IMG/VR virus record: IMGVR_UViG_3300045971_000577
Span: 248,001 to 312,000 of that record
Strand: one strand, 5' to 3'
DNA length: 64,000 nt
Under the pieces are notes generated by a model. The model saw only the letters and a list, made by a program, of their open reading frames with translations. It had not been told where the DNA came from and searched no databases. A program made the translations under genes and the position numbers. Of this stretch, positions 1 to 64,000 are shown one piece after another (position 1 is the first letter of the stretch; each line of letters begins with the position of its first letter).

Positions 1-232
1 TGCTGCCATCACACTCGCCCGCCAAAATCTTTGCACTCAATACCCGGGTTAGTACCGAAGTGACTTCTAACAATACAACTGTGCCTTTCTGTAGCTTACT
101 AAACTCTATGCCTTCTGTGCGAGGATATAGATTGTAAACATTTCCATTCTGTACTTTTGCAAGTGCGATGTTTCCGTTTGGATGAACATCCACAACTTTA
201 CCTTCTACAAAGAATGGTATTTCACGTGCCAT
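1..232 (-). CDS. Hypothetical protein, truncated by window edge (MAREIPFFVEGKVVDVHPNG...)
   Basis: Open frame from ATG at 232 to the window start, read manually. Confidence 0.6.
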   Translation of the reverse strand, partial: MAREIPFFVEGKVVDVHPNGNIALAKVQNGNVYNLYPRTEGIEFSKLQKGTVVLLEVTSVLTRVLSAKILAGECDGS

Positions 233-532
233 CCTTTATTTATCTTATGGTGCCCTTTGTCAGAATTGAACTGACCTTTCATCTATACCAAAGATGCGTG
301 TTCGCCAATGTCACTAAAAGGGCTAAAGAGAATAGACATATAGAATTATTTTTATAATTCTATAATAAGGTCCAGGGGATATATCATTATTTATAATATA
401 ATTGCCTGCGACATATTCTATGAAAAATGTCGGTAAAAATAGTTAACAATTAAAAACTATTAAAGGTTTGCTGTCAATATAGTAATAGACACGGCGCTTT
501 CGCCATAACAAACATACCAACAAAAACGGTAC

Positions 533-748
533 TTAGTCCGGTGCTACAGCGCCTCTTGGTTTGCCCTTGGCGGAACTGTCGTGGTCTTTCGACTTCAGTG
601 CTGCACGGCGCGCCGATTCTTCACACAACTGAGCATCAATCATCCCGCGCAGCCATGCACCTCGTTCGTGTGCATCCTTGAATTTGGTCAAGGTCAGCAT
701 GGTTTTAAGTTGCGGCTTCATACGGAAATTCTTATCAGGTGTCATCAT
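533..748 (-). CDS. Hypothetical protein
   Basis: ORF track; ATGA overlap with upstream gene. Confidence 0.6.
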   Translation of the reverse strand: MMTPDKNFRMKPQLKTMLTLTKFKDAHERGAWLRGMIDAQLCEESARRAALKSKDHDSSAKGKPRGAVAPD

Positions 749-1101
749 TGTGATTCTTTCTTTTCTGCTTGAATGCGTTGATTTATATGTTTTCTAACCG
801 AACCTACTTGCTCTGTCAATGCACGGGTTTTCTTCTCCGATGCATCTTGCCTCTTATTGAGTGCAACTATAGCATTGTTTACCGCGTTTAGTCTACCGGT
901 ATTATTTTCTGAAACGTTGACTGATCTTACAACATTTTCTTTGTAGTGAACTGTAATGGTTTCTGCCACAACGTCCCACACTACATCGTTTACCTTGAAG
1001 TATTCGTCGTCAAACATTAAAGAATCGCCAACACGTGGAATGTGGTTAGCAGTTCCTGCATTGTATATATTACCGTAATCGTCTTCGTATATTAGTTTCA
1101 T
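745..1101 (-). CDS. Hypothetical protein with C-terminal coiled coil
   Basis: ORF track; follows tRNA-Asn. Confidence 0.7.
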   Translation of the reverse strand: MKLIYEDDYGNIYNAGTANHIPRVGDSLMFDDEYFKVNDVVWDVVAETITVHYKENVVRSVNVSENNTGRLNAVNNAIVALNKRQDASEKKTRALTEQVGSVRKHINQRIQAEKKESQ

Positions 1102-1108
1102 TTTATAT

Positions 1109-1183
1109 TGGCTCCCCAGGATGGGATCGAACCACCGACCACTCGATTAACAGTCGAGGGCTCTGCCGCTGAGCTACTAGGGA
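1109..1183 (-). tRNA. tRNA-Asn(GTT)
   Basis: Cloverleaf; loop CTGTTAA; encoded CCA. Confidence 0.95.
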
Positions 1184-1190
1184 ATATTCT

Positions 1191-1589
1191 TTATCTATTT
1201 ATGCTTCTACTGCCTCGACCATTTCCTTTATTCTTAGCAGTAAATGTATCAGTCTGGCTATGGCAGTTTGGACAAAGTAATCTAACATTATCCGGTTTAT
1301 CATTACTTGCATCTCCGTCGATGTGGTCTAACTGTAACATCAATGGTTTCCCATTATGCTCGCCTTTATTCCCACAATCAACGCAAATATTTCCGTAAAG
1401 ATATTTCAATACCCGTTTCAGGGTTGGTCTCTCTTTTATTTCACCCTTAAGAAATCTCGGTATAGTTACTTCTTTTAGTTTATATTCCGACTGGCATTCT
1501 CTACTACAATATTTGTTAGGATTGGTAGTGGTGGTAGAATGCAAGATAGGACGAGAGTTACCGCAGTTTATACAAACTATACATTTCAT
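1191..1589 (-). CDS. HNH homing endonuclease with Zn-binding Cys pairs
   Basis: LQLDHIDGDASNDKPDNVRLLCPNCH HNH motif; start moved to MKCIVC (1589) because the ORF-track start lies inside tRNA-Ala. Confidence 0.9.
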   Translation of the reverse strand: MKCIVCINCGNSRPILHSTTTTNPNKYCSRECQSEYKLKEVTIPRFLKGEIKERPTLKRVLKYLYGNICVDCGNKGEHNGKPLMLQLDHIDGDASNDKPDNVRLLCPNCHSQTDTFTAKNKGNGRGSRSINR

Positions 1590-1594
1590 GTTAT

Positions 1595-1668
1595 TGGTGG
1601 ACCTGGGGAGAATCGAACTCCCATAAATAGCTTGCAAAGCTACCGTAATCCCATTATACTACAGGCCC
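1595..1668 (-). tRNA. tRNA-Ala(TGC)
   Basis: Loop TTTGCAA; G3:U70; CCA. Confidence 0.93.
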
Positions 1669-1718
1669 AATATTCTTACTGTTCTCACAGTGTACTTATT
1701 TATCTCTCGTAAGTCAAG

Positions 1719-2423
1719 TCACAATATCTCTTCGGTTTTGAGATTGAAGTGTTCCATTTTGGACAGTGCAATCCAATGATGTGCTTCTTCCCAGTTGGAC
1801 ATATCCACTGCACTACGAACACTCATCTTATTGGGGATTTCCCAATAACCAAACTTCTCAGTAATCTCAAGTTCTTTAAATGGCACACGTTTCAAATCGA
1901 TGTAGCGAAGTTTCATTGAAGAATCATCTCCCCAAACACAACCACCGAGGAATCCAAAGTTACAATACTGTGTCCCTTTGCAACCTACAGAAAGTCCTTC
2001 GGCTGTGAACTCGTCAACAGATACTTCATTATCCACCAACGAGTACTCGTATTCGTGAATAGTATCGCCAACTCCGACAGAATCGGTCATTGTATGATAA
2101 CGTGGCACATAGATTTCCATAGGACAAAATCCATGTGCAACAGGTTCTTCACCACACCAATCTTCGATATGATCTGTATTCAATCGCATTACACGAAGTG
2201 CGGTATATGACACACTATATAATGCATACCATTGATCTTCGAGCTGAAAAGGATAGAATGTACCTACGCCATTTCCATAATTACGAAGATATTCACCGAC
2301 CAAAATATTATCACGGTAGATTGAGACTTTTTCAGAATCCCATATACCTGGTTGATTTTGGATTGTTTCGGCAACAATGTTGAATGGTGTGCCGATAAAT
2401 GATTTACCTTGTGATATTTTCAT
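1719..2423 (-). CDS. Hypothetical protein (234 aa)
   Basis: ORF track. Confidence 0.75.
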   Translation of the reverse strand: MKISQGKSFIGTPFNIVAETIQNQPGIWDSEKVSIYRDNILVGEYLRNYGNGVGTFYPFQLEDQWYALYSVSYTALRVMRLNTDHIEDWCGEEPVAHGFCPMEIYVPRYHTMTDSVGVGDTIHEYEYSLVDNEVSVDEFTAEGLSVGCKGTQYCNFGFLGGCVWGDDSSMKLRYIDLKRVPFKELEITEKFGYWEIPNKMSVRSAVDMSNWEEAHHWIALSKMEHFNLKTEEIL

Positions 2424-2429
2424 GATTTC

Positions 2430-2885
2430 TCTATAAAATAGGTGAATGTTTTGCTAATCGATCATCGAGCTATCATCGGACTTCCAGCGGATTACCAATC
2501 CTAAGTCTCAGTATTTGCGCATTTTCCCAACATCCAGCAGGAGATATAGTAAGACAGGAAAGCGGCTCTCGCAGTTTATCTATCTGTTGCAGCATATCCA
2601 CCGGTATATCTCTTTCTTCGCAGGCCTTTACCCGTAAAAAGTGCTATAGGTGGTAAACCCATTCTGACTAACGCATTTACGTGGCGTACACCACAACCTT
2701 GGCTTGATATCAGCTTTCGGGATCTAAGTCATATACGGTATCTAAAGCGAGATACGATGTACATTGTATGGCACATCCATTTCACCACGTACAGCCGGTG
2801 TACACCAACAGTTACCCACTGTCGAAGGATTGAAGTACCTTTACGGTATACCATCTTCAAGTCTTGGTCGGAACAATGTTCCAAA
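2430..2885 (-). ncRNA. Candidate large structured ncRNA (~455 nt) directly downstream of tRNA-Pro
   Basis: No convincing ORF; serial hairpins (TTGAAG/CTTCAA, GACAGT/ACTGTT, GTATCT/AGATAC, GAGATATA/TATATCTC). Confidence 0.55.
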
Positions 2886-2887
2886 AA

Positions 2888-2966
2888 TGGTCTCGGTGGT
2901 GGGATTTGAACTCACATTATTCTTCGCCCCAAACGAAGCGCCATGACCAGATTAGGCGACACCGAG
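2888..2966 (-). tRNA. tRNA-Pro(TGG)
   Basis: Loop TTTGGGG; CCA. Confidence 0.92.
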
Positions 2967-3539
2967 TTTATTCTGAAATTCTATTATATAGTTATTTATC
3001 TTTTCTTCTATCTTTGTAAATAATCCTCTGTGGCAATATGCGTGATGCGTAGGACACAATGGAATCAAGTTTGTAATCGAGTTATTATCTCTGTTGCAAT
3101 CTAAATGATGGACATCTACTGCATCTGTTTCGCCACAAACTACACACTTCTTTTCGTGGTGACTATAGCATATTGTCGAATACTGTGTATATCTTTCTGG
3201 CTTATTTCTTAATTCTCTAAAAAATTTATTCGAGCAACTATGCGAACATGTACCCTTGCTGTGCTTATAATCTTTTATTACATTTTCGCATACAACACAG
3301 TTCTTTGTGTTTGCTGGATTTAGATAACATGCATCCTGATGCTTGGTTCTATTCGGTTCCGATATATTCTTATTGCAAAATATGCAATTTATCTTTTTCT
3401 TATTTACTAAAATCCAGTTGCTCGGTTTGTCAGTTTTCTTATAGCTCAAATGAGCACGAAAGGCCTTTTCACTCTTGTAAACTTTACCATTATTTGGACT
3501 TGTGTATGTCCCATCGATGTTGCGATATTCTTGCATCAA
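2952..3539 (-). CDS. HNH homing endonuclease
   Basis: CVVCGETDAVDVHHLDCNRDNNSITNLIPLCPTHH; CATAAATA late promoter just upstream; 3' end overlaps tRNA-Pro. Confidence 0.9.
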   Translation of the reverse strand: MMQEYRNIDGTYTSPNNGKVYKSEKAFRAHLSYKKTDKPSNWILVNKKKINCIFCNKNISEPNRTKHQDACYLNPANTKNCVVCENVIKDYKHSKGTCSHSCSNKFFRELRNKPERYTQYSTICYSHHEKKCVVCGETDAVDVHHLDCNRDNNSITNLIPLCPTHHAYCHRGLFTKIEEKINNYIIEFQNKLGVA

Positions 3540-3559
3540 CTATTTATGCTCGGAGCATA

Positions 3560-4078
3560 AGTTTTGCACAAATCGCGAACATCGACCATGAATTATTGCT
3601 TGTGTGGGTCTTTCCAAATACACCCTGGTCACTAACGATTCGGCCCCCGGTATGTTTGACGCATCCATGGATGCAAAGTGTTACTACTCACTCGGGCTGT
3701 TTACCGTAAACCCCACAAAACCGCCCAACTCTCGTGTGGCCATGTTGGCGAGACCCCTCTAAAATACGTCGCAAGGATTGACGGGTACACTTTTACATGC
3801 GGTACCGTACATGTGGAATTTGTGTTTCGCTCAGTGTTTTCGACGCACCTTGCTAACGTTTCAACTCACGTGGCAGTTGACTATACCAAAAGTTCGAGCA
3901 TAGTTAAGTATATCTCAAGTAACCCGACGCAGCAGGTTACAACTATTACCCAGTTTAGGAGCTTGGCAACTATTCTCCGCTACGATTTTACACCGCGTGC
4001 CTGGTGCGACTGGACTGGCCAAGGTTTTCACTCCTCGTTTTACCCGGCTTTCCGATCTCTCGGTGCCGCGCCATATTC
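3560..4078 (-). ncRNA. Candidate large ornate ncRNA (~520 nt; GOLLD/ROOL-class by size and context, family not confirmed)
   Basis: GC-richer non-coding stretch with many hairpins (CCGA-GAGA-TCGG, GTAACC/GGTTAC, GCAAGG/CCTTGC, GTTTAC/GTAAAC, GCATC/GATGC) among tRNA genes. Confidence 0.6.
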
Positions 4079-4079
4079 T

Positions 4080-4253
4080 TTACTTCAACAGACCCCAACT
4101 TGCGCCAATCGGCTCAGTATCGTATCCACATTCCCTGAGTTGAGTAGCAACCCACGCTGCTATCTCTTCTCTACTCTTGTTATGCATATATTCTGCACTT
4201 ACAAGAGCAACTTGGAACATAATATCGATTAGGTCTTGTTCTTTGCTTCTCAT
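4080..4253 (-). CDS. Hypothetical protein (MRSKEQDLIDIMFQ...GASWGLLK)
   Basis: ORF track, trimmed to the ATG after tRNA-Val. Confidence 0.6.
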   Translation of the reverse strand: MRSKEQDLIDIMFQVALVSAEYMHNKSREEIAAWVATQLRECGYDTEPIGASWGLLK

Positions 4254-4259
4254 AATATT

Positions 4260-4334
4260 TGGTGGGCGGTGAGGGTTTCGAACCCCCGACAACCTGAATG
4301 TAAATCAGGGACTCTACCACTGAGCTAACCGCCC
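4260..4334 (-). tRNA. tRNA-Val(TAC)
   Basis: Loop TTTACAT; CCA. Confidence 0.93.
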
Positions 4335-4342
4335 AAATATCT

Positions 4343-4621
4343 CTAACTTGACTCTATTTTACCGCCTAGCAATGCTACTGTCAATGACTCCGAATCTGGT
4401 TGTGTACCGTTTTTCAGTGTGATTGATGTCACCCATTCGTTGAATTCATCCATTAGCCAAACACAACCGGACCACTCAAATGTTCCTTCTGCGCCGTCTA
4501 AAAATCCTCGAGAGTGGGCGACCCATTTTACCAATCCACTATCGCATGCTCGTTTTATGAGCGGCAACAGTGCCTTATCAAATCCTGTACAACTAACATA
4601 TTCAAGTTCTGGCCAGGCCAT
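4343..4621 (-). CDS. Hypothetical protein
   Basis: ORF track. Confidence 0.7.
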   Translation of the reverse strand: MAWPELEYVSCTGFDKALLPLIKRACDSGLVKWVAHSRGFLDGAEGTFEWSGCVWLMDEFNEWVTSITLKNGTQPDSESLTVALLGGKIESS

Positions 4622-4637
4622 ATTATTCTTTTAAAGT

Positions 4638-4759
4638 GTTGTAGCTATCGAAATACATGGGCCCGGTTATCGCTTCGATCACGTCGCAGGACTTTCACCT
4701 ACCCCGATATACCACCTAAATGGTAGTGACCATTACTCCCAACATACATAAACTACAAC
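4638..4759 (-). ncRNA. Candidate ~120-nt structured RNA
   Basis: Closing stem GTTGTAGTT/AGCTACAAC; internal TACCA/TGGTA and GTAGG-TGAAAGT-CCTGC hairpins. Confidence 0.45.
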
Positions 4760-4772
4760 GGTATATTTAGTC

Positions 4773-4828
4773 AGAATGCGTTTTTTCAATTTTACGATTT
4801 GATTATTTTGAATTGCTGAATGCATTCT
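4773..4828 (-). ncRNA. Anticodon-stem-loop-like element, copy 1 (TCGTAAA, Tyr-like loop)
   Basis: TTTCTAA, then stem AGAATGC, ATTCAGCAA motif, inner stem-loop, GCATTCT. Confidence 0.5.
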
Positions 4829-4879
4829 TTAGAAATTTAGACTTCGTAACTGCGTTGTCTATGCAGCTACTATAACACC

Positions 4880-5101
4880 TTACCGGGCTGCTGTCAAATA
4901 GTTCGCCCACATTCTTTTCTTGGCCCAGGGCAGTTCACCGTCCACAGCAAGCCAGGCCGGCTTACCGTCAATAGTGCGATTATCTCTTCCAGTTGTACTA
5001 TAGCAACCATCGAAGCAGTGAGTGGGCGAACCATTCACCTTTTCCCAATTGTGGGTCAACTTACCACAGCATACACATCGTTTACGCATAGTTTCTTTCA
5101 T
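4880..5101 (-). CDS. Hypothetical Cys-rich protein
   Basis: ORF track; CVCC...CFDGC. Confidence 0.6.
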   Translation of the reverse strand: MKETMRKRCVCCGKLTHNWEKVNGSPTHCFDGCYSTTGRDNRTIDGKPAWLAVDGELPWAKKRMWANYLTAAR

Positions 5102-5366
5102 ATTGAATAGAATAGCTAAAGCCGCTTTTTCACCACAAATCCAATACCATAGTACCTACAGAATAAAGATGTATGCTTTATCCCTGCCTATAGTCGAAGG
5201 GCCAATTATTCCCTTACTTTAGCCCTCTGGCCCCCAAATACAGTGGTGACCAATTACGCTAATCGCTGTCTAAACTCCACCTCGGTCGATAACCGAAACT
5301 TGTTCGGGTGTTTCGAGTTCAGTTCAACGTGCTGGTATCGGCGTCGCCGTAGACGCTATTCTAACT

Positions 5367-5471
5367 TGGTGCCATGAGGATGGATTCGAACCATCACATT
5401 CGCTAGCCCGCACCGTTCCTCGAGACTGTTGCGGGCAAAATCACGTCCTCTACCGATTGGGATACTCTGGC
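5367..5471 (-). ncRNA. Atypical tRNA-like RNA with a long hairpin replacing the anticodon loop
   Basis: D-arm TCCCAATCGGTAGAGGA, T-arm GATGG-TTCGAAT-CCATC, ACCA end; inserted GCCCGCA/TGCGGGC stem. Confidence 0.6.
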
Positions 5472-5691
5472 TTATTCAAAATATAGAGGCTCCGGCGCCA
5501 CCGCATTCGCGACACTATTGCGCTTTTTTGGGGTGAAGTAACTTCACCAATACCGGTTTTATGCATATCACTGTATGGAAGGATTTTCACCTACAACACT
5601 GCACCTACTCAATATATCTAATACCATCCGTGGATCGTAGTGTAACATATTTTTTCAATGTCGTTCTGATAATTGAACTACATACATTATT

Positions 5692-5777
5692 TGGTGCCCC
5701 CTGGGAGACTCGAACTCCCAATGCCTTGCGGCGCCAGAACCTAAATCTGGTGCGTCTACCAATTTCGCCAAAGGGGC
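5692..5777 (-). tRNA. tRNA-Leu(TAG), long variable arm
   Basis: Loop TTTAGGT; GCC-GCAA-GGC variable arm; CCA. Confidence 0.95.
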
Positions 5778-5790
5778 AAATACTTGTCAC

Positions 5791-5819
5791 ATTATAGTAT
5801 GCTATTTATGAAAGATCAA
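5791..5819 (-). promoter_or_regulatory. Sigma70-type promoter with an embedded late-promoter motif
   Basis: TTGATC-N17-TATAAT with CATAAATA in the spacer. Confidence 0.6.
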
Positions 5820-5820
5820 T

Positions 5821-6006
5821 CTAACCGTTGTTGGTTTCTCTCTTTTTTGCACTGTGATTTATGATAATTATCGATCTGTCTTCAATCTCAAAGTCAATCT
5901 CATCACCCTCGAGCCAACCGTACTTCTTGATTAGCTCGGGCGGGAATGGGAGAATTACATCTCCGTTTTCATCTTCTTCGATTGTTACTGTCCAGGAGTT
6001 TTGCAT
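5821..6006 (-). CDS. AbrB/MazE/SpoVT-like DNA-binding protein
   Basis: GDVILPFPPELIKKYGWLEGDEIDFEIE pattern. Confidence 0.7.
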   Translation of the reverse strand: MQNSWTVTIEEDENGDVILPFPPELIKKYGWLEGDEIDFEIEDRSIIIINHSAKKRETNNG

Positions 6007-6158
6007 GGTAGTTCTAATCCTTCGTTTGGCTCAATACCAAAGTGTTCTTTGATTTGTAACACAAGGAGTGAATCGTACGGATTGCTACCTTGCATATGTG
6101 CATTTATCATTTTGCAACATTCTCTTACGGCATTCTTGATGACTTGATCTTCTTCCAT
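5985..6158 (-). CDS. Hypothetical protein (57 aa, MEEDQVIKNAVRECC...)
   Basis: Read manually; start coupled to upstream stop. Confidence 0.55.
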   Translation of the reverse strand: MEEDQVIKNAVRECCKMINAHMQGSNPYDSLLVLQIKEHFGIEPNEGLELPCKTPGQ

Positions 6159-6550
6159 TATCTTTCCAGCACCGTAATTGGCCTACTGATTTTTCTTGCA
6201 TAACGAATTGCTGCCCAGGTTCCACTACGCAAGATCTCATAATCCTGCAGCGGTGAACCAAACATGTATTCTACATCATCGACAATTTCATGATCTCGCA
6301 CAAGGTACGGAAGCGGGTCAAGATAGTGATCACACTTCTTCCATGCCCTGTTACTGCTTGCTTTAGGCGGATGACAAAATATTTCTACATCGGGGAAAAA
6401 TTCTCGTACGATGTCATGTGCCTCGGCATCGGCGCCAATGCAATCGCCATGATGAAATTCAGTAGGATTTAGTTCGTACAATTTCAGTGCGAATTGTTCT
6501 TTCTGATGTTGCGACATTCCCTTACGTGTTCCTGTAAATCCTACTTTCAC
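6158..6550 (-). CDS. SLOG/DprA-like Rossmann-fold protein
   Basis: VGFTGTR, HHGDCIGAD, SGTWAAIRYA motifs. Confidence 0.7.
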   Translation of the reverse strand: MKVGFTGTRKGMSQHQKEQFALKLYELNPTEFHHGDCIGADAEAHDIVREFFPDVEIFCHPPKASSNRAWKKCDHYLDPLPYLVRDHEIVDDVEYMFGSPLQDYEILRSGTWAAIRYARKISRPITVLER

Positions 6551-6849
6551 TTAAATGAATCTCCCCACATCAAAATCAACATGGTCGCATCGCTTTCCTT
6601 CTTGAAGAAGATTTCAGCGAAGTACATGGGGTTGTCAAGGTATTCGCGAATATAGAATTCGCCCTTGAAAGTTGTTTGCAACCACTTTGTAATCTCTACC
6701 CAATTCTCTGGTTGCTGAATAGCAGTGAATTTGATTGCGTAGGGAGACTTCACCGGCAACTTGGACAAGTCGGTAATCCAATATTTGGCAGGAGGAGAAT
6801 CATCCTTGCCTGCAACGGGATCAGACAGATTGTGCAATATGGAGGTCAT
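6547..6849 (-). CDS. Hypothetical protein
   Basis: ORF track, trimmed to ATG 6849. Confidence 0.6.
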   Translation of the reverse strand: MTSILHNLSDPVAGKDDSPPAKYWITDLSKLPVKSPYAIKFTAIQQPENWVEITKWLQTTFKGEFYIREYLDNPMYFAEIFFKKESDATMLILMWGDSFK

Positions 6850-7297
6850 ATAGTGCCTTAAAATAGTCAGGTGAAGTTGTTTTACCGTAATACTTATACC
6901 ATTCAGGTTTCTCACCCAGTCTCAGCATGATACGTTCAACATTTATTGTAATGTCGTCAGCAGTGGGTTGCCAATCGGTTATAATAAATTCGGTCGGAAT
7001 TCCGTAATAAAAGATTTTATTCGCATAGTGATGTTGAAGACTATAGTGTCGATTTTCGACCAGTTCTTGTGTGAGTGCTACATATCTGTTGTGCAGGAAT
7101 CGCATCTTATTATAGAAGAAACACACATGTCCTGCATTCAATGTGTAACGATCTGGAACACTGTCCAGCACATCGTCTAACATCTTTGTCTTCAGTGATC
7201 TACGAAGTGCTGCGGGAACCATCTTGAGTTCACGCCACTCAGCAAAAAGATGCTGATCGGCAAGGTCTTCCGGCCTTACCAAATTTACTCGTGTCAT
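6821..7297 (-). CDS. denV: Pyrimidine-dimer DNA glycosylase / endonuclease V
   Basis: MTRVNLV..LADQHLFAEWREL and YTLNAGHVCFFYNK resemble T4 DenV. Confidence 0.9.
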   Translation of the reverse strand: MTRVNLVRPEDLADQHLFAEWRELKMVPAALRRSLKTKMLDDVLDSVPDRYTLNAGHVCFFYNKMRFLHNRYVALTQELVENRHYSLQHHYANKIFYYGIPTEFIITDWQPTADDITINVERIMLRLGEKPEWYKYYGKTTSPDYFKALYDLHIAQSV

Positions 7298-7470
7298 TGA
7301 CAAAGATCCGTAATGCGGCGAATGGTACGAGCCTGCATATGAACGTCACCCTGATATGTGAAATAGATTTCAGTCAATGCGCGGACACGCTCAGCCAATG
7401 TCCTTGCTGTATCATCAGCAATCTCGTTATTCTGTGCAATTCGCTCAAGAAAAATATCACGTCTATTCAT
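7294..7470 (-). CDS. Hypothetical protein (58 aa)
   Basis: The longer ORF-track call runs through a tRNA; ATG 7470 preferred. Confidence 0.55.
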   Translation of the reverse strand: MNRRDIFLERIAQNNEIADDTARTLAERVRALTEIYFTYQGDVHMQARTIRRITDLCQ

Positions 7471-7569
7471 ATATGCTTTCTGTGTTATGTTGTTTGTGGT
7501 AGGGAACGATCCTACATTATTTCCACCGCACCATGAAGCAGAGGGTCGGGCCGCCTGGACAAACAAAAC

Positions 7570-7644
7570 TGGTGCGTCTGGAGGGAATCGAACCCTCGTC
7601 ATAGGATTTAGAATCCCGTACTCTAACCGCTGAGCTACAAACGC
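7570..7644 (-). tRNA. Amber suppressor tRNA (anticodon CTA)
   Basis: GCGTTTG/CAGACGC acceptor, ACCA; anticodon arm CGGGA-TTCTAAA-TCCTA; anticodon at 7609-7611. Confidence 0.85.
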
Positions 7645-7653
7645 GAATTTAAT

Positions 7654-7761
7654 GATGTGATCGAAGACGCTACTCTCCGACCTTGCCGCTGCCAACCTTA
7701 TAAATAGATGGCCTCGGATGCTCTTTCGAGCAGTGAATGTGCGCTTTACACTAATCACATC
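7654..7761 (-). ncRNA. Candidate ~108-nt structured RNA upstream of the suppressor tRNA
   Basis: Closing stem GATGTGAT/ATCACATC; TGCTC-GAAA-GAGCA; TCCGA/TCGGA. Confidence 0.5.
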
Positions 7762-7769
7762 GTATGTAC

Positions 7770-7797
7770 ATTATACAGTCATACTACTGCACGTCAA
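7770..7797 (-). promoter_or_regulatory. Sigma70-type promoter driving the small RNA and suppressor tRNA
   Basis: TTGACG-N16-TATAAT. Confidence 0.6.
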
Positions 7798-8111
7798 TCG
7801 GCGTGATTGTACAATTTCCACTTCTTGAAGAAGTTGCGATCTCGATTCTCAGTAATAGGCTGGGTGCAGATAGCACTATATCTCATTCCGTTATCAGGTT
7901 CATAGAACATGTAATATTGGATTCCACGTTCTTCCAGCTTCTCAGCAATGGATGCCAGATCATTCTCATCTTTGGCAGACAACAGGATCAAACTCGAAAT
8001 CCCCTAATTGTCCTGGAACTTCTTGCCTGCTTCATAACAGGCGTGCCCGATTTGAACGATCCTTTGAGCATGAGAAATATCCTCACGAATGAATGTGTAG
8101 ATGTAGCTCAT
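7794..8111 (-). CDS. Pth2-like peptidyl-tRNA hydrolase interrupted by an in-frame TAG (8004-8006)
   Basis: MSYIYTFIREDISHAQRIVQIGHACYEAG...N*GISSLILLSAKDE...FYEPD...SAICTQP; one frame on both sides of the TAG; ATGA-coupled start. Confidence 0.75.
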
Positions 8112-8470
8112 TTGAATGCTTCCTTACGAAGTTCTTGTGCAATCTTCCAGACAGCATCTTGCTCCGACGGAGTAAGCCAACTGTATAACACCGATCCGCG
8201 AACAGACCAGAGTGCGCTATTCAGCGAACCGAATGGTGCTGCACCGTTATCGAGCTTGACTTTGTTAGTGATGGGGAAGAATGACTTACGCAGACGTGAC
8301 TCAGCACCTTCGAGACCTTCGCCCCTCATAACGGAACGATAGATGCACAAAGCGGCAATATCAGCACTGGTAATGTTACGGAGAGCAGCTCGTGCTTTCC
8401 ATTTTGCCCGAGTGTCCGTGAAAACGGGTTGGGACTTTTCTTCGGTAACTTGATTTGTAAAACTAAACAT
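8108..8470 (-). CDS. Hypothetical protein
   Basis: ORF track; AAGGA RBS. Confidence 0.75.
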   Translation of the reverse strand: MFSFTNQVTEEKSQPVFTDTRAKWKARAALRNITSADIAALCIYRSVMRGEGLEGAESRLRKSFFPITNKVKLDNGAAPFGSLNSALWSVRGSVLYSWLTPSEQDAVWKIAQELRKEAFK

Positions 8471-8590
8471 GATTTATTCCTTAAAAATTGGTTTGAATGA
8501 AAACAAAATTGCAATGTGAACTTCAAACGTTCTTAAGAAGAATCAAAATAAACCTACATCATGGTAGTATCTCCGGTTGTTGTAACTGTA

Positions 8591-8796
8591 TTTATGAATT
8601 GTGCAGATCCTCCCAGTTACATGCTGGGCGTGCCACTGTCCAAAGGTGCAACACCAATGGCAAACACTGTTATACACAATTCATAAACACAGATTATCAC
8701 TATAAATGATAATACTAACCCTGTCCGGTATCGCGCTTGCCGGCCTCCTAGCTAAAGAACCAGGTGTACACTTATACTACAGGATATGTGTTTATG
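8591..8796 (-). ncRNA. Candidate structured RNA with two overlapping long helices
   Basis: 10-bp CATAAACACA/TGTGTTTATG and 13-bp TTTATGAATTGTG/CACAATTCATAAA share 6 nt. Confidence 0.45.
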
Positions 8797-8811
8797 ACTT
8801 TGATACAGCAA

Positions 8812-8878
8812 GAAAGGCAGTTGGGTTCGAACCAACAACATTCGCGCAGGACGCCTCTTCCCGTTGGGCTACACCTAT
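8812..8878 (-). pseudogene. Degenerate tRNA (D- and T-arms intact, anticodon arm lost, no CCA)
   Basis: GCC-CAACGGGAAGA-GGC and GTTGG-TTCGAAC-CCAAC. Confidence 0.55.
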
Positions 8879-8992
8879 TGCTATATCAGAGCGTTACTTC
8901 GATACATTGACCCACAGCACCTCTGGCTGATTCTTCCTTCTGGAAAAGAAGGCGTGCTCTATGAACACTACGGTATGTATCTCAGTAACTAA

Positions 8993-9919
8993 CTATAGCA
9001 GAGTCAAAGCTGTTCCGCAAGCTGAACAAAATTTGGCTGTTGCCTTATTTGTGTGGCTGCAGGTCGAGCACTTTTGGGTCGTTTTGACCGTAACTGGTGC
9101 AGCAACTTCAATTGCACCAACAACACCTGCCATACGAAGGATGATTACTTCGGACTTGGCTTCGGAGTTGAATCCGTAAACTGCTTGGAACGATTGCTCA
9201 ACCTTGGATCCCGGAACAGTGATACCTGCTTCGTTCACTTCGGGTGCAACATAGCTATCCATGGTAGGAGTAGATGCAGCAACGCTGTTGGAGAAAACTG
9301 CGTTCGAAGATTGCAAAGTTGCGCTGGTGGATGTTGCGTTGGCAGACATACCGCGCATGACACCCTTTGTCGCTGTGGCAGAAGACAAACTTCCGCCACC
9401 TGCTTCGCTGCTGTTGTAGGTAGCAGACTGTGTTGCATTAGTGGAACCATAGAACGGACCGTCACTGTAGGTATACTGGTCAAAGATTGACTTGCGATAC
9501 GGATGACGATAGCCATACCAGTATTCGTGATGATGAACAGTAGTTGTGATGGTTGGCTTTTCTTGTTCGAACCAATATTCGACACGAACAACACCGTCGT
9601 CAACCTTGATACCACGCGGGCCATCTTCGATTGCTGCGGTACGCTCGATGAACTTGAATGCGTTACCTTCTGTCATGTTGCCGTTGCGAATGAAACGCTT
9701 TAGCTCGACTTCGGAGTTTGCATTTACGATGATTTCTGTGCCGTCAAGGACGTCAGTACCATCGATGTGGAGTGTGAACTTTGCTCTGCGTGAATTTAGA
9801 TTTTTCACGAGGACGGTAAACTCACTACCAAACGGTAGGAGGACCAGGTCTTTTTGTTCACGAAGGATTTTGCCGTTGTGTTTGATTGCCACGGCCAGCT
9901 TATTTTTCATCATATTCAT
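8993..9919 (-). CDS. Phage hypothetical protein with C-terminal zinc ribbon
   Basis: CSTC...FCSACG at the C-terminus; Ser/Thr-rich linker. Confidence 0.8.
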   Translation of the reverse strand: MNMMKNKLAVAIKHNGKILREQKDLVLLPFGSEFTVLVKNLNSRRAKFTLHIDGTDVLDGTEIIVNANSEVELKRFIRNGNMTEGNAFKFIERTAAIEDGPRGIKVDDGVVRVEYWFEQEKPTITTTVHHHEYWYGYRHPYRKSIFDQYTYSDGPFYGSTNATQSATYNSSEAGGGSLSSATATKGVMRGMSANATSTSATLQSSNAVFSNSVAASTPTMDSYVAPEVNEAGITVPGSKVEQSFQAVYGFNSEAKSEVIILRMAGVVGAIEVAAPVTVKTTQKCSTCSHTNKATAKFCSACGTALTLL

Positions 9920-9969
9920 ATTTTCCTTTAAAACAGCACACAGAACAAGTGCTCAAAGTTTCAGTTCTG

Positions 9970-10554
9970 TTAGGTGCTACCCTGTGTAGCATTACTATTT
10001 ATATTTTTACAAAATCGTTCATGCCTTTTTATGTTACAAAATATTATGTTCTTCTTACCGCACCTAACGCATTCTATATATTTGGTGGGGCGAGATCTAT
10101 TAGAACATGCCTTAGAACAATAATATTCGTTGTATTGTCTTTTATCTCCTTTTGTAAAAATCTTAGAGAATGATACGCCGCAATAGCAGGTATACCTATT
10201 TGTTACTCTTTCTATTCGGCGCCCTAACAAAGATCTCTTAGCGATATGCGCTGCGGATTGTTTATACCCCGAAGTTCCTTCGCCACCGTCTGTTTTATTT
10301 CGGAGAATACCTGTACCAATATCTATTCGACCATACCACTGAATCATTCTGCGTTCAATCGCGAATGCACCTAACTCGGTGAGATTATTTTCTAATATCA
10401 ATATTAATGATTTATCCGGCGGTTGTATATGCTCGGTGCGGCTCTTTAGGTAAGCCCTGTTTCCCGAACCTTTACCGATATAATACGGTGTTCCGGCCTT
10501 TGCCGTTCGTGAATCTACTTTTCGTAAATACGCATAAACATAAAATGTTGTCAT
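9970..10554 (-). CDS. GIY-YIG-like homing endonuclease
   Basis: FYVYAYLR...TPYYIGKG; NKTDGGEG. Confidence 0.85.
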
Positions 10555-10670
10555 TATTGCTCCTTATTAAGAAACAATAACACTTTCAAACGGTACACTG
10601 ACTAAGTACCCATTGATTAAAGTCAGTTGGCGTTATCGCTCAATATTTATCTCAATGTCGAGACATACAT

Positions 10671-10699
10671 AATATAAACGATCACAAACCGATTGTCAA
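10671..10699 (-). promoter_or_regulatory. Sigma70-type promoter
   Basis: TTGACA-N17-TATATT. Confidence 0.55.
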
Positions 10700-11706
10700 C
10701 CGTTTCTAATAGGAACAAGATTATCTCTAAATATTGCCCAACATTCTTCCCATGTCCATTTACTAGATGATGCCTTTACTACGTCTCGGTTTAGTTTCGA
10801 TGCGGCTAATATTGCGGTGTCTAAATCTTCCGACATGACTCCGTTCACTCCTTGATCGATAATATCTATCGGCCCGGGTACCGGATAACCTGCGACAGGA
10901 GTACCAATGCTCAGTGCCTCAATGATAACAATGCCAAAGGTATCCGTCTTACTCGGAAATGCAAATACATCTGCCCTAGCATAGCTATTTGCAAGCTCTG
11001 TCCCGGATTGATATCCAAGGAACTTGACATTCTTATATTTCGACTTTAATTCTTCAAGGTGTGGTCCGCCACCTACTATTTCGACATTGTATTTGTCCTG
11101 TAACACGCAAAGTGCTTCTAAGTTTTTTTCCTTCGAAACACGACCTACATATAATACAATAGGTGTCAATCCAATGTATGCAGATCGATGAGTAATAGTC
11201 GGTGCAAGAGTAGTTCTATCCACACCACGTGTCCAGGAATATATTTCACCTACAAACCCGTGTTCCTTTAGTTCTTTTACCATTGTCTCGGTTGTTGTAA
11301 GCACTTTTCCACTGTGTCTATGAAACCATCTCACATACATGTATGTGAGATTTTCCGGAATACCATACATAGTTTTTAGAAATTCAGGAAACTTTGTGTG
11401 GTACGAGGTATTATATCTTAGATTATGCCAACCACAATATAATTGTGCTGCCAGGCCTAGTGGACCCTCGGTAGCAATATGTATATGATCTGGATTTTCT
11501 TTCTTGATATATTTTGCAATGAATGGCCAGGATATCTTTACTTCAGGATACCCCGGACAAGAAAAATGTGGTAGCAAAGACGGATTAATACATGCTATAT
11601 CATATCCTTCTCGCTTGGCTAGAATCTCAATATTAGTAAAGGTAGTTACGACACCATTTACTTGATTTGGCAAGTTATCTGTTATTATCAATATCTTTTT
11701 TGTCAT
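10696..11706 (-). CDS. GT4-family glycosyltransferase (Agt-like candidate)
   Basis: PNQVNGVVTT, HIATEGPLG, YVGRVSKEKN, DTFGIVIIEA motifs. Confidence 0.9.
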   Translation of the reverse strand: MTKKILIITDNLPNQVNGVVTTFTNIEILAKREGYDIACINPSLLPHFSCPGYPEVKISWPFIAKYIKKENPDHIHIATEGPLGLAAQLYCGWHNLRYNTSYHTKFPEFLKTMYGIPENLTYMYVRWFHRHSGKVLTTTETMVKELKEHGFVGEIYSWTRGVDRTTLAPTITHRSAYIGLTPIVLYVGRVSKEKNLEALCVLQDKYNVEIVGGGPHLEELKSKYKNVKFLGYQSGTELANSYARADVFAFPSKTDTFGIVIIEALSIGTPVAGYPVPGPIDIIDQGVNGVMSEDLDTAILAASKLNRDVVKASSSKWTWEECWAIFRDNLVPIRNG

Positions 11707-12457
11707 ATATGTTACTTTCTTTCCAATGTATTAGTTCCCAGGAACCGTCGTGATGTTCGACCAATGCTGTTAGTGATTCTACCCAGTCTCCGTCATTCAT
11801 ATATATTATTCCATCTATGTCTTTTATTTCAGCATGATGAATATGGCCACATATAACTCCGTCAAATCCTCTTTTCTTGCAATAGTCTGCAATAGTCTTT
11901 TCAAATTTGAATATAAAATCTACGGACTTCTTAACTTTTATTTTCAGATATTTAGAGAGCGACCAATATCCAAATCCGAATTTATGTCTAATCCAGTTAA
12001 ATTTTGTATTCAATGACAGGATTAGATCGTATGCTCTATCACCTAAGAGGCTTAGCCACGGGGCAAGTCGAGTTATACCATCGAATAGATCTCCGTGGAC
12101 CACTAAGTAGTGTTTTCCGTCTAGCCCGATGTGTTCGGTTTGATTTTGAAATTCGATAGACCCGATGCTTATATGATAATTTAGCAAAGGGCGAATAAAC
12201 TCATCATGATTTCCAATTACATAAATTACTCTTGTCCCATGTTTTGCACATTTCAGCACTCGCCTAACAACATCGGAATGGCTTTGTTTCCATTTTAGTC
12301 TATTTTGTTGAATTTTCCAACCATCAATAATATCACCTACGAGATACAATGTCTCTGCTGTATTTGCCTTTAGAAAATTAGTCAGTTGCGATGCCTTACA
12401 TTCCTTAGATCCGAGATGAACATCGGAAATAAAAATAGATCGGTATTTCTTGATCAT
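11675..12457 (-). CDS. Metallophosphoesterase of the LpxH/YbbF (PlcP-like) family
   Basis: FISDVHLG, GDIIDGW, GNHDE, HGD, CGHIHH, NDGDWVES. Confidence 0.88.
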   Translation of the reverse strand: MIKKYRSIFISDVHLGSKECKASQLTNFLKANTAETLYLVGDIIDGWKIQQNRLKWKQSHSDVVRRVLKCAKHGTRVIYVIGNHDEFIRPLLNYHISIGSIEFQNQTEHIGLDGKHYLVVHGDLFDGITRLAPWLSLLGDRAYDLILSLNTKFNWIRHKFGFGYWSLSKYLKIKVKKSVDFIFKFEKTIADYCKKRGFDGVICGHIHHAEIKDIDGIIYMNDGDWVESLTALVEHHDGSWELIHWKESNIYDKKDIDNNR

Positions 12458-12556
12458 ATATTCCTTTAAGTGTCAGCATATTTATCGCAAGTATAAATGA
12501 TCATTATTGCAGCATTATTACACTCTCTACGTATTTCGATAAATATATGAAAAGGG

Positions 12557-12952
12557 ATGTGTATGAAGAAACTATGGCTTATCTTAGTTATATTTGCCGC
12601 GGGATGCGCTTCGTTACCTGCGGATTTCGATAACAACGAATATGCAATAGCAAATCGAATCTTTACGTTGGCCGAAGTTTACAAGGTCGGTTGTTCCGAT
12701 CCCGAAAAGACAAAGTTGAATTTCACTGAGCTGTCAACACTATCGCTCGAGTTGGTAAACTACAGTGCAGATATTCCTAACAATCAGGATACAGTGAAGC
12801 TAATTGCACCAATGCACAAGATGATTTCCGATGCGAGCGTAAAGTTCAACACAGAAACCCATACCGCAACATATTGCAAACTGAAGTTAGACAATATTGA
12901 ACTTGCGGCAGGTATTATCAAACATGCTATCGCTCAGAGGAGAATGAAATGA
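12557..12952 (+). CDS. Putative lipoprotein
   Basis: Hydrophobic leader ending in lipobox-like FAAGC; GATAAATA upstream. Confidence 0.7.
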   Translation: MCMKKLWLILVIFAAGCASLPADFDNNEYAIANRIFTLAEVYKVGCSDPEKTKLNFTELSTLSLELVNYSADIPNNQDTVKLIAPMHKMISDASVKFNTETHTATYCKLKLDNIELAAGIIKHAIAQRRMK

Positions 12953-13203
12953 GTTTTCAAACTAACCTAAACGAACTGTTTGCATCCGGTAACCCATATG
13001 CGGTGGCAATAGCAGAGAAGATAAAGAATATCGACGATGCGTATGCTAATAAACTCATCACTGCGGATGAAGCTAAAGACCTTCTCAACGATATGAAAAC
13101 GGAAGAAGCATTAGTTGATCTTGCCAACAATTTGCAAATAAAACTCTATGTTCAGCAAACAATCGATAAGTTGATATTTCTTGTCGAGAATGTGATTTTT
13201 TAG
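12949..13203 (+). CDS. Hypothetical protein coupled to the lipoprotein
   Basis: ATGA overlap. Confidence 0.7.
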   Translation: MSFQTNLNELFASGNPYAVAIAEKIKNIDDAYANKLITADEAKDLLNDMKTEEALVDLANNLQIKLYVQQTIDKLIFLVENVIF

Positions 13204-13208
13204 TCATA

Positions 13209-13234
13209 AGAATAGGAACCGAAGTTCCTATTCT
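13209..13234. terminator. Hairpin terminator between convergent units
   Basis: Perfect 11-bp stem with a UUCG loop on the minus strand. Confidence 0.75.
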
Positions 13235-13500
13235 GGATTTTCTGTTGCCAGGCATTCCTGCCCCGTGGTTTACCGCTTTTTAGGCAGCAAGAGCCTCAGT
13301 GTAAAACGAATCATTTGCGTTTACTTTTTGTTTTCTTCGATTTACGGTCGTTGCTCACCGAGCGATAAGAAGCCTACTCAATACCCAGGCGATTCCGGAT
13401 CGGGCCCATAACTAAAACTTCACAAAAGGCTTAGTGGTGGACCCGGGGGGATTCGAACCCCCTTGTTGAATGTCTTTCTGTTTCCTACTTTACGCTGTTA
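13235..13500 (-). ncRNA. ssrA: Circularly permuted (two-piece) tmRNA
   Basis: Acceptor piece (T-arm, CGGGTCC-ACCA ending 13435) lies upstream of the 5' end GGGCCCG (13407); tag ANDSFYTEALAA* at 13280-13318; G3:U70; outer ends approximate. Confidence 0.85.
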
Positions 13501-13620
13501 TTTTCCTTAATTCTGATTCATAATAGTGTAGCAGACCTACAATAGTCATACGATCAAATCTGTTACCGTATCCTAAATGCCGTCTGTAGTAATCAATCTG
13601 TGATTCAATAAATGATTTAC

Positions 13621-14046
13621 TCATGATAGCTTCTGACTCTTTACGATACGTCTAAGTTCGAGTTCTGTGTCTCGCTTCTTTTCCGTAGCTCGTTTGTCGT
13701 ACTCTTTCTTACCCTTTGCAAGTCCAATCGAGAGTTTGTATTTACCTCTCGTTGAATAAATCTTCAACGGCACAAGAGTTAGTCCACGTTCCTTTGTCTT
13801 ACCGATGAGACGTTGGATTTCTTTCTTATGCAAAAGCAACTTACGCGAACGGGTCATATCGTGCTCGGAGCCACCGATGTTAGCGCCCACAAGCATGATG
13901 TTACCATCCATAACTACGCAGTGAGTTCCGGCGATTGAACAGCTCTTAGCCGCAATCGCCTTTACTTCCCAGCCTTCCAGCTTCATTCCACACTCGTATT
14001 GCTCGAGTATTTCATAATCAAAGAAGGCCTTCTGATTTGAAATCAT
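13621..14046 (-). CDS. smpB: SsrA-binding protein
   Basis: [52 protein letters not shown]. Confidence 0.95.
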
Positions 14047-14810
14047 AATTTCTCTTTACAGTTATCAAAATGCCATCTATTCATCGATTCTTTACAGTTA
14101 TCAAAATGCCATCTATTCATCGATCCTTCACCGCCCGACCGTTGGCAGTGCGGGCACTCAACAGTATTTCTTTTTTTACCAAGCCTTGACAATCCGATGT
14201 TAATATTATGTTCTGCCGAATTAGGTTTACCTTTTGCTGCTAAACTCATTTTTTCACGAGTCTCTTGGCTTACTACCTTATTTCGCATTTTCTGTTTTGT
14301 TTCTTCGGACATATTTTGTTTGGCTATGCTCATCTTATATCTCGCATCATCTGACATTGTTTTGCCGATGTTAGCCTCGCGCATTTTCTGTTTTGTTTCT
14401 TCTGTCCGAATTTTACCTGTATTTTTATCACTTATTCTTTGACGAACTTCTTTGGGCATAGATTTACTAGCTAATCCGATAATTTTCCGGGTTGCTGCAG
14501 AATGACTATGACCGGATGCTCCTTCGCCGCCATCGGTTCTGTTTTCTAAAATCCCTGTGCCTAAATCTTTTCGACCATACCACCGAATCATTCTGCGTTC
14601 GATTGCAAATGCACCGAGCTCAGTTAGATTACATTCTAAAATTACAATACGTGATATATCTACAGGAGTGTGTACTCCTGTATTATTCTTTTTATTCCTA
14701 TGATCAACATAAGCTCGATCTCCTGTGCCTTTTCCGATATAGTACGGTGTGCCAACATTAGCGGTTGCCGAGTTACGTGATCTTAAATAGGCATATACAT
14801 AATAATTCAT
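14043..14810 (-). CDS. GIY-YIG-like homing endonuclease with NUMOD3 repeats
   Basis: YYVYAYLR...PYYIGKG; repeated S.ET(K/R).KM. Confidence 0.88.
14053..14124. repeat. Exact 36-bp tandem duplication
   Basis: [12 protein letters not shown] encoded twice. Confidence 0.9.
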
Positions 14811-14876
14811 ATATGTATTTATACAAATTTTTGTATTAAGCCTTTTTATTTTCTATCATAGCGTATTATAACTTAC

Positions 14877-15545
14877 TTACCACATAAGGTCAAAGAAACC
14901 GCGTAACACCTTGTTAACGCTTCCTGTCTTTCCGCTGTTGTGATCCTTTACAACATCGTCTTGAAAACGGTATGTTTGTATCTTATCCCCGCGCATGCCA
15001 GAACCAACCTGTTCTTTGCGGCTTGAATCTAGCGCGAACTTGTGCTCTCTATGTGCGTGTGCGTTTAGTGCCTCTAGCAGGGCTTGCTTCGCCTGATCTT
15101 GGCTATTTTGCCTGGATCGACACTGTGCCGTGGCAGTTTGGCCTGTAGGCAAATACGTTATACGACACGAATTTTGATGTTTGTTGCGGTGTTGGCCGCC
15201 TGCGCCAGTACCGCTGTACCATTCTATTCTAAAATCCGAGTCTTTGAATTCGATATTACGCAATTCGGGATCAGTGATCGCAACTGTTACGGTGCTGGTA
15301 TGAACTCTGCCCTTGCGCTCGGTTGGTGGAATACGCTGTATGCGGTGCCCACCTGCTTCTTTCTCTAACTGTGATAAGTCTGCACCCTCAACTTCTATGA
15401 AAAGTTCTCCGGGGAGATTCCTTATCACGCGATTGATTCAGCCAACTCTGTCAAAGTGGCGTTGGTATGCTGCTGCAAGATCTACAGTGAATAGCTTGCT
15501 GTCTTCTCCGCCCTCAGCTGCGCGTATTTCAATAATTCTTTTCAC
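14877..15545 (-). CDS. prfA: RF1-type class I release factor interrupted by an in-frame TGA (15438-15440)
   Basis: GGAGA RBS + GTG; IIEIRAAEGGEDSKLF, HRIQRIPPTERKGRVHTS (PxT), GAGGQH (GGQ), IQTYRF. Confidence 0.85.
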
Positions 15546-15731
15546 ATTTATCTCCAAATTTTACTAAAAAAGCCAAATAGTCCGATTCTTCGGAAAATTT
15601 GTATACAGAATCTCCCTCAGACGTCCATCGTATCCATTTACCATCTTCCCAGGACCCGATAGTAACATAGCACCACTCGAATGCATCATTAGATGCAATT
15701 CTATGTTTGTTTGATATAAAAGCTTTGTATT

Positions 15732-15941
15732 TTATAGTTTCTCTCTCAAATCAAACTGTAACTTCAAAAATAGATATTCTTCTTCTGTTATATCTACTCT
15801 ATATTTATAATATTTAATAACAACCATACCAGCAGCCTCGAAAGACATTCTGAAAAATGGCTCACATTCGAATGTATGATGCTCACAGATAAATTCAATA
15901 AATCTATCCTTATCTATCATCTTGATCAAAAACTCTTTCAC
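15732..15941 (-). CDS. Hypothetical protein
   Basis: ORF track; coupled. Confidence 0.6.
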   Translation of the reverse strand: MKEFLIKMIDKDRFIEFICEHHTFECEPFFRMSFEAAGMVVIKYYKYRVDITEEEYLFLKLQFDLREKL

Positions 15942-16186
15942 TTTGTGCCTAACGGAGTACCCCTAAGGATATTTTCATCCCAGTTATATTCTCTAATGAA
16001 TGCATCCCTACTATAAATCTTACAAGCGAACGATAGACTGATGAATAGGCATGTTTCTTCGTCCATGTTTGCACAATACTGTGTCCATGGTGCCGCCACA
16101 CTAAATATAGTGTGTCGAATGCCACGTGACTCCAAGTACGCCACGAGGGCATTCTTTTCTGTGTTTGCTACGCGGATTACATACAT
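15938..16186 (-). CDS. Hypothetical protein
   Basis: ORF track. Confidence 0.6.
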   Translation of the reverse strand: MYVIRVANTEKNALVAYLESRGIRHTIFSVAAPWTQYCANMDEETCLFISLSFACKIYSRDAFIREYNWDENILRGTPLGTK

Positions 16187-16192
16187 AAGGTT

Positions 16193-16414
16193 TGATTACT
16201 CTATAGTCAGGGTTCTGTGCTCTTACGAGTGACAATCCCTGCTCTATTCAGCCCTGAGCTTCCTCTACCATTATAGCAGCGATTGTCCAAGTAATCAAAA
16301 TTTGGTTGAGTTGCTACCAGATGGTGATCAAACCATCCTAGCTTCATTCATTCTCTAAATGCAGTTAAAGAGCCCGACTAGCTTACTAACGTCATTGTTG
16401 ATCAATAGCAACTC
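16193..16414 (-). ncRNA. Candidate two-domain structured RNA
   Basis: GAGTTGCTA/TAGCAACTC and GATTACT/AGTAATC closing stems; TCAGGG/CCCTGA. Confidence 0.45.
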
Positions 16415-16455
16415 AGATTTGTAGTATAACTGACCCTGTGGTCACTTGCAAACGG

Positions 16456-16788
16456 TTAGGACGACTTCAATAGTGCTGTGGCCGCTTCGACGGATATATT
16501 CAGTTTATACTTTGTTGATATGTATACTGCAAACATCTCGGTACGGTCATCATCGTACCATCTGAGTTGTTCTTTATATGCTTCTACCTCTGCATTAAGT
16601 CGATATTTCTTGCTCAGTAAATAAAATGCCCAAAATAAACCATAGGTCGATAGAAACTGTCTAAGGTGTACTTCCTCGTGCTTACGCAGACCGATGTCAT
16701 CCTTATATTGCGGCTTAATAAAAACAAAAGGCCATATAGTGATCGCCGCAAATCTATCCGGAACAAAAAAATTAGTGTATACTATCAT
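16456..16788 (-). CDS. Hypothetical protein with HExxH metallopeptidase-like motif
   Basis: HEEVH. Confidence 0.6.
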   Translation of the reverse strand: MIVYTNFFVPDRFAAITIWPFVFIKPQYKDDIGLRKHEEVHLRQFLSTYGLFWAFYLLSKKYRLNAEVEAYKEQLRWYDDDRTEMFAVYISTKYKLNISVEAATALLKSS

Positions 16789-16810
16789 ATAATCCTACAG
16801 GTCGTTTATC

Positions 16811-17119
16811 TCATTTACAAGACTTCAGTGCAGTTAACAATTCAGCCGAGTAGGCCTTATGTAGTTCCCTGTCTGCTAATAATACCTTATTTTTCTCAAA
16901 GATATCTTTGTCAATTGTCAAAGAATCAAAATTGAAGACGGGAGATTGTGGAATCTCTGCCTTGCATGGTACAGAAATAGGTATCTCAACCTTTTGGACC
17001 ACGGTTTGGATCACAGGCTTATCAAAGGCACATGCAGAAACTGACAATGCCACCACAATCATAAGGATTCTACTTAGCACGTTGAATCTCCTGGTTGATA
17101 AGTTGGTTAGCCGCATCAC
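16811..17119 (-). CDS. o-spanin-like lipoprotein
   Basis: Lipobox LSVSAC; VEIPISVPC; overlaps the end of the i-spanin gene. Confidence 0.7.
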   Translation of the reverse strand: MMRLTNLSTRRFNVLSRILMIVVALSVSACAFDKPVIQTVVQKVEIPISVPCKAEIPQSPVFNFDSLTIDKDIFEKNKVLLADRELHKAYSAELLTALKSCK

Positions 17120-17471
17120 ATTTTGAGATATTTTGCGGAGCCATTGCTGCCATTAGTTCGTCTGCCTTCTTCTTTGCAGAGATTGTAGTTGCCTTTGCTG
17201 TGGCGATTGCACCTGCGTGGGATCTTTCACGAGCGTCAGCCTGTATCTGCATGTTATCAATTGCATCGTTCTGATCATTGATAGCAATTTGTAGGCTCTT
17301 TACTGAAGATTGAGATACGTCAAGCTTAGCCTGAATAACCTGCTTTTCAGCATTCAGCGTGGAGATATTGCTATTTAGAAACTTGATATACATACCCATT
17401 CCTGCAATAGTAGCAAGAAGGAGAGCAGCAACGATTAGTTTCCAGTTTCTGAGTACGAGTTCGATAAACAT
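17070..17471 (-). CDS. i-spanin-like protein
   Basis: N-terminal TM helix followed by coiled coil; GATAAATA upstream. Confidence 0.7.
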   Translation of the reverse strand: MFIELVLRNWKLIVAALLLATIAGMGMYIKFLNSNISTLNAEKQVIQAKLDVSQSSVKSLQIAINDQNDAIDNMQIQADARERSHAGAIATAKATTISAKKKADELMAAMAPQNISKCDAANQLINQEIQRAK

Positions 17472-17509
17472 AGTGTATTATTTATCATTTGCGGACGCAT
17501 AAACGACGA

Positions 17510-17539
17510 AAGCCCTATACCGTTTCCAGTATAGGGCTT
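17510..17539 (-). terminator. Intrinsic terminator
   Basis: AAGCCCTATAC/GTATAGGGCTT stem. Confidence 0.7.
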
Positions 17540-17546
17540 ATAAGGG

Positions 17547-17617
17547 CAGAGGTGCTAGGATTCGAACCTAGGATAGTTGAGTCAAAGTCAACTGTGTTAC
17601 CATTACACTACACCCCA
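17547..17617 (-). tRNA. tRNA-Gln(TTG), CCA not encoded
   Basis: Loop CTTTGAC. Confidence 0.88.
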
Positions 17618-17631
17618 ACAGTGATAGAAAA

Positions 17632-17760
17632 TTGATTAGGTTATTCTTCGTTATATCCTCCTAACAGGGACGTATAACAGGGCCTGCTCACCTTTGACGA
17701 AATATGTCGATCCGCTAATCGGCGCCAATAACTAACCTTCAACCCTTACGGGCTAATCAA
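17632..17760 (-). ncRNA. Candidate ~130-nt structured RNA right after tRNA-Leu
   Basis: TTGATTAG/CTAATCAA closing stem; CCC-GTAA-GGG; GTTATA/TATAAC. Confidence 0.5.
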
Positions 17761-17764
17761 AATT

Positions 17765-17840
17765 TGGTACCCCACGCGGGATTCGAACCCGCACACTCGG
17801 AGTTTAAGACCGATACGACTGCCAATTACGTCAGCGGGGC
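17765..17840 (-). tRNA. tRNA-Leu(TAA), short variable loop
   Basis: Loop CTTAAAC; CCA. Confidence 0.88.
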
Positions 17841-17848
17841 ATAAAAAA

Positions 17849-18016
17849 TGGTACATGGTTGATCTTTCTTACGTGGGAGCGACAGTGCTCTTATCCACCT
17901 GAAGGGTCCAATGGATTCAGCAGGATGTCCCCCGCTGAAAGCATTTATCAACTAACCTCAAACAAGTTTGCTCCATCACACCCCTACCGGAATGTGCTCT
18001 TGGCTCGCATGTACCA
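17849..18016 (-). ncRNA. Candidate ~168-nt structured RNA
   Basis: 9-bp closing stem TGGTACATG/CATGTACCA; GTTGAT/ATCAAC; TTCAGC/GCTGAA. Confidence 0.5.
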
Positions 18017-18023
18017 ACACAAA

Positions 18024-18437
18024 TTATTTCGGCAAGCGTGCTGTTGGTAAACCTGTAAGGTCTACACCTAGTTCCTCTGCCAACTTGGAAAGCATCTTTT
18101 CCTTTGATGCCTTGTCCTTTAATTCCTTCTTGAACTTACGCGCAAGAGCTGCGTCTTCGCGCTCCTTCTTTTCCTTTGCTGCCTTGGCTTCTTCTGCCTT
18201 GGCGATAGCCTTATAGTCAGCAATGGTCTTCGCAATGTATGCAGGTGCGTCAACTGGACGTTCGATGATCTTGAATCCTACACGATAAGATGCTCGTTGA
18301 AGCAATAGGAACTCATCGTGTGTAACTTCATCCCAGTCAGTAATGCTGTTAGCAATCATAAGGGAGGTGTCATATCCGTCATAATCACTCACATTTATTT
18401 CACGTGTAGTGATAATAGCAATCTTGTGTGTTGTCAT
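18024..18437 (-). CDS. Hypothetical protein, Lys/Glu-rich coiled coil
   Basis: ORF track; GGAGA RBS. Confidence 0.75.
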   Translation of the reverse strand: MTTHKIAIITTREINVSDYDGYDTSLMIANSITDWDEVTHDEFLLLQRASYRVGFKIIERPVDAPAYIAKTIADYKAIAKAEEAKAAKEKKEREDAALARKFKKELKDKASKEKMLSKLAEELGVDLTGLPTARLPK

Positions 18438-18439
18438 AA

Positions 18440-18619
18440 TTATTCTCCTGCCAGCTCTTTCATTCTTTTTAGAATATCGTTCAACTTTGCACCATCCATT
18501 GCTCTGCAGGATGTAATGTTGGTTGGACGAAACGGTCTCCCCTCATCTGTTTCTTCAACGATGTCAAGGATACGAAAGAAATCTCTTACGAGCTGTTTTA
18601 GTTCTTCTTCGTTTGTCAT
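18440..18619 (-). CDS. Hypothetical protein (59 aa, MTNEEELKQLVRDFF...)
   Basis: Read manually. Confidence 0.65.
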   Translation of the reverse strand: MTNEEELKQLVRDFFRILDIVEETDEGRPFRPTNITSCRAMDGAKLNDILKRMKELAGE

Positions 18620-18622
18620 ATC

Positions 18623-18684
18623 AGTATGTGCTTTTTATTTTCAGAATGAATGAAATTTTTATTTAGGTTTGCTGAATACATACT
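18623..18684 (-). ncRNA. Anticodon-stem-loop-like element, copy 2 (CAT loop)
   Basis: AGTATGT/ACATACT stem, ATTCAGCAA motif, TTTCA-TTCATTC-TGAAA. Confidence 0.55.
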
Positions 18685-18693
18685 TTAGAAACT

Positions 18694-18767
18694 TGGTAGG
18701 GCTGCAGGGAATCAAACCCTGGTTGACCGGTTAAAAGCCGGATATTCTATCATTGAATTACAACCCC
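18694..18767 (-). tRNA. tRNA-Lys(TTT)
   Basis: Loop CTTTTAA; CCA. Confidence 0.9.
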
Positions 18768-18934
18768 ATTAATCTATTTGGTTCTTTCTTTAGCTTATCA
18801 ACAACTGCTTGTCGTTGACATGCTTTCGTCTTACAGTAATAATCCTTTGCAAGACCTTTGTAATCATTCGGCTGTAACGAAAACAAATACTTTCTGCATG
18901 CTTCACAGCTAATATCGATTGTCCTACTTGTCAT
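18758..18934 (-). CDS. Small Cys-rich hypothetical protein
   Basis: CEAC...CKTKAC. Confidence 0.55.
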   Translation of the reverse strand: MTSRTIDISCEACRKYLFSLQPNDYKGLAKDYYCKTKACQRQAVVDKLKKEPNRLMGL

Positions 18935-19257
18935 CAATGCTCCAATGTCCATTTAATCGCTGCCGAAGATGGAAATTGGTCACCCTTCTTAAACTTTTTA
19001 TCATTTAAGATAAATGGTTTGTTAACCATATCGCCATTCCACCAACCTCGCTCGATGATAATGTATCCTTCCTGCCCAAGTTGTTCTCTTAACTTTGCGA
19101 ATTCAGGATGATCTTCTGAATGTGTCGACGAATACATAGTATCTGAGTGTTTTAACGCGTCAACTAAGCCTTCTTCTGTATTTTCAAACTTTCGTTTCCA
19201 TTCGTTATGAACGGTTACAGAAGTGCAGTAAGCTATGTCAATAGTAAATGTTTTCAT
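18934..19257 (-). CDS. Hypothetical protein
   Basis: ORF track, trimmed to MKTFTIDI after tRNA-Ser. Confidence 0.7.
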   Translation of the reverse strand: MKTFTIDIAYCTSVTVHNEWKRKFENTEEGLVDALKHSDTMYSSTHSEDHPEFAKLREQLGQEGYIIIERGWWNGDMVNKPFILNDKKFKKGDQFPSSAAIKWTLEH

Positions 19258-19262
19258 ATTAT

Positions 19263-19353
19263 TGGCGGATGACCGGGGAGTCGAACCCCGAAGGCTGAGA
19301 TCATCAACCCGACAGATTAGCAATCTGCTCTGATACCATTACAGGAGTCATCC
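19263..19353 (-). tRNA. tRNA-Ser(GCT)
   Basis: Loop TTGCTAA; long variable arm; GCCA. Confidence 0.92.
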
Positions 19354-19360
19354 AAAAACG

Positions 19361-19411
19361 TAGTATACAACAAAAACGGCGCAGAGTCAAGTAGACCGTG
19401 CGCCGTTTTGA
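19361..19411 (-). terminator. Terminator after the cytochrome gene, overlapping a sigma70 promoter
   Basis: AAAACGGCGCA/TGCGCCGTTTT stem; TTGACT-N17-TATACT. Confidence 0.65.
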
Positions 19412-19426
19412 TAAAATTAGGTATTC

Positions 19427-20131
19427 TTACGCAAATACGGTCATCAAGGTTACCCCGGCCTTACGGATATATATCTGCGCATAGTTGATTAGCTTATCAA
19501 CTGCTGATGCACACTTGAAACTATTATCAATACTATGGCATGTTTCGCATGCATCCGATGTAGTTGGATGCGATGCGTAGCTTGATTTACCTTTTGCATA
19601 GTTACCATCGTGGCATGTTACGCAACCTGTGGTAACACCTGCGTGGATAGCTGAGTGGCTTACATCCCAATTGTTTGTATTGTGGCAAGCCAAGCAATCA
19701 GCAGTTGTAGGAATGTGTTCTGAAGGTTTCTTTCTTGCGCCCTGACCGTTATATGTTGCATTATGGCAAGCGTCACATCTCATTGAGGCAACTGAGGTAT
19801 GGCTCATATGCGGACTCACGAATGTTGTTGTGGTGTGGCACGAAGAACATTCAACAATAGTGGTCGGAATATGTCCAGTCGAAAAACCCATCGCCATGTA
19901 TGGTGTAGTACCTGTGTGGCAAATGGTGCATTGGCGCGGAGTACCAACGAATATACCAGCCTTGTGGCAAGATGCGCATGTGCTACATTTGCCTGTCGAT
20001 AGGTGTGCGCCGGTTAGAGGCCACATTGGGTGAGATTGTTCGTACATGGTGCATTCAGCAGCTGATGCCGATACCGGTGATAGTAGTGTTATAAAGGCTA
20101 CTACGATAGCAGCAAGAAAGCGTGAAATCAT
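19427..20131 (-). CDS. Exported multihaem c-type cytochrome (7 CxxCH)
   Basis: CASCH, CTICH, CSSCH, CDACH, CLACH, CVTCH, CETCH; HIPTT repeats; Sec-type signal ending SASA; GGAG RBS before ATG 20131. Confidence 0.9.
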   Translation of the reverse strand: MISRFLAAIVVAFITLLSPVSASAAECTMYEQSHPMWPLTGAHLSTGKCSTCASCHKAGIFVGTPRQCTICHTGTTPYMAMGFSTGHIPTTIVECSSCHTTTTFVSPHMSHTSVASMRCDACHNATYNGQGARKKPSEHIPTTADCLACHNTNNWDVSHSAIHAGVTTGCVTCHDGNYAKGKSSYASHPTTSDACETCHSIDNSFKCASAVDKLINYAQIYIRKAGVTLMTVFA

Positions 20132-20172
20132 GACTTCTCCAAAAATATAGAAGTATTTATCAAAGGATGCAC

Positions 20173-21825
20173 TCAAAATTCCTTTCTGGCACCAATAAAA
20201 TACGAAACTGATGTCTTCTTAGAATTGAGTAATGCCAATCTATCTATCGCATGCATATTTGAGATAGATGCCTGACCTTCGATTGATATATCATCGTTTA
20301 TTTTTTTGCTTGCCTTGACTGAGATAGTGGATGAACTTGAGGAAATATTTGCTGTTGAATGATGTTCGAATCTCAAAACACCCTCGGTTCGTATCTCACC
20401 AAACGTCTCGTTCAACACAAATGCACCGTACACGGACTTAGTGTTCGATGACGAAGAGATACTTGTCATAAAGATTCCAGTAGAATCTGCAGACATTATT
20501 TTCGACACAAATAAGTGAGCGTCGAGTGTTATTCTTGCATCACCGGGCTGATTATTTACAGAAGACATGCTAGAAAATTGAGTTCCTAAATATCCTATAA
20601 GATTAGGGGCCAGTGTTGTACTGCTACCAATAACAAATGTGGATACAATAGGAGTATGGTCCCTGACATAATTCACAATGTCGTTATCACTAAAACTTTG
20701 CCGTATTTCGCGAATATTCGAAAACTGTCTTAGCAGTTGAGTATCTAATCCCATGTTCAAAGCCTTATCGGCTGTCAATATCGGGGATCGTCTAATATCA
20801 GCTAGGGTATATATGGTCGTATTTCCTAACGGAAACGAATATTGCACCAAAATAAAATTCAGCCGGCTGTATATCGTGTCGAACTCAGATATCGATGTTA
20901 AAATTCTACCGGCCTTGAATGATCTATATTCAAACCCTATAGCATCTCGTTCTGTAAATCCATCTACAGTCTGTCTATTCACATACATGTCGATATAGCT
21001 ACTATCATCAATCTTTTTTTCAAGGGATGCACCAAAAAATCTCTTTCGCATGAAGGAACTTTCAGGTGTACCTGCAGACAGGGAACCGGTAAGATCTTCT
21101 TGTAATCTATACTTCACCAATACTCCGTCAAACTGACCGGTTGATGCATTTATAGATGATTGTCGTCCAATCTTTATGCTGTATCTGTCAAGCGTATCTT
21201 CGTATTCAGCTGAAAATATTCTGACATTATGCTGATTATTTGTTAAGTTATGAAAGTTTTCTCTATCTGTTGCCCTAAAAACTATTGTAAGTTGGCGATT
21301 GTCTTCGCGGAAGAATCCGCGTGCCCTAATATTTGTTGTCAGCCTAACAATAGAGTCTGATGAGGTTAGGTATGTAGAAACAGACCCATCTACTTTTCTT
21401 TCAGACCCAGTCTTTGATACGTTAGGCTTAGTCCTATCTACTGGCGGGGCGGCTGGCGCTGCTATTTCAAGCGCGATAAGTTTATACTTTATTCTCTGAG
21501 CTGCTTGTGAATTCGGATATAAAGATAGATAAAGTTGACTTTCGATCTTTGCTTTTTTGAATTGTTTTGTCAATTCGTATGCTTCGATAATCAATTCGTG
21601 CGCTTCTTGTTGAAACTCTGTAGGTACCAGCAGTATCTCGTTCAATATTTCTATTGCGGCTGCTGCGTTATTACCTGCCTTTACTAATGAGCGCGCCTCT
21701 TCCATCATAACCGACGGTGCCCGCGATGTTATTATCGTTTCTTCAGCATGTGACACCGATACTGTGTGTAAAAATACAACAATAGACAGAATGCGAAGTA
21801 CACATAGAAGATTATTAGATTTCAT
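20173..21825 (-). CDS. Outer-membrane beta-barrel (porin-like) protein with N-terminal TPR-like helices
   Basis: Signal peptide ending SHA; helical repeat region; alternating beta-strand pattern; C-terminal YFIGARKEF beta-signal. Confidence 0.7.
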   Translation of the reverse strand: MKSNNLLCVLRILSIVVFLHTVSVSHAEETIITSRAPSVMMEEARSLVKAGNNAAAAIEILNEILLVPTEFQQEAHELIIEAYELTKQFKKAKIESQLYLSLYPNSQAAQRIKYKLIALEIAAPAAPPVDRTKPNVSKTGSERKVDGSVSTYLTSSDSIVRLTTNIRARGFFREDNRQLTIVFRATDRENFHNLTNNQHNVRIFSAEYEDTLDRYSIKIGRQSSINASTGQFDGVLVKYRLQEDLTGSLSAGTPESSFMRKRFFGASLEKKIDDSSYIDMYVNRQTVDGFTERDAIGFEYRSFKAGRILTSISEFDTIYSRLNFILVQYSFPLGNTTIYTLADIRRSPILTADKALNMGLDTQLLRQFSNIREIRQSFSDNDIVNYVRDHTPIVSTFVIGSSTTLAPNLIGYLGTQFSSMSSVNNQPGDARITLDAHLFVSKIMSADSTGIFMTSISSSSNTKSVYGAFVLNETFGEIRTEGVLRFEHHSTANISSSSSTISVKASKKINDDISIEGQASISNMHAIDRLALLNSKKTSVSYFIGARKEF

Positions 21826-21839
21826 TTTATACAAATGAA

Positions 21840-21847
21840 TATTTATC
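21840..21847 (-). promoter_or_regulatory. T4-type late promoter motif in front of the porin-cytochrome pair
   Basis: GATAAATA ~15 nt before the ATG; the same motif precedes structural genes. Confidence 0.55.
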
Positions 21848-21852
21848 AGGCT

Positions 21853-21947
21853 GTCGAGCCAGGAATCGAACCTGGGATACCACTCTCTACGGAATCGAAC
21901 CGTCTCTTCGGGGTGCGCGCATTTCCCGGGGAACCAACCCTCACGAC
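21853..21947 (-). ncRNA. tRNA-like RNA with two T-loop hairpins
   Basis: ACGG-TTCGATT-CCGT and CCAGG-TTCGATT-CCTGG inside a GTCG/CGAC closing stem. Confidence 0.45.
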
Positions 21948-21952
21948 AATAT

Positions 21953-22029
21953 TGGCAAGGCAGGTGGGACTCGAACCCACGCAGTCATGGCTCAGAACCA
22001 CGCCACTCTTCCCCTTAAGCTACTGCCCA
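21953..22029 (-). tRNA. tRNA-Gln(CTG)
   Basis: Loop TTCTGAG; GCCA. Confidence 0.88.
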
Positions 22030-22036
22030 ACTGATT

Positions 22037-22111
22037 TGGCGTCCCTATGGGGAATCGAACCCCACTTACCGACGTGAAAGGCCGGCGTCCTAACCGATAG
22101 ACGATAGAGAC
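22037..22111 (-). tRNA. tRNA-Glu(TTC)
   Basis: Loop CTTTCAC. Confidence 0.93.
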
Positions 22112-22119
22112 ATTGTATT

Positions 22120-22196
22120 TGGCAAGCCGAGTCGGACTCGAACCGACGTATTCCTCGTTCAAAGCGAGGTCACTCTTCCCCTTAAGCTACCGGCCA
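22120..22196 (-). tRNA. tRNA-Gln(TTG)
   Basis: Loop CTTTGAA. Confidence 0.88.
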
Positions 22197-22248
22197 ATTG
22201 TTTCAAGTAGGAAGTTTTTTCATGCTTACCTACAAGCGCATGTTCTTC

Positions 22249-22324
22249 TGGAACCCGCATCGGGAGTTGAACCCGAGTTTACATCTTGAGAGGATGTCGT
22301 CCTATACCGTTAGACGATGCGGAT
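22249..22324 (-). tRNA. tRNA-Glu(CTC)
   Basis: Loop CTCTCAA. Confidence 0.88.
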
Positions 22325-22329
22325 ATAAA

Positions 22330-22407
22330 TGGTGCACCTGGCAGGACTCGAACCTGCAACGCACAACTTTTCAGGCTGCCGCTCTACGCGATTGGAGCTA
22401 CAAGTGC
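22330..22407 (-). tRNA. tRNA-Phe(GAA)
   Basis: Loop CTGAAAA. Confidence 0.9.
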
Positions 22408-22411
22408 ATAA

Positions 22412-22483
22412 TGGACCCACCGGAAGGATTCGAACCTTCGTAACTAACGTTCGTAGCGTCAGCACCTGTCCTCAGGCGGTGAG
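22412..22483 (-). tRNA. tRNA-Arg(ACG) with a minimal D-arm
   Basis: Loop CTACGAA; D-arm CCTG-AGGA-CAGG. Confidence 0.7.
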
Positions 22484-22484
22484 A

Positions 22485-22649
22485 TTAGAAGTATCTACCT
22501 TGAGTCTTACGACGCCAGAACTCTCGTTCTATGCGTTCTATTTCTTCCGGGGTAGACGGATTTCTCGATTTGATATATTGTTCAAGTTCTTGAGTGACAT
22601 GCGCCCCAGAGAAGAAATCCTTGAACCAAGCTATGACAGCAACTATCAT
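22485..22649 (-). CDS. Small protein, DUF3563-like (tentative), paralogue 1
   Basis: ELEQYIKSRNPSTPEEIERIEREF; read manually. Confidence 0.6.
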   Translation of the reverse strand: MIVAVIAWFKDFFSGAHVTQELEQYIKSRNPSTPEEIERIEREFWRRKTQGRYF

Positions 22650-22822
22650 TCGTGAAAATATGTAAAGATGTTATTTCTACGTCGTTCGTAAAACTGATGC
22701 TCTAGCCGATCGACATCTTCTGCCGATTGCGGGTTAGCCGAGGCGATGAAAACTTCGAGATTATCAAAATTCTGTCGGGACTTGAAAATGTCCTGAATGT
22801 ATTGAAATAATGTGCTTAACAT
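22646..22822 (-). CDS. Small protein, DUF3563-like (tentative), paralogue 2
   Basis: NLEVFIASANPQSAEDVDRLEHQF; ATGA coupled. Confidence 0.6.
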   Translation of the reverse strand: MLSTLFQYIQDIFKSRQNFDNLEVFIASANPQSAEDVDRLEHQFYERRRNNIFTYFHE

Positions 22823-22923
22823 AATGTTTCCTTAGTGTTTGTACTTATGTATTTATGACAATGCGTGCTGCATTGCAACAAAACATAGTGTAATCGCTAA
22901 GAACCTGCATGTCAATAAACCGA

Positions 22924-22997
22924 TGGTGGTCAGTACAAGAATCGAACTTGTGAAGATAGCTTATGAAACTACCGGTATACCACTTACCTAACTGACC
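22924..22997 (-). tRNA. tRNA-Met or Ile2 (CAT)
   Basis: Loop TTCATAA. Confidence 0.85.
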
Positions 22998-23003
22998 AAA
23001 TGG

Positions 23004-23079
23004 TGGTGCCAAGGACCGGATTCGAACCAGTGACGCGCAACTTTTCAGGCTGCCGCTCTACCAACTGAGCTACCGAGGC
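23004..23079 (-). tRNA. tRNA-Phe(GAA), two acceptor mismatches
   Basis: Loop CTGAAAA. Confidence 0.8.
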
Positions 23080-23087
23080 ATAAAATA

Positions 23088-23161
23088 TGGTGCGGGCTAG
23101 GGGAATCGAACCCCTGCGGTAAAGTTGGCAACCTTACATTCTACCATTAAATTAAGCACGC
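23088..23161 (-). tRNA. tRNA-Gly(GCC)
   Basis: Loop TTGCCAA. Confidence 0.88.
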
Positions 23162-23260
23162 ATTGTAACATTGAGATAGTTGAAGTAGTGTATGTGGAGT
23201 CGAACCAACCTTTAGTTCCCGGGTACACGATGCCCGCTTCAATCAGGCCTATCTCAAATA

Positions 23261-23352
23261 TGGCGGAAGTGGGCGGATTCGAACCCCCTAACCCTTGTTC
23301 AGGATCAAACAGTTTTCAAGACTGGGCTGCTCTCCAAGACAGTAGCACTTCC
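23261..23352 (-). tRNA. tRNA-Ser(TGA)
   Basis: Loop CTTGAAA; long variable arm; GCCA. Confidence 0.85.
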
Positions 23353-23970
23353 ATATAACTTTATAAAATCTTTCCCATATTTATCTATAACATATCTAAA
23401 TATAGGTTGCATATCTTTTTCATATAAAACTGTTACAGATGGATTGGCAGCTAGTTTAGCCTCCCACTGTTCAGATTTATATCCTTTTATTTCAATAAAA
23501 TTTCCATTAACTATAAAATCAGGAATGTAATTTCTATTCCTGTCATTCCATACATATGGCAATTTTGTGTTATTCTTCTGTATATTCGTTCCGTGATCTA
23601 AAGAATATATTACATAAGCCAATTCCCAACTACTGTCACAGAATATGCCTTTATACCAACCTTTCTTACCTCTACCCGATCCGTGTCTGTAACCACCAGT
23701 AGTTAATTTAGCCTTCTTACTGATTCTTTCTTTTCTTAGTTCTTCTAATTCGGGGGTAGATGCCCTGCCAGAGGTTGATCCTTTTATGCCTTTGTTCCAC
23801 GCTGTCTGCAACCCAGTCTTACCTGCATTCCAGGGAATAAATCCTTCATAAAAGCCGGATTTCCAATCTTTTATCTTGATTTTATGATTAGGATTTTCCT
23901 TGCAGTAAAGCTGATGTATTGAACATCCATTTACATTGGCTAAAATCCTCGAACAATAAATGCATTGCAT
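23305..23970 (-). CDS. PD-(D/E)xK (TnsA-like) homing endonuclease
   Basis: CDSSWELAY...YIPDFIV...IEIKGY; C-terminus encoded inside tRNA-Ser. Confidence 0.8.
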   Translation of the reverse strand: MQCIYCSRILANVNGCSIHQLYCKENPNHKIKIKDWKSGFYEGFIPWNAGKTGLQTAWNKGIKGSTSGRASTPELEELRKERISKKAKLTTGGYRHGSGRGKKGWYKGIFCDSSWELAYVIYSLDHGTNIQKNNTKLPYVWNDRNRNYIPDFIVNGNFIEIKGYKSEQWEAKLAANPSVTVLYEKDMQPIFRYVIDKYGKDFIKLYGSATVLESSPVLKTV

Positions 23971-23984
23971 CTATTATTTATCAG

Positions 23985-24024
23985 TCAAGACTGCTGCCGC
24001 TATGCCGATTCGGCTAACGTGTCC
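23985..24024 (-). pseudogene. Orphan 5' half of a tRNA-Ser(TGA)-like gene, cut at the anticodon
   Basis: GGACACGTTAGCCGAATCGGCATAGCGGCAGCAGTCTTGA followed by GATAAATA and the nuclease gene. Confidence 0.6.
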
Positions 24025-24094
24025 AAATAGTTCTCCATGCCCGAAAGCTAACAGTATGCCAAGGAGGTGGCGCAATTCTAATGTATTTATCTTC

Positions 24095-24172
24095 TGGTAC
24101 CCGGATAGAGAATCGAACTCTACATTTTTCCACTTGTAAGGAGGATGGCTTCACCAGCTGCACTCTCCGGGC
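24095..24172 (-). tRNA. tRNA-Val(TAC)
   Basis: Loop CTTACAA. Confidence 0.82.
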
Positions 24173-24413
24173 AAATCTTTCTCAACATAATGCGCCTAGG
24201 GCCGAGTAGGACACGGATCCCATGTTTGATTGTTGTATTCTAGCTTTTGCCAGGTTATTGTACTAGAACATCACGACGCTACATTAGGTAGGGGATTAGC
24301 CCTTTCTGCAACCTTGCACCTAACTCCGCTGCTCGATACCACATCTTGGTTTACATGAATAGAAACAGTTGCGTTATATATTCACAACACCAAGTCGTCC
24401 GGACAACAAATTT

Positions 24414-24489
24414 TGGTACCCCATATGGGATTCGAACCCATACACTCAGTGTTTGAGACTGATACGACTGCCAATTACGTCAACGGGGC
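24414..24489 (-). tRNA. tRNA-Leu(CAA), short variable loop
   Basis: Loop CTCAAAC. Confidence 0.88.
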
Positions 24490-24494
24490 AAATA

Positions 24495-24642
24495 AGCACA
24501 CTCTACGATTAGCTCCTATCCAGGCCTTCCCAGTTCAGCCAGGGCGTCAAGGGTCTCGTCCCCTACGGGATTAGATAGTCGGATATGGTTCCCCGACCAA
24601 GACGGACTGCTAATGCCTCCACACGGTTTGATATATTGTGCT
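24495..24642 (-). ncRNA. Candidate ~150-nt structured RNA
   Basis: AGCACA/TGTGCT, ATTAGC/GCTAAT, GTCGG/CCGAC, TCCC-GTAG-GGGA. Confidence 0.45.
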
Positions 24643-24673
24643 CCCCACAATCCGGCGTAGAGTGAATCAAAAA

Positions 24674-24749
24674 TGGAGTCCAGGTAGGGAATCAAACCCT
24701 AGTGCTTTAGTTTTGCAGACTAAGACAATTATCATTCTGTCACCTGGAC
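24674..24749 (-). tRNA. tRNA-Cys(GCA)
   Basis: Loop CTGCAAA; U73. Confidence 0.9.
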
Positions 24750-24755
24750 ATTATT

Positions 24756-24856
24756 TGGTCGGTGTAGTTGAACTCGCATCAACAAGCCGGGTCATGTCTT
24801 TTGTACATTATGCACAAGACCCGCTGAGGCTTCCTCAGTACCTAGGATATACACCA
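24756..24856 (-). ncRNA. Atypical tRNA-like RNA with CCA and an elongated central arm
   Basis: TGGTGTA/TACACCG-ACCA; GGGTC/GACCC; GTTGA/TCAAC arm. Confidence 0.55.
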
Positions 24857-24865
24857 GTATGAAAA

Positions 24866-24940
24866 TGGGCAGACGGTTAGGAGTTGAACCTAATATATCT
24901 CTTTCACAGAGAGATGTGTTGCCGTTACACTACACGCTGC
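24866..24940 (-). tRNA. tRNA-His(GTG), irregular acceptor stem
   Basis: Loop CTGTGAA; C73 and G-1. Confidence 0.75.
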
Positions 24941-25059
24941 ATTGAATAAATCGGGATGTTTGGCTAGGACCGGGAATCGAACCCTATTGCCGTGCCCCCA
25001 TCGGGCCAGTCCGCAGAGTTTTGGTTGCGAATTTAGATTGCTGAAGCCATCCTTTGAAA

Positions 25060-25215
25060 CTATCTAACGATAACCCACTTTGTGTCAAATGGTTTATCCT
25101 TTTCTTTTCTTTTGAAAATCTTCTTCATCTGTTTACGAAAAAGATCTTTCTCTCGTCCTACATCATGCTCGATGCAGGCTTTGTACATTTCACTAATGAG
25201 TTTACGTTCTTTCAT
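25060..25215 (-). CDS. Small basic hypothetical protein (MKERKLISEMY...)
   Basis: GGAGG RBS; ORF track trimmed. Confidence 0.55.
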   Translation of the reverse strand: MKERKLISEMYKACIEHDVGREKDLFRKQMKKIFKRKEKDKPFDTKWVIVR

Positions 25216-25244
25216 AATACCTCCAGGAGATATTTTATTTATGA

Positions 25245-25320
25245 TGGTACCCCAGATGGGATTCGAACCCACACACCTACGGTCTAAACGTAGTACGACT
25301 GCCAATTACGTCACCGGGGC
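25245..25320 (-). tRNA. tRNA-Leu(TAG), short variable loop
   Basis: Loop TTTAGAC. Confidence 0.88.
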
Positions 25321-25413
25321 AAAGAAAAATTCGGAATAGAAACAGTGTATTCCCCCTTGGAAATCTGTATATTCCTGTTGGTCTGTTGTGTGGCCACACA
25401 ACATTCCACGTTT

Positions 25414-25490
25414 TGGTGACCCTGCACGGGATTGAACCGCGTCTATTCTGGTTTTGGAGACCAGCGCACCACCATTTATGCGTCAGAGCC
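25414..25490 (-). tRNA. tRNA-Trp(CCA) with A8/C9
   Basis: Loop CTCCAAA; CCA. Confidence 0.88.
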
Positions 25491-25514
25491 ATATTTTATT
25501 TTATTATCATTGTT

Positions 25515-25601
25515 TGGCTCCAAAGGTAGGGATCGAACCTACGAAGGCTTGCGCCATATCCCGTTAACAGCGGGGACCGTTACCACTCCGGCCACTTTGG
25601 A
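25515..25601 (-). tRNA. tRNA-Asn(GTT) with a long variable arm
   Basis: Loop CTGTTAA; GGC-GCAA-GCC arm; U1-A72, G73. Confidence 0.85.
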
Positions 25602-25624
25602 ATTGTTCATATAATTTGCATGTC

Positions 25625-25820
25625 TTTTAATTCTTTATGCATTAGAATTGTTAATTTTTTATCTGCAGGAAATTGATTCCATTTAGCAGTATCTTTTTCT
25701 GTTTTATATCCTTTGATCTCAATAAACTCATCTGTCCCTGGCAGATAGAAATCCGGAGTGATCTCGTGCAAATCCTTGATATACTTTTTTCATGGGTACC
25801 TTTCTGTGTTAGTGGACATT
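25625..25820 (-). pseudogene. Remnant of a PD-(D/E)xK endonuclease with an in-frame TGA
   Basis: RYP*KKY...TPDFYL...FIEIKGYKTE resembles 23305-23970; ends approximate. Confidence 0.6.
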
Positions 25821-25851
25821 GCTATTGTATATGTTTGCACGTCTTTGTCAA

Positions 25852-25972
25852 TGGCGTCGCCCCAGGGAATCGAACCCCGACTGCTCCTTTATGAGTGGAT
25901 TGAATTTTGTTGCTGAACGTATCCTTTACAGGATCACTTTCGTTTAGCATGCTACCGTTACATTAAAGCGAC
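25852..25972 (-). ncRNA. tRNA(CAT)-like RNA with a ~50-nt insert containing the TTCAGCAA motif
   Basis: GTCGCTT/GGGCGAC-GCCA acceptor; D- and T-arms; CTCATAA loop after the insert. Confidence 0.6.
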
Positions 25973-25976
25973 ATGA

Positions 25977-26135
25977 TGGAGTCATCCTTCTACTATATAC
26001 GGCTATAAGACCAGTTAGAGATAATAGGAGACGACATTGATTGGTGGACCCTTAAGGTGTATAGTGTAGTGACTTCTTAATGCCCATTGATTGGCGGTCT
26101 AGAGGAAATATATCTTAGGGATCTCTATCCGGACC
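25977..26135 (-). ncRNA. Array of three CCA-terminated acceptor-stem minihelices
   Basis: 26092-26135, 26042-26085 and 25977-26035, each preceded by an ATCAAT spacer. Confidence 0.65.
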
Positions 26136-26142
26136 ATTGATT

Positions 26143-26218
26143 TGGTGGGAGTACTGGGATTCGAACCCAGACCAGTCGGATTAAGAGTCCGCTATGCAAC
26201 CTGTAACACCTCACTCCC
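26143..26218 (-). tRNA. tRNA-Lys(CTT)
   Basis: Loop CTCTTAA. Confidence 0.92.
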
Positions 26219-26468
26219 GAATATTTTGTGGTCGATACTTATAGCGACCAATAATTGCAAGACATCCGATGTTGACTGCATAATTTAGCAGCAACGGATA
26301 GTCTTTCTTAGGGATAATATAGACTGCGGTAAGAACTTCTCCAGCAAACCATAACCCTAACATCCAGGACGAAATGCCCCGGGAATGCTTTTGTTTATAG
26401 GATTGTATTGCTTGTGGTACTGCACACAAGGCAAGCATCATACTTCCTATCCAGCCAATAATTTCCAT
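26211..26468 (-). CDS. PQ-loop / SemiSWEET-like membrane protein
   Basis: IIGWIG..LALCAVPQ, SRGISS; three hydrophobic helices. Confidence 0.8.
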   Translation of the reverse strand: MEIIGWIGSMMLALCAVPQAIQSYKQKHSRGISSWMLGLWFAGEVLTAVYIIPKKDYPLLLNYAVNIGCLAIIGRYKYRPQNIRE

Positions 26469-26481
26469 AGATACCTTTCGT

Positions 26482-26556
26482 TGGCATCCTGTACGAGAGT
26501 CGAACTCGTCTCCTCTGCTTGAAGGGCAGGTCACCTCACCCGAAGTGGAACAGGAC
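26482..26556 (-). tRNA. tRNA-Glu(TTC) with C33 (a shifted register would give TCA)
   Basis: CCTGC-CCTTCAA-GCAGA. Confidence 0.65.
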
Positions 26557-26669
26557 ATAAAATACTATCTGCAGGGGAGTCGAACGCGCCACCCACTGTA
26601 CCATAGATTGGTACGATACACCAGATACCGACCAAGCGACCAATCTCGCTTATGCACGGTTGCAGAACT

Positions 26670-26747
26670 CGGTGCCTCCGAAAGGAATCGAACCTTACGT
26701 CTGCCGATTATCAGTCGGATGCTCTAAAACCATTGAGCTACAGAGGC
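26670..26747 (-). tRNA. tRNA-Ile(GAT)
   Basis: Loop CTGATAA; ends ACCG. Confidence 0.9.
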
Positions 26748-26766
26748 AATATATCAAAACTTTGTG

Positions 26767-26842
26767 TCTGGGATGCAGGATTCGAACCTGCGACCTCTCA
26801 CTTCCAAGGCGAGCCGTCTGACCTGACTGACAATAATCCCAG
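26767..26842 (-). tRNA. tRNA-Pro(TGG), CCA not encoded
   Basis: Loop CTTGGAA. Confidence 0.85.
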
Positions 26843-26912
26843 ACACAAAATTCGTCAACACTGTTCATCTCCAAAGGTGGGATGATACCATTTCATTATA
26901 CCCAGAATGTTA

Positions 26913-26986
26913 TGGTGCCCCAAGACAGAATCGAACTGCCGTTTTCTCCTTACAAGAGAGTTGTCCTACCACTAAACGATAAGGGC
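26913..26986 (-). tRNA. tRNA-Thr(TGT)
   Basis: Loop CTTGTAA by standard numbering. Confidence 0.75.
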
Positions 26987-27044
26987 AATAATAAATCAGT
27001 GTTCTTATTTTTCAATTAACAGTTGCAGAATAGATAAATATGTA

Positions 27045-27566
27045 ATGTTTAAACCTACCTGGCTATATGTAAAACAACACTCAAATACAAAATTATTGTA
27101 TTTTGGTAAAACCGTATCTAATCCTAACAAATATACCGGATCCGGTAAGGTATGGAAAAGACATTTAAAAATACATGGTAAAGAATATGTCCAAACTATA
27201 TGGTCAAAATTATTTACATCTAAAGATGAACTAAGTAATTTTGCAATAGCATTTTCCGAAATATTCGATATAGTTGAATCACCTATGTGGGCAAATCTTA
27301 TACCAGAGAATGGCATAGATGGCGGTGCACCAGGCAGAATTCAATCAATAGAAACAAAAAATAAAATAAGAAATTCTATCAACAATAGACCCAATTTTAA
27401 TCATCTAAAAGGTATTCCAAAATCGGATTCATTTAAAACAAATCACTCATTGTTAATGAAAAATAGGCCACAACTGCGATGCTGTTGTATATTATGCAGA
27501 CATGATATTTGCATAAACAAATTAGATGCACACCAAAACGGTAAACATTGTCTTACAAAAAATTAA
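27045..27566 (+). CDS. GIY-YIG-like homing endonuclease, antisense to the tRNA array
   Basis: PTWLYVKQH...LYFGKT...YTGSGKVW; GATAAATA upstream. Confidence 0.85.
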   Translation: MFKPTWLYVKQHSNTKLLYFGKTVSNPNKYTGSGKVWKRHLKIHGKEYVQTIWSKLFTSKDELSNFAIAFSEIFDIVESPMWANLIPENGIDGGAPGRIQSIETKNKIRNSINNRPNFNHLKGIPKSDSFKTNHSLLMKNRPQLRCCCILCRHDICINKLDAHQNGKHCLTKN

Positions 27567-27568
27567 AC

Positions 27569-27622
27569 AGGTTGCTTATTTTTACATTAACAGTGTAATT
27601 TTTAATTTGCAGAACGCAACCT
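27569..27622 (-). ncRNA. Anticodon-stem-loop-like element, copy 3 (GTT loop)
   Basis: AGGTTGC/GCAACCT stem, GTTCTGCAA motif, TTACA-CTGTTAA-TGTAA. Confidence 0.6.
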
Positions 27623-27631
27623 TTAGAAACT

Positions 27632-27707
27632 TGGCGACGCAGACGGGACTCAAACCCGTGTCGACCTCCTAGACAGGGAGGTGCATAATTCGCTATGCTA
27701 CTGCGCC
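27632..27707 (-). tRNA. tRNA-Asp(GTC)
   Basis: Loop CTGTCTA; GCCA. Confidence 0.9.
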
Positions 27708-27773
27708 ATAATTGAATGATAATGTATTCCGCTGCTTGAACTACCAATGCAACATCGCAACACTATCAAAACT

Positions 27774-27847
27774 TGGTGGACCCACGGAGAATCGAACTCC
27801 GATCAACGACGTGCAAGGCCGCTGTAATCCCATTATACTATGGGCCC
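27774..27847 (-). tRNA. tRNA-Ala(TGC)
   Basis: Loop CTTGCAC; G3:U70. Confidence 0.92.
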
Positions 27848-28003
27848 AATAATTGGTGTCGACCTCAGGAATTCTAGTCGACGTGTGCAGCATTACTAAA
27901 ATAGCCACTATCCAAGAACTCCGTGAAAGGGAGGAGGTAGTATCTGCATGATGTAGTTGGAGAACTTCCATCTCCGCCCTCCTGCTTCCGCGGGGGCTTA
28001 TTC

Positions 28004-28321
28004 TTACAAAGAATCGTGCTTATCTATTAAACTATTTCTTATAAACAAAAGTTTATCTAAATATGTACGAGTCTCTTCATCATCGTTACTCATATTATTA
28101 CAAAAATTATAGAAACTATCTATTTCATCAAGTTCAATACATATTATCGACACTAACGATTTGCGACTTCCTATGCCTGTTTTTATAAAATTATCTATCA
28201 TTTCTGTTGTCTCGGCATATGATTTTTCTATATCGCTTAATCGTGTTTCGACCGAGCGATTATGTTTATCTTTCATGATATGAGAGTTCCTATCTTCATT
28301 ATCGAACTCAGATAGTCTCAT
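28004..28321 (-). CDS. Hypothetical protein
   Basis: ORF track. Confidence 0.65.
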   Translation of the reverse strand: MRLSEFDNEDRNSHIMKDKHNRSVETRLSDIEKSYAETTEMIDNFIKTGIGSRKSLVSIICIELDEIDSFYNFCNNMSNDDEETRTYLDKLLFIRNSLIDKHDSL

Positions 28322-28560
28322 AATATAACTCCAGTGGATTTATATAACTCTAATTTTATCTCATATATTTTCGAAATAGCTGATAATACTTCTTTTTTTT
28401 GATGAAATTCTATAAGCTTTTTTGTAAATTCATTAGTTTCATCCCTGTGATTTCCGAGTATATCGTCAATTTCTTTAGAATATTCTCTCATTAACTTCTG
28501 TTCATTGTAGAACGGTAACGCTGAATTGAGCGGTCTATCAGGTAATGGTGGATAAATCAT
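28318..28560 (-). CDS. Hypothetical protein
   Basis: ORF track; GGAG RBS. Confidence 0.65.
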   Translation of the reverse strand: MIYPPLPDRPLNSALPFYNEQKLMREYSKEIDDILGNHRDETNEFTKKLIEFHQKKEVLSAISKIYEIKLELYKSTGVIL

Positions 28561-28725
28561 AAAATACTCCTAGCATAATAGCAGTATTTATCTAATAAAT
28601 TCGAGACTACCGTACGATAGTTGCGTCTCGAAAGAGCAAGTCTTACACCATACTTCACGGCAATCTAAGGCTGGTTCACCAGCATCCGCTACTTGGGACT
28701 CTAACCCTTCGTCTATCCCGAAACT

Positions 28726-28808
28726 TGGTGGATCATTGCGGACTTGAACCGCAACATGAAGAGGCTCGCCGGGCGATAACGTTCATGCCATGCCGATCAA
28801 CATGACCC
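28726..28808 (-). ncRNA. Ala-identity tRNA-like RNA lacking an anticodon loop
   Basis: GGGTCAT/ATGATCC-ACCA (G3:U70); T-arm TGCGG-TTCAAGT-CCGCA; CATGAA/TTCATG arm. Confidence 0.65.
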
Positions 28809-28815
28809 ATATTTT

Positions 28816-28889
28816 TGGTGCACGGAGGTGGGTTCGCTCACCCTTTCGCCGGGTTTTAGCCGGTACCATCACTAATCTGGCTCTCGTGC
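28816..28889 (-). tRNA. Atypical tRNA with AAA anticodon (Phe-like)
   Basis: CCGG-CTAAAAC-CCGG; degenerate T-loop; ACCA. Confidence 0.55.
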
Positions 28890-28896
28890 GTTGATT

Positions 28897-28970
28897 TGGT
28901 GGACCGCCGGGGAATCGAACCCCGATCTGTGACGTGCAAGGCCAATATAATCCCATTATACTAGCGGCCC
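28897..28970 (-). tRNA. tRNA-Ala(TGC)
   Basis: Loop CTTGCAC; G3:U70. Confidence 0.9.
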
Positions 28971-28975
28971 ATATT

Positions 28976-29062
28976 TGGTGATGACTATAGGATTCGAACC
29001 TATTCAGGCATAAGCCAACAGGGTTACAGCCTGTCACCGCTCTCCAACTCGATCGCGTCACC
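28976..29062 (-). tRNA. tRNA-Tyr(GTA)
   Basis: Loop CTGTAAC; long variable arm. Confidence 0.92.
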
Positions 29063-29071
29063 AAAAATTCT

Positions 29072-29348
29072 TGTAAGCACTGTCTGCGGCGTTTCAGCCC
29101 ATCTCAGATCAATGCTTATAGTAAAATACACAAGAATATTCACTGTAGGGCGAATAATGACCGCCGTGCCCTACACCTACGCGAACTTGTATACTTTACT
29201 ATCCGGTTTTTACCACTCGCGTTATCGCCACGAGCTTCTCATCCCCGAACACGCCCTCTTTCTCCACATGTTTTTATACAGTGCGCGGACCGGGCTGCGT
29301 TCCCGGAATACTTCACACTGCCCGTAATACGCCGAAGCTTAACACGGG
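29072..29348 (-). ncRNA. Candidate ~280-nt structured ncRNA, first product after the attenuator
   Basis: CCCGT/ACGGG, CAGTG/CACTG, CCGGG/CCCGG, GTAGGGC/GCCCTAC, TAAGCA/TGCTTA stems. Confidence 0.55.
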
Positions 29349-29351
29349 AAT

Positions 29352-29443
29352 AAAAAAAGCCGCCTAGTTTCCTGGGCGGCTTCCTTTTATAAATTTTCTG
29401 GATACTTTTTAGTTGTGTCCAGACTCCTTATAAAAGGAAGCCG
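29352..29443 (-). promoter_or_regulatory. Transcription attenuator (terminator/antiterminator)
   Basis: Terminator AAGCCGCCCAG-GAAA-CTAGGCGGCTT plus U-tract; its 5' arm is sequestered by a perfect 16-bp helix (29428-29443 with 29377-29392). Confidence 0.85.
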
Positions 29444-29585
29444 TCTTAATCGGATCTTGTTCACGGATACTATTTGTGGGTGTTGTAAACCCGACCAATG
29501 CCCAATAACCCTTACCGGCGCAGAGGCGCTCGGAGGCTAAAGCCACCTTATGCATCGCGTTCAGTTTTAGTGAGTTAGTAAACAT
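29409..29585 (-). CDS. Attenuator leader peptide (58 aa)
   Basis: ORF ends within the antiterminator loop; contains all 20 amino acids. Confidence 0.7.
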   Translation of the reverse strand: MFTNSLKLNAMHKVALASERLCAGKGYWALVGFTTPTNSIREQDPIKTASFYKESGHN

Positions 29586-29701
29586 TTGTAATTCCAAAAT
29601 CCTAAGTTAGATCAGTTCGTGTGCTGGCATCACCTGCACAAAGTTATTTATCATCTGCGTAAAAAACCCTGGTTATATAGGTTCTTTACTACCTTGCCAT
29701 A

Positions 29702-29730
29702 AGTGTATGCGTTTATAGTGAATCTGTCAA
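29702..29730 (-). promoter_or_regulatory. Sigma70-type promoter for the leader and tRNA array
   Basis: TTGACA-N17-TACACT; a late motif GATAAATA also lies near 29645. Confidence 0.65.
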
Positions 29731-29819
29731 GTCATTCAAGTTATCTTCTAAAGACAGATATATGTACTTATTTGCAATATATTTATCATCAACAAGTGTA
29801 ACAGTATACTAAATAGGTG

Positions 29820-30473
29820 TCAATCTAAACCTAAACCTTTATTCCAGGGAGTTCTACCCTTCATCGCAACTCTTATCTTTTCTTTAGTTTCAGCAGACAT
29901 CGGCTGTCTTTTACGAGCCTTTGCTGCTTCACTTATTTTTCTGCAATGCTCATTTGCTAGTTTTCTGCCTGTATTGGCTTCACTTATCTTTTTACGAGTT
30001 TCTTCAGACGAACTGCGATTATTCGCTCTCATTCTTATCTTTGTGTCTTCCGACACAATCCTGCCGGTAAGTTTTGCACTTTTCTTTTGTTTTTCTTCTT
30101 CTGAAACAAATCGACCTGTGTTGGCTAAACTTATTTTCTTTCGAGATTCTGCCGAAAAAGCATGTCCTGGGCGCCCCTTGTCACTACCACCATCTATCCC
30201 ATTCTCAACTATCAGATTTGCCCATCTATCAGATTTTACAATATCAAACAAACTCGAAAACAACTCTGCAAATTCTATCAAATCATCACGATCGGTAAAT
30301 AACTCGCACCAAATAGTGTCTATATATGTTCCGTGCATTGCTAAATGGCTTTTCCAATACTTACCCGAACCATTATACCCGTCCAGGTTTGTCAACATCG
30401 ATTTACCAAAATATAACAAGCCGGTAACGCGATGCTTCTTTACATATAGCCAAGTTGGTCTAAACTCTCTCAT
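29820..30473 (-). CDS. GIY-YIG-like homing endonuclease with NUMOD3 repeats
   Basis: PTWLYVKKH...LYFGKS...YNGSGKYW; paralogue of 27045-27566. Confidence 0.88.
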   Translation of the reverse strand: MREFRPTWLYVKKHRVTGLLYFGKSMLTNLDGYNGSGKYWKSHLAMHGTYIDTIWCELFTDRDDLIEFAELFSSLFDIVKSDRWANLIVENGIDGGSDKGRPGHAFSAESRKKISLANTGRFVSEEEKQKKSAKLTGRIVSEDTKIRMRANNRSSSEETRKKISEANTGRKLANEHCRKISEAAKARKRQPMSAETKEKIRVAMKGRTPWNKGLGLD

Positions 30474-30614
30474 GTCACTAATGTAGCATCTTGCTTAGTG
30501 TGTGTCAACCTTCAAAATGCTGTAGTGATCGGTCAGTGACACTGACCTCTCCTATATATAGCTATGCAAGTCACGTGCATCAGCAGTAAATGTAACATCG
30601 TTTTAGTTAGGTGT

Positions 30615-30830
30615 CAACCCTCGGATAACGGGAAGCTTTCTAAGGGGTTCGCGTCCTACTACCCATCACCATAAAACAAGAGGTTCATCACCACATGCGC
30701 CGGGTGGCGGCTCTCAGAGGACGGTAACCATCTGGTTACACCTTGCTATCCATGAGATGTCCGGGGAGTGTTATAGAAAGGGACCTACTCTGTGCAAAAT
30801 TTATGCCAGTTGCAGTCCATATAACACTGT
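30615..30830 (-). ncRNA. Candidate structured RNA behind a sigma70 promoter (30843-30870)
   Basis: AGTGTTATA/TATAACACT, GTAACC/GGTTAC, CGTCCT/AGGACG; TTGACA-N16-TAAAAT upstream. Confidence 0.4.
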
Positions 30831-30893
30831 GATCTTGCCGCTATTTTATATTAGCGGCATTGTTTGTCAACCTATCGGTGCCGAATGAAATCC

Positions 30894-33566
30894 TTAGGTG
30901 ATCAAATACATGAACGAGAAGTACACGTTCGCATTCCCGGTGGCGCTAGATTCGCCCATGAACCTTGCTCGGCCGTTCGTACCGTCAACGCCAATCGCAA
31001 AAGCCGTGGTAATGTACCCTGCCGTGGCAGTTCCACCAACGGCCCCGGTATTCGAAGCCGTGGATGCGATCGGATATGACATCGTGAAGTCCGTAGTCGC
31101 ACCTGCACCAAGTGACACGAATACGTATCCACTGACTGTCACTATGTTACCGACGCGCATCCAGTTACATGGCACGGCTGCCGATGAGTTTACATTCGCG
31201 CCATTGACGATTGTTGGAGTATACGTGCCAGAAGCGATGTACTGGTTTGTTGCTCCGGTGGCGCCGGCTGAGTTATTGTGCAGCGCGGTTCCGTACAACT
31301 GTCCGGTGCCGGTGACACGAAGCTTCTCAGATGAGCCAGCACCGCCCGTTGTGTTCGTACGGACAACGAACTGCGCTGGGATCGAGCCGTGGTAGCAGTC
31401 GAGTGTTGTGATGCCGGTTGAGAGGGCGCCGAGCGTAGTGATTCCGTCGCCGTTCGTTGGTTGAATTCCTAAGCCCGCGTCGCCGGTGATCTGTAACTTA
31501 CGCTGTGGAGAGTTAGTTCCGATGCCAACATTGCCAGTGCTGTCGATGCGCATGCGCTCCGGCAGCCCTGATCCAGAATAAAACCGCAGGCCAACGCTGT
31601 CATCAAATCCAGTCTCTGAGTAACCAGCCAACAGCGAACCACCGGGGTACGCACCAGTTTTGTAGCCGATGTTCATCACCTGACGTGCTGCGGTGTTTGC
31701 AGAAGTTTGGGAAAAGGTGATGGTTTCACTAACAGTAGTACCACCAATATCTAGTTTTGACCCAGGTGTAGTTGTGCCAATGCCAACATCACCCGCAGCA
31801 GTGATGCGCATCCGCTCAGTTGGGTTCGCGAATGAACCGCTTACCAACTGTGTACCAAATATCAAGTCACCGCCATATCCCGAATACCGAGATGACCAAA
31901 TTGCAGCATTTGGGTTTGAACCTGAAAATGTCAGTGCCGGGGATACCGACCCAGTATTAACAGCACCACCTTCAAGGAGGATGCCAACACGGTACGTCGA
32001 ACTGTCGGTGCCGGTCGTCACTGTAAGGCTGCCGGTCATCGTGTCACCGGTCTTCAACACATTGAGCGAAGACGCTCCGGTTACGTTTCCAGTTAGCGGG
32101 CCAGAGAATGTACCAGCAGTCATCGTACCAGCGATCGTGATTGCCGATGGTAACGAAACGGTTACGCCACCTGTTGAGGCCGAGACCGTTACTTGGTTTG
32201 CTGTACCGGTTAGTGATGTCACGCCAGTGTTCGCAAATGTATTTCCAGTCAATGAGATCCCAGTGCCGGCAGTGTATGTCCCAGATCCAGAGAACTGAAC
32301 GTACACGACGTTATCGGTGCCGAGCGTTGTTACTACAGCAGTTTCAGTCCAGCCAGTATCAGCTAGTGTTGTACCTTGAAGTACAAAGACTGCCGATCCG
32401 TCGACTTCAGCAGCCGTGTCAGCATCTGTACTGCGAGTCCATGCACCTGCAGCGACTACATATACGCCATTCTGCGAAACTGTTGTTTGGTTTTTCACCA
32501 GCACGCGATCTCCAACAGACAAGATAACATTATCAATTACTTGTGTACCGGACAGCGTGATATTCGTAGTCGTTGCAGCCTTCACCGATGTCTTCCAGTT
32601 TAGTCCGGCAATAGCGGCATCAACATAGTTTTTAGTTGTCAGATCGGTTCCGACAGTCGGCGCAGCCGCATTCGCAACCGAGAACCCACCCATGTTCAAG
32701 CTCTGCTGTTGAGTGCCAAGTGAAGTCAACGACGATGCTGTAACAGTGCTGTTCAGCGTTGATCCTGTTAGTGTGCCGGCGGCAGCAGCAACGGTAATAT
32801 CAGTAGATCCGTTAAACGAGACACCATTGATGTTCCGTGCGGTAGCCAGTGTTGTTGCAGTAGAAGCGTTACCAGTTAGTGGACCAGAAAATGCACCGGC
32901 AGTCACAGTACCTGTGACACCAAGCGAACCAAGCGTGCCTACAGAAGTTAGTGATGACGAAACTACATTCGATGCGAGCGTAGTGCCAGTTAGTGTGCCG
33001 GCAGTCGATGTGATTGCCGAGCCGTTGACTGTCGGGGCTGCTTTGAAATCAACTACGCCTGTAGAGCGTGCTACAGTGAACACCTGATTTTGCGTTGCTC
33101 CGTTATCGGCAACGCGAACAAACTCAAAGTTTGTACCGGCATCACCGCCGCCCTCGGCGGTACTGTTTGCCTGTAGCAACCAACGATCACTACCAGCTGT
33201 TTGTAGTTTTAACGAACGTATTGTTGACGCTGCATCAGAAACCAATATACCACGATTTGTTAGTGTACTGGTAGATGTGATTGCACCGGTTGTCTTGTTA
33301 ATTGACAGAAAAGATCCACCACCGAAAGTACCTGCATCATTGTATTGGATCTGGGTATCGGCACCACCAGGTGATCCGCCGGCGGCGGCTGACCACGAAA
33401 CATTAGTTCCGTCACTGGACAAAACTTTACCGGACTGGCCGATCTGTGTAGGAAGTAATGCATTGATTGCTGTTGGGGAAGTGGTCTGTCCTGTGCCACC
33501 TGCCGAGATCGGCAGAGGCCCGCCATTTGATTGAATTAAAATATTACCTGCAAATTGCACACCCAT
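30894..33566 (-). CDS. Tail-fibre-like structural protein
   Basis: Thr/Gly-rich; ERMRI..GNVGIGT repeats; N-terminus shared with 39063-40832. Confidence 0.75.
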   Translation of the reverse strand: MGVQFAGNILIQSNGGPLPISAGGTGQTTSPTAINALLPTQIGQSGKVLSSDGTNVSWSAAAGGSPGGADTQIQYNDAGTFGGGSFLSINKTTGAITSTSTLTNRGILVSDAASTIRSLKLQTAGSDRWLLQANSTAEGGGDAGTNFEFVRVADNGATQNQVFTVARSTGVVDFKAAPTVNGSAITSTAGTLTGTTLASNVVSSSLTSVGTLGSLGVTGTVTAGAFSGPLTGNASTATTLATARNINGVSFNGSTDITVAAAAGTLTGSTLNSTVTASSLTSLGTQQQSLNMGGFSVANAAAPTVGTDLTTKNYVDAAIAGLNWKTSVKAATTTNITLSGTQVIDNVILSVGDRVLVKNQTTVSQNGVYVVAAGAWTRSTDADTAAEVDGSAVFVLQGTTLADTGWTETAVVTTLGTDNVVYVQFSGSGTYTAGTGISLTGNTFANTGVTSLTGTANQVTVSASTGGVTVSLPSAITIAGTMTAGTFSGPLTGNVTGASSLNVLKTGDTMTGSLTVTTGTDSSTYRVGILLEGGAVNTGSVSPALTFSGSNPNAAIWSSRYSGYGGDLIFGTQLVSGSFANPTERMRITAAGDVGIGTTTPGSKLDIGGTTVSETITFSQTSANTAARQVMNIGYKTGAYPGGSLLAGYSETGFDDSVGLRFYSGSGLPERMRIDSTGNVGIGTNSPQRKLQITGDAGLGIQPTNGDGITTLGALSTGITTLDCYHGSIPAQFVVRTNTTGGAGSSEKLRVTGTGQLYGTALHNNSAGATGATNQYIASGTYTPTIVNGANVNSSAAVPCNWMRVGNIVTVSGYVFVSLGAGATTDFTMSYPIASTASNTGAVGGTATAGYITTAFAIGVDGTNGRARFMGESSATGNANVYFSFMYLIT

Positions 33567-33660
33567 ATAAACCCCCAATGTTTTTTATTTGTATATTTGT
33601 TAATACTTCTTTACGATGTACGAAGTATGTATATCTAGCTAGTATATTTATCATTTTACA
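32945..33660. repeat. ~700-bp segment homologous to 40211-40925
   Basis: Near-identical coding 5' ends and upstream DNA; ends approximate. Confidence 0.8.
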
Positions 33661-33760
33661 AAGATTGATAAACTTGATAGGCATAGGCAAGCATTCTCGA
33701 ATTGCCGGTGATGTCTTCAGCGGTAAAACAATGCACACAGTCATAGATGGCATACATGCA

Positions 33761-36700
33761 TTAGAGCACCTGATAAGTGAATGTGTAAAACAGATTATTT
33801 GTACCGGCATTTATAGTAGTGCCGGTGAATGTGACACGACTATTAGTCGTGTCACCCATAATTGCTCCAAATCCGGTACCGTTGTTGGTCGCAGCGGTGC
33901 CGGCGGCCTGCGTAGCTGATGAGAATGTAGATGCAACAGGAATGCTGATACCGAGCTGTGTAGAGGCATTTTGTGTCGAGCACGACATGAATACATATCC
34001 GCTAACAGTTACCACATTCCCGACACGCATCCACTGCGCCGCTGCAGAACTGGCGGCGGTAACATTGGCGCCCGCTGTTGCTGTCGGAGTATATGTGCCC
34101 GAAGCGATGTACTGGTTTGTTGTACCGGCGGCCCCGGCTGAGTTGTTGTGAATCGCGGTGCCGTAGATCTGACCGGTAGACGTAATACGCATACGTTCAA
34201 TTGAACCAGATCCGGACGGTGTAGTATTGAAGGCAAGTGCCTGCCCAGGTCCAGAGTATGCTGAAATTGTTGTGACACCAGTTGTTGCAGAAAACTGGCC
34301 AAGATACGATTCTGAACTGTCCATCACCGCAATAGTGCCCTTAGCGGTAATAATGCCCTGAACACCAGTTGCGCCACCGACTACCAGGCTACCCGTCGAA
34401 GTAATACGCATGCGCTCCGTCGTAGCAACTGTGTTCGTTGATTTCGAGTCCATCATGAATACTAGAGAGCCTGCATTTGCTGCGTCCATTCCGATTCGAG
34501 TCGCCCAATGTTGTGTGGCCGAGCCGTCCCACCGACGGAGGTCGAGTCCCGGAACATCAGTACCGTTCCCGACAGAATCACCACTAATTCGAGCACTGAT
34601 TTGTTGAGTTGGACCGGGGAACGAGGTTGATGTCGATAATACACCGAGGCCACCGTGTGCATGAAGCTTTGCTGCTGGTGTTGTTATACCGATGCCAAGG
34701 TTACCACTTGTGTCGATACGCATACGCTCAGCCGCACATGAGAATACCATCGGGCGATTGATGGACGAACCAATATAGTTAGTCCAGGCCGGAGCTTGAT
34801 ATGCATTTGTAGAAGCAGTATCATTGCAGCCAATAGCCATATTGGTCACGCCATTGACGTTGGCCGCAATGACTGCGTCACCGCTAGCGGCTACCACGTT
34901 TGCAATAGTACCTGCCACTTCTAGCATTGACCCCGAGCTGGTACGACCGATACCGACGTTACCAGAAGCATCGATACGCACTCGCGCTGCACTACCCGTT
35001 GCGAACACCAAAGGGAACCCATTGCCATTAGCAACATAGGCGCAGCCGGTAGGAACTCCGGAAACGTTTGTCGATCCGGAGTTATTCGTCCCAATATATG
35101 TATTCGATACCCCCGAATTGGTAACGTCAATGCACGAATCTGACGTTGCGGGGCCTTCAAATTGAGCTGTATTTCCAACCGTAGTCGACTTAACGTGCAA
35201 ACGATTCGATGGTGATGCGGTTCCAATGCCAAGGTTACCACTTGTGTCGATCCGCATGCGCTCCGCATTTACAGTTGAAAATACCAATGGTGTTGATGTG
35301 TTTGCATTCAACCATGTCGTATTGCTGCGCGATGTATGATTTGAGCCATATGCAGATAGGCGTAGTGTTGCATCATTGCCTACCACAGCTATTTCTGAGA
35401 ACTCAGTGCTCGTTGTTGCAGTAGACTTAACCAATGCGCTTGCAGTGGTTGCTGACTCGACGTGAAGATTTGCTGTCGGTACGAACGTGCCGATACCGAC
35501 CTTGCCGGTGCTGTCGATACGCATCGCTTCTGATTGTGCATTGGCGGACTGCGAGTAGAAAACTAGGGCCGACTGACGTTCGCCAGCTGCCGCATTCGTC
35601 CAAGCACTTGCGATTCGGTTCGAGTTGATTAGCGAACCGGCGGCATCTTGCAGAACGAACTGCATACCAACACCGAAGTTGTTCGCTGCGGTGCCAGATG
35701 TCGTATGCGTGAGTGCTATGCTGTTCGGAATGTTCGTGGTGCCTGCATCGGAGACAATCGAGTCAAGCCGAGCAGTTGCAGTTGCACCACCGACGCTGAC
35801 GTTCCCAGAGCCATCGATCCGGATACCCTTTGCGGATGCGGACCACGGGCCAATCACGATACCGGTGGTTCCGTCAGCAGCACCGCCGGACTGAGCAATG
35901 ATCGATGCGTCGTTCGCTTGAACGAGCGTGTTCCAGCCGCCGACTGTGCTCTTCGAGATGAACAGGAACCCGTTCCCAGCACCGTTGATTACTGACAGAC
36001 CGTGCGTGGTCGATGCGGTGCCACCACCAACGTTCACGTCCAACGTGCCAGTCATAGTGTCGCCAGACTTCAGGACGTTCAGCGATGAGGCACCGGTTAG
36101 GGCACCCACGAATGTAGTTGATGTTACCGACGAAAGCCCGGTAATAGTCGAAGGTAAGCTTAGTGTTACCGCACCGGATGATGCCGAAGATGTAATCTGA
36201 TTTGCAGTACCTGCTATGGAAATAACCCCTGTATTAGAAACAGTTACGTTACCTGTTGCACCCGAGACAGATATGCCTGTGCCTGCAATATTACTAAGAA
36301 CACCTGTGTTAGATATTACATTTGTAGAAATATTAACCCCGGATCCTTGCACATAGGTACCGGCGCCCGCAAACTGTGTCCACACGATAGGATTGGTACC
36401 GACAATAATATAGTCGTTCGGTGAACCGGTACCTATGCTCGAAACAATCCATTGTGTGCCGCCGAGCGTTCCTTCTTGCACATACGACATATCGCCGGCC
36501 TGGACTTCGGAGGTCGGCGATCCATCGAGATCGGTGGAACGAGTAAGTATCCACGGAGAGACACCCGCAGAGCCAAGGCTAGTCACAGTGTAGATACCGT
36601 TCTGTACTGTCGAAACCTGGTCTTTTACCAGCAATCGCGAGCCAACTACAAGACCTGCATATCCACCAATAGTTCCAAGAACTATGTTGGTGTTACAGGT

Positions 36701-38122
36701 AAGAGTTGCGCCGACACCGGCTGTACCATTGTTATATGTACAGGTAGCTAGGGCGGATGTCGTAACGGTTTCACACGATGCATGAATTTGTACGCCAGCA
36801 GCTATACCATCAGCATATTGCTTTGTAACGGCACCTAGTAAATTGGTAGGATCGGCGTTTAGTATCAATGGACCGGACATTGTATCGCCAGCAAGATTTA
36901 CCGGAGTATATGTCAACACGGATGTAATGTCCGTAGCCGTTACAGCAGATGTAGCGGTAATAAGTCCTTTGCCATTGACCGTTACCTTGCGGAACGTGTC
37001 GGTCTGTGGTGAGCTATTGACTGTTGCAAGCGTTAGTGCCGATGTTGTATTAGCACTACCATCGAAGCTTACAGTCCACGTTGCATCACCGCTTGCCGAA
37101 ATGTTTCTTGCTGTAGCGAGCGTCGTTGCTGTGTCGGCGTTTCCTTGAAGTGCCCCGATAAAGGTGGTGGCTGTTACTGCATTTAGGAAAGTGGCTGCGC
37201 CGGATGATGTTACACTTAATGGAACAATAGTCGTAGGGCCGCTGGTGTCAATATGAACCAATCTAAATTGGCCAGTTGTTCTGTCAGCTAACAGTTCCCA
37301 ATTTAGTCCATCTAGATTATTAAATGTTATATTGGCATCATAATTCTCTAGGAGAAGATTTCCGCCGACATGTAATTGTTGTAATGGAGATTGTACTCCA
37401 ATACCAACATACCCGGTGGTGCCACCGACTAAATCCTCGCCGGCAATAACAATATTATCGGCGCCGCCTGATGTGATCTTGACTCTTAATAGATTATCAC
37501 GAGATCCAATATATACTGCATCACCGGTGCTAATTCCTAGTATGCGGTCGATTGTCGTGCCGTCAGTGTGTTTTGCACGAATATATTTCCCGTTATCCAA
37601 TACAATATCGGCAGACATATTTAGATTGCCGGTCATAGTATCACCGACAAGATTTACCGGGGTATACCCCAATGTAGAAATAATATCAGATGATGATGCC
37701 GCAGATAATGCCGTGCCATTCCCTTTTACCACACCAGTGACGGTAGTGCTCAGTGTGATAGCTGGAGTTGTTGTGGAGGTAGCAACTGTACCAGCAAGAC
37801 CGTTGGCACTAACAACAGACACATCAGTTACAGTACCGGTGCCTGCGGCAGAAAAAGATAGATTGCCCGAGCCGTCAGAAACTAATGTCTGTCCGTTGCT
37901 GCCGGTCCCCGAAGGGAAGGTAAGTTGATTTAGTTTCGGTGCTGCCCATGTTCCTCCAATTCTGGCCTTCATACTACCGGATGTACTATCAAACCAATAG
38001 TCGCCGTTGGCTACAGAATACGACCCGGTGGGATCTGAGAAACCTTGGAAAAGTGTAATACCACTTTTTCCAATCTTGAAGAAAGGTACGCTCGTACCTT
38101 TAGCGTTAATAGTTACTGACAT
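33761..38122 (-). CDS. Long tail-fibre-like protein (1453 aa)
   Basis: Multiple ERMRIDTSGNLGIGT...L.V repeats; C-terminal domain shared with 30894-33566. Confidence 0.78.
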   Translation of the reverse strand: MSVTINAKGTSVPFFKIGKSGITLFQGFSDPTGSYSVANGDYWFDSTSGSMKARIGGTWAAPKLNQLTFPSGTGSNGQTLVSDGSGNLSFSAAGTGTVTDVSVVSANGLAGTVATSTTTPAITLSTTVTGVVKGNGTALSAASSSDIISTLGYTPVNLVGDTMTGNLNMSADIVLDNGKYIRAKHTDGTTIDRILGISTGDAVYIGSRDNLLRVKITSGGADNIVIAGEDLVGGTTGYVGIGVQSPLQQLHVGGNLLLENYDANITFNNLDGLNWELLADRTTGQFRLVHIDTSGPTTIVPLSVTSSGAATFLNAVTATTFIGALQGNADTATTLATARNISASGDATWTVSFDGSANTTSALTLATVNSSPQTDTFRKVTVNGKGLITATSAVTATDITSVLTYTPVNLAGDTMSGPLILNADPTNLLGAVTKQYADGIAAGVQIHASCETVTTSALATCTYNNGTAGVGATLTCNTNIVLGTIGGYAGLVVGSRLLVKDQVSTVQNGIYTVTSLGSAGVSPWILTRSTDLDGSPTSEVQAGDMSYVQEGTLGGTQWIVSSIGTGSPNDYIIVGTNPIVWTQFAGAGTYVQGSGVNISTNVISNTGVLSNIAGTGISVSGATGNVTVSNTGVISIAGTANQITSSASSGAVTLSLPSTITGLSSVTSTTFVGALTGASSLNVLKSGDTMTGTLDVNVGGGTASTTHGLSVINGAGNGFLFISKSTVGGWNTLVQANDASIIAQSGGAADGTTGIVIGPWSASAKGIRIDGSGNVSVGGATATARLDSIVSDAGTTNIPNSIALTHTTSGTAANNFGVGMQFVLQDAAGSLINSNRIASAWTNAAAGERQSALVFYSQSANAQSEAMRIDSTGKVGIGTFVPTANLHVESATTASALVKSTATTSTEFSEIAVVGNDATLRLSAYGSNHTSRSNTTWLNANTSTPLVFSTVNAERMRIDTSGNLGIGTASPSNRLHVKSTTVGNTAQFEGPATSDSCIDVTNSGVSNTYIGTNNSGSTNVSGVPTGCAYVANGNGFPLVFATGSAARVRIDASGNVGIGRTSSGSMLEVAGTIANVVAASGDAVIAANVNGVTNMAIGCNDTASTNAYQAPAWTNYIGSSINRPMVFSCAAERMRIDTSGNLGIGITTPAAKLHAHGGLGVLSTSTSFPGPTQQISARISGDSVGNGTDVPGLDLRRWDGSATQHWATRIGMDAANAGSLVFMMDSKSTNTVATTERMRITSTGSLVVGGATGVQGIITAKGTIAVMDSSESYLGQFSATTGVTTISAYSGPGQALAFNTTPSGSGSIERMRITSTGQIYGTAIHNNSAGAAGTTNQYIASGTYTPTATAGANVTAASSAAAQWMRVGNVVTVSGYVFMSCSTQNASTQLGISIPVASTFSSATQAAGTAATNNGTGFGAIMGDTTNSRVTFTGTTINAGTNNLFYTFTYQVL

Positions 38123-38327
38123 AAGCTCTCCTGTTCAGGTATAAACCTGTCTAATACTGGTGTATTAGTCTTTACTTTTGCTTATTTATCTCTGAACAGA
38201 GGGACCGCACATTAGTTAGGCACGAAGTGTGTTGCCCGTTGGCGCACTATATGAAATATTTAGTTTTGGTATCTATGTATCACCAATAGTCATGATGACT
38301 GGCATCATGACTATGTAGGTTGATGAT

Positions 38328-39053
38328 TTATCCGGCGTCTGCGACAGTATATGGTGTTGTGGTAGGTGTAAATCCGGTGGCATAATTGTAGAGCGCCACG
38401 CCTTGCACAATACGCAATTCATCTATGTACCCGGACATATAGGCCACATTGTTACCATCAGCATACCAACAGCCGACGCGCAGATCCTTGTTGCCGGCCG
38501 CAAACGGTATGCAGCCGGGACCGGAGAATGATGAAAATGTACCATCGGGCACGCCGTTATAAAAGTATTGAATTGTCGAACCCGATCGTTGGCATGTTAT
38601 ATGCACCCATGTGTTCACTGGAATCAGAGTGCTACCATTTGTTGGCATATTAACACCAGTGGAGGCGGGGCCGCCGTGCATACCGTAGAGTCCGTATGTT
38701 TCCTGCACACCAATATTCCACCCGCCATTATATCCTGCCTGCCACTGAAAGGTTCCACAGAACCCGTATAAACCTGCAGCGGCGCGGCGCACCCAGCACT
38801 CGATTGTGAAGTCACCTACGATATCAAAACGGCCGTCATTCGTGATATTCAACCGAGATGCGCCGTTAAAAAACCCTGTAGATGAGCCAACCTTTGTCTG
38901 CACTGTGCTTGTTGTCACAGAAGTGTTAGTGACAGAAAGCCCAGTAGCATCGGTGATGGTTGTACCACCGTTGCTGCCCTCAAAGTGCAGCAGCAGTTTT
39001 GTCCTGAAAGACGTTGCTGCCTTCTTCGCGTTTATTGCCATGCGTGCAAACAT
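38328..39053 (-). CDS. LamG/concanavalin-A-like structural protein
   Basis: KLLLHFEG, DFTIECW, GYIDELRI. Confidence 0.8.
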   Translation of the reverse strand: MFARMAINAKKAATSFRTKLLLHFEGSNGGTTITDATGLSVTNTSVTTSTVQTKVGSSTGFFNGASRLNITNDGRFDIVGDFTIECWVRRAAAGLYGFCGTFQWQAGYNGGWNIGVQETYGLYGMHGGPASTGVNMPTNGSTLIPVNTWVHITCQRSGSTIQYFYNGVPDGTFSSFSGPGCIPFAAGNKDLRVGCWYADGNNVAYMSGYIDELRIVQGVALYNYATGFTPTTTPYTVADAG

Positions 39054-39062
39054 AGTGTTTCC

Positions 39063-40832
39063 TTAGAAGTTTTGGCCGGCTATAAACCCGAGCCAGTTGT
39101 TGCCGCCATCATAAGTGACCATAGATACCACGTCGATCTTGCTAGCTGTCGCAGTGATCGTTGGTGCGGTTCCACCGGCCCACTTAATGGTCTTGCTGAC
39201 ACCAGCAACTGACACGCTATTGAGCGCCATCGTTCGGCTACCTGTACCGTCCTGTGTAATGTACAGCGTGCATGAATAACTGCGGCCTGCTGCAGGAACG
39301 TTTGTGAAGTTGATTGATGTGATTGCTGTGGCACTAAGAGCAACTGTGAAGTTATTACCTAGTGAGCAGTCGATTGGGAATGCGGCAGCCAGCGTCGGTG
39401 TCGTCTGAGTTTCGACGTACGACTTGCCGAAAATAAGCTGGCCACCCATAGTTGTCGTCATGTCACTCCGTGTGATGGAGATAGCATTACCGATGGCAGC
39501 GCCGGTGTCATTCAGCGAGGTAAGGAAGAAATCAGAACCGGCGTTTGACCCAGACTCAGCAGTTGCCGACTTACCAAAAACCCAACGATTCGAGCTAGCA
39601 GTTGCCAGGTAGATGCTCGTGCTCTGGCCCGAGGCCGCTGCATTCATCTGGATAACTGGATTTGCATACGCAATTGTCAGGAAACCGGTCATTGTGTCAC
39701 CTGTCTTCAGCATGCTGCCTGCGGGAGGTGTAGGTGTTGTCCAGGTAGGTGCCGATGATACGCCACTTGACGTTAATACTTGCCCAGAGGTCCCGCCATT
39801 TCCGCTTGATGTTGTGTTCAGGTTCCACGCACCATTGCTGTCGATGTACAAACGTGTCGAGGCGCCAGCGCGAAGAAAGATACCTGCACTACCAGCAGAA
39901 GACAGCACCAGGCCGCCGGCTGTAGTGCCGAAGCCAGATGACGTGCTAGTGTAACCAATATAGGCGTCACTTGAGTTAGCCAGAGACGCGGTTAGATAGC
40001 CGATACGCAGTGCAGCGTTTGCACCAGATGACGTTATACCAGTTGCTCCGCCCGGGGTGCCAATTGCGATACCTGCAGAGCCAAGGCCTGCATAGTTGGT
40101 TAGGAATAGTTGTGCATGATCCGATCCACCCGAATTACCAATTTCGACGCTACCGGAAGAGTTAGTGAAGACTGGACCATTCACGGTCAGAGACGTCAGT
40201 GTGCCAACAGAAGTCAGTGATGACGAAACTACATTCGATGCGAGTGTAGTTCCAGTTAATGTGCTCGCAGCTGATGTAATCAATGAGCCGTTGATTGTCG
40301 GGGCTGCTTTGAAATCAACTACATGAGTTGCTCTCGAAATACTGTATGCAATGTTCTGTGTCGCTCCATTATCTGCCACGGCGACGCATTCGAAATCCGA
40401 ACCAACTGAGGAGCCGGTTTCGGCGGTACTATTTGCCTGTAGCAGCCAACGATCACTGCCGGCTGTTTGAAACTTCAATGTGCGCATTGTTGCTTCTGGC
40501 CACGTGATAGTAACACCGGTATTTGTTAGTGTACTGGTTGATGTGATTGCGCCGGTTGACTTATTCACCACTAAGAATGCGTTGCCACCGAAAGTACCTG
40601 CATCATTGTATTGGATCTGGGTGTTGGCACCACCAGGTGATCCGCCTGCAGCGGCTGACCACGAAACATTAGTTCCGTCACTGGACAAAACTTTACCGGA
40701 CTGGCCTGCTTGAGTTGGAAGCAATGCATTGATTGCTGTCGGGGAAGTGGTCTGTCCTGTGCCACCTGCCGATATCGGCAGAGGACCGCCGTTTGACTGA
40801 ACTAAAATATTACCTGCGAACTGCACACCCAT
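39063..40832 (-). CDS. Tail-fibre-like structural protein
   Basis: Shared N-terminus; C-terminal IKWAGGTAPTIT...DVVSM motif. Confidence 0.75.
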   Translation of the reverse strand: MGVQFAGNILVQSNGGPLPISAGGTGQTTSPTAINALLPTQAGQSGKVLSSDGTNVSWSAAAGGSPGGANTQIQYNDAGTFGGNAFLVVNKSTGAITSTSTLTNTGVTITWPEATMRTLKFQTAGSDRWLLQANSTAETGSSVGSDFECVAVADNGATQNIAYSISRATHVVDFKAAPTINGSLITSAASTLTGTTLASNVVSSSLTSVGTLTSLTVNGPVFTNSSGSVEIGNSGGSDHAQLFLTNYAGLGSAGIAIGTPGGATGITSSGANAALRIGYLTASLANSSDAYIGYTSTSSGFGTTAGGLVLSSAGSAGIFLRAGASTRLYIDSNGAWNLNTTSSGNGGTSGQVLTSSGVSSAPTWTTPTPPAGSMLKTGDTMTGFLTIAYANPVIQMNAAASGQSTSIYLATASSNRWVFGKSATAESGSNAGSDFFLTSLNDTGAAIGNAISITRSDMTTTMGGQLIFGKSYVETQTTPTLAAAFPIDCSLGNNFTVALSATAITSINFTNVPAAGRSYSCTLYITQDGTGSRTMALNSVSVAGVSKTIKWAGGTAPTITATASKIDVVSMVTYDGGNNWLGFIAGQNF

Positions 40833-40937
40833 ATAAACCTCCAATGTTCTTTATTTGTATATTTATCAATACTTCACGATATACGAAGTATGTAGCTGGT
40901 TTATTTATCACTTTACTAACTTTGATAAATAATAGAA

Positions 40938-41555
40938 ATGGGGTACAAAGTGTCACTAAGATTCTATGTTTATGCTTATATAAGGTCAGAAGATTCAGTA
41001 ACTGCAAAAGCAGGGACACCGTATTACATCGGTAAAGGAACCGGTAACAGGGCATTTTCGAAACATACATTTACTATACCCGATAAATCAAGAATCATAT
41101 TTATGGAACAGGGACTCACAGAGCTTGGCGCACTGGCACTAGAACGAAGATATATCAAGTGGTGGGGAAGAAAAGATCTCGGCACAGGTGTATTACTAAA
41201 CCGCACCGATGGCGGCGATAGTCCGAAGATGGACGAATATAGAAAATTGCATCTATCAAAAATTAACACAGGAAAAGTGCTGAAAGAGGAAACCTGTATA
41301 AAGATGAGTAAAACAAGAACTGGAAAAAAGAGACCGGAATTAAGTAATAGATCCCGCACGCCTGCTGAATTGAGCAATCTTGCTGGCATGACTCAGAAAG
41401 TTAAATTGATAGTTGAGATTCAAGGAATTACATATGACTCAATAACGGCTGCATCTATGGTCACCGGAATTCATCATGAAACTCTGCGATATAGGTGCCG
41501 CGCTACAGGATTTCCTGATTATAAGATATTAGGGAGATCGACATGCCCCGCATAA
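40938..41555 (+). CDS. GIY-YIG-like homing endonuclease
   Basis: FYVYAYIR...TPYYIGKG; NRTDGG; C-terminal HTH. Confidence 0.85.
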
Positions 41556-42781
41556 GCCTATGGAATCCCCAAAAAGGTGCCGATTTCAACTTTACAGATA
41601 GGACTATCGGCGAGAATTTTCGCATATCCGGTGACGGCATTCTTGTACACCTATACGAGGGGCCGACTACTGATGCTAACGGAAATACCGACACATCAAT
41701 TACAACGATTCAGGATGTGTTGTTCCTTACCAATAACAACAGAAAGTATAATCCTAATGTGATTGAACTTAGAGGGCACCACGTGCCACAGGATGTAAAC
41801 TATGATTTATCTCAGTTCGGTATTTTCCTTAGTTCTGATGTTATTCGTATACAATTTCACTACAACGATATGCTCGATTCGCTTGGGCGAAAGCTTATTG
41901 CAGGGGACGTCCTTGAATTTCCGAGCATGCGAGACGTTCCAATTTTCGACAATGCGGTGGGTATAAACCGATATTATGTTGTGCAGGATGCATTGTATGC
42001 GGCCGGCGGATACGGGCAAAAATGGTTTCCACACATATGGTTGGTAAGAGCTAAACTCATTACCGCTGCTCCAGAATTTTCGCAGATTATTGAACAAGCA
42101 GGAACAGGACAGACGGCAGGTGGTGCTGGGCAGGGTATCGGCATTATGCCACCAGGCTTTGCCGAAACCACAGATGCAGATGGTAACCCAGGTACAGGAT
42201 GCGATCCAGATATTTCTAATTCGCTAAATCTATTCTGTAAGATTATTGGGCTGTCGGACGCGGTAGTTGCTGAAGCTGAAAAGAATGCTTTCTTTGATCC
42301 AAAGTTTTTCGAAAGTGCAAACTTGTATATCTATCTCGACGAAAAGGGATACCCTGTTGTCGGTGCTAACTATTACGGCGGCGACGGTGCTCCACCCGAT
42401 CAGTCTACTTCATTGACTCCGAGTGGACCATTGGTTGGTGCTGGCATTGCATTCCCTCCAGGTATGCAAGATGGACAATACTACCTACGTATCGACTATT
42501 ATCCTGAAAGACTTTTCCAGAAACAAGGTAGTTGCTATAAACTCATAGAGGTAAATGTTTTGAAGAATTGGACTGCATACAATAGAGTATTGGACACGTT
42601 TATTGATAACAATAATGATACAGTGCTTCCAGACGGAACAGTTATTCCAGAAAAACAAGCAGTTTCGCAGGTAGTGAAACAGAAGGTCGATTTGTATGCT
42701 GATAGAAAGGTAAGTACAACCGCAGCAGAAGCAACTCGTTCCGCTATAGCAGAAGAACGTGCTAAAAAGAAACCTAACTAA
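41543..42781 (+). CDS. Neck / head-completion protein (T4 gp14-like)
   Basis: IQDVLFL.NNNRKY...FGIFL...AGDVLEFP; position next to a gp15-like gene. Confidence 0.65.
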
Positions 42782-42785
42782 AACT

Positions 42786-43232
42786 ATGAAAGAATACGAA
42801 TTCAACTCACATAGCATAGGGGATTCTTTATTGTTCGAAATGCATAAAGAATTAGAACTACGAGGCCTATTAGAAAATCAGCAAAATGTGCAAGATTATA
42901 CTACCTTTATGGCTAATGAAAAGACACAAACTGTCGATATATCTAATCTAGTAAAAGGACATGTATACTTCCCGATAGGATTGCAAGCAGTACCCGTAGG
43001 CGAAATTATACTACTGAAATATGCAGAATATCCGTCCGAATATATTGATAATAAAAATGGCAAATTTTATTTCAAGTCAAATAATAATATAATCGATTTT
43101 CCTCTATCGCGGGATATAGGTGACGGCTTTCTTGAAACACTCATATACACCTCGCAAAGTGATCAGAAACATTTTATATCAATGATAGGTCTAAAATTTT
43201 CAACATGGTCCATAAGACCTAAAAAGGTATAA
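42786..43232 (+). CDS. Hypothetical protein
   Basis: ORF track; ATG after the gp14-like stop (start approximate). Confidence 0.6.
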   Translation: MKEYEFNSHSIGDSLLFEMHKELELRGLLENQQNVQDYTTFMANEKTQTVDISNLVKGHVYFPIGLQAVPVGEIILLKYAEYPSEYIDNKNGKFYFKSNNNIIDFPLSRDIGDGFLETLIYTSQSDQKHFISMIGLKFSTWSIRPKKV

Positions 43233-43235
43233 AAT

Positions 43236-43766
43236 ATGATAGTCTATAAACATACCTGTCTTGTTAACGGAAAACCTTATATAGGTTTAACTGTAAAATC
43301 TATGGAAGCAAGATGGCAAGAACATTGTTCTGATGCTAATCGAAATAAGAAAAGAAAATTCTTTGCCGCGTTAAATAAGTATGGCATAGAAAATTGGTCA
43401 CATGAAATTTTATTTGAATCTAATGTAGAGCAAGAAATTTTAGATAAAGAAGTAGAATTTATAGATCTGTTTGATTCTGTTAAAAATGGATATAATACGT
43501 CAAAAGAAAGATTTAGGACAGGTATAACTCATAGAGAAGATTCTATAGAAAAAATGCGAGAGTCACAGAAAGCAGCACATGCCCGACGTAGGCAAGAAAA
43601 TAACGGAATAGAAAAAACAAAGCCACACAAAAAACATGTTTGGGGCACCTCTCACCCAAGAAAAGGTAAGAGTAATCCAAATTGTGGCCCAACAACAGGA
43701 AAAATGGGATGGAAAAAAATAAATGGTGTTCGTACTTGGTTTCTAAAACAGGAGGCGACAGTTTAA
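43236..43766 (+). CDS. GIY-YIG homing endonuclease
   Basis: IVYKHTCLVNGKPYIGLT...RWQEH...KYG. Confidence 0.88.
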   Translation: MIVYKHTCLVNGKPYIGLTVKSMEARWQEHCSDANRNKKRKFFAALNKYGIENWSHEILFESNVEQEILDKEVEFIDLFDSVKNGYNTSKERFRTGITHREDSIEKMRESQKAAHARRRQENNGIEKTKPHKKHVWGTSHPRKGKSNPNCGPTTGKMGWKKINGVRTWFLKQEATV

Positions 43767-43778
43767 CGCTGTCGGACT

Positions 43779-45221
43779 ATCTCGGACTTCTTCTATGATG
43801 CTCAGGTAAGACGCTATCTTGTTCAGTTCATGCGTATATTCTCTGATATAAAAGTCAGGAATGGCCCGGATGCGAACGGACTATATTCTATTCAACGTGT
43901 GCCTATCATGTACGGTGATCCATCGTGGGTGGTTGCGCAGATTATCAAGGGCGGTAGTGAAAATACATTGCTACCTACACCTATGTTTAGTGCATGGATT
44001 GAGACTATAAAACTGGATCCAAAGCGTAGACAAGATACTCAGTTCGTAGGTAAGGTGTCTACAGTAGAACGTGAATTTGATCCGCTGACTCAGACGTACG
44101 GAAGCGGTCCAGGAGTAAGGCAAGACGTTGAACGATACATGCCTGTTCCATACGAACTAACACTGAAGCTCGATGTATGGACATCAAACATCACTACCAA
44201 GTTACAGTTATTTGAGCAGATTGGCATTATTTTCAATCCATCTATTCAACTTCAACAAAACAGTAATCTATTAGACTGGACTAGCATCTTTGAGGTATGG
44301 ATTGAAGATTATACATTCACAAGTAGATCTATTCCGCAGGGCGGAAACGAAGATAGAGATGTTATGAGTTTCAAGTTCAAGGTACCTATCTGGATCAACC
44401 CTCCAGCTAAGTTGAAGAGGAGCGGGCTCGTTGCAGAGATTGTCGCCAACGTGTTTGAGGGCAGAGTCGACGGGCTAGAAGGTGAAGAGTTTGATCCGTT
44501 CCGCACATGCATTGATGCTAAACCTATTCAGATTATTACTACAGAAGGCGATTACAAAATACAAGTGTCGCGTGGAACAGGCGGTGATATCATCACGTTG
44601 CTCAACGAATACGGTGCTGTAGATCCGGTGTTGAACTGGGAAAGCCTCATACAAAAATACGGACAGATCAACCCCGAAATCACCAAAATTCGGCTAAAGC
44701 TAGACCCTAACATCGAGTCTAGTGCTAACGACATAATCGGCAATATCGCGCTAGATTCTCTGCATAAAACCCAGCTTTTGTTCACTCCCGATCTCGATAC
44801 GTTGCCCGGAAATACATTGTCACCTATAGTGACAATTATAGATCCTGCCGAAGTATATCCCGGTCACGGATTGCCTGCGGCTGGACCTGGCCAACGATAT
44901 TTGATTACTTCGTCAGACAGTCATGGCGAGGAACCTGCAATCCCAATCGGAATACCTACATCGCCGTGGGGCACCATGCTTGTTGCATATCCAAACGATA
45001 TCATCGAGTATAACGGATCTGCCTGGAGTGTAGTATTTGATTCACGAAATGCTGTCGGTAAAAGTTATGTAGTCAATCAGAATAATGCTACACAATACAC
45101 ATTCGATGCTATTATTGGCGAGTGGACTTATACCTACTACGGGGTATATAATCAAGGTCACTGGCGTATCGACAATATAATACAGTCCCCTAATGGGACA
45201 ACTATAAGTATTTACGAATAA
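43779..45221 (+). CDS. Tail terminator / sheath stabiliser (T4 gp15-like); conserved N-terminus lacks an ATG
   Basis: DFFYDAQVRRYLVQFMRIFS lies in frame upstream of ATG 43830; VPIMYG, MPVPY, QLFEQI motifs. Confidence 0.7.
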   Translation: MSDFFYDAQVRRYLVQFMRIFSDIKVRNGPDANGLYSIQRVPIMYGDPSWVVAQIIKGGSENTLLPTPMFSAWIETIKLDPKRRQDTQFVGKVSTVEREFDPLTQTYGSGPGVRQDVERYMPVPYELTLKLDVWTSNITTKLQLFEQIGIIFNPSIQLQQNSNLLDWTSIFEVWIEDYTFTSRSIPQGGNEDRDVMSFKFKVPIWINPPAKLKRSGLVAEIVANVFEGRVDGLEGEEFDPFRTCIDAKPIQIITTEGDYKIQVSRGTGGDIITLLNEYGAVDPVLNWESLIQKYGQINPEITKIRLKLDPNIESSANDIIGNIALDSLHKTQLLFTPDLDTLPGNTLSPIVTIIDPAEVYPGHGLPAAGPGQRYLITSSDSHGEEPAIPIGIPTSPWGTMLVAYPNDIIEYNGSAWSVVFDSRNAVGKSYVVNQNNATQYTFDAIIGEWTYTYYGVYNQGHWRIDNIIQSPNGTTISIYE

Positions 45222-45955
45222 TTCTTACAATTATCGAAATGCCATCGAGGCATTACAATTCTATTTCCAGACTTACCACAGTGCGGGCAAATAATTACTG
45301 GCATAGCAATGCCTCGCTTCGATTCATACACAGTCGCCATTGTCGAAACAATTTTTCGTTTTGTCTCTTCAGATCTCGGAATACCTTTGTTAGTCGGCGC
45401 TCTACCAATATTTGCCTTGCATAAAGCTTCTCGTGTTTTATCGGGCATGGGTGGACGCGATTGACCTATCTGTGATCTTGATATTTTATTTCTGGTTTCG
45501 TCGGAGTGCTGTTTACCGGTGTGTGATATTGACATCTTTAGTTTTGTCTCGATCGAGTGCGGTGCCCTTGTCATGGCATGCCTCTTTTTTAGCCATCCAT
45601 ATAATTTATTATTACATTGTCTACCTACTTTACGCCCACTCATAATTACTACAGCCGATACCAATTTATAATTGTCGGGATACATTTTTACTAATAACTG
45701 ATGTGCTACAAAATGCTCTTCCGGAGTAAGCTCTACAATATTAGATAGATCATCATTCCCACCAATGCATCGTGGAATAATATGGTGCGATTCGGTATAG
45801 GAATCTAAAATCCTTTCTCGTGCTCTCTCAATCAATAGATCATAATGCTTTTTATAGTTCATAGTAATATTTATTATAAATAGTTTTATGACCAACAACG
45901 ACCAAATAATATCCCTGAATAAGACCGGCTGCGGAACAATATTTGTTTCGACCAA
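45212..45955 (-). CDS. HNH homing endonuclease with NUMOD3 repeats
   Basis: ESHHIIPRCIGGNDDLSNIVELTPEEHFVAH. Confidence 0.9.
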   Translation of the reverse strand: MVETNIVPQPVLFRDIIWSLLVIKLFIINITMNYKKHYDLLIERARERILDSYTESHHIIPRCIGGNDDLSNIVELTPEEHFVAHQLLVKMYPDNYKLVSAVVIMSGRKVGRQCNNKLYGWLKKRHAMTRAPHSIETKLKMSISHTGKQHSDETRNKISRSQIGQSRPPMPDKTREALCKANIGRAPTNKGIPRSEETKRKIVSTMATVYESKRGIAMPVIICPHCGKSGNRIVMPRWHFDNCKNYS

Positions 45956-46346
45956 AACTTACCGAGTTCTCCTAAACCTCAGAGCACCACATAAGACACA
46001 TTCAATGTGTTGGTCACTGTGGGGTGGAATGATTGAGGACGGGGAACAACCCAAGGATGCTCTACTTAGAGAGCTGTCTGAAGAGATGGGGTTTGTGCCG
46101 GATATTGAAAAGATCTATCCGTTTGATGTTTATCAAAGTAAAGATAAACACTTCAAATACTATTCGTTCGTGAGCATAGTTGCAGACGAATTCGTACCTG
46201 TACTAAATGCAGAGAGTTGTGGGTATTGTTGGATAGATTTGGGCTGCTGGCCGAAGCCAATGCATCAGGGTGCAAGAGTGAGCTTTTGCAATGAAAGAGC
46301 GATAGATAAAATCAGAATCATGTTATCACAGCATCCGACAGAATAG
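45888..46346 (+). CDS. Nudix hydrolase
   Basis: WGGMIEDGEQPKDALLRELSEEMG Nudix box. Confidence 0.88.
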   Translation: MTNNDQIISLNKTGCGTIFVSTKTYRVLLNLRAPHKTHSMCWSLWGGMIEDGEQPKDALLRELSEEMGFVPDIEKIYPFDVYQSKDKHFKYYSFVSIVADEFVPVLNAESCGYCWIDLGCWPKPMHQGARVSFCNERAIDKIRIMLSQHPTE

Positions 46347-47049
46347 CTTTTTCTTTATACCGGGTCTTTACCGATTCGCTAATCTTTCTTTTGGTTTCTT
46401 CTGATCGTGGTTTACCTTTTGACGGCTGCGATTTTCCCTTTTTCGCATCACTTATTTTCTTTTTTGTTTCATCACTTAGTTTTCTTCCAAGTGCGCTGGG
46501 CGGAGCGGTACCGAGTTCCCGGTGAGTTTTACCTATTTTATCTTTTTGTTCTTGTGACAACGGAATACCCTTATGCGGTGCACCCATCCGTTGTCGCTGT
46601 TCGACAGTAGGTGGATTAGCCTCTCTGTAGATTCTTACATTTTCGTTGTGAGACTCTGACCGCTGTCTACCTTTTATAGCGTCTGATATCTTCTGCCTAA
46701 CTTCCGGTCGCTTTGATGGATTATTATCTCCGACATTTCGTCCTTGCCGAACTTCTCTATTCTTTCTTTTTATCCACCCATACACTTTATTCAGTGATCT
46801 ATGTAGATGTTGATTCGATACTGTCATCAACATGCAAGCATATATTAGTTTTGGTTCGCCTGGATATATTTTCACCAAAAGTTGGTGAGCAACAAAATGT
46901 TCTTCTGGAGTCAAATCTACAAGATTGGATTTTAGATTCGAGCCTCCGATGCATTTAGGAATAATATGATGTGACTCAACATACTCTTCCGTAAGAGTTC
47001 GCTGTTGTGCCTTTTCTATTAGTCTGTTATAATGTTTTTGATAATCCAC
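46318..47049 (-). CDS. HNH homing endonuclease with NUMOD3 repeats
   Basis: ESHHIIPKCIGGSNLKSNLVDLTPEEHFVAH; paralogue of 45212-45955. Confidence 0.9.
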   Translation of the reverse strand: MDYQKHYNRLIEKAQQRTLTEEYVESHHIIPKCIGGSNLKSNLVDLTPEEHFVAHQLLVKIYPGEPKLIYACMLMTVSNQHLHRSLNKVYGWIKRKNREVRQGRNVGDNNPSKRPEVRQKISDAIKGRQRSESHNENVRIYREANPPTVEQRQRMGAPHKGIPLSQEQKDKIGKTHRELGTAPPSALGRKLSDETKKKISDAKKGKSQPSKGKPRSEETKRKISESVKTRYKEKAILSDAVIT

Positions 47050-47097
47050 GAAACATTATAACAGTGTTAGTAATCAAAATCAAGTGAAGTCAACATT

Positions 47098-47751
47098 CTA
47101 TCGACGTCTAATCTGGCAAACAACTTCAAAGTCTTCACACTGATAAAACATTTCAGGTGTGAGGTTCTTTCTCTTTGCAATCATTGCTTCAAAATGTGCA
47201 AAGTTAGTTGCATAGTCGGGATCAGCTTGTAGAGCATCTCTAACTAATTCAACACAACTCATTGCGTTGTCGTTTTTCAAATCAAAAAGATTGTCGTAAG
47301 GTTTACCTTCATTTCTTTTTGCCTCGTCAAGAATAGCAGTCCATTTCTCGATTGTTAGATTCTTTGGCTTCAACAAAACAACACTGTTTACATCGAATAC
47401 ATTGTCAAAATGTGTTTCGTGAACTCCTGTACCAACGGCTTCAACGAAAATAAAATCATCATCTGTCTTTACTTCATCTTCGAGGTTCATAAAAGCATGA
47501 CCCCAATAACTAAATTTACCAGTTAGAACAAAGTTAGCAAAAGAAATCATATATGTCGAAAAATGATTATTACGACGAGTTAGAATAACATAGTAATCGA
47601 AAACAAGTAGTTCTCGTATGCGTTGTTTTTCAGAGTCGATAATCAAGTTCTTTGGAGACCAATGCATTTTACCTAATGTTACAACAACACTAACCCAGGC
47701 TCTCTGAAAAATGTTCATGATACTACTCTCCGTATATTTTAGGCCATCCAC
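47098..47751 (-). CDS. Permuted papain-like amidase (YiiX/YebB, NlpC/P60 superfamily)
   Basis: WGHAFM...GKPYDNLF...MSCVELV. Confidence 0.7.
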   Translation of the reverse strand: MDGLKYTESSIMNIFQRAWVSVVVTLGKMHWSPKNLIIDSEKQRIRELLVFDYYVILTRRNNHFSTYMISFANFVLTGKFSYWGHAFMNLEDEVKTDDDFIFVEAVGTGVHETHFDNVFDVNSVVLLKPKNLTIEKWTAILDEAKRNEGKPYDNLFDLKNDNAMSCVELVRDALQADPDYATNFAHFEAMIAKRKNLTPEMFYQCEDFEVVCQIRRR

Positions 47752-48235
47752 TTAGATAGTCATAGTTTAGCAGATCATTGCCCGACAATTGAAGCATTGC
47801 TGCCTTCTTTGCTTCTGCCGTAGCAAAGATTGTCATATCCGAAACCATTGCTGACTGGAAAATTTGCATAGCAAGTGTCGGGGTCATTTGTACGAAGTCT
47901 CCCGACATTGTTTTCCACATCACATTATTAGGCATGTTCGCACCTAACATTACAAGACCAATTTGCTGAATACGCGACGTATCGTCGGAGTGATACCAGT
48001 TTCCACCTGCTTTATATCCGCCGGCGGTTTTTCTACGATCGCGTTCGGCTTTTATTTTGGTCCATCCACATTCTTTAATCTTTGCTGCAATCCATGCGTC
48101 AAGGACTTCCTTTGGAGGAATTGCATCACCTTGATCATAGATGATATTTTCATATACCGTACCATCATCGAAACAATGACATTGAGTGTTGGGGAATCCT
48201 TCCCCGATAGCAGCTATATATGTATAGACAGTCAT
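47723..48235 (-). CDS. Tail-fibre-associated protein (DUF4376-like)
   Basis: IKAERDRR...WYHSDDTSRIQ...WKTMSG pattern. Confidence 0.65.
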   Translation of the reverse strand: MTVYTYIAAIGEGFPNTQCHCFDDGTVYENIIYDQGDAIPPKEVLDAWIAAKIKECGWTKIKAERDRRKTAGGYKAGGNWYHSDDTSRIQQIGLVMLGANMPNNVMWKTMSGDFVQMTPTLAMQIFQSAMVSDMTIFATAEAKKAAMLQLSGNDLLNYDYLSGWPKIYGE

Positions 48236-48245
48236 TCTTATTTCC

Positions 48246-48998
48246 TTATAGTATTTCAGTAATAATGTAGTCGGTGACTAGGGCGCCGCCGAACAATGCC
48301 GTAGCATGTGAGTTGATATAACAAGTGGATGTCGCCATTGGCCCGCATCTTGCCGAAATAGTTATTGCAGCAGTCGAACCTGGAGCCCAACTTACGCGAT
48401 TTGATAGGCTATAAAGCACACCAGTTGTGCCAGTTGAAGTTGCACATCTCGTTACACAGCCACTCATATTTGTTGTTCCAGCGAACACAAAGGTAGCCAC
48501 TGTAATGTTGTTAGTGGAGCATCCGACGCTAATGCTGTACGAAACTACAATTCGCGATGATGCAGATAGTGGGGTAAACGATGTGGTAAAAATCTGTACA
48601 CCTTCTGTACTGGTAGGAATAGTGTTGTCCAACGGAATGACAGCAGTCGTGCTCACCGCGCTGACTGTTCCTGTAACCATCTGCAATACGCGGCCGGGTG
48701 GCAACCATGTTGCACCAGCATAATATTCTGGATAGCCAGTTGTGGTGTTAAATCGAATATCTCCATTTCCACCTGTTGGTCTATCAGCAGTTGCGCCGGA
48801 CGGTATTCTCATTCTTTGCAATCCAGGAATGATCGGATCATTTGCAAGAGATGCAGTATAGGATGGCAATGTGCCAGTAATATCTATTTGATTTGCCGTG
48901 CCCGAAACTGATGTCACCGCATCATTGACTGTAAGAACTAGAACCCCGTTTACATCAGGAGTATCAAGGAATGATAGACCACCAAGAACATTAGACAT
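48246..48998 (-). CDS. Virion structural protein
   Basis: RP....GDIRFNTT motif shared with neighbours. Confidence 0.65.
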   Translation of the reverse strand: MSNVLGGLSFLDTPDVNGVLVLTVNDAVTSVSGTANQIDITGTLPSYTASLANDPIIPGLQRMRIPSGATADRPTGGNGDIRFNTTTGYPEYYAGATWLPPGRVLQMVTGTVSAVSTTAVIPLDNTIPTSTEGVQIFTTSFTPLSASSRIVVSYSISVGCSTNNITVATFVFAGTTNMSGCVTRCATSTGTTGVLYSLSNRVSWAPGSTAAITISARCGPMATSTCYINSHATALFGGALVTDYIITEIL

Positions 48999-49714
48999 TA
49001 TGACTGAACCACCCGTAAGTTGGAATCTGCAAACGATCCCACATAGTTGTAGGTCATTGCAGTTCCGTTACCATTATTTACCAGATTATTGCCATTCCCG
49101 GACATATCCACTACAGATGTTACTGTTGCTCCTTGGCCGAGTTCGTCAAACTCGTATCGAGCTAACAAGCCCTGTGTTACTCCATGCCTGAAACCGGCGG
49201 CACCATACATACATGTTATCTCGCCAGGCGAAAGTTGTCTATTGTAATAGCAGTATGAGTCAACTTGAAATGCTGCTGTTTCCGATGTTGCATCTCCCGG
49301 TGGGTATCCGTTAATGTAAACCTGCGTAAATGTACCTGCTATCTGTGCTGCTACTGCGGTGTTCAGTAAGGTATCATTTCTGTAGACGGAGTGCGTTGTT
49401 CCATCATAGGTATAAGTCATCATAACCCAAGTATTATTGTACGGAGTCATAACACCGTTGGCGCTAGCGACCATTATTCCGCCGCCATAGGTCCAGCATG
49501 TCACTTCGCCCGCGCCATTACCTGTACCAATTTGTAAACCTGTTGTAGTTCCAGAAGTAATAGTGCCATCGTACATGCCCACGAAGCTAAGACGTGTGCC
49601 ACCGTTCCATACTACATTTATCCATACGCTAATAGAAAATGGTGCAGTTGATGCAGTAAAATTGGTGCTGGTGCTATAAAGATGTCTATTTACAGCAGCG
49701 GTTTGAATTGACAT
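48998..49714 (-). CDS. LamG-like structural protein
   Basis: FSISVWIN...YNRQLSPGEI. Confidence 0.7.
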   Translation of the reverse strand: MSIQTAAVNRHLYSTSTNFTASTAPFSISVWINVVWNGGTRLSFVGMYDGTITSGTTTGLQIGTGNGAGEVTCWTYGGGIMVASANGVMTPYNNTWVMMTYTYDGTTHSVYRNDTLLNTAVAAQIAGTFTQVYINGYPPGDATSETAAFQVDSYCYYNRQLSPGEITCMYGAAGFRHGVTQGLLARYEFDELGQGATVTSVVDMSGNGNNLVNNGNGTAMTYNYVGSFADSNLRVVQS

Positions 49715-50883
49715 TATACGAACTCCAGTGTCAACTCCGCCATATAGAAAAACGAAGCTAAATTAGTACCAGTGACACCAGTAACACGACGAGTAACTTC
49801 GAGTTGATACATATTACCCGCAGTCAATCCCAACGTTGCTAATGTAACTGTCTGCGACGAATATTGGAAGTTTGCGTTCGTAGGAATTGCGATGTTAGCT
49901 AGTTCCTGTGCTGCCGACCAAGTGCTTACTGCTGCGTTGTTAGGTAGATTGCGATAATATAATCTTGGCTGAACTACTGATGCTGCACCAGGTGCAGTCT
50001 GCGCTCTTCCTTTGATCTTTATGGTTACAGATGTGGCGCCTGTAGGTATTGACACAACACATGCCACACCGGTTTCAGTTGTATTACTGAATGATCTGAT
50101 ATTCAACGAAGTATAGGTAGGATCTGTTGCAACAGGAGCCAATGCGTTGATTGCGAAGTCAGCATTACTCGGTGTATCAAGGGAGTTGGCAAAATATGTA
50201 AAACGCTGAAGAACTGTAGAACCAATTGCTATATTCGACTGTCCTCCACCAGCATCGGTAACTGTTACAGATCCGGTAAAGTTTAGAACAGACACACCGG
50301 AAGTAACAGTCGTTCCGTTTAGTTTTGTATCTACTGCGCCATTTGCGATTGCAGCGGCATTTGCCATTGCAACCATTTTTAGTGTTTTGGTATTACCTGT
50401 GACAGTAATACGAAGAGTGGTTGTACTTGTGGTTACGACACTCTGTGGAATAACAATAGAATTGTCAGCAGTATCCCATACCGTAACTGTTAGATTTGTT
50501 GTACCAATGTTGTGAACAAAGTCAGCATAGTATCTGTTACCGGAGATAAGTGTCCACGATGTACCACCACCAGTCGGTGTTACGCCAATATTACCAGATG
50601 CATTAGCACCAAGAATGCTTGTGTTTACCCAATTTGTGCCATTGTACGAAACAACCTGATTTGTTACAGGAGATGTAACAACAACTGGTAGAAAGTTTAC
50701 CCAAGAAGATCCAACGTAAAACTCGATTATCGAATCGGTTGTGTTATATCTTAGAAGTCCGGTAGTAGGAGTTGGCCGTTGGGCAGTTGTACCCACAGGT
50801 ACAAGAACACCGCCCGTACCACCTATTGTGAGGTATGGCAAAAGAAGCGGCGTTATAGTATCAGAGCTGATGTCAAAATCCAT
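49714..50883 (-). CDS. Virion structural protein (MDFD- family)
   Basis: Shared N-terminus with the next two genes. Confidence 0.7.
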   Translation of the reverse strand: MDFDISSDTITPLLLPYLTIGGTGGVLVPVGTTAQRPTPTTGLLRYNTTDSIIEFYVGSSWVNFLPVVVTSPVTNQVVSYNGTNWVNTSILGANASGNIGVTPTGGGTSWTLISGNRYYADFVHNIGTTNLTVTVWDTADNSIVIPQSVVTTSTTTLRITVTGNTKTLKMVAMANAAAIANGAVDTKLNGTTVTSGVSVLNFTGSVTVTDAGGGQSNIAIGSTVLQRFTYFANSLDTPSNADFAINALAPVATDPTYTSLNIRSFSNTTETGVACVVSIPTGATSVTIKIKGRAQTAPGAASVVQPRLYYRNLPNNAAVSTWSAAQELANIAIPTNANFQYSSQTVTLATLGLTAGNMYQLEVTRRVTGVTGTNLASFFYMAELTLEFV

Positions 50884-50953
50884 TGAAGTTCCTTGTATAA
50901 CCCACTATTTATCATCGAAATAGCCAGCCTGTAGACTGGCTATTTACTAGACT

Positions 50954-53536
50954 TTAGTTAGTTACTTGAGTCAACTCAACAGTGGCAACCCAACGGATTG
51001 TTTTGGCTGCCTGACCTGTTACTGTGATGTTCAACGAGCCGTTTGTTGTATCAGCCGCAACGGTAGCATTCCATGCAGCGTCAGACTTGAACACTGTTGT
51101 TCTCGACGATGCTGGCAAAACTGTCGATGCTGCGTTGGCGTCACGAACAATAGCGCCGTTGAATGTATACATTGCATATCCACCTGTAGCATCTGTTCTG
51201 CGGCCAACAAGCTGGATATTGAATGTCCAGGCTGAATTGTTTGGAAGAGCAAGACGCTGTGTAGCACCGTCAATAAAGAGCTGAGTTGCTGTTGCGGTTG
51301 TTGTGCTGTTTCTAAGGACTACACGAACTTGTTGAGCATCACCAGCTGTTGCAAAACTTCCGTTTGCTGTAGCAATAATACTTGCTGCGTTGGCAGAAGA
51401 TCCTGCACCAATAGCAATAGCGTTTGCTGCTGTCGACGATGCACCAGAACCAATCGCAACAGAGTTGTTACCAGACGCAACAAGTGCTACCGGGCTCGAT
51501 GGATTTTCCTTGAACAATACGATTGGGAGATCAGCATAAGCAAGTGTACGGAACGATGGTGCACCAGCAGAACCGTTAGGTGCTGCGAATACAGTATTCG
51601 CTGTCTGGCTTGCCAATGTTGCTGTCAATGTACCAGTTGTTGTTACTGGAGAACCTGTAACAGTGAACATAGCTGGTAGCGACAAACCAACGCTTGTAAC
51701 ACCGGTGTTGTTCAATGTAATCGAACCTGCGGCGTTTGTAATGCTCATTCCTGTACCAGCAGTCAATGTTGCTGCTACTGGTGCTGCGCCAGTCGAACCA
51801 ATTAGGATCTGACCGTTTGTTGGTGCTGCGGTAGTTGTTAGAAGACCAGCTGTACCAGAATACAAGAAACTGTTTGCTGTCAATCCAGAAACTGTCAAGC
51901 TTGTTCCGATTGTAACTGCTGCTGGAAGACCTAGTGTGACTGCGCCAGTTGCTGCCGAAACAGTAACTTGGTTTGCAGTACCTGCAAGCGATGTAACACC
52001 AGTGTTGGCGATTGTAACTGTACCGACACCTTGTGTAACAGAAATTGCTGTACCTGCTGTAACTGTCTTATATTCAAGTCCAGTTGCGCCTGCGTTTACA
52101 CCAAGAATCTGGTTAGCTGTACCAAGTGCCGAAAGGTTTGTACCACCGTTTGCAACTGGAAGAATGCCAGTTACGTGAGTTGTCAATCCAACCTTGCCCC
52201 AGCTTGGTGCTGTATTTACGCCACCGGAAATCAATACGTTGCCAGTTGCAACGTCTGCTAGCTTCGAAAGAGCAGATGTCGAACTTGCGTAAAGAATATC
52301 ACCAATTGCGTAAGTTGTCTGACCAGTGCCACCTAGTGTTGCTGCAACAGGAGATGTTAGCGAGAAAGAGTTACCTGTAAGTGTTAGACCTGTACCGGCA
52401 GTATATGATCCAGAACCGGAGAACTGAGCCCAAACAATATTTGATGACCCGATTGTGATTGGTGCTGCTGTTGTTTGTGTCCAACCCGAATCTGCTTGTG
52501 TGGAACCTTGGTCAACGTAAACTGTTGCACCAACTAGCTCTGTACCAACGTCTGCGTCTGTTGCGCGAGTTGGTGTACCTGCTGTAACGATATAGATACC
52601 GTTTTCAGTTTGTGCTGCTTGGTTCTTGATAAGGATACGATCACCAGTTGTAAGTGTGATACCGTCAACTGAAGAGCCGTTTGTGAACGATGTTGCAAGA
52701 GTACCAGCTACTGTGGTTGCTACGCGAACTGCTTGCTTCCACGATAGACCTGCAACAGAAGCGTCAACGTAGTTCTTGTTGGCTGCATCTGTACCTGCTG
52801 TAGGAAGTGGAAGACCAGTAACTGTGAAACCACCAGTCATTGTCAAGTTGCCTGACATTGAATCGCCAGCCTTGTTTACAGGCGTGTAACCAAGTGCGGT
52901 AGTGATATCAGACGTTGTAACTGCTGATGTAGCTGTTACCAAACCCTTACCGTTTACTGTAATCTTACGGAATGTGTCAGACTGCGGCGAAGCGTTAACT
53001 GTTGCCAAAGTAAGTGCAATACCTGCGCCAGACGATGTACCTGTTGCGTCACCGGTGGCTGCCAAGTTTGTTGCCGCGGTGACAAGACCTTTGGCATTCA
53101 CTGTCTGAACTGCAAATTGTCCAACGTTCGAGTTAACTGTTGCAAGAGTGGTTGCAGCACCAGACGATGTAATGTCGCCTGTTAGGTTACCTGCTGCTGT
53201 TACCAATCCCTTGCCGTTTACAGTCACGGAAGCAAATGTGCCAACGTTTGAGTTAACGGTTGCAAGTGTTGTTCCGATTGTGCCTGCGCCAGAGCCAGTA
53301 ACGTCACCGGTTAGGGTGATTGTTGTTGTGCCTGTTGCAATAGTTGTCCATGCACCTGCGATATAACCTTCGACATTGCTGATGTCGGTGTTGTAACGTA
53401 GAGCACCGTTTGAAAGACCAGTCACTGGTCTTTCAAGTGTTGTACCTAGTGGTAGCTCGAATCCGCCTGACCCACCAACTGTCAATAAGTTGGTAAGCTC
53501 CGGCGTGATCGTCTCGGTGGAATAGTCAAAATCCAT
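50954..53536 (-). CDS. Fibre-like structural protein (860 aa)
   Basis: ATVNS..VTVNGKGLVT repeats; C-terminal IRWVA..E..EVTN domain. Confidence 0.75.
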   Translation of the reverse strand: MDFDYSTETITPELTNLLTVGGSGGFELPLGTTLERPVTGLSNGALRYNTDISNVEGYIAGAWTTIATGTTTITLTGDVTGSGAGTIGTTLATVNSNVGTFASVTVNGKGLVTAAGNLTGDITSSGAATTLATVNSNVGQFAVQTVNAKGLVTAATNLAATGDATGTSSGAGIALTLATVNASPQSDTFRKITVNGKGLVTATSAVTTSDITTALGYTPVNKAGDSMSGNLTMTGGFTVTGLPLPTAGTDAANKNYVDASVAGLSWKQAVRVATTVAGTLATSFTNGSSVDGITLTTGDRILIKNQAAQTENGIYIVTAGTPTRATDADVGTELVGATVYVDQGSTQADSGWTQTTAAPITIGSSNIVWAQFSGSGSYTAGTGLTLTGNSFSLTSPVAATLGGTGQTTYAIGDILYASSTSALSKLADVATGNVLISGGVNTAPSWGKVGLTTHVTGILPVANGGTNLSALGTANQILGVNAGATGLEYKTVTAGTAISVTQGVGTVTIANTGVTSLAGTANQVTVSAATGAVTLGLPAAVTIGTSLTVSGLTANSFLYSGTAGLLTTTAAPTNGQILIGSTGAAPVAATLTAGTGMSITNAAGSITLNNTGVTSVGLSLPAMFTVTGSPVTTTGTLTATLASQTANTVFAAPNGSAGAPSFRTLAYADLPIVLFKENPSSPVALVASGNNSVAIGSGASSTAANAIAIGAGSSANAASIIATANGSFATAGDAQQVRVVLRNSTTTATATQLFIDGATQRLALPNNSAWTFNIQLVGRRTDATGGYAMYTFNGAIVRDANAASTVLPASSRTTVFKSDAAWNATVAADTTNGSLNITVTGQAAKTIRWVATVELTQVTN

Positions 53537-53550
53537 TTTTATGGTTCCCT

Positions 53551-56286
53551 TTAGTTAGTTACTTCTGTTGTTTGCACTGTTGCAACCCAACGAATTGTTT
53601 TAGCAGTTTCGCCTGTGACACGAACTCTCAACGAACCAGCAGTTGTATCAACAGTTACAGCGGCATCCCATGCATTGTTTGTTTCGCCGATGATTGTCTT
53701 CGATGGTGTGCCAACGAATGTGATCGACCCAGCGGTAGCGTCTTTCTTTGCTACGCCAACAAATCTATATCCAGCGCCACCACCTGTTGCATCTGTTCTA
53801 CGACCTGCAACCAAGATGTCGAATGTAAACAACGAGTTGTCAGGAAGAACTAGACGCTCAGATGCTCCGTCAAGGAATAGTTCTGTAACACCGTTTGTTG
53901 TGGTGATGTTACGAAGAACATACATGCCTCTTTGTGCGTCGCCTGCTGTAGCGAAGCTGCCGTTTGCAAAGGCTTTTTGCCCATAAAGTGTTGCATTTGC
54001 GCCGGTTCCTACAGCAAGAGAATCAACTGCTGTTGCTGCTGATCCGCTACCTAGAGCGACTGCATTTGTACCTGTTGCTACTGGAGTAACTGGTGTTGAT
54101 GGATTTTCTCTGTATAGCTTCAATGCGCCTGTTAGGTCAGCGAATACAAGTCCGCGGAATGCAGGCTGGCCTGATGCTGCGTCTGGTGCTGCAAATACTG
54201 AATTAGCAGATTGGCTGTTTAGAGTCAATGTCAATGTACCGGTGCTTGTTACTGGAGAACCTGTAACTGCGTAGATTGGTGTTGTAGATGCATCTGCAAG
54301 CGCGACCGAAGTAACACCTGTGTTTGCTACAGTGATAACACCTGCAGAGTTTGTAACGCTAATACCTGTGCCTGCTGTTACAGTCTTGTACTCAGATGAT
54401 GTTCCTGCAGCATTTACGCCAAGGACTTGGTTAGCTGTTCCAAGTGCTGTCAATCCAGATCCACCGTTAGCTGGGTTCAATGTACCTGCCATTGTGATGA
54501 CGCCGGATGTTGTTACTGGGCCACCGCTGAATGTCAAGCCAGTTGTGCCACCGCTAACATCGATAGAAGTAACAGTACCACCTGTTGAGCTAATTGTGAT
54601 TGCACCCGCTGCGTTGCCGATGCTGATACCAGTTCCTGCTGTTAGTGTTGCTAGGGTATATCCGCTACCGTTGCCGATTAGAAGTTCACCGTTGCCAACT
54701 GGACCTGCTACACCTGTGCCGCCATATGCTGCGCCAATGACACCTGCATTCCATGTGCCTGTTGTTACTGTACCAAGTGTCGTGATGGATGATTGACCAA
54801 CGTAACCAGAAGCGATATCAACAGTGTATGTTGGGCCTGCTGCCAATGCTGTTGTGATACGGTTAGCCGTACCTTGAATCATCAATGTGCCACCTAGGGA
54901 AATAGTTTCTGTACCAACGTTATCAGCGTCAAGTGTAATCGAAGAGTTCTGAAGCATTGCGTTTGTTACGCCAGCTGCATTTACCTTCAATCCTGATGAC
55001 GATTGTGTCAAGCTCGAACCTTCAAGAACCAATGTTAGTTGGCCGGAAGTCAATACAGAAGTAAGTTGAACTGCCTGGTTTGCAACAATGTCAAGACCAA
55101 TTTCTTGTGTTGGTAAGTTAGTAATACCAGCACCAAGATCGGCACTAATAACGTTACCGGCAACAGTAATACCTGTACCGCCGGTGTATGCGCCTGCGCC
55201 TGAGAATTGTGTCCATGTTTGACCAGCGAAGCTGCTCAATGTTGCTGTTTGTACCCAACCGGAGTCAGCGTAGGTTGTTCCTTCATTAACAAATACTGCC
55301 GCACCATTTAGGTCAGTGTAAGGCGTTGCATCCGAAGCACGAGCCATAGTGTATGTTGCACCAGTTACTGTTACGACATAGATACCGTTATCGGCTCCAG
55401 ATGTTTCTGCAGTTAGCAAAACTCTGTCTTGGTCGAGAATAGTATAACCGTCGATAACCAATGGTGTAGAACCAGCTAGTGGTACGTTCACATCAGCAAA
55501 TGCTGCAACGGCTTGCTTCCAGCTTAGGCCAGATACCAAGTTGTCGACATAATTCTTATTTGCTGCATCTGTTGCGTTAGTTGGATCTGGAAGGCCAGTA
55601 ACTGTTGCTCCACCAATAAACGATAGGTTGCCGGACATGGAATCGCCGGTGATGTTTACATATGTACCATCTACAAGTGCGGTAATATCACCTGTTGTTA
55701 CAGCGGTGTTACCAGTTACGCGGCCCTTAGTGTCAAGTGTAACCTTAACAAAGTTACCTGTCGAAGCCTGTGTAACTGTAGCAAGATCGATAGTTGGAGA
55801 CGAAGCTTGGCCGTCACCGTTTGTTACGTCGATATTGCCGGCTGTACCGGTAATGCTACGATCAACAAATCCACCTGCGGTTTGAACTACAAATCCTGTT
55901 CCGGTCAATGCTGAAAGATCTTGCAAATTCTGCGACAATGCCAACGCAAATGTACCGCTGTTGGTAATAGTTTGTGTTGCGCCTGCGCTAACACTCAAAC
56001 CAGTACCAGTTGTTACGGTTACAGATGTTACTGTACCACCGCCCGTGGACAATGCTACCCATGTTGTTCCGTCGTGAAATTCGAGGTCGTTTGCATCGTC
56101 GTTAAAACGCAACATAGCCGCAGTAGGCGATGCTGGACGCTCTGCAAGAGTTCCTGATGGTAGTGTTAGTGCGCCTGTGCCGATAATTGTAAGTACACCA
56201 GCTTGACCGCCTAGTGGTGGTAGTTCTGTTACGTCAAGCGTTTGAAGTCCACCGTAAATCGCGCCTGTATCAAAGTTGAAATCCAT
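53551..56286 (-). CDS. Fibre-like structural protein (911 aa)
   Basis: Paralogue of the preceding gene; same C-terminal domain. Confidence 0.75.
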   Translation of the reverse strand: MDFNFDTGAIYGGLQTLDVTELPPLGGQAGVLTIIGTGALTLPSGTLAERPASPTAAMLRFNDDANDLEFHDGTTWVALSTGGGTVTSVTVTTGTGLSVSAGATQTITNSGTFALALSQNLQDLSALTGTGFVVQTAGGFVDRSITGTAGNIDVTNGDGQASSPTIDLATVTQASTGNFVKVTLDTKGRVTGNTAVTTGDITALVDGTYVNITGDSMSGNLSFIGGATVTGLPDPTNATDAANKNYVDNLVSGLSWKQAVAAFADVNVPLAGSTPLVIDGYTILDQDRVLLTAETSGADNGIYVVTVTGATYTMARASDATPYTDLNGAAVFVNEGTTYADSGWVQTATLSSFAGQTWTQFSGAGAYTGGTGITVAGNVISADLGAGITNLPTQEIGLDIVANQAVQLTSVLTSGQLTLVLEGSSLTQSSSGLKVNAAGVTNAMLQNSSITLDADNVGTETISLGGTLMIQGTANRITTALAAGPTYTVDIASGYVGQSSITTLGTVTTGTWNAGVIGAAYGGTGVAGPVGNGELLIGNGSGYTLATLTAGTGISIGNAAGAITISSTGGTVTSIDVSGGTTGLTFSGGPVTTSGVITMAGTLNPANGGSGLTALGTANQVLGVNAAGTSSEYKTVTAGTGISVTNSAGVITVANTGVTSVALADASTTPIYAVTGSPVTSTGTLTLTLNSQSANSVFAAPDAASGQPAFRGLVFADLTGALKLYRENPSTPVTPVATGTNAVALGSGSAATAVDSLAVGTGANATLYGQKAFANGSFATAGDAQRGMYVLRNITTTNGVTELFLDGASERLVLPDNSLFTFDILVAGRRTDATGGGAGYRFVGVAKKDATAGSITFVGTPSKTIIGETNNAWDAAVTVDTTAGSLRVRVTGETAKTIRWVATVQTTEVTN

Positions 56287-56299
56287 TTTGTTATTTTCC

Positions 56300-57481
56300 T
56301 TAGTTTGTAATCTCGACTGTTTCGACTAAAGCGACCCATCGTATTGTTTTTGATGCTTCTCCCGTGACTGAAATTTTCAGTGATCCGTTAATTGCATCCG
56401 CAGTTATATTTATATCCCATACTGGATTAGACTCCGCTAACACAGTCTTTTGTACTGATCCTTGAATAGCCGTTGACGCTACTCCCGCATTTCTATATAT
56501 TACCCCGGCGGCAGTGTAACCTGCATGGCCATTTCCTATATCTGTTCTATGTGCTGTAACTGTTACCTTAAACGTCCAGGTGGAATCATCCGGTAATACT
56601 ATACGTTGATTTCCACCTGTACCATCAACAAATAGTTCCTGTGCCGCTGGACTAATAGTAGTCCCACGAACAATGTATCTACCTACTTGTGCATCACCGG
56701 GATTTGTAAATCTTCCTGCAGACTGAACAAATCCGCCCGGAATTCTTGAGTATGATTGTTTACCAATAGCCAATGAGTTTGTGCCGGATGGTGCTGTTTC
56801 TGCACCAGAACCGATTGCAACAGAATCCAATGCTTGTGCAACTGGTGCTGTAAATCCATTTACTTTTTCGTTGTAAAGACGCGGACTCTTGGCAATGACA
56901 TCCCATGTAGCCCCGTTAAATCGGTAAATTGCATTACCGTCAGTAACTGCCTGATCAATATAGATTGCACCAATTGCATCTGTCCCGGTAGGAGGACCTA
57001 CATCCTCTCGTACACTCGGTGCGCCGCCGCCATTGATAACTTGTAGTTGATTTACAACATTGTTTAGTCCGGCTTGCGACGGAGTAATAATTATCGGTGC
57101 ATTTGTTGCAGCGGTAATTCTACCTTTAGAGTTTACTGTAAAAATACCAACTGTTGAAGTTGTACCATAAATACCGGCATTCACTCCAGTGTCTGATAGA
57201 GTGGTCGTTACAGGAGAAATTCCCGATCCAGTAATATCACCGACAAGAGTAATAGGACCGTCTACAGGATCTTGCCAGGTTGTGGTACCAACACCGTCGG
57301 TTGTTAGGACTTGTCCTGGATTACCAGCGATTAGTGGATAACTATTTCCGGTAATTATTACCGGATTGCCGCCGTTAACAATCGGAAAGTTATTTGTTGT
57401 AAGTGGACCGCCGAGAGTCGGTGACGTATCAACTACAACATCGGTATTGGCTTTTAACAGTGTGCTGACTTTGATTACCAT
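56300..57481 (-). CDS. Fibre-like structural protein (393 aa)
   Basis: Same C-terminal IRWVALVETVEITN domain. Confidence 0.72.
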   Translation of the reverse strand: MVIKVSTLLKANTDVVVDTSPTLGGPLTTNNFPIVNGGNPVIITGNSYPLIAGNPGQVLTTDGVGTTTWQDPVDGPITLVGDITGSGISPVTTTLSDTGVNAGIYGTTSTVGIFTVNSKGRITAATNAPIIITPSQAGLNNVVNQLQVINGGGAPSVREDVGPPTGTDAIGAIYIDQAVTDGNAIYRFNGATWDVIAKSPRLYNEKVNGFTAPVAQALDSVAIGSGAETAPSGTNSLAIGKQSYSRIPGGFVQSAGRFTNPGDAQVGRYIVRGTTISPAAQELFVDGTGGNQRIVLPDDSTWTFKVTVTAHRTDIGNGHAGYTAAGVIYRNAGVASTAIQGSVQKTVLAESNPVWDINITADAINGSLKISVTGEASKTIRWVALVETVEITN

Positions 57482-57601
57482 GCGTTCCGATTCCTAATAG
57501 GCTTTTTCATATTTATCACAAATGTGAAAAATTTACACCCGTTTATTGTATGTCGGGTGAATCGAGTCGCTATATACCGGCGGGCATACCCTGCCACACT
57601 A

Positions 57602-58174
57602 TTATCCTATAACTATTCTGCCCGACATTTGAACTCCGTTCAATATGGATCGGCCCGGGGATGAAGATCCGATACCAGAAAATCCGGCAGCACTGTCAAC
57701 ATCGACTTCTACACTAAATGTTCCAGGACCGGAATAAGTATGTGTAGGATTTTGCAAGGTACTTGTGCCTCCGTCGCCAAATCTCCAAGCCCATTGTGTT
57801 ATGCCACCACCCGAGGGACCGCTGAATGCCCATGTCTGTGTAGTCGATGGAACGTATACAGAAGAGGTTATTGTTGTACTGGCGGTCGGGTCAACTGTAA
57901 TAGTAAAACTTGATGTTACCGGGGTTATGATATTAACATCAGTGTTATATGTCATCACAGGATAATATATACCAGCTAACGAATATATATGGGCGGTAGT
58001 GAACTGTGTTGTACCAATTCCTCCGCTCTGGGTATAATCGGTAGATCCATCGCCGAAGACAATCCGAATGTTATAGATATAGCTGGCTGCAAAACTAGCC
58101 TGGCCATGATATGTTACGTCGAGTGGCACGGCGCCACTCGACGGTGTTGCTGTATTGAGTATTGCTACTGGCAT
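57602..58174 (-). CDS. PKD-domain protein
   Basis: WAWRFGDGGTSTLQNPTHTY. Confidence 0.8.
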   Translation of the reverse strand: MPVAILNTATPSSGAVPLDVTYHGQASFAASYIYNIRIVFGDGSTDYTQSGGIGTTQFTTAHIYSLAGIYYPVMTYNTDVNIITPVTSSFTITVDPTASTTITSSVYVPSTTQTWAFSGPSGGGITQWAWRFGDGGTSTLQNPTHTYSGPGTFSVEVDVDSAAGFSGIGSSSPGRSILNGVQMSGRIVIG

Positions 58175-58175
58175 G

Positions 58176-58577
58176 TCAATCCTTTATTATTATGTCATAG
58201 CAAATTCTAAAAACTTGTCTATAATCGGCTGTTATTTCTTCATCTATATGTATATCTCTAATAGCGATTAATAAATAATCGCCAGTAGCGTAAATATATG
58301 CGTTAGCGTCCAATGAATGATTTAGATACCGACCGGCCTGTGTTGTATAATTATCAATAGTAGCAGATTCTATAATACTACCCATTTCAATAAAGTTCTT
58401 TGCAAAAAGTCCTAATCCCTCAATATTACTATTTCTAACTTCGGTATTCAATAACCTGCATTCTTTATAAAACGTTGGATTTTTTAGTTTGTCTTCGGCG
58501 ATGTCCTTAGATAGGCTGAGCGATTCTATTATGCGAATATAGTCTTGATGATTTACATCAAGCATGTCATGCTGCAT
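58176..58577 (-). CDS. SET-domain protein (lysine methyltransferase-like)
   Basis: GLGLFA, RYLNHS, EEITADY. Confidence 0.8.
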   Translation of the reverse strand: MQHDMLDVNHQDYIRIIESLSLSKDIAEDKLKNPTFYKECRLLNTEVRNSNIEGLGLFAKNFIEMGSIIESATIDNYTTQAGRYLNHSLDANAYIYATGDYLLIAIRDIHIDEEITADYRQVFRICYDIIIKD

Positions 58578-59433
58578 TATTAGGAAACGATCTACCAGAA
58601 CCCCATATTACTCTGACGGCGCCGTGAGCACCGTTGCCGCCAGTATATGTAGGTTGTAAACGAGTTCCTCCTGCGCCAACCACAACAGTGTAGTCACTAC
58701 CGGGTGTTACAGAAATATTATTATACCATCCTAGTCCGCCGCCACCACCACCGTAACCGACCGCGAAGCCGCCTGAACCGCCGCCGCCGTAGAGTCCGCC
58801 GTCGCCGGTGTGACGACCTGCAGAGTTTCCCGAATCAGCAGCAGAACCCGTTGCGCCGGCAGAACCGCCTTCGCCCGGTGAGCCAAAACTGCCGGATCCT
58901 GCAGCGCCGCCGGCGCCGTTAGTTCCCTGCCCATACAATCCTACACCACCACCACCACCGCCCCATCCGGTGGTGGTGGTGGCTGGACCGCAACCCGCAC
59001 CACCACCACCACCACCGGATCCTGATTGCCCTGCAGAGTTATATGTTGTACCATTGCCACCATTGCCGATATATCCGCCGGCACCAGCACCGGTTACAGG
59101 ACCACCATGGCCCCCATTACCGCCGCCCTGCCCGGTATATGATCCACCTGCGCCGCCGCTGGGTGAAACACCTTTAAGGCCGCCGGTGCCGGAAACTATA
59201 GCCGAATCCCAAAAATATGATATACTGCCATCACTACCGCCGGTGGTGCCGGTGGCACCACCTCCCCAGCCGCCGCCACCGATACAGACAGCACATACTG
59301 ATGTTACCCCCGCTGGTACAGTAAACGTATATGTACCCGGTGTTGTGAATAATTGTTCAGATGATAGTGGTGCAGATTCTGCTGATAATACAACTCTGCC
59401 CGATGTGAAGATGCTATTTAGATTTACCGACAT
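58567..59433 (-). CDS. Glycine-rich structural protein
   Basis: FTTPGTYTFTVPAGV followed by poly-Gly repeats. Confidence 0.75.
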   Translation of the reverse strand: MSVNLNSIFTSGRVVLSAESAPLSSEQLFTTPGTYTFTVPAGVTSVCAVCIGGGGWGGGATGTTGGSDGSISYFWDSAIVSGTGGLKGVSPSGGAGGSYTGQGGGNGGHGGPVTGAGAGGYIGNGGNGTTYNSAGQSGSGGGGGGAGCGPATTTTGWGGGGGGVGLYGQGTNGAGGAAGSGSFGSPGEGGSAGATGSAADSGNSAGRHTGDGGLYGGGGSGGFAVGYGGGGGGLGWYNNISVTPGSDYTVVVGAGGTRLQPTYTGGNGAHGAVRVIWGSGRSFPNNAA

Positions 59434-59545
59434 ATATGTCCTTTAAGAGTCTGTATATTTATCGCGCAAAGGTAAAAAGAAGTACCGTGGACAGAAGAAA
59501 GAAAAGCTGCTCGAAGAAAATTACTAGCAGAAAAATTTAGCCAAG

Positions 59546-59572
59546 AAAAAAGCCCCGATTAAGGGGCTTTTT
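59546..59572 (-). terminator. Intrinsic terminator after the capsid gene
   Basis: AAAAAGCCCC/GGGGCTTTTT. Confidence 0.8.
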
Positions 59573-59611
59573 GTTTCTATTACACTTTCCGTAATATCAA
59601 TCCAATGCAGA

Positions 59612-60784
59612 TTAATAAAACTTCAATGTCGAGCTGTCAATACCAACCTTCGACAAATAGTCAGCTGCGTTACCGAAGCTGTTTGCTGTGTTAGTAAGTT
59701 CTAGGTAGCCGTAACGTGTCATGAACGATACAACTGGTTCGAACGTTTGTGGATCCATAACTGGACCGACGCTCATCAATGGAATGTATGGGCAGTAGTA
59801 AGCTGCGGCGTCAGTTTCTGTAGGACCCTTGTAACCCATAAGGATTGGGTCGCCATCGCTAGCGTACTGGTTGACATACACGCGCATTGTGCTGTTCAAT
59901 GTACCAACAAACTTTGTGTTTGTAGGTGCTTCGAATGTACCTTCTGTGGTACGAGCAAACGACGATGTTGTTGCAGACTGAAGAATTGTCAACGCTGTTG
60001 GCGAAACAACTGCCCAGTTAGCAGCACCACGACGTGTGCGTGCAGCAATCAAGTTGGCCTGCTGGTTGATCATAACTGCTAGCGCAGCCATTTCATCACC
60101 AACGTATGTAGCTGTACCAGATACAGCGGCTTGGTTGAATGTTGTTGGAGCGACAGGAACTAGAGCGCCTAGCTTGTAGAGCATTTCCTGGTCGATTTCA
60201 ACTGTGATTTCTTGTGCAAGAGCTTGCATGATTTCAGCTTCGATGTCGATACCGTGAATAGCATTAGCATCTTGAGCGGCTTCGAATGTCCAACGAGCAG
60301 ATAGTCTGCGTGTCTTAGCTTCGACAGTCTCTTTCAAGATCTGAATGCTCATCTTGTTACCTGGTACACCTTCCATACGTGCTGTAGAAGCAGCAGCAGG
60401 GTCAGCTTGAACTTCGTTACCCGAATATGCCTTAGCAATTTCGAATGGACCAAGAGCTTCTGTACCAGCTGTTACACCAGCGGCTGTGTTTGCATAGCGA
60501 ACACGAAGAGTGTGGATCTGACCGACGGGGCCTGTCATTGGCTGAACGCCCATGATTTCGTTAGCGATAACGGTAGGCATAACACGACGGATTAGGGGTA
60601 GCATCACCTTGTTTAGTACAGCGATGTTACCAGCTTGTGTAGCACCTGCGGTTGCCGATTCAGCCAAGTAACGACGAGTGTTTTCAAACACGACGTCCAT
60701 GGACTGTCTACGGGTACCCGAAAGGCCTTCTAGAAGGGCTTCTTTTGTTGCGCCCCAGTTTGATTCAAATAGCTTTGTTGCCAT
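59612..60784 (-). CDS. Major capsid protein (T4 gp23-like)
   Basis: GVQPMTGPVGQI, VEAKTRRLSARWT, EIDQE, YYCPYIPL, MTRYG. Confidence 0.95.
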   Translation of the reverse strand: MATKLFESNWGATKEALLEGLSGTRRQSMDVVFENTRRYLAESATAGATQAGNIAVLNKVMLPLIRRVMPTVIANEIMGVQPMTGPVGQIHTLRVRYANTAAGVTAGTEALGPFEIAKAYSGNEVQADPAAASTARMEGVPGNKMSIQILKETVEAKTRRLSARWTFEAAQDANAIHGIDIEAEIMQALAQEITVEIDQEMLYKLGALVPVAPTTFNQAAVSGTATYVGDEMAALAVMINQQANLIAARTRRGAANWAVVSPTALTILQSATTSSFARTTEGTFEAPTNTKFVGTLNSTMRVYVNQYASDGDPILMGYKGPTETDAAAYYCPYIPLMSVGPVMDPQTFEPVVSFMTRYGYLELTNTANSFGNAADYLSKVGIDSSTLKFY

Positions 60785-60800
60785 TGTAAAATTCTCCTAT

Positions 60801-61922
60801 TTACTTTCTGATTCCGGCTAAGGATAAAATCTTCTTTAGATCCGAAGAGTCCGATTCGGCATCTTCGACTTGAGCGACCTCCGCTCTATTACCTGTCTTT
60901 GCAGACAATGTTGCTTCGTTCAACTGTGGCTTTGCAGCTACAGGTTTACGTTCTACAGCTTCATTTAGAACGCTTGGTAGGTATTTGTTGTACTGACCTT
61001 GCAAATTCTTTGTCTGAACTGATTCAAGCAATTCCTTCATTACAGCCTTCTTGTCTTTCGACAATGGGGCCAGTAACTCGCTCATAACTTTTTGTCTTTC
61101 AACTAGGTCCTGAGTTGCCTTCAACTTGGTGTCCATGCCTTCCATTACTGTCTTTGTCTTCTTTACCGACTCTTTTAGGGTCGACAATTCAGCAGTCTTG
61201 GACTCTAGAACCTTCTGCATCTTGCGTAGTTCAGTGCCTTCGTTTAGATACGAAGTCATGAATTCAGCTGCGAAGCTTTCAAACATCTTGCGACCGAACT
61301 CGTTTTCGCGGGCGACACGAATGTCATCCTTAAATTGACCGATTTCAGAACGCAGAGTCTTTTCAATGTTAGACTCGACGATTGTTGCTGCACGCTTGAT
61401 AAACTGTGCCTTTGTTTCTTGTAGCTTCTTGTTACCTTCGGCAACCATCTTGACTTTCTGTTCCACTAGGGACTTCTTGTCAGCACGGAACTCGCGAATT
61501 TCTTCTGCAAGTTGCTTCAATAGGAAGTTCTCAAGCTTCTTGAAGTTTTCCTTCATTGCTGACTTCTCAGCGTGAAACTCTTTCATTTCCTTAGCTACGG
61601 CTTCTGTAACGAACTTGTTTAGCATTCCTGTGTGTTCGACGAGTTTGCTCTTGTAAGCAACACGTTCTTCGACAAGTTTTCTCTTGTCACTGGCGAATTC
61701 TTCGAGTTCAACGCGGACCTTGTCTGTCAAGAAACGATCCATTGACTCAACCAAAACTCCCTTGTCATGTTCAAACTTGCGTGCAAATTCCTCGCGGAGT
61801 GTTGCAGCAACTTCTTCACGTGCTTCGGTGATCTTTGATTCCCACAATCCAACGATCTGATTGCGGATGTCTTCGGATAGCCCAACGCTTTCGCTCAAGA
61901 TCTCATCTATTTTTTTTGCCAT
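60801..61922 (-). CDS. Prohead scaffolding/core protein (gp22-like)
   Basis: Coiled-coil, E/K-rich; lies between protease and capsid genes. Confidence 0.8.
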   Translation of the reverse strand: MAKKIDEILSESVGLSEDIRNQIVGLWESKITEAREEVAATLREEFARKFEHDKGVLVESMDRFLTDKVRVELEEFASDKRKLVEERVAYKSKLVEHTGMLNKFVTEAVAKEMKEFHAEKSAMKENFKKLENFLLKQLAEEIREFRADKKSLVEQKVKMVAEGNKKLQETKAQFIKRAATIVESNIEKTLRSEIGQFKDDIRVARENEFGRKMFESFAAEFMTSYLNEGTELRKMQKVLESKTAELSTLKESVKKTKTVMEGMDTKLKATQDLVERQKVMSELLAPLSKDKKAVMKELLESVQTKNLQGQYNKYLPSVLNEAVERKPVAAKPQLNEATLSAKTGNRAEVAQVEDAESDSSDLKKILSLAGIRK

Positions 61923-61933
61923 CTTGAGTTCTC

Positions 61934-62569
61934 CTATTGTATCTTTAACTCTTGAATAAATCGATGAAGGTCCTTAACAAGCTGTTTTTGTGCGGTGGCT
62001 TCTGTAAGTGCTTCCCTTGCGGTTGTCACAATACGCGAACCACCCTTCATGTTAAAAAGACTTTCGTATATCGTTCTTGGAAATGCATTTGGTGCACTTG
62101 GTTGTGCCACGATGTCAACAGTTACAATTTCAAAATCTGAAACTGCACCATCGTCACCAACATTACCAGAACCACGGGATGAAACCCCCAACTTTGCACC
62201 CGAAAGTAACAATGTCTTAACTATGTTACCCATCGGAGTTGGAACAATCTTCAACTTACCGTATCCATCAGCACCTTCAATCCACATTTCTGTGATAAGG
62301 TGTGCGACGCGGTCAAGGTTAATAGAGAGCTCTTCCGGATGGTCGAGTTCTCCCATTACTGTATGACCGGTACTTAACTTTTCTGTGATAGAGTTTACAG
62401 CGCGGGCAATCTCTCGGGCTGGATAAACACGCTGGTTTTGGTTTCTTACGTCACCCTGGATAAAGATCCCTTTCATGCAGAGATCCTTACCACCAGCTTT
62501 GTTATCTTCTTCAAGAAGTTGAACGTGTGCCTTGTCGAAAGACAGGAACTCGTACAGTTTATTTGCCAT
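61934..62569 (-). CDS. Prohead protease (T4 gp21-like)
   Basis: NQRVYP, GELDHP, LGVSSRGSG, DIVAQPSAPNA. Confidence 0.93.
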   Translation of the reverse strand: MANKLYEFLSFDKAHVQLLEEDNKAGGKDLCMKGIFIQGDVRNQNQRVYPAREIARAVNSITEKLSTGHTVMGELDHPEELSINLDRVAHLITEMWIEGADGYGKLKIVPTPMGNIVKTLLLSGAKLGVSSRGSGNVGDDGAVSDFEIVTVDIVAQPSAPNAFPRTIYESLFNMKGGSRIVTTAREALTEATAQKQLVKDLHRFIQELKIQ

Positions 62570-62583
62570 TTCTGTTTTCTACC

Positions 62584-63639
62584 TTACGCTGGCTTCTTCG
62601 AAAGAGGAGACTTTGTAAATCCTGGACCTGCAGCCTTACCACCAGTAAACTTAGCAGTTGTGTCAGCCTTTACGCCATTCTTCTTTGGCTCTAGACCCAC
62701 GTTGTCAGTGATTGTTTCGTCCTTAGCAGAGTCACCATGGTACTTGCCGTATTCGCCGCCAGTTCCGCCGTTGCCGCCGATCTTGGTTGGGCTTCCGCCG
62801 TAGTCCTTACGAGCAGGAATGCTTGTGTAAGGTGACTTACCTTGTTCGGCACCAAGAGTCATACCCTTGCCTGTACCTACTAGCTTTGCGGTGCCGCGTT
62901 GGCCGGTATCAGCAACCTTGTTCAGGAACTTGGTTTCTTCGTCGACCTTCTTTTCGCCCTTCTTCTTTAGCTCGCCCTTCTTTACTTCGGGGGCCTTCTT
63001 TAGTTCAGGCTTCTTTTTCTTTTCGAACATTGTGGCAACTACTTCGCCGACAACTTTTTCTTCGCCGCCCATTCCGCCCATGCCTGGTGCGTCGCCCATT
63101 TCGTCCCCGCCGAAATCATCAGCTGGTTCTACTTCGTCTTCTCCGCCAAACTCGTCATCCATGCCCATATCGGCGTGGTTAGGTTCTTGCATTTCTTCGC
63201 CCATTAGTGCGTCGAATTCTGCACGAAGATCAGCAAGTTGAGACTCTAGGTCTTCAATGCGATCTTCTGTGGAACCTTCGCTTTCCTCGCCGCCGAATGG
63301 GTCATCACCCTCGTCATCGCTTTCTTCGTCGCTTTCTTCGTCGTCGAATTCGCTGTCGTCGCCACCGGCTTCGCCAGCGTTCTGTTCGTCTGCGTCGATT
63401 TCTTCTTTGTCTGATCCGATTTCGTCTGTGAAATCTTTATTTGGTTCGCCACCGACTTCATCTGCTTCATCAAGCTTTTCATCTTCATCTTCGACTTCTT
63501 CTTCGTCGACAATGCTTTCATAGATGACACGAGCTTTTTCTACAATGATCTGATGGAGAATTTCAGCGGCTTGTTCTGAGTCTTCCGATAGTAGAAGATC
63601 CAAAACCTGTTCAAGCTTTTGTTGTTGTGACATGCCCAA
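62584..63639 (-). CDS. Acidic prohead core-like protein
   Basis: Very D/E-rich; head morphogenesis operon. Confidence 0.7.
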   Translation of the reverse strand: MGMSQQQKLEQVLDLLLSEDSEQAAEILHQIIVEKARVIYESIVDEEEVEDEDEKLDEADEVGGEPNKDFTDEIGSDKEEIDADEQNAGEAGGDDSEFDDEESDEESDDEGDDPFGGEESEGSTEDRIEDLESQLADLRAEFDALMGEEMQEPNHADMGMDDEFGGEDEVEPADDFGGDEMGDAPGMGGMGGEEKVVGEVVATMFEKKKKPELKKAPEVKKGELKKKGEKKVDEETKFLNKVADTGQRGTAKLVGTGKGMTLGAEQGKSPYTSIPARKDYGGSPTKIGGNGGTGGEYGKYHGDSAKDETITDNVGLEPKKNGVKADTTAKFTGGKAAGPGFTKSPLSKKPA

Positions 63640-63743
63640 TCTCTCCTTGGTTGTTAGTTCAAAGTACCACTTCTGTGGTATTCTAGGTATTTAACCCGGA
63701 GAGAGGGATTGGGTGGTGATATAGCCGAAAAAGAGGCTGAAAT

Positions 63744-64000
63744 TTAGATATAGAAGAATTTGTCGGGATATTTATTAACCCAACTACTAATTGTCTTAGG
63801 ACTAATTTTATAAAATTCGGCTGCCGATTTTCTGCTATCAAACTTTCCAACAGGTGTAGAAATATACTTACTGTTCTTACCTATGGAATTTTTACTCATT
63901 AAGTCTCGAGTCATTGCAGATTTAGTCTTACCTAAATCTCTCCCTTTACTTAATTTACTAAGAAATTGTTTAGTATCATCACTATGTCTGAATGTTTTCA
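63744..64000 (-). CDS. C-terminal part of a homing endonuclease (NUMOD3 + HTH), truncated by window edge
   Basis: RHSDDTKQFLS...STPVGKFDSRKSAAEFYKIS; read manually. Confidence 0.65.
   Translation of the reverse strand, partial: KTFRHSDDTKQFLSKLSKGRDLGKTKSAMTRDLMSKNSIGKNSKYISTPVGKFDSRKSAAEFYKISPKTISSWVNKYPDKFFYI

Follow-up and report, generated by a model that had tools for sequence, protein, structure and literature searches.

Release factors whose own output depends on a stop codon have been described before. The RF2 gene prfB carries an early in-frame UGA on which the full protein depends, and the ribosome passes this stop by a +1 frameshift. In plants, eRF1 is reportedly autoregulated through stop-codon read-through, in a eukaryotic setting where this is coupled to nonsense-mediated decay and where eRF1 recognises its own stop (PMC5397192). 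Leader attenuators of the trp, his and phe type head amino-acid operons; in them, a leader ORF is combined with a U-tract terminator and an antiterminator that overlaps it, the 5′ arm of the antiterminator being covered when a ribosome reaches the leader stop codon. Among phages, those with genomes above 200 kb encode many tRNAs, RF1 or RF2, tmRNA and SmpB (Al-Shayeb et al. 2020, PMC7162821); the available parts of that account list the genes, with no mention there of an in-frame stop in RF1 or of an attenuator ahead of the tRNAs. TGA-recoded Jade phages carry a "code change module", itself written in standard code, that encodes a suppressor tRNA along with a release factor (Borges et al., 10.1101/2021.08.26.457843).

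The locus considered here lies in a stretch of 64 kb (the window) from a pond jumbo phage of ~369 kb (IMG/VR contig 3300045971_000577, 369,145 bp) that has major head and tail-fibre matches. All translation-related features of the window are on the minus strand, and the block sits downstream of structural genes in standard code. Its tRNAs, RF1, tmRNA and SmpB are shared with the gene sets of huge phages, as far as the latter are described in the source cited above. We conclude that the region is probably a translation-supplement block of mosaic character, the parts of which were acquired separately and two of which carry genuine conditional-expression devices. These two, a release-factor gene gated by a stop codon and an attenuator ahead of the tRNAs, are the valuable parts of the locus, and they appear not to have been reported earlier in the literature searched. 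The release-factor gene comprises the following features:

15545-14877, minus strand: whole RF1-like gene, with PCRF and RF-1 domains (Pfam)
15441-15545, minus strand: N-terminal piece of 35 codons, GTG start with GGAG six bases upstream
15438-15440, minus strand: in-frame TGA, codon 36, at a conserved Trp position of RF1
14877-15437, minus strand: C-terminal piece of 186 codons plus TAA, with a PxT-type motif (PPT) and GGQ

The gene belongs to the RF1 type, with NCBIfam scores of 145 bits for prfA, 87 for prfB and 39 for prfH, and with 120-137 bits for solved RF1 structures versus about 75 for RF2. Its start corresponds to residue ~112 of the 360 in E. coli RF1, such that the N-terminal piece represents the start of domain 2 (prfA model positions 107-136) and domain 1 is absent; its prfA score lies below the cut-off of 400-423 bits for a full-length RF1 equivalog. 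The protein carries PPT inside IQRIPPTERKGRVHTST as well as GAGGQH, and both PPT and GGQ are present in the consensus of 71 aligned sequences, where most motif columns are invariant.

The initial annotation had described this gene as a UGA-gated RF1, and the comparison with relatives bears this out. TGA is present at this position in all 80 related viral loci and in 71/71 distinct gene sequences (61-99% identity), its column aligns with a Trp of T. maritima RF1, and the stop stands in the context GGY-TGA-[A/G/C], where T never follows. Constraint of the coding type is seen on both sides of the TGA in a single frame, with codon-position entropies of 0.63/0.41/1.32 before it and 0.69/0.50/1.44 after it. 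Database calls of the RF1 gene either end just past the stop or show W at the stop site, and the three W-calls that were compared with their own DNA all turned out to be TGA. The in-frame stops of this gene and of the PTH2-like gene described below might alternatively reflect decay, i.e., pseudogenes or assembly errors, and the early interruption of both genes would be in line with this. We regard this reading as very unlikely overall, and for RF1 it is excluded by the identical TGA in 71 distinct sequences and by the coding-type substitution that flanks it. Judged from this conservation, the TGA is a programmed read-through site rather than a sign of decay, and full-length RF1-like protein can be obtained only by reading through the UGA at codon 36.

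Past the TGA, the conserved protein sequence resumes at once in the zero frame, which argues for read-through and against a +1 shift. None of the 80 RF1 loci has an opal-suppressor tRNA(UCA) within 10 kb, and no conserved read-through-stimulating structure was found, so that we infer both the mechanism and the efficiency of the read-through. Near-cognate Trp-tRNA, both from the host and from the phage (tRNA-Trp, 25414-25490), may read the UGA in competition with host RF2. The UGA could then have one of two effects: it may hold down the output of the RF1-like protein in a tRNA operon that is heavily transcribed, or it may increase this output under RF2 limitation or after phage tRNAs have built up.

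The early, conserved in-frame UGA in a class-I release-factor gene is thus shared with prfB, as is the dependence of the full protein on that stop, whereas a +1 frameshift and a self-recognised stop are not. In contrast to prfB, the phage gene encodes an RF1-type factor for which UGA is not its own stop, it is phage-encoded, and it is without domain 1. RF1 does not read UGA, and a UGA-gated RF1 therefore cannot simply replace failing termination at UGA. For the same reason, any feedback would report the activity of RF2 or of Trp-tRNA and not the level of the factor itself. The likeness to plant eRF1 is that release-factor output is set by stop read-through.

The second device precedes the tRNA genes, and the elements concerned are:

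29702-29730, minus strand: promoter-like site TTGACA-N17-TACACT, upstream of the leader
29409-29585, minus strand: leader ORF of 58 codons, ATG at 29585, TAA at 29411-29409
29377-29443, minus strand: antiterminator hairpin P1, 16 bp + 6 bp, arms 29443-29415 and 29405-29377
29350-29387, minus strand: intrinsic terminator P2, GC-rich stem and U7, U-tract 29358-29350
17544-29062, minus strand: tRNA array, 26 ARAGORN tRNAs and Lys(UUU) at 18697-18767
24876-24933, minus strand: degenerate, acceptor-defective tRNA-His-like element (permissive Rfam scan)
248-7644, minus strand: seven more tRNAs

In total, 34 tRNAs were confirmed in the window, all on the minus strand and with an amber suppressor among them. 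Small ORFs, a multihaem cytochrome c and endonuclease-like ORFs lie between the tRNAs of the array. Many tRNA fragments or mimics had been annotated as well, a claim that we do not uphold: the permissive Rfam scan left the tRNA-His-like element and one weak candidate, a sub-threshold tRNA-like stretch at 5370-5471.

The leader has what is expected of a leader-peptide attenuator, namely a leader ORF, a terminator and an exclusive antiterminator placed such that a ribosome at the stop codon favours the terminator. The last ~11 leader codons form the 5′ arm of P1, the loop of which contains the leader stop codon. As P1 (with its 3′ arm) and P2 (with its 5′ arm) overlap over 29387-29377, the two hairpins are mutually exclusive. 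The fold of minimum free energy (MFE) of the leader region has a z of -4.4. The attenuator recurs in 12 phage contigs, every time upstream of a tRNA array on the same strand, and in none of the 12 were tRNAs found upstream of it. The leader ORF is kept in all of these (about 45-62 aa), with alignment indels in multiples of three and a conserved C-terminus, ASFYK[EDG][ST][GS]x-stop. Across the 12 sequences, P1 is 90.9% paired with three compensatory pairs (-22 to -35 kcal/mol) and P2 95.2% paired with one (-14 to -19 kcal/mol); as the element hardly varies, this covariation is modest. P1 is the more stable hairpin in 12/12, and it dominates the full fold in the three structures inspected.

We propose that, when no ribosome is present, P1 would form first and, being more stable, would let RNA polymerase continue into the tRNAs. 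A ribosome that has translated as far as the leader stop codon would cover the 5′ arm of P1, P2 would form and transcription would stop. Slow, stalled or absent translation of the leader would thus give more transcription of the tRNA array. Compared with the trp, his and phe leaders, with which it shares the leader ORF, the U-tract terminator and the overlapping antiterminator, the phage device heads a tRNA array rather than an amino-acid operon, and its leader is long (about 45-62 codons) and shows no obvious run of a regulatory codon; no regulatory run of a single codon was found in the leader. It also seems to differ from them in the pause (1:2) hairpin, no conserved form of which was found, the upstream pairing of the MFE fold of the window being lost in L114-L116 and L118, and therefore the ribosome-free default appears to be read-through and not termination. 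The Shine-Dalgarno-like signal of the leader ORF is a weak GGA only.

The promoter-like motif upstream of the leader is one of five exact minus-strand copies. With at most one mismatch there are 9 matches versus 1.1 expected, and at least 9 were obtained in 0/100 shuffles. One exact copy (22915-22887) lies within the tRNA array and limits the reach of the attenuator. Of the stall-sensing attenuator over ~30 tRNAs that had been annotated, the architecture and its conservation in 12 contigs hence stand, but its reach was overstated.

The initial annotation went further and, as a hypothesis, took the whole region to be one coordinated surveillance-and-rescue circuit, switched on when host decoding or termination fails and countering anticodon nucleases, toxin-antitoxin and abortive infection systems. 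The attenuator is consistent with such a circuit, as its logic fits more tRNA transcription upon ribosome stalling. The conserved leader stretch that lies immediately upstream of P1 and inside it has many codons for Asn, Glu, Gln, Asp, Lys and Tyr, and the tRNAs that decode these are targets of known anticodon nucleases. By analogy, phage tRNAs as such are documented counter-defences (PMC10264068, PMC11555353, PMC11464382). Before this circuit is weighed further, the remaining parts of the block have to be considered:

7794-8111, minus strand: PTH2-fold gene of 105 codons, in-frame TAG at 8006-8004, codon 36
7570-7644, minus strand: amber suppressor tRNA(CUA), 66.9 bits
13189-13535, minus strand: permuted (two-piece type) tmRNA, also delimited as 13189-13528, tag ANDSFYTEALAA
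13621-14046, minus strand: SmpB, Pfam 5e-46, NCBIfam equivalog 160 bits versus a cut-off of 130
14043-14810, minus strand: ORF with NUMOD3 motifs (homing-endonuclease type), inserted between RF1 and SmpB

Here, the amber suppressor and the pair of tmRNA and SmpB were found as annotated. The two-piece tmRNA scores above gathering with two Rfam models (tmRNA_permuted, 89.6 bits versus 47; beta_tmRNA, 87.7 versus 84) and has a tag reading frame that ends in a degron-like ALAA; it accompanies a SmpB of equivalog level. In relatives, the tmRNA follows RF1 almost immediately, and in L013 a permuted tmRNA lies directly after SmpB, as in the window phage.

The PTH2-like protein is predicted to adopt the PTH2 fold, and a role as a hydrolase is putative. 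Its AlphaFold2 model (pLDDT 89.8) has PTH2 structures as its top 13 PDB matches, with TM-scores of 0.69-0.75 and one of 0.58. By this structure search, the fold is common to the phage protein and the archaeal/eukaryotic-type PTH2 proteins (Bit1/PTRH2, MJ0051, SsoPth2), though its identity to the solved ones is 10-17%, and a sequence-profile search of the PDB gave no match. The window gene and its nearest relatives score below the cut-off of Pfam PF01981 (15.4-17.8 bits versus 23), which is matched by 14/32 homologues at E <= 0.01 (best 7e-6). Residues R10, Q21, H24 and D76 are invariant (alignment A4) and are candidates for catalytic relevance.

A UAG-gated Pth had been claimed, and the in-frame TAG is indeed present, but it is specific to this genome: the three relatives that were read directly have a Lys codon there, and the gene calls of about 157 homologues are full-length (93-114 aa). 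The TAG was seen in the source assembly only, the second phage sample having no contig over the site, and its uniqueness would again fit decay. However, the source contig has a word depth of about 39 over this stretch and no differences, which makes an assembly error unlikely, and the amber suppressor lies ~150 nt downstream. This adjacency of PTH2-like gene and tRNA(CUA) is repeated in L002, L005, L006, L008, L015 and L105. The TAG is most simply seen as a recent Lys-to-amber change that may be tolerated because the suppressor adjoins. In L015, amber and ochre suppressor tRNAs are found in tandem.

A phage recoded at stop codons (code 15 or code 4) was considered and rejected, as the structural genes seen in the window are uninterrupted and both TGA and TAG are used as stops. 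A subtler version would be a module for partial code change under temporal control, in which suppressor tRNA and release factor come first and genes with in-frame TAG or TGA follow elsewhere in the 369-kb genome. Such a module would resemble that of the Jade phages (10.1101/2021.08.26.457843) in its suppressor tRNA and RF1, and the two window genes with in-frame stops, RF1-like (TGA) and PTH2-like (TAG), together with the tandem suppressors mentioned above, could be read in its favour. We nevertheless consider it decidedly improbable. The ORFs of the structural genes seen (30.9-64 kb) are long, without interruptions and in standard code; the 46 window genes end in TAA (27), TGA (14) and TAG (5); no further convincing TAG- or TGA-interrupted gene was found within the 64-kb window; and tRNA(UCA) is absent within 10 kb of 80/80 RF1 loci. 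Moreover, the Jade module keeps to the standard code, unlike the RF1 gene here, which is interrupted, and by a UGA, while the suppressor is amber. In contrast to the recoded-phage modules, no aminoacyl-tRNA synthetase was found in the block of the window phage.

With respect to the coordinated circuit, the check proposed along with it was co-conservation across relatives, and the outcome was patchy. In about 10 kb on each side of the 80 RF1 loci, tmRNA was found at 10, a Pth-like gene at 8, tRNA(CUA) at 6 and SmpB at 2, though with flanks of this size, partners not found there may be encoded farther away in the same genomes. All 945 tRNAs near the loci are on the RF1 strand, and at least five tRNAs are present at 54 of the 73 loci having tRNAs. 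We thus favour the view that tmRNA, SmpB, the amber suppressor and the PTH2-like gene were added in particular lineages. Given the patchy co-distribution, an integrated counter-defence circuit is still hypothetical, and we think it unlikely. The clustering of the parts on a single strand and the conserved UGA gate of RF1 speak for it; against it, besides the patchiness, stand the Pth-like TAG that is not conserved, the lack of tRNA mimics in number, and the fact that RF1 cannot terminate at UGA, so that gating on UGA failure gives no direct rescue. Also, there is no sign of a host defence gene or target. That each control element switches on upon failure is accordingly supported in part, since the attenuator and the RF1 UGA look conditional, but not for the Pth TAG.

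Beyond the mosaic reading, which we prefer, it is tentatively conceivable that the lineage carries a regulon responsive to the state of translation, in which the attenuator would raise tRNAs when decoding falters and the output of RF1 would scale with UGA read-through, thereby reporting host RF2 activity or phage tRNA load. If this is the case, the RF1 gate would amount to a cross-sensing equivalent of the prfB frameshift. In other lineages of the family, similar gates occur as a TGA or TAG at codons close by. Among more distant lineages, L126 has an in-frame TAG three codons away (+3), L130 and L131 have TGA four codons away (+4), and L132, at 44% identity, has its TGA at the site itself; L128 carries an intact form with TGG.

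The release factor 1 (RF1) gene of this phage is interrupted by an in-frame stop codon, and its parts, which lie on the minus strand, as does every other gene in the first ~40.8 kb of the window, are the following.

15545: GTG start, with GGAG six bases upstream
15440-15438: in-frame TGA, after 35 codons
from the TGA to the TAA at 14879-14877: C-terminal piece in the same frame, 186 codons

Both pieces have RF1 as their best match (prfA 145 bits, as compared to 87 for prfB and 39 for prfH), and the product scores 120-137 bits against solved RF1 structures and approximately 75 against RF2. It retains a PxT-type motif (PPT) as well as GGQ, and it begins at the equivalent of residue ~112 of E. 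coli RF1, such that it lacks domain 1. The TGA column is aligned with a tryptophan of T. maritima RF1.

The C-terminal piece matches 259 viral contigs, 80 of which, at 61-99% identity and on contigs as long as 524 kb, were examined. The layout and the TGA at the identical codon are found in all 80, and the TGA is present in each of the 71 distinct gene sequences. Per-codon-position entropy in these 71 genes is 0.63/0.41/1.32 before the TGA and 0.69/0.50/1.44 after it, and since the two patterns are alike, the halves evolve as one translated frame. The gate on RF1 claimed in the initial annotation is thus backed by both the invariant TGA and the coding-type constraint on its two sides. The preceding codon in the 80 loci is GGC (71), GGA (5) or GGT (4), and the base following the stop is A in 48, G in 21, C in 11 and never T, while the genuine TGA stops of the window are followed by C or T five times each, by G three times and by A once. 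In the protein database, which holds 3318 relatives within the searched length range, members of this family are called either from right after the stop (~163-192 aa) or at 222 aa with a W at the stop. All three W-calls that were checked against the DNA have TGA there, and a read-through-dependent RF1 explains both kinds of call.

More distant relatives carry early stops as well. Locus L126 (404-1081; 66% identity) keeps TGG at the tryptophan codon, with a TAG in frame three codons downstream, and L130 (551-1222) and L131 (80-751), at 46% identity, keep TGG and have a TGA four codons later. L132 (44% identity) has TGA at the canonical site, and in L128 (49% identity) RF1 is intact. In this phage RF1 family, a stop early in the frame is thus a selected trait that recurs, and the differently placed stops of L126 and L130/L131 next to a retained TGG suggest that the gate arose repeatedly. 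Two distant RF1 homologues used as queries of the viral scan, P0137 and P0129, gave one partial locus and none, respectively.

With respect to how the stop is passed, RNAalifold finds no conserved RNA structure around the TGA, so that a SECIS-like or read-through-stimulating hairpin is unsupported, and a tRNA(UCA) occurs within 10 kb of none of the 80 RF1 loci. Global recoding of the genome does not apply, because the structural genes can be read in the standard code as long ORFs without interruption and the 46 confident window genes use all three stops (TAA 27, TGA 14, TAG 5). We propose that the UGA would be read through most plausibly as tryptophan, by near-cognate tRNA-Trp competing with RF2, and that it would either throttle RF1 output or couple it to RF2 activity and the supply of Trp-tRNA. 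The phage tRNA-Trp (25414-25490) has a normal anticodon stem of 5 bp; its C9 and its Watson-Crick 11-24 pair presumably recall E. coli variants that misread UGA. RF1 does not recognise UGA, which excludes self-feedback of the prfB type: prfB is subject to self-feedback at its UGA, whereas the UGA of the phage gene is not read by the type of factor that it encodes. The phage gene would add a third case, carried by a phage, to the release-factor genes that are controlled at a stop codon. Searches of the literature turned up no account of an in-frame stop in RF1, and the available portions of Al-Shayeb et al. (PMC7162821) and of the preprint by Borges et al. (10.1101/2021.08.26.457843) do not mention it.

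A second control element precedes the tRNA array.

29730-29702, minus strand: promoter-like TTGACA-N17-TACACT
ATG 29585 to TAA 29411-29409, minus strand: leader ORF
29443-29415 and 29405-29377, minus strand: arms of hairpin P1 (16 + 6 bp)
5′ arm overlapping the P1 3′ arm over 29387-29377, minus strand: terminator P2, followed by seven U

The 5′ arm of P1 is made up of the final ~11 leader codons, and the leader stop codon lies in the P1 loop. At minimum free energy, 29340-29600 folds into the P1 form (-83.1 kcal/mol, z = -4.4). A search with an 18-nt motif of the P1/P2 overlap matched 13 viral contigs, of which 12 are genuine, and in all 12 the element is upstream of a tRNA array on the same strand, with no tRNAs upstream of it even where 7-8.6 kb are available. 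All 12 retain the leader ORF with a conserved C-terminus and the stop in the P1 loop (the leader peptides of relatives are 50-72% identical). Pairing is kept at 90.9% for P1, with three compensatory pairs, and at 95.2% for P2, with one, this limited covariation being due to the near invariance of the element. In every one of the 12, P1 has the greater stability (-22 to -35 kcal/mol, against -14 to -19 for P2), and full folds of three sequences reduce the terminator stem to a few pairs. With a ribosome absent or stalled upstream, P1 would form and transcription would enter the tRNAs; a ribosome at the leader stop would cover the P1 5′ arm, allowing P2 to form and terminate transcription. The Shine-Dalgarno-like sequence of the leader is weak, and neither a regulatory run of a single codon nor a conserved pause hairpin was found. 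In the 10-kb flanks of the RF1 loci, a covariance model of the attenuator gave no further significant copy.

The motif TTGACA-N17-TACAYT has five exact minus-strand copies (22887-22915, 29702-29730, 29795-29823, 30480-30508 and 30589-30617), and nine matches with at most one mismatch against 1.1 expected; it probably represents a phage promoter class. The initial annotation had an attenuator governing some 30 tRNAs: its place at the head of the array is conserved in the 12 contigs, but the motif copy at 22915-22887 falls inside the array. Upstream of the leader ORF lies a nearly invariant motif, AGATGATAAATAACTTTGT (window 29638-29656; columns 51-95 of alignment A2, also in relatives), and after it comes a short hairpin with a stem that varies in sequence between contigs yet stays paired. 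They may mark the start of transcription or a site for protein binding.

The remaining translation-related parts of the region are these.

8111-7794: PTH2-like gene, 105 codons, with an in-frame TAG at 8006-8004
7570-7644: amber suppressor tRNA(CUA), well-formed, 66.9 bits
13189-13528/13535: tmRNA of the permuted type, above gathering for two Rfam models, tag ending in ALAA
13621-14046: SmpB, a clear equivalog

The first of these had been described as a UAG-gated Pth. Bacterial Pth was rejected as its identity, bacterial-type Pth motifs being absent. By sequence it falls below the Pfam cut-off, a sequence profile of the family finds no PDB relative, and single-sequence AlphaFold2 gives an unusable model (pLDDT 54.7). 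A model built from its relatives (pLDDT 89.8) has PTH2 hydrolases as all of its best 13 PDB matches (TM 0.69-0.75 for all but one). The TAG shows no differences in the source sample, a pond metagenome from public runs (word depth ~39); a second sample has a hole at the site. The TAG is lineage-specific: three relatives (60-63% identity) have a Lys codon at this position, and among the 120 listed of 157 homologues, calls are 93-114 aa long, nearly all 102-114 aa. Adjacency of the gene and tRNA(CUA) is conserved in six other loci, and the suppressor is therefore older than the window TAG. The window tRNA(CUA) is just 65-71% identical to any other window tRNA, and among the suppressors of relatives pairwise identity is 64-87%. 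L015 (15592-15740) has amber (CUA) and ochre (UUA) suppressors in tandem, L012 (13817-13893) an enlarged anticodon loop where relatives have the suppressor, and ARAGORN reads four-base anticodons (ctaa, tgta) in tRNAs of L105 (3245-3319) and L108 (4437-4523).

Codon-usage log-likelihood, trained on long structural genes, was tried as a finder of other interrupted genes and abandoned because SmpB scored merely 0.02 per codon, like noise, from which early-type genes were indistinguishable. When pairs of segments in the same frame were simply listed, no other gene in the window was convincingly interrupted by TAG or TGA.

Whether the parts form one system was assessed in the 10-kb flanks of the 80 RF1 loci. 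tRNAs are present in 73 (at least five in 54 of these), and all 945 are on the RF1 strand. A tmRNA accompanies 10 of the 80, of which ARAGORN detects nine, at 0-1.3 kb downstream of RF1, and Rfam the one in L013; the PTH2-like gene is found in 8, tRNA(CUA) in 6 and SmpB in 2. The tRNA array and the gated RF1 form the stable core, and the other four parts are confined to the nearer clade of the window. A NUMOD3 endonuclease-type ORF, which separates RF1 from SmpB and the tmRNA in the window, is a further sign of mosaic assembly. The initial annotation had read the region as one integrated counter-defence and had named patchy co-distribution as the outcome that would speak against it, which is what these flanks display. 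Its observation is largely real. Two control elements have comparative support, with one lineage-specific and one unsupported; the unifying counter-defence circuit is a hypothesis. Comparative evidence gives good support to the predicted RF1 gate and tRNA attenuator, and both seem to be unreported in the literature searched. The usual view of tRNA arrays and translation factors in phages is that they are constitutive supplements; an attenuator and a read-through-dependent RF1 argue otherwise, and phages may therefore regulate such genes by the state of the host translation machinery. The RF1 case is directly testable with reporters in E. coli.

ARAGORN counts 33 tRNAs and one tmRNA in the window, to which Rfam adds a tRNA-Lys(UUU) at 18697-18767, rejected as an opal suppressor by its anticodon, and a partial tRNA at 24876-24933. 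The many tRNA fragments or mimics proposed initially were not borne out, since a permissive Rfam scan of 5-31 kb gives only two elements: the partial tRNA, which is tRNA-His(GUG)-like and acceptor-defective (4/7 acceptor-stem positions paired), and a sub-threshold stretch at 5370-5471 (26.6 bits) with a hairpin insert of ~30 nt. Three closely similar 76-nt tRNAs (17765-17840, 24414-24489, 25245-25320) have the Leu anticodons UAA, CAA and UAG without the long variable arm expected in bacterial tRNA-Leu; a canonical 86-nt tRNA-Leu(UAG) is at 5692-5777. Tyr(GUA) is short (74 nt, 26913-26986) and Asn(GUU) long-armed (87 nt, 25515-25601). In L017 (959-1414, 223 bits) and L061 (5462-5924, 210 bits), the tRNA array that lies upstream of the gated RF1 holds a GOLLD RNA with an embedded tRNA. 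Where a permuted tmRNA lies downstream of RF1 (L002, L003, L005, L008, L012), tag length is very variable, from 10-11 residues (ANNEMFALVA, AANDAVFALAA) up to 25-26 residues with LLAA or LAA at the end.

The window corresponds to IMG/VR contig 3300045971_000577, 369,145 bp long, to which the leader peptide, SmpB and the C-terminal pieces of RF1 and of the PTH2-like gene are 99-100% identical as proteins. No GenBank phage is near by megablast with an 8.9 kb query; by PHROGs, 59612-60784 is a major head protein gene (1e-93), and tail-fibre-like proteins are matched as well. Homing-endonuclease-type ORFs are scattered through the tRNA and translation block (14043-14810, 29820-30473, 9970-10554, 23305-23970): two bear NUMOD3 motifs, one has an N-terminus that by eye looks GIY-YIG-like but lacks Pfam support, and one weakly matches endonuclease I. 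Among the translation genes are a Pyr_excise pyrimidine-dimer glycosylase-like gene (6821-7303), a GT4 glycosyltransferase (10696-11706), a metallophosphoesterase (11675-12457) and a small PQ-loop membrane protein (26211-26441). The tRNA array itself harbors cargo unusual for a phage, namely a multihaem cytochrome c (19427-20176; several CXXCH motifs, hydrophobic N-terminus) and, adjoining it, a 553-aa protein without family matches (20173-21834).

What the first reader, a model, noticed from the sequence alone, without database searches (positions are those of the whole stretch)
7570..8111. Peptidyl-tRNA hydrolase with an in-frame UAG directly upstream of an amber suppressor tRNA
Seen in sequence: a Pth2-like frame (8111-7794) with both halves intact around a TAG at codon 36 (8004-8006). 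About 150 nt downstream lies a tRNA with anticodon CTA under its own sigma70 promoter. TAG still ends other genes here (4343, 5821, 13203). Established: Pth recycles peptidyl-tRNA released by stalled or aborted ribosomes. Inference: the hydrolase is produced only when amber codons are read through, by the phage suppressor or through loss of host RF1. This gives a conditional switch paired with the UGA-gated RF1.
Basis: partly seen in the sequence, partly recalled or inferred. Interest (0 to 1): 0.83.

Follow-up and report, generated by a model that had tools for sequence, protein, structure and literature searches.

The report
Stop-gated tRNA hydrolase beside suppressor tRNA
A giant phage carries a small tRNA-hydrolase gene interrupted by a stop codon right next to a tRNA that reads that stop, and the same pairing recurs across dozens of unrelated giant phages, pointing to an undescribed switch in which a viral tRNA controls whether its neighbouring gene is made.

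Summary
A 105-codon Pth2-fold gene (8111-7794, minus strand) has one in-frame TAG (8006-8004). A tRNA with anticodon CTA (7644-7570) lies 149 nt downstream, behind an 11/12 sigma-70-like promoter.

The TAG is neither a lesion nor genome-wide recoding:
- A diverged relative (L108) keeps TAG at the same codon, and the part after it looks constrained (14 synonymous, 11 non-synonymous changes).
- At least three independent internal TAGs arose in this clade.
- In 39 of 56 homologue clusters from other large phages, the gene starts Shine-Dalgarno, ATG, one to four codons, then a stop (37 TAG, 2 TGA).
- The two TGA cases sit beside a tRNA-TCA rather than a tRNA-CTA.
- A suppressor tRNA lies within 10 kb in 40 of 56 clusters, at a median of 720 nt.
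- Surrounding genes use the standard code.
- A second gene, HD-like, adjacent to or fused with the first in other lineages, carries the same matched stops.

Best reading: the neighbouring suppressor tRNA gates synthesis of the hydrolase. What the enzyme does is inferred from its fold only. I found no description of this pairing in the searched literature, and public annotations hold only fragments of unknown function.

The parts
8007..8111 (-). N-terminal 35 codons of the Pth2-like gene. The ATG at 8111 overlaps the upstream gene's TGA. Carries the family motifs R-x-D and Q..HA.
8004..8006 (-). In-frame TAG (codon 36), followed by G. It lies in the loop between helix 1 and strand 2.
   Evidence: Same codon in L108. 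The same loop carries TAG in L109, L088, L090, L093/94/102, L105 and L014. Loop position from the model.
7794..8003 (-). C-terminal 69 codons of the Pth2-like gene plus its TGA stop (7796-7794). Carries the F-x-E-P-D motif.
   Evidence: Against L108 this part has 14 synonymous and 11 non-synonymous differences.
7770..7797 (-). Sigma-70-like promoter TTGACG-16-TATAAT, placed to transcribe the tRNA.
   Evidence: I read a -10-like hexamer (TATAAT or TAAAAT) in the matching intergenic stretch of L021, L022, L024 and L025; no promoter scan was run on them.
7648..7764 (-). Structured 117-nt leader between the promoter and the tRNA, closed by the stem GAUGUGA/UCACAUC. Function unknown.
   Evidence: -39.4 kcal/mol, z -3.8. 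Shared with L023 at the same place and with L002 after its tRNA. No Rfam match.
7570..7644 (-). Amber-suppressor tRNA: anticodon CTA, G1-C72, A73, encoded CCA, short variable loop.
   Evidence: Conserved next to the gene in every clade relative that has flanking DNA. Not a recent copy of any other tRNA in the window.
8108..8470 (-). Upstream 120-aa gene, translationally coupled to the Pth2-like gene. Unknown function; likely partner.
   Evidence: always directly upstream. Homologous to the N-terminal part of P0147, a fusion with the Pth2-like domain (E 2e-8).
14877..15557 (-). RF1-type release-factor gene lacking domain 1, with an in-frame TGA at 15440-15438. Context: same translation-termination neighbourhood.
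   Evidence: prfA models best; PPT and GGQ motifs. The TGA is conserved in L002.
13189..14046 (-). SmpB gene (14046-13621) and tmRNA gene (13528-13189). Context: a phage ribosome-rescue set 5-6 kb upstream.

Best explanation
The gene encodes a small Pth2-fold hydrolase whose synthesis is gated by the suppressor tRNA encoded next to it. Ribosomes reaching the UAG either terminate through RF1, giving a useless 35-residue fragment, or accept the phage tRNA(CUA) and finish the 105-residue protein. Output therefore follows the ratio of charged suppressor tRNA to RF1 activity.

Shown by sequence comparison:
- The stop is conserved.
- It recurs independently in this gene family.
- It matches the anticodon of the neighbouring suppressor tRNA.
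- It occurs in genomes that otherwise use the standard code.

In most lineages the gate sits at codon 2-6, directly after a Shine-Dalgarno sequence and ATG. The window's clade lost that leader: the gene is coupled to the upstream gene through ATGA. Several of its lineages instead carry TAG at permissive internal sites.

Inferred, not shown: the enzyme cleaves the ester bond of peptidyl- or N-blocked aminoacyl-tRNA. Tying its synthesis to suppression would then scale tRNA-recycling capacity to the by-products of suppression, namely drop-off at contested stop codons and stalls after read-through. This would work alongside the phage's own RF1-like factor, SmpB and tmRNA.

The confidence given (0.72) is for the statement as a whole. 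Taken alone, the suppressor-dependent gate is about 0.85, and the proposed recycling role of the enzyme is about 0.45.
For: Anatomy.

Fold and family.

Conservation of the TAG:
- L108 has TAG at the same codon despite 39 codon differences, 25 of them synonymous. Downstream of the TAG there are 14 synonymous and 11 non-synonymous changes.
- The window and L108 are sisters, and L019 and L110 are sisters that share another TAG site.
- L109 is not grouped with the window pair but sits on a long, unresolved branch, so its loop TAG probably arose separately.

Family-wide gate:
- All 12 lineages examined in GenBank phages begin M-x(-x)-TAG. They include GAP32, CBB, BF, ME3, RsoM2USA, XacN1 and RAS14.
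- 39 of 56 IMG/VR clusters have the leader stop: 37 TAG, 2 TGA, 0 TAA. Shine-Dalgarno-like purine runs precede most leaders, the start is ATG in 40 of 44, and a purine follows the stop in 43 of 44.

Covariation and linkage:
- Both TGA leaders sit beside a tRNA-TCA. Of the TAG leaders, 29 have a tRNA-CTA within 10 kb and none has a tRNA-TCA (Fisher P 0.002).
- A suppressor tRNA is within 10 kb in 40 of 56 clusters, at a median of 720 nt, and on the same strand in 38 of 40.
- CBB and ME3 have annotated tRNA-CTA genes nearby. RsoM2USA and XacN1 have them according to PMC8504454 and PMC5852040.

Not recoding.

Second gated gene with matched stops.
Against: - Nothing here is experimental. No peptide spanning the stop, no charging data and no enzyme assay exist.
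- The amino acid inserted is unknown. The tRNA has G1-C72 and A73, unlike the window's Gln tRNAs.
- The lysine of the Pth2 'GK' motif is not evident in the family alignment, so hydrolase activity is not assured.
- The window's protein has Arg where its clade has an invariant Gly (GMGYS to GMRYS).
- Eight of thirteen sequenced lineages of the window's clade have no stop at all. The gate is therefore dispensable there, and the internal TAG could be a tolerated change rather than a selected one.
- Eight leader-TAG clusters showed no suppressor tRNA within 10 kb. At least one of these (L033) is an ARAGORN miss.
Confidence: 0.72

Rival explanations
1. Negative-feedback homeostat. The Pth2-like enzyme, and in other lineages the HD-like partner, act on the suppressor tRNA itself by deacylating it or altering its 3' end. 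More active suppressor then makes more of its own inactivator, which caps read-through in the infected cell.
For: The gated genes are almost always the nearest neighbours of the suppressor tRNA. Both gated proteins resemble enzymes or domains that handle tRNA 3' ends: the Pth2 fold, and for the HD-like partner a best structural match to tRNA nucleotidyltransferase entries. Only these genes appear to be gated, not late or structural genes.
Against: No evidence on substrate specificity. Clade members without any stop still keep the gene beside the tRNA, so the feedback would be absent there. Tuning the promoter would be a simpler way to limit the tRNA.
Confidence: 0.15
2. Tolerated nonsense change. 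In the window's clade the internal TAG is a neutral mutation that survives only because an efficient suppressor is transcribed next door. It has no regulatory value.
For: The TAG sits in a variable, indel-prone loop. Most clade members lack a stop. The clade has lost the start-proximal gate seen elsewhere.
Against: No other plausible TAG-split gene was seen in about 54 minus-strand ORFs of the window. Internal TAGs arose at least three times in this 105-codon gene, and two were kept through divergence. The same loop carries a second TAG in five or more distant lineages. No TAA, TGA or frameshift lesion was seen in any clade member.
Confidence: 0.12
3. Pseudogene or sequencing error. The gene is dead, or the TAG is an assembly artefact.
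For: There is a single assembly of this genome. There is one non-conservative change at a clade-invariant Gly.
Against: The same TAG is present in an independent sample (L108). Substitutions downstream of the TAG look constrained (14 synonymous, 11 non-synonymous over 69 codons). There are no other lesions. The family-wide pattern of matched stops also argues against it.
Confidence: 0.02
4. Genome-wide TAG reassignment (code 15 style). The phage reads TAG as a sense codon in many genes, and this is just one of them.
For: A suppressor tRNA-CTA is present. At least one public gene call already translates the TAG as Q (P0002).
Against: Treating TAG as sense raises ORF coverage no more than treating TGA as sense, in the window and in most of the 50-odd related loci. 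Genes of 595-1457 aa have no TAG. Seven window genes end in TAG. The release factor encoded is RF1-type, not RF2.
Confidence: 0.03
5. Mini-ORF with re-initiation. The short ATG-x-x-stop is a separate upstream ORF, and the ribosome restarts just after it without any suppressor. For the window, the two halves would be made as separate peptides.
For: The codon after the stop is ATT, ATC, ATG or GTG in 19 of 44 clusters. In the window a TTG lies 4 codons after the TAG.
Against: In 25 of 44 clusters the next codon cannot initiate (AAC, GTT, GAA and others). Re-initiation does not explain why the stop is TAG in 37 of 39 cases or why it switches to TGA exactly where the neighbouring tRNA is TCA. Splitting the fold between helix 1 and strand 2 would not give a domain.
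Confidence: 0.04

Closest known systems
Archaeal and eukaryotic peptidyl-tRNA hydrolase 2 (Pfam PF01981; e.g. AF2095 3ERJ, MJ0051 2ZV3, human Bit1 1Q7S, S. solfataricus 1XTY)
   Same: Same alpha/beta fold and size (TM 0.60-0.75). Shares the N-terminal R-x-D-L ... Q..HA motif. The HMM passes the cut-off in several family members.
   Different: Very divergent: 14-19% identity, and a profile search of PDB sequences finds nothing. The 'GK' lysine is not apparent, and an invariant E-P-D takes the place of the D-A-G-x-T region. Found in phages of bacteria, next to suppressor tRNAs, and interrupted by a stop codon.
Stop-codon recoding in phages: TAG- or TGA-recoded crAss-like, Lak and other gut phages, with a suppressor tRNA plus a release factor (bioRxiv 10.1101/2021.08.26.457843; PMC9523058)
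   Same: A phage-encoded suppressor tRNA lets in-frame stops be read, and the stop is proposed to act as a regulator of expression.
   Different: In those phages, dozens of late, structural and lysis genes are recoded and coding density under the standard code collapses. Here the genome is standard-code. Only one or two specific small genes beside the tRNA carry the stop, usually at codon 2-6. The release factor encoded is RF1-type although the suppressed codon is UAG.
prfB (RF2) autoregulation by an in-frame UGA (programmed +1 frameshift); from general knowledge
   Same: An early in-frame stop in a translation-termination or recycling gene makes its synthesis depend on how efficiently that stop is recognised.
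   Different: prfB needs a frameshift and senses its own product. Here the frame is unchanged, and the sensed quantity is a separately encoded suppressor tRNA competing with RF1.
Lambda bar minigenes and pth(ts) sensitivity; from general knowledge
   Same: A Shine-Dalgarno sequence, ATG, one or two codons and a stop is literally a minigene, the class of element that produces short peptidyl-tRNAs, which are the substrate of Pth.
   Different: The bar minigenes are free-standing and toxic when Pth is low. Here the minigene-like leader is in frame with, and continuous with, a Pth-like gene.
Synthetic suppressor-tRNA feed-forward gates (PMC7969014)
   Same: Same logic: a target gene carrying an amber codon is expressed only when a co-regulated suppressor tRNA is present.
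   Different: Those were engineered in E. coli. This would be a natural and widespread counterpart.

Membership tests
PTH2 (Pfam PF01981) | Profile match at or above the curated cut-off (23 bits) | tested here: met
   The window's pieces alone fall short: C-terminal piece 15.4 bits, N-terminal piece no hit. Full-length relatives pass: 23.2 and 23.3 bits, and 28.0, 25.3 and 25.1 bits. All belong to one family with the window protein.
PTH2 (Pfam PF01981) | Pth2 alpha/beta fold | tested here: met
   Model of the nearest homologue has pLDDT 81 and pTM 0.75. The top 13 PDB matches are all Pth2 proteins, with probability 1.00 and TM 0.60-0.75.
PTH2 (Pfam PF01981) | Catalytic residues (Lys of the GK motif and the Asp of D-A-G-x-T, recalled from S. 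solfataricus Pth2 mutagenesis) | tested here: inconclusive
   Invariant family residues are Y6, R10, D12, Q21, H24, E72 and P73, with D74 nearly invariant. R-x-D-L and Q..HA line up with the Pfam consensus by eye. No conserved Lys occupies the GK position. No residue-level structural superposition was available.
PTH2 (Pfam PF01981) | Hydrolysis of peptidyl-tRNA | not testable with these tools
   Needs an enzyme assay or complementation of a pth(ts) strain.
tRNA (Rfam RF00005), amber suppressor | Cloverleaf matching the tRNA model, with anticodon CUA | tested here: met
   66.9 bits against a 29-bit cut-off. ARAGORN gives anticodon cta at position 34. The CTA anticodon is kept in all clade orthologues.
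tRNA (Rfam RF00005), amber suppressor | Aminoacylation and decoding of UAG in vivo | not testable with these tools
   Indirect support only: conserved in-frame TAGs next door, and stop-anticodon covariation.
TAG-recoded (code 15 type) phage genome | Many genes with in-frame TAG, and low coding density under the standard code that is restored by reading TAG as sense | tested here: not met
   ORF coverage in the window is 0.77 under the standard code, 0.85 with TAG as sense and 0.87 with TGA as sense (the control). Related loci behave the same way. Seven window genes end in TAG. No other gated gene was found in the window.
TAG-recoded (code 15 type) phage genome | Phage RF2 to keep UGA and UAA termination while UAG is reassigned | tested here: not met
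   The phage release factor is RF1-type: prfA models 143-145 bits against prfB 87 bits, with PPT and GGQ motifs.
Programmed, conserved stop-codon read-through gene | The in-frame stop is conserved among diverged homologues, with coding constraint downstream | tested here: met
   Window against L108. L019 against L110. Leader stop in 39 of 56 clusters.
Programmed, conserved stop-codon read-through gene | A full-length read-through product is detected | not testable with these tools
   Needs proteomics or a reporter assay.

The most novel reading that the evidence does not exclude
Large phages carry a self-contained 'suppressor cassette'. It consists of a stop-codon suppressor tRNA plus one or two enzymes that act on tRNA 3' ends (Pth2-like, HD-like). 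The mRNAs of those enzymes carry, usually at codon 2-6, the very stop that the tRNA reads. The enzymes act back on the suppressor tRNA or its products, forming an autonomous feedback circuit. That circuit sets how much stop-codon read-through an infected standard-code cell experiences. It would be a natural genetic-code rheostat, and the long-sought target of the 'orphan' suppressor tRNAs of jumbo phages.
Probability: 0.3. Interest if true: 0.92.

Novelty: new variant of a known kind. Interest (0 to 1): 0.86.

Why it matters
Suppressor tRNAs have been noted repeatedly in standard-code jumbo phages without any known target. The XacN1 authors looked for targets and reported finding none (PMC5852040).

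This analysis names a target that is conserved, sits beside the tRNA and matches its codon. XacN1's own ORF364 is one example. It also shows that databases hold the gene only as fragments of unknown function: phrog_34073, GAP32_397, and unannotated gaps in BF and RsoM2USA.

If confirmed, this is a natural gene-specific amber or opal gate that works in ordinary bacteria. It would show how phages tune or cope with stop-codon suppression without changing their whole code, and it may represent a stage before full recoding. It would also supply natural suppressor-tRNA and leader pairs for synthetic biology.

The idea is directly testable in cultured phages (CBB, GAP32, BF, ME3, RsoM2USA, XacN1).

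Tried and rejected
- Megablast of 4 kb around the gene against GenBank phages found nothing.
- A profile search of PDB sequences found no Pth2; only the fold comparison did.
- Two alignments were too diverse for the search for related loci. Narrower ones worked.
- Blastn with the ME3 suppressor tRNA did not find the suppressors of other phages.
- An all-against-all BLAST screen for read-through sites in homologous loci was swamped by shadow frames, with similar numbers for TAG, TGA and TAA. It could only show that the Pth2-like gene stands out, with 7 supporting homologues.
- I first took P0002 as an intact homologue with Gln at the TAG position., 92 showed that its DNA has TAG and the Q is a gene caller's convention. 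So the inserted residue cannot be read from that record.
- Pairwise comparison with the window's 33 other tRNAs gave no parent, so the tRNA's amino-acid identity could not be assigned.
- NCBIfam has no model for the family.
- The Atlas search for the upstream partner gave only weak leads.
- The motif GTGATTAGTGTA is not a repeated regulatory word; it occurs once in the window.
Full report
**1. What is in the window**

Genes in this window run on the minus strand. An ATG at 8111 overlaps the TGA of the preceding 120-aa gene (ATGA). It opens a frame of 35 sense codons, then TAG at 8006-8004, then 69 sense codons, then TGA at 7796-7794.

149 nt further on lies a 75-nt tRNA with anticodon CTA at 7644-7570 (ARAGORN; Rfam tRNA 66.9 bits). 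A TTGACG-16-TATAAT promoter-like site at 7797-7770 overlaps the gene's stop codon.

The window belongs to a 369,145-bp metagenomic phage contig. It carries 33 tRNA genes, a tmRNA, SmpB and a release-factor-like gene.

**2. What the protein is**

- The C-terminal piece gives only a weak Pfam PTH2 hit (15.4 bits).
- Relatives reach or exceed the 23-bit cut-off: 23.2 and 23.3 bits, and 28.0, 25.3 and 25.1 bits.
- A model of the nearest homologue (pLDDT 81, pTM 0.75) matches only Pth2 structures in its 13 best PDB hits (3ERJ, 2ZV3, 1WN2, 1Q7S, 1RLK, 1XTY), with TM 0.60-0.75.
- The family is large: 1,521 representative clusters at E <= 1e-3.
- Its invariant residues are Y6, R10, D12, Q21, H24, E72 and P73.

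It is a divergent Pth2-fold family. Whether it keeps peptidyl-tRNA hydrolase activity cannot be decided from sequence, because the lysine of the canonical GK motif is not evident.

**3. The TAG is not an accident**

*A correction to my own first reading.* The closest 'intact' protein, P0002, shows Gln at position 36. Its DNA (L108, an independent sequencing run) has TAG at that codon. The tool flags that the locus does not translate to the stored protein. The Q is therefore a gene caller's convention, not evidence for Gln.

*Conservation and constraint.* The window and L108 differ at 39 codons, 25 of them synonymous. Downstream of the TAG there are 14 synonymous and 11 non-synonymous changes. 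My hand estimate from these counts is a dN/dS of about 0.25; no formal calculation was run. The stop has therefore persisted while the sequence after it stayed under constraint.

*Independent gains within the clade.*
- L019/L026 and L110 share a TAG at another site (..IA[TAG]ML.. and ..IE[TAG]KL..).
- L109 has a TAG in the same loop as the window.
- In a maximum-likelihood tree the window and L108 are sisters, and L019 and L110 are sisters. L109 lies apart on a long, unresolved branch.
- That makes at least three gains, two of them retained through divergence.
- Eight other sequenced lineages have no stop: L002, L021-L025, L111 and L112.
- No member shows a TAA, a TGA or a frameshift.

**4. 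The pattern outside this clade**

*Cultured and GenBank phages.* In GenBank phage records the homologous region is either unannotated (BF, RsoM2USA, the Yersinia and several Erwinia phages) or annotated as a truncated piece, such as GAP32_397 at 77 aa. In all 12 lineages examined, the conserved frame begins with ATG, one or two codons, then TAG:

| Phage(s) | Leader |
|---|---|
| BF | MTH-TAG |
| GAP32, CBB | MAQ-TAG |
| Kaldavass, XbC2 | MAH-TAG |
| fHe-Yen9 phages | MSH-TAG |
| RsoM2USA | ML-TAG |
| ME3 | MT-TAG |
| LR756511 | MTH-TAG |
| LR756501 | MS-TAG, plus a second TAG in the loop |
| XacN1 ORF364, RAS14 (long fused forms) | MK-TAG |

*IMG/VR scan.* A scan with an alignment of these proteins returned 80 loci, which group into 56 clusters at 80% identity.
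- 39 clusters have this leader: 37 TAG, 2 TGA, none TAA. The chance of 37 of 39 being TAG is about 2e-20 if TAG were a quarter of stops.
- Shine-Dalgarno-like purine runs precede most of the leaders.
- The start codon is ATG in 40 of 44, and the commonest leader is two codons.
- The base after the stop is a purine in 43 of 44. From memory, that is the context that favours suppression in E. coli.

*Second TAG.* Five further lineages carry a second TAG in the loop after helix 1, the same loop as the window's TAG (L088, L090, L093/94/102, L105, L014).

*Hidden cases.* Many 'full-length' database proteins begin M-x-Q-[I/V/N]. One that I checked, P0076 (MLQI...), is ATG TTG TAG ATT in its DNA, with a tRNA-CTA 27 nt upstream. 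The true frequency of the leader is therefore probably higher.

**5. Link to the suppressor tRNA**

- All clade relatives with flanking DNA have a tRNA-CTA immediately downstream.
- Across the 56 clusters, a suppressor tRNA lies within 10 kb in 40. The median distance is 720 nt, and 23 lie within 1 kb (P = 1.6e-13 against uniform placement). It is on the same strand in 38 of 40.
- It is the nearest tRNA in 19 of 26 multi-tRNA loci, against 9.5 expected.
- At least one 'missing' case (L033) has a tRNA-CTA with C33 that ARAGORN skipped.
- CBB and ME3 have annotated CTA tRNAs 3.7 kb and 0.45 kb away.
- RsoM2USA and XacN1 have them according to their genome papers (PMC8504454, PMC5852040).
- Four contigs binned as bacterial MAGs show the same pairing.

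The decisive point is covariation. The two clusters whose leader stop is TGA (L045, L096) have a tRNA-TCA 273 and 339 nt upstream and no tRNA-CTA. The 29 TAG-leader clusters with a detected suppressor all have CTA (Fisher P = 0.002).

**6. Not genome-wide recoding**

- Reading TAG as sense raises ORF coverage no more than reading TGA as sense, in the window (0.77 to 0.85 against 0.87) and in most of the related loci.
- The window's large genes (595-1457 aa) are uninterrupted.
- Seven of 54 minus-strand ORFs end in TAG.
- A scan for the leader architecture found no other case in the window.
- By my inspection, the other same-frame TAG-split pairs listed lie inside longer ORFs in other frames, under tRNA genes, or are short.

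**7. A second gated gene**

The same scan across related loci found a 185-195-aa family (motifs HG.SV, HDCGKP, HFP.HA, FGG..S.SFKIK).

*Location.* It lies directly after the Pth2-like gene or is fused to its N-terminus (XacN1, RAS14, L050, L091).

*Matched stops*:
- Leader TAG in RsoM2USA, L036, L051, L063, L077, L079 and L103.
- Leader TGA in L075 and L080; L075 has a tRNA-TCA.
- A conserved internal TAG in the GAP32/BF/CBB group and in L037-L039.
- GenBank annotates the GAP32-group gene as fragments.

*Fold.* It is a weak Pfam HD match. Its model is confident (pLDDT 95.6). The best structural matches are tRNA nucleotidyltransferase entries (3WFO, 3WFP, 3WFR; TM about 0.6, E 3e-3), followed by HD phosphohydrolases. 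This is a lead, not an assignment.

*Absence here.* The family is not in the 64-kb window.

**8. Mechanism**

*Shown by comparison.* A stop codon matched to the neighbouring suppressor tRNA is maintained inside these genes.

*Inferred.* The suppressor decodes the stop in competition with RF1, so protein output follows suppressor activity. The start-proximal position would make failed attempts cost only a di- or tripeptide. The window's clade has replaced that leader with translational coupling to the upstream gene. Some of its lineages carry TAG at permissive internal sites instead.

*More weakly inferred.* The enzyme recycles peptidyl-tRNA produced as a by-product of suppression. This fits the nearby phage RF1-like gene, SmpB and tmRNA.

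*Rival.* A feedback loop in which the enzymes act on the suppressor tRNA itself fits the tight linkage equally well and cannot be separated from the main model here.

*Unknown.* The amino acid inserted is not known. The tRNA (G1-C72, A73) is not like the window's Gln tRNAs (U1-A72, G73). At the helix-2 TAG site, two relatives have Gln (CAA) and others have E, R, M or Y.

**9. Literature**

- Full-text searches found no paper that links a Pth2-like gene to a phage suppressor tRNA.
- Work on recoded phages describes genome-wide recoding of late genes, with suppressor tRNA, aaRS and release-factor modules (10.1101/2021.08.26.457843; PMC13037316).
- The XacN1 paper reports that in-silico read-through of its 18 amber stops revealed no target. 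It looked past the ends of genes, not at their starts.
- PHROGs holds the pieces as families of unknown function: phrog_34073 (77 aa), phrog_14850 and phrog_26054.

**10. Verdict**

The finding extends to a widespread cassette that appears undescribed. All of this is in silico. The gate itself is well supported, and the enzyme's role is a hypothesis.

Noticed in passing
Related loci, e.g. L005:1701-2267, L004:2280-2858, L075:11016-11606, L013:329-1189; not in the window: A second gene family (HD-like, 185-195 aa), adjacent to or fused with the Pth2-like gene, carries the same suppressor-matched in-frame stops (leader TAG or TGA, or a conserved internal TAG). GenBank annotates it as fragments in GAP32, BF and CBB. 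Its best structural match is to tRNA nucleotidyltransferase entries.
   Followed up: partly
window 15557-14877 (-), TGA at 15440-15438: An RF1-type release-factor gene (PPT and GGQ motifs) lacks domain 1 and has an in-frame TGA. The TGA is conserved at the same position in L002 at about 70% identity. From my recollection of the E. coli RF1 sequence, it falls where release factors have the Trp of a conserved 'GW'. The window has no tRNA-TCA.
   Followed up: partly
window 8470-8108 (-): The 120-aa gene whose stop overlaps the Pth2-like start is always directly upstream in the clade. It is homologous (E 2e-8) to the N-terminal part of P0147, a 244-aa protein fused to the Pth2-like domain. This suggests a functional partner. 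There are no Pfam, PHROG or Atlas assignments.
   Followed up: partly
window 7764-7648 (-); also L023:~6700-6835 and L002:~10500-10630: A conserved structured RNA-like element of about 117 nt, closed by the stem GAUGUGA/UCACAUC (-39.4 kcal/mol, z -3.8). It lies between the promoter and the suppressor tRNA in the window and in L023, but after the tRNA in L002. No Rfam match.
   Followed up: partly
P0002 / L108:1788-2105; P0076 / L114:142-564: Some public protein records translate in-frame TAG as Q, so they look intact. Many family representatives begin M-x-Q-[IVN] and are probably such cases. Homologue alignments built from protein databases can hide stop codons.
   Followed up: partly
L024:10359-10433: ARAGORN calls the orthologous suppressor tRNA in this relative with an 8-nt anticodon loop ('ctaa'). 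This could be a quadruplet-type loop or an alternative fold.
   Followed up: no
L053, L057, L058, L076, L105 (within 0.3-3 kb of the gene): Two or three tandem, diverged tRNA-CTA genes sit beside the gated gene in some lineages.
   Followed up: no
window 17765-17840, 24414-24489, 25245-25320 (-): Three paralogous 76-nt tRNAs with Leu anticodons (TAA, CAA, TAG) lack the long variable arm expected of bacterial tRNA-Leu. A normal 86-nt tRNA-Leu(TAG) is also present at 5692-5777.
   Followed up: no
window 8003-7797 (-), codon 77: The window's protein has Arg (AGA) where all close relatives have Gly in the GMGYS motif; L108 has GGA. The position varies in the wider family, so the effect is unclear.
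   Followed up: partly
window 4080-2966 and 5692-4630: Two stretches of 1.1 kb lack called genes in the source annotation, apart from tRNAs. One holds a 195-aa ORF (3539-2952) that follows a TAG directly and runs into tRNA-Pro. No leader-type architecture was seen there.
   Followed up: partly
L081:~8760 (tRNA-TTA) and L081:10001-10291: One lineage has an ochre-type tRNA (anticodon TTA) 1.2 kb upstream of a Pth2-like gene that has a normal start. The gene-tRNA linkage may therefore extend to all three stop codons.
   Followed up: no

What the first reader, a model, noticed from the sequence alone, without database searches (positions are those of the whole stretch)
10696..12457. PlcP-like phosphoesterase plus GT4 glycosyltransferase: phospholipid-to-glycolipid remodelling pair
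Seen in sequence: overlapping genes with all metallophosphoesterase motifs and GT4 motifs. Established: PlcP phospholipase C with the Agt glycosyltransferase replaces phospholipids by glycolipids under phosphate limitation in Rhizobiales and SAR11. Inference: the phage may mine host membrane phosphate for DNA synthesis or alter the envelope. An LpxH-like lipid A role is the alternative.
Basis: partly seen in the sequence, partly recalled or inferred. Interest (0 to 1): 0.6.

Follow-up and report, generated by a model that had tools for sequence, protein, structure and literature searches.

The report
Phage-borne PlcP–Agt lipid-remodelling gene pair
A 369-kb pond phage carries two overlapping genes that match the bacterial enzymes which swap phosphorus-containing membrane lipids for sugar lipids, and the same pair recurs in hundreds of viral contigs whose copies are usually labelled as a lipid A gene (LpxH).

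Summary
On the minus strand, a 260-aa metallophosphoesterase (11675-12457) overlaps a 336-aa GT4 glycosyltransferase (10696-11706) by 32 nt.

The phosphoesterase belongs to the PlcP family, not to LpxH:
- It is 54% identical to the P. aeruginosa PA3219-type PlcP and 50% to the S. meliloti one, but only 23% over 120 aa to E. coli LpxH.
- It scores far below both NCBIfam LpxH cut-offs.
- An ML tree splits LpxH from the PlcP family at 100/99 support.

The GT4 carries the published Agt-clade signatures (GRVSKEKN, FPSKTDTFG, a His103/Asp255 dyad). It is 37% identical over its full length to P. aeruginosa Agt1.

The host genome is a complete jumbo myophage with terminal repeats, 47 tRNAs, a tmRNA and SmpB. 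IMG/VR holds at least 479 viral contigs with relatives. Of 79 informative loci among the best 80, 71 have a glycosyltransferase directly downstream and 76 have one within about 2 kb. Both genes are under strong purifying selection (dN/dS about 0.04).

Most likely the pair converts host phospholipids through diacylglycerol into glycolipids during infection. Phosphate mining is a plausible purpose but is inferred: I found no Pho box, pstS or phosphatase here. I found no paper describing a phage PlcP.

The parts
11675..12457 (-). PlcP-family metallophosphoesterase (phospholipase C type), 260 aa
   Evidence: Pfam Metallophos 1.2e-11. It is 54% identical over 240 aa to the P. aeruginosa PA3219-type PlcP and 50% to the S. 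meliloti PlcP-type protein, but 23% over 120 aa to E. coli LpxH. It falls below both LpxH equivalog cut-offs. The ML tree splits LpxH from PlcP at 100/99. The AlphaFold model (pLDDT 78.8) has an LpxH-like core plus a two-helix insertion at residues 133-196, and the best PDB matches are LpxH at 18-23% identity.
10696..11706 (-). Agt-type GT4 diacylglycerol glycosyltransferase, 336 aa
   Evidence: Pfam Glycos_transf_1 1.4e-22 and Glyco_transf_4 2.6e-14. It is 37% identical over 334 aa to the P. aeruginosa Agt1-type protein, E 3e-78. Agt-clade motifs are present: GRVSKEKN at 188-195, FPSKTDTFG at 250-258, H103, D255, E263 and W319 (against PMC8231724). The model has a GT-B fold at pLDDT 91.9, with retaining GT4 enzymes (BshA, MshA, PimA/B) as the best structural matches.
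11675..11706 (-). 32-nt overlap between the end of the phosphoesterase gene and the start of the GT4 gene (operon-type coupling)
   Evidence: ORF coordinates. Relatives overlap in the same way: L039 by 41 nt, L004 by 50 nt and P. aeruginosa plcP-agt1 by 4 nt.
12458..12556 (-). Upstream intergenic region shared with a divergent lipoprotein-like gene; contains the AAGGA ribosome-binding site at 12462-12466
   Evidence: Sequence read. No convincing sigma-70 promoter and no Pho box within 3 mismatches was found here.

Best explanation
The two genes form a phage-carried copy of the bacterial PlcP-Agt membrane-lipid renovation pathway. The phosphoesterase is a Mn-type metallophosphoesterase of the PlcP family. 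It would cleave host glycerophospholipids (PE, PG, PC) into diacylglycerol plus a soluble phospho-head group. The overlapping GT4 enzyme is of the Agt type. It would transfer glucose or glucuronate from host UDP-sugars to that diacylglycerol, making monoglycosyl or glucuronosyl diacylglycerol.

The net effect in an infected cell is that membrane phospholipid is replaced by phosphorus-free glycolipid. The bilayer stays intact and diacylglycerol does not build up.

Shown here: family membership by sequence, signature residues, fold, synteny and phylogeny; strong purifying selection; and wide conservation of the phosphoesterase-glycosyltransferase pairing in phages.

Inferred: the enzyme activities themselves, and the purpose. 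The purpose I favour is release of lipid phosphorus for synthesis of a very large (369 kb) genome in phosphorus-poor fresh water, with host phosphatases finishing the release of phosphate.
For: Identity to characterised proteins:
- 54% to the P. aeruginosa PA3219-type PlcP and 37% to the adjacent Agt1-type protein.
- 50% to the S. meliloti PlcP-type protein.
- The two reference proteins are 47% identical to each other. PMC8528852 reports 46% for PA3219 against S. meliloti PlcP, which supports their identification.

Not LpxH.

Agt-clade motifs and the His/Asp dyad from PMC8231724 are present.

The same gene order occurs in 19 of 32 bacterial loci, from Sphingomonadales, other Alphaproteobacteria and Holophagaceae. 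This matches the 'type 2' plcP-agt arrangement of PMC4796936.

In phages:
- 479 IMG/VR contigs encode relatives.
- Of the best 80 loci, 41 have the GT4 and 30 have a GT2/GT21-like enzyme directly downstream. Five more have a glycosyltransferase within about 2 kb, and a fatty-acid desaturase lies nearby in several.
- The surrounding genes differ between loci, so the pair moves as a unit.

dN/dS is about 0.04 for both genes, and metal ligands are invariant in 80 of 80.

Other phage lineages carry the phosphoesterase in phosphorus- or metabolism-related islands. In pelagimyophage Mosig it sits next to a phosphate ABC transporter gene. In cyanophage S-SRM01 it sits near psbA.

Rough arithmetic from my own knowledge: one genome copy needs about 0.74 million phosphorus atoms. 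An E. coli-sized cell holds about 2x10^7 phospholipids, so lipid phosphorus could cover tens of genome copies.
Against: No activity, lipid or expression data exist. The only runs that hold this DNA are DNA runs from pond metagenomes.

This genome has no pstS, alkaline phosphatase, UDP-sugar synthesis gene or desaturase. PhoH is the only other phosphate-associated gene found.

No Pho box lies upstream.

The host is unknown. The beta-type permuted tmRNA is only a hint.

Sequences of the best-studied PlcP and Agt (SAR11 HTCC7211, Phaeobacter MED193) were not on hand. Residue correspondence to GTcp therefore rests on motifs and numbering, not on a direct alignment.

In 30 of 39 phage GT4 homologues the dyad Asp is Glu. 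That change cut GTcp activity by more than 90%, so specificity may differ across the phage clade. The window's copy has Asp.
Confidence: 0.7

Rival explanations
1. The same enzymes and chemistry apply, but the purpose is to change envelope properties rather than to supply phosphorus. Replacing phospholipids with glycolipids could block superinfecting phages, alter receptor or porin function, stabilise the membrane through a long latent period, or tune lysis timing.
For: Lipid renovation changes the membrane proteome and is argued to affect phage receptors (PMC9804370). This genome carries no other phosphorus-acquisition gene apart from phoH. A fatty-acid desaturase sits near the module in several relatives, which suggests general control of membrane properties.
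Against: Nothing direct. The association with phosphate genes in Mosig and the very large genome favour a nutritional role. The two purposes are not mutually exclusive.
Confidence: 0.2
2. The phosphoesterase is an LpxH-type UDP-2,3-diacylglucosamine pyrophosphatase that acts in lipid A synthesis or modification, as database annotations state. The GT4 would then be an LPS glycosyltransferase.
For: Automatic names on homologues say LpxH. The only solved structures that match are LpxH. Virome surveys list 'lpxH' as an LPS auxiliary gene.
Against: It scores 47.4 and 40.5 bits against LpxH equivalog cut-offs of 134 and 190. It is 23% identical to E. coli LpxH against 50-54% to PlcPs. The tree split is 100/99. 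Photobacterium has a true LpxH plus this family as a separate paralogue. The partner gene carries Agt signatures, not LPS-core GT signatures.
Confidence: 0.03
3. The pair acts on a non-lipid or non-diacylglycerol substrate. For example, the phosphoesterase could trim a phosphodiester-linked surface polymer or nucleotide-sugar, and the GT4 could glycosylate a different acceptor such as a polyprenol-linked glycan or a protein.
For: GT4 is a very broad family. In 30 of 80 relatives the partner is a small GT2 whose best family match is an arsenosugar-type GT, below its cut-off. The Asp-to-Glu change in many phage GT4s hints at altered chemistry.
Against: The window's GT4 keeps the residues at the positions reported as diacylglycerol-binding and catalytic in GTcp (H103, T159, R160, W319, D255). 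It is 37-43% identical to plcP-linked bacterial Agt homologues, whereas Agt-clade members share under 25% with other GT4s.
Confidence: 0.07

Closest known systems
PlcP-Agt lipid renovation pathway of bacteria (P. aeruginosa PA3219/PA3218, S. meliloti PlcP, SAR11 HTCC7211 PlcP/GTcp, Phaeobacter MED193, B. cenocepacia plcP-agt-dagK, Methylosinus OB3b)
   Same: The two protein families, gene order and overlap are the same. Identity is 50-54% for PlcP and 37% for Agt1. All metal ligands and Agt signature motifs are present.
   Different: This copy is encoded by a virus, not a cell. No Pho box or dagK was found. The phage copies form their own clade (98/99 support). They are 71-87% identical to each other, and at most 58% identical to any clearly bacterial copy found (the 72-76% matches filed under MAGs there look like, or are untested for, phage DNA).
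LpxH (UDP-2,3-diacylglucosamine pyrophosphatase of lipid A synthesis)
   Same: Same metallophosphoesterase superfamily and overall fold, including a helical insertion over the active site. LpxH chains are the best PDB matches.
   Different: Only 18-23% identical, below the equivalog cut-offs, a separate clade, and a separate paralogue in a genome that has both. The partner gene is a lipid glycosyltransferase, not a lipid A gene.
Phosphate-stress auxiliary genes of marine phages (pstS, phoA, phoH)
   Same: Host-derived metabolic genes carried by large myophages that could ease phosphorus limitation during infection. In phage Mosig the PlcP-like gene lies beside a phosphate ABC transporter gene.
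   Different: These act on uptake or scavenging of external phosphorus. This module would recycle the cell's own membrane phosphorus. This genome has phoH but no pstS or phoA.
'UDP-2,3-diacylglucosamine hydrolase/diphosphatase' genes annotated in Pelagibacter phage Mosig and Synechococcus phage S-SRM01
   Same: Same protein family (49% and 38% identity). Both are isolated phages.
   Different: Those phages carry the phosphoesterase without an adjacent glycosyltransferase. They branch apart from the jumbo-phage clade, which suggests separate acquisitions.

Membership tests
PlcP (LpxH-like metallophosphoesterase phospholipase C) | Calcineurin-like metallophosphoesterase with a complete set of metal-ligand motifs | tested here: met
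   D12/H14, D42/D45, N83/H84/D85, H121 and H205/H207 are present. They are invariant across 22 diverse family members and 80 viral homologues.
PlcP (LpxH-like metallophosphoesterase phospholipase C) | Closer to experimentally characterised PlcPs than to LpxH | tested here: met
   54% to the P. aeruginosa PA3219-type protein and 50% to the S. meliloti type, against 23% over 120 aa to E. coli LpxH. The ML tree places it inside the PlcP family, split from LpxH at 100/99.
PlcP (LpxH-like metallophosphoesterase phospholipase C) | Operon-type linkage to a diacylglycerol-using lipid glycosyltransferase (agt or pgt type) | tested here: met
   32-nt overlap with an Agt-type GT4. The same order occurs in 19 bacterial loci and in 71 of 79 informative viral loci.
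PlcP (LpxH-like metallophosphoesterase phospholipase C) | Mn-dependent hydrolysis of PE, PG or PC to diacylglycerol | not testable with these tools
   Needs enzyme assay or lipidomics.
PlcP (LpxH-like metallophosphoesterase phospholipase C) | Phosphate-stress (PhoB / Pho box) control | tested here: inconclusive
   No match to CTGTCATNNNNCTGTCAT within 3 mismatches near the genes. The same pattern also failed on the P. aeruginosa reference locus, so the test is weak. The host is unknown.
Agt (GT4 diacylglycerol glucosyl/glucuronosyl transferase clade) | GT-B fold, retaining GT4 family | tested here: met
   Pfam GT4 and GT1 domains. Model pLDDT is 91.9 with two Rossmann-like halves. Best matches are BshA, MshA and PimA/B, with TM-score up to 0.78.
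Agt (GT4 diacylglycerol glucosyl/glucuronosyl transferase clade) | Clade signatures GRVAXEKN and FPSXTDTFG with a His-Asp catalytic dyad (Asp in place of the usual GT4 Glu) | tested here: met
   GRVSKEKN at 188-195, FPSKTDTFG at 250-258, H103 and D255, against the features listed in PMC8231724. Correspondence is by motif and numbering. The GTcp sequence itself was not on hand.
Agt (GT4 diacylglycerol glucosyl/glucuronosyl transferase clade) | Full-length similarity to a characterised Agt, well above the <25% seen with other GT4s | tested here: met
   37% over 334 aa to the P. aeruginosa Agt1-type protein, E 3e-78. 38-43% to plcP-linked alphaproteobacterial homologues.
Agt (GT4 diacylglycerol glucosyl/glucuronosyl transferase clade) | Formation of MGDG or GADG from diacylglycerol and UDP-sugar | not testable with these tools
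   Needs heterologous expression with lipidomics.
LpxH | Scores above the curated equivalog cut-offs (NF003743, TIGR01854) | tested here: not met
   47.4 against 134 bits and 40.5 against 190.35 bits.
LpxH | Groups with bona fide LpxH in phylogeny | tested here: not met
   Separated from E. coli and Photobacterium LpxH by a 100/99 branch. Photobacterium carries both paralogues.

The most novel reading that the evidence does not exclude
A large clade of jumbo phages (at least 479 IMG/VR contigs; this copy is from a pond) drives conversion of the host's membrane phospholipids into glycolipids during infection. This would free lipid phosphorus for replication of very large genomes. The phages use interchangeable glycosyltransferase partners (GT4 Agt-type or a small GT2), sometimes with a desaturase. 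If so, a widespread viral 'lpxH / LPS biosynthesis' auxiliary gene is really a lipid-renovation module, and viruses contribute to glycolipid pools and phosphorus cycling in phosphorus-limited waters.
Probability: 0.4. Interest if true: 0.75.

Novelty: new member of a known kind. Interest (0 to 1): 0.6.

Why it matters
PlcP-Agt lipid renovation is a major bacterial response to phosphorus scarcity. In the literature I could search it is treated as a purely cellular trait.

If phages carry and use it, three things follow:
- Infection itself could trigger phospholipid-to-glycolipid replacement, whatever the host's own phosphate sensing reports.
- The 'lpxH / LPS biosynthesis' entries in virome auxiliary-gene tables may need re-reading as lipid-renovation genes. 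Those entries were not checked here.
- Membrane lipid would join external phosphate as a phosphorus source that phages exploit.

The idea is directly testable, because both enzymes give clear gain-of-function lipid phenotypes in E. coli.

Tried and rejected
Searches and analyses that gave nothing:
- Megablast of the region against deposited phage genomes found no match.
- The Pho-box pattern search found nothing near the genes. It also found nothing on the P. aeruginosa reference locus, so it is uninformative.
- The sigma-70 and terminator scan gave counts no different from shuffled sequence.
- The mixture-model 'careful' tree on 63 rows did not finish in two attempts. One row in it (L010) was mis-trimmed by my script and gave an artefactual long branch. 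I replaced it with a finished careful LG+G4 tree on 32 rows.
- Papers PMC6052262 (PlcP manganese and key residues) and PMC2806695 (S. meliloti PlcP) are not held.

Ideas considered and set aside:
- The 72-74% identical homologues in a 'Haliscomenobacter' MAG might have pointed to a Bacteroidota host. Their neighbours (a DnaE fragment, and DUF4337 as in a 359-kb phage contig) indicate mis-binned phage DNA.
- The divergent lipoprotein-like gene might have been part of the module. It is conserved only in the nearest relative.
- TAG recoding, suggested by the tRNA with anticodon CTA, is not supported.

Tools not used:
- Read laying, because only DNA runs kept as contigs hold the region.
- Complex prediction, because I do not claim the two proteins bind each other.
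- The large representative search, because the family scans and word search settled the identity.

Full report
**What is there**

The finding's coordinates bound two minus-strand ORFs exactly. One is a 260-aa ORF at 11675-12457 and the other a 336-aa ORF at 10696-11706. They overlap by 32 nt.

The first ORF has an AAGGA ribosome-binding site 4 nt before its ATG. Pfam assigns it to the calcineurin-like metallophosphoesterases (1.2e-11). Pfam assigns the second to GT4/GT1 glycosyltransferases (1.4e-22, 2.6e-14). Every metallophosphoesterase metal-ligand motif is present.

**The genome**

The window is bases 248001-312000 of a single 369,145-bp contig. Its ends overlap. It is held as an IMG/VR virus record with direct terminal repeats and a CheckV completeness of 100%.

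The window also encodes a major head protein, a tail sheath and tail fibres. It carries 33 tRNAs, a permuted tmRNA, SmpB and a truncated RF1-like protein. This is a jumbo myophage. The only sequencing runs that hold this DNA are pond metagenomes.

**PlcP or LpxH?**

NCBIfam's two LpxH equivalog models score 47.4 and 40.5 bits against cut-offs of 134 and 190. LpxH chains are the only solved structures that match by sequence, and only weakly (E about 2e-5). E. coli LpxH aligns at 23% over 120 residues.

A tblastn search of the plasmid collection turned up two useful references:
- **P. aeruginosa.** One replicon carries an 'LpxH-like' gene that overlaps a glycosyltransferase and is followed by an adenylate cyclase gene. 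This is the arrangement described for PA3219 (PlcP) and PA3218 (Agt1), both validated experimentally in PMC8528852.
- **S. meliloti.** A 3.7-Mb replicon carries the single PlcP-type gene.

The window's protein is 54% identical to the P. aeruginosa protein and 50% to the S. meliloti one. The two references are 47% identical to each other. The paper reports 46% for PA3219 against S. meliloti PlcP, which supports my identification of the references.

A Photobacterium genome contains both a true LpxH (344 bits) and, elsewhere, a member of the window's family (37.5 bits). The two are therefore distinct paralogues.

A finished maximum-likelihood tree (32 rows, LG+G4) separates E. coli LpxH, Photobacterium LpxH and a Bacteroidota LpxH-like protein from everything else at 100/99. 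It places the window in a phage clade (98/99) inside the family that holds both reference PlcPs.

The AlphaFold model (pLDDT 78.8) shows a confident phosphoesterase core and a less confident two-helix insertion at residues 133-196. This is the position of the lipid-binding lid in LpxH, which is the best structural match at 18-23% identity.

**Is the GT4 an Agt?**

PMC8231724 defines the Agt clade by these features:
- the motifs GRVAXEKN and FPSXTDTFG;
- a His104-Asp256 dyad, with Asp replacing the usual GT4 Glu;
- diacylglycerol-contact residues His104, Thr162, Arg163 and Trp320;
- less than 25% identity to other GT4 enzymes.

The window's protein has GRVSKEKN (188-195), FPSKTDTFG (250-258), H103, T159-R160, D255, E263 and W319. 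It is 37% identical over 334 residues to the P. aeruginosa Agt1-type protein. It is 38-43% identical to the glycosyltransferases that follow plcP-like genes in Alphaproteobacteria. Its model (pLDDT 91.9) is a GT-B fold, closest to retaining GT4 enzymes.

**Synteny and distribution**

Among 32 bacterial loci recovered with the phosphoesterase, 19 have the GT4 homologue directly downstream. These come from Sphingomonadales, other Alphaproteobacteria and Holophagaceae. This is the 'type 2' plcP-agt neighbourhood of PMC4796936.

The closest relatives (71-87% identical) are not bacterial:
- A 12-kb and a 98.6-kb contig are syntenic with the window, sharing SmpB or RF, the pair, and a zinc-ribbon protein.
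- A 359-kb contig looks like another jumbo phage.

IMG/VR yields 479 viral contigs with relatives. In the best 80 loci:
- 41 have the GT4 directly downstream;
- 30 have instead a roughly 236-aa GT2/GT21-like glycosyltransferase;
- 5 more have a glycosyltransferase within about 2 kb;
- several have a fatty-acid desaturase close by.

The flanking genes differ between loci, so the pair behaves as a portable cassette.

Both genes are under strong purifying selection against the nearest relative (dN 0.07, dS 1.6-1.8). Metal ligands are invariant in all 80 viral copies.

Two isolated phages carry the phosphoesterase alone and branch separately in the tree. In Pelagibacter phage Mosig it lies next to a phosphate ABC transporter gene. 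In Synechococcus phage S-SRM01 it lies in an island with psbA.

**How it most likely works**

By homology, the phosphoesterase cleaves host glycerophospholipids into diacylglycerol and a phospho-head group. The Agt-type enzyme then glycosylates the diacylglycerol using host UDP-sugars. Membrane area is kept while phosphorus is released.

The constant pairing with some glycosyltransferase, whichever family, fits a need to consume diacylglycerol.

The purpose is inferred. Phosphorus supply is attractive for a 369-kb genome, which needs about 0.74 million phosphorus atoms per copy. From my own knowledge, an E. coli-sized cell holds roughly 2x10^7 phospholipids. The Mosig context points the same way.

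Against this, the genome has no pstS, alkaline phosphatase, UDP-sugar genes or desaturase, only phoH. No Pho box was found, although that test also failed on the positive control locus. Changing envelope properties, for example to exclude other phages, is a live alternative.

**Novelty**

The pathway is well known in bacteria. In the searchable literature I found no description of a phage-encoded PlcP or PlcP-Agt pair. Deposited phage copies and virome surveys label such genes LpxH or LPS biosynthesis.

I therefore rate this a new member of a known kind in a new (viral) setting, with moderate to high interest. It is widespread, probably mis-annotated, and easy to test.

**Limits**

There are no activity or expression data, and the host is unknown. 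The beta-type tmRNA is only a hint.

The word-based searches reached their candidate caps. I make no claim from absence, and the figure of 479 contigs is a lower bound tied to six peptide patterns.

Noticed in passing
window 7570-7644 (-): tRNA with anticodon CTA, which reads the TAG stop codon (ARAGORN calls it tRNA-Pyl). Genome-wide there is no sign of TAG recoding: TAG ends 70 of 377 long ORFs, and reading through any one stop codon raises ORF coverage (0.71 to 0.81-0.86; TAG gives the smallest gain).
   Followed up: partly
window 13189-13535 (-), 13621-14046 (-), 14877-15428 (-): A translation-rescue cluster. It holds a permuted tmRNA (tag ANDSFYTEALAA; Rfam beta_tmRNA 87.7 bits and tmRNA_permuted 89.6 bits), SmpB (Pfam 5e-46) and a truncated 183-aa RF1-like protein with the PCRF end plus the RF-1 domain. 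The beta-type tmRNA hints at a betaproteobacterial host.
   Followed up: partly
window 1-29100 (-); whole genome: There are 33 tRNA genes in the window and 47 in the 369-kb genome, almost all on the minus strand in one long array interspersed with small ORFs.
   Followed up: no
window 9970-10554 (-) and 14043-14810 (-): Two ORFs with very similar N-termini. The second contains a NUMOD3 motif, so both look like homing-endonuclease-type genes. They flank the region that holds the lipid module and the tmRNA/SmpB genes. The nearest relative L039 keeps only a short remnant of the first.
   Followed up: no
window 12557-12952 (+): A 131-aa ORF with a lipoprotein-type signal and lipobox (…FAAGC), transcribed divergently from the phosphoesterase gene. 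No family match was found. It is conserved only in the nearest relative (69% identity), so it is not part of the module.
   Followed up: partly
L050:411-1121 (-) and 30 of the IMG/VR loci L054-L133: In many related phages the phosphoesterase is followed by a roughly 236-aa GT2/GT21-like glycosyltransferase instead of the GT4. Its best NCBIfam match is the arsenosugar-type GT TIGR04283 (67.8 bits, below cut-off). A fatty-acid desaturase is nearby in several loci.
   Followed up: partly
L004 and L050 (contigs C110 and C31 of a MAG labelled Haliscomenobacter sp.): Both contigs carry 72-74% identical copies of the phage phosphoesterase next to a DNA polymerase III alpha fragment. L004 also has a DUF4337 gene like the one in the 359-kb phage contig L036. 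They look like phage DNA binned into a bacterial MAG.
   Followed up: partly
39 phage GT4 homologues in loci L054-L133: The catalytic-dyad position (D255 in the window) is Glu in 30 and Asp in 9 of the phage homologues. [quoted passage not shown]
   Followed up: no
window 10671-10699 (-): A near-consensus sigma-70-like promoter (TTGACA, 17 nt, TATATT; 11 of 12 matches) overlaps the stop codon of the GT4 gene, upstream of the homing-endonuclease-like ORF. The overall count of such sites is no higher than in shuffled sequence.
   Followed up: no
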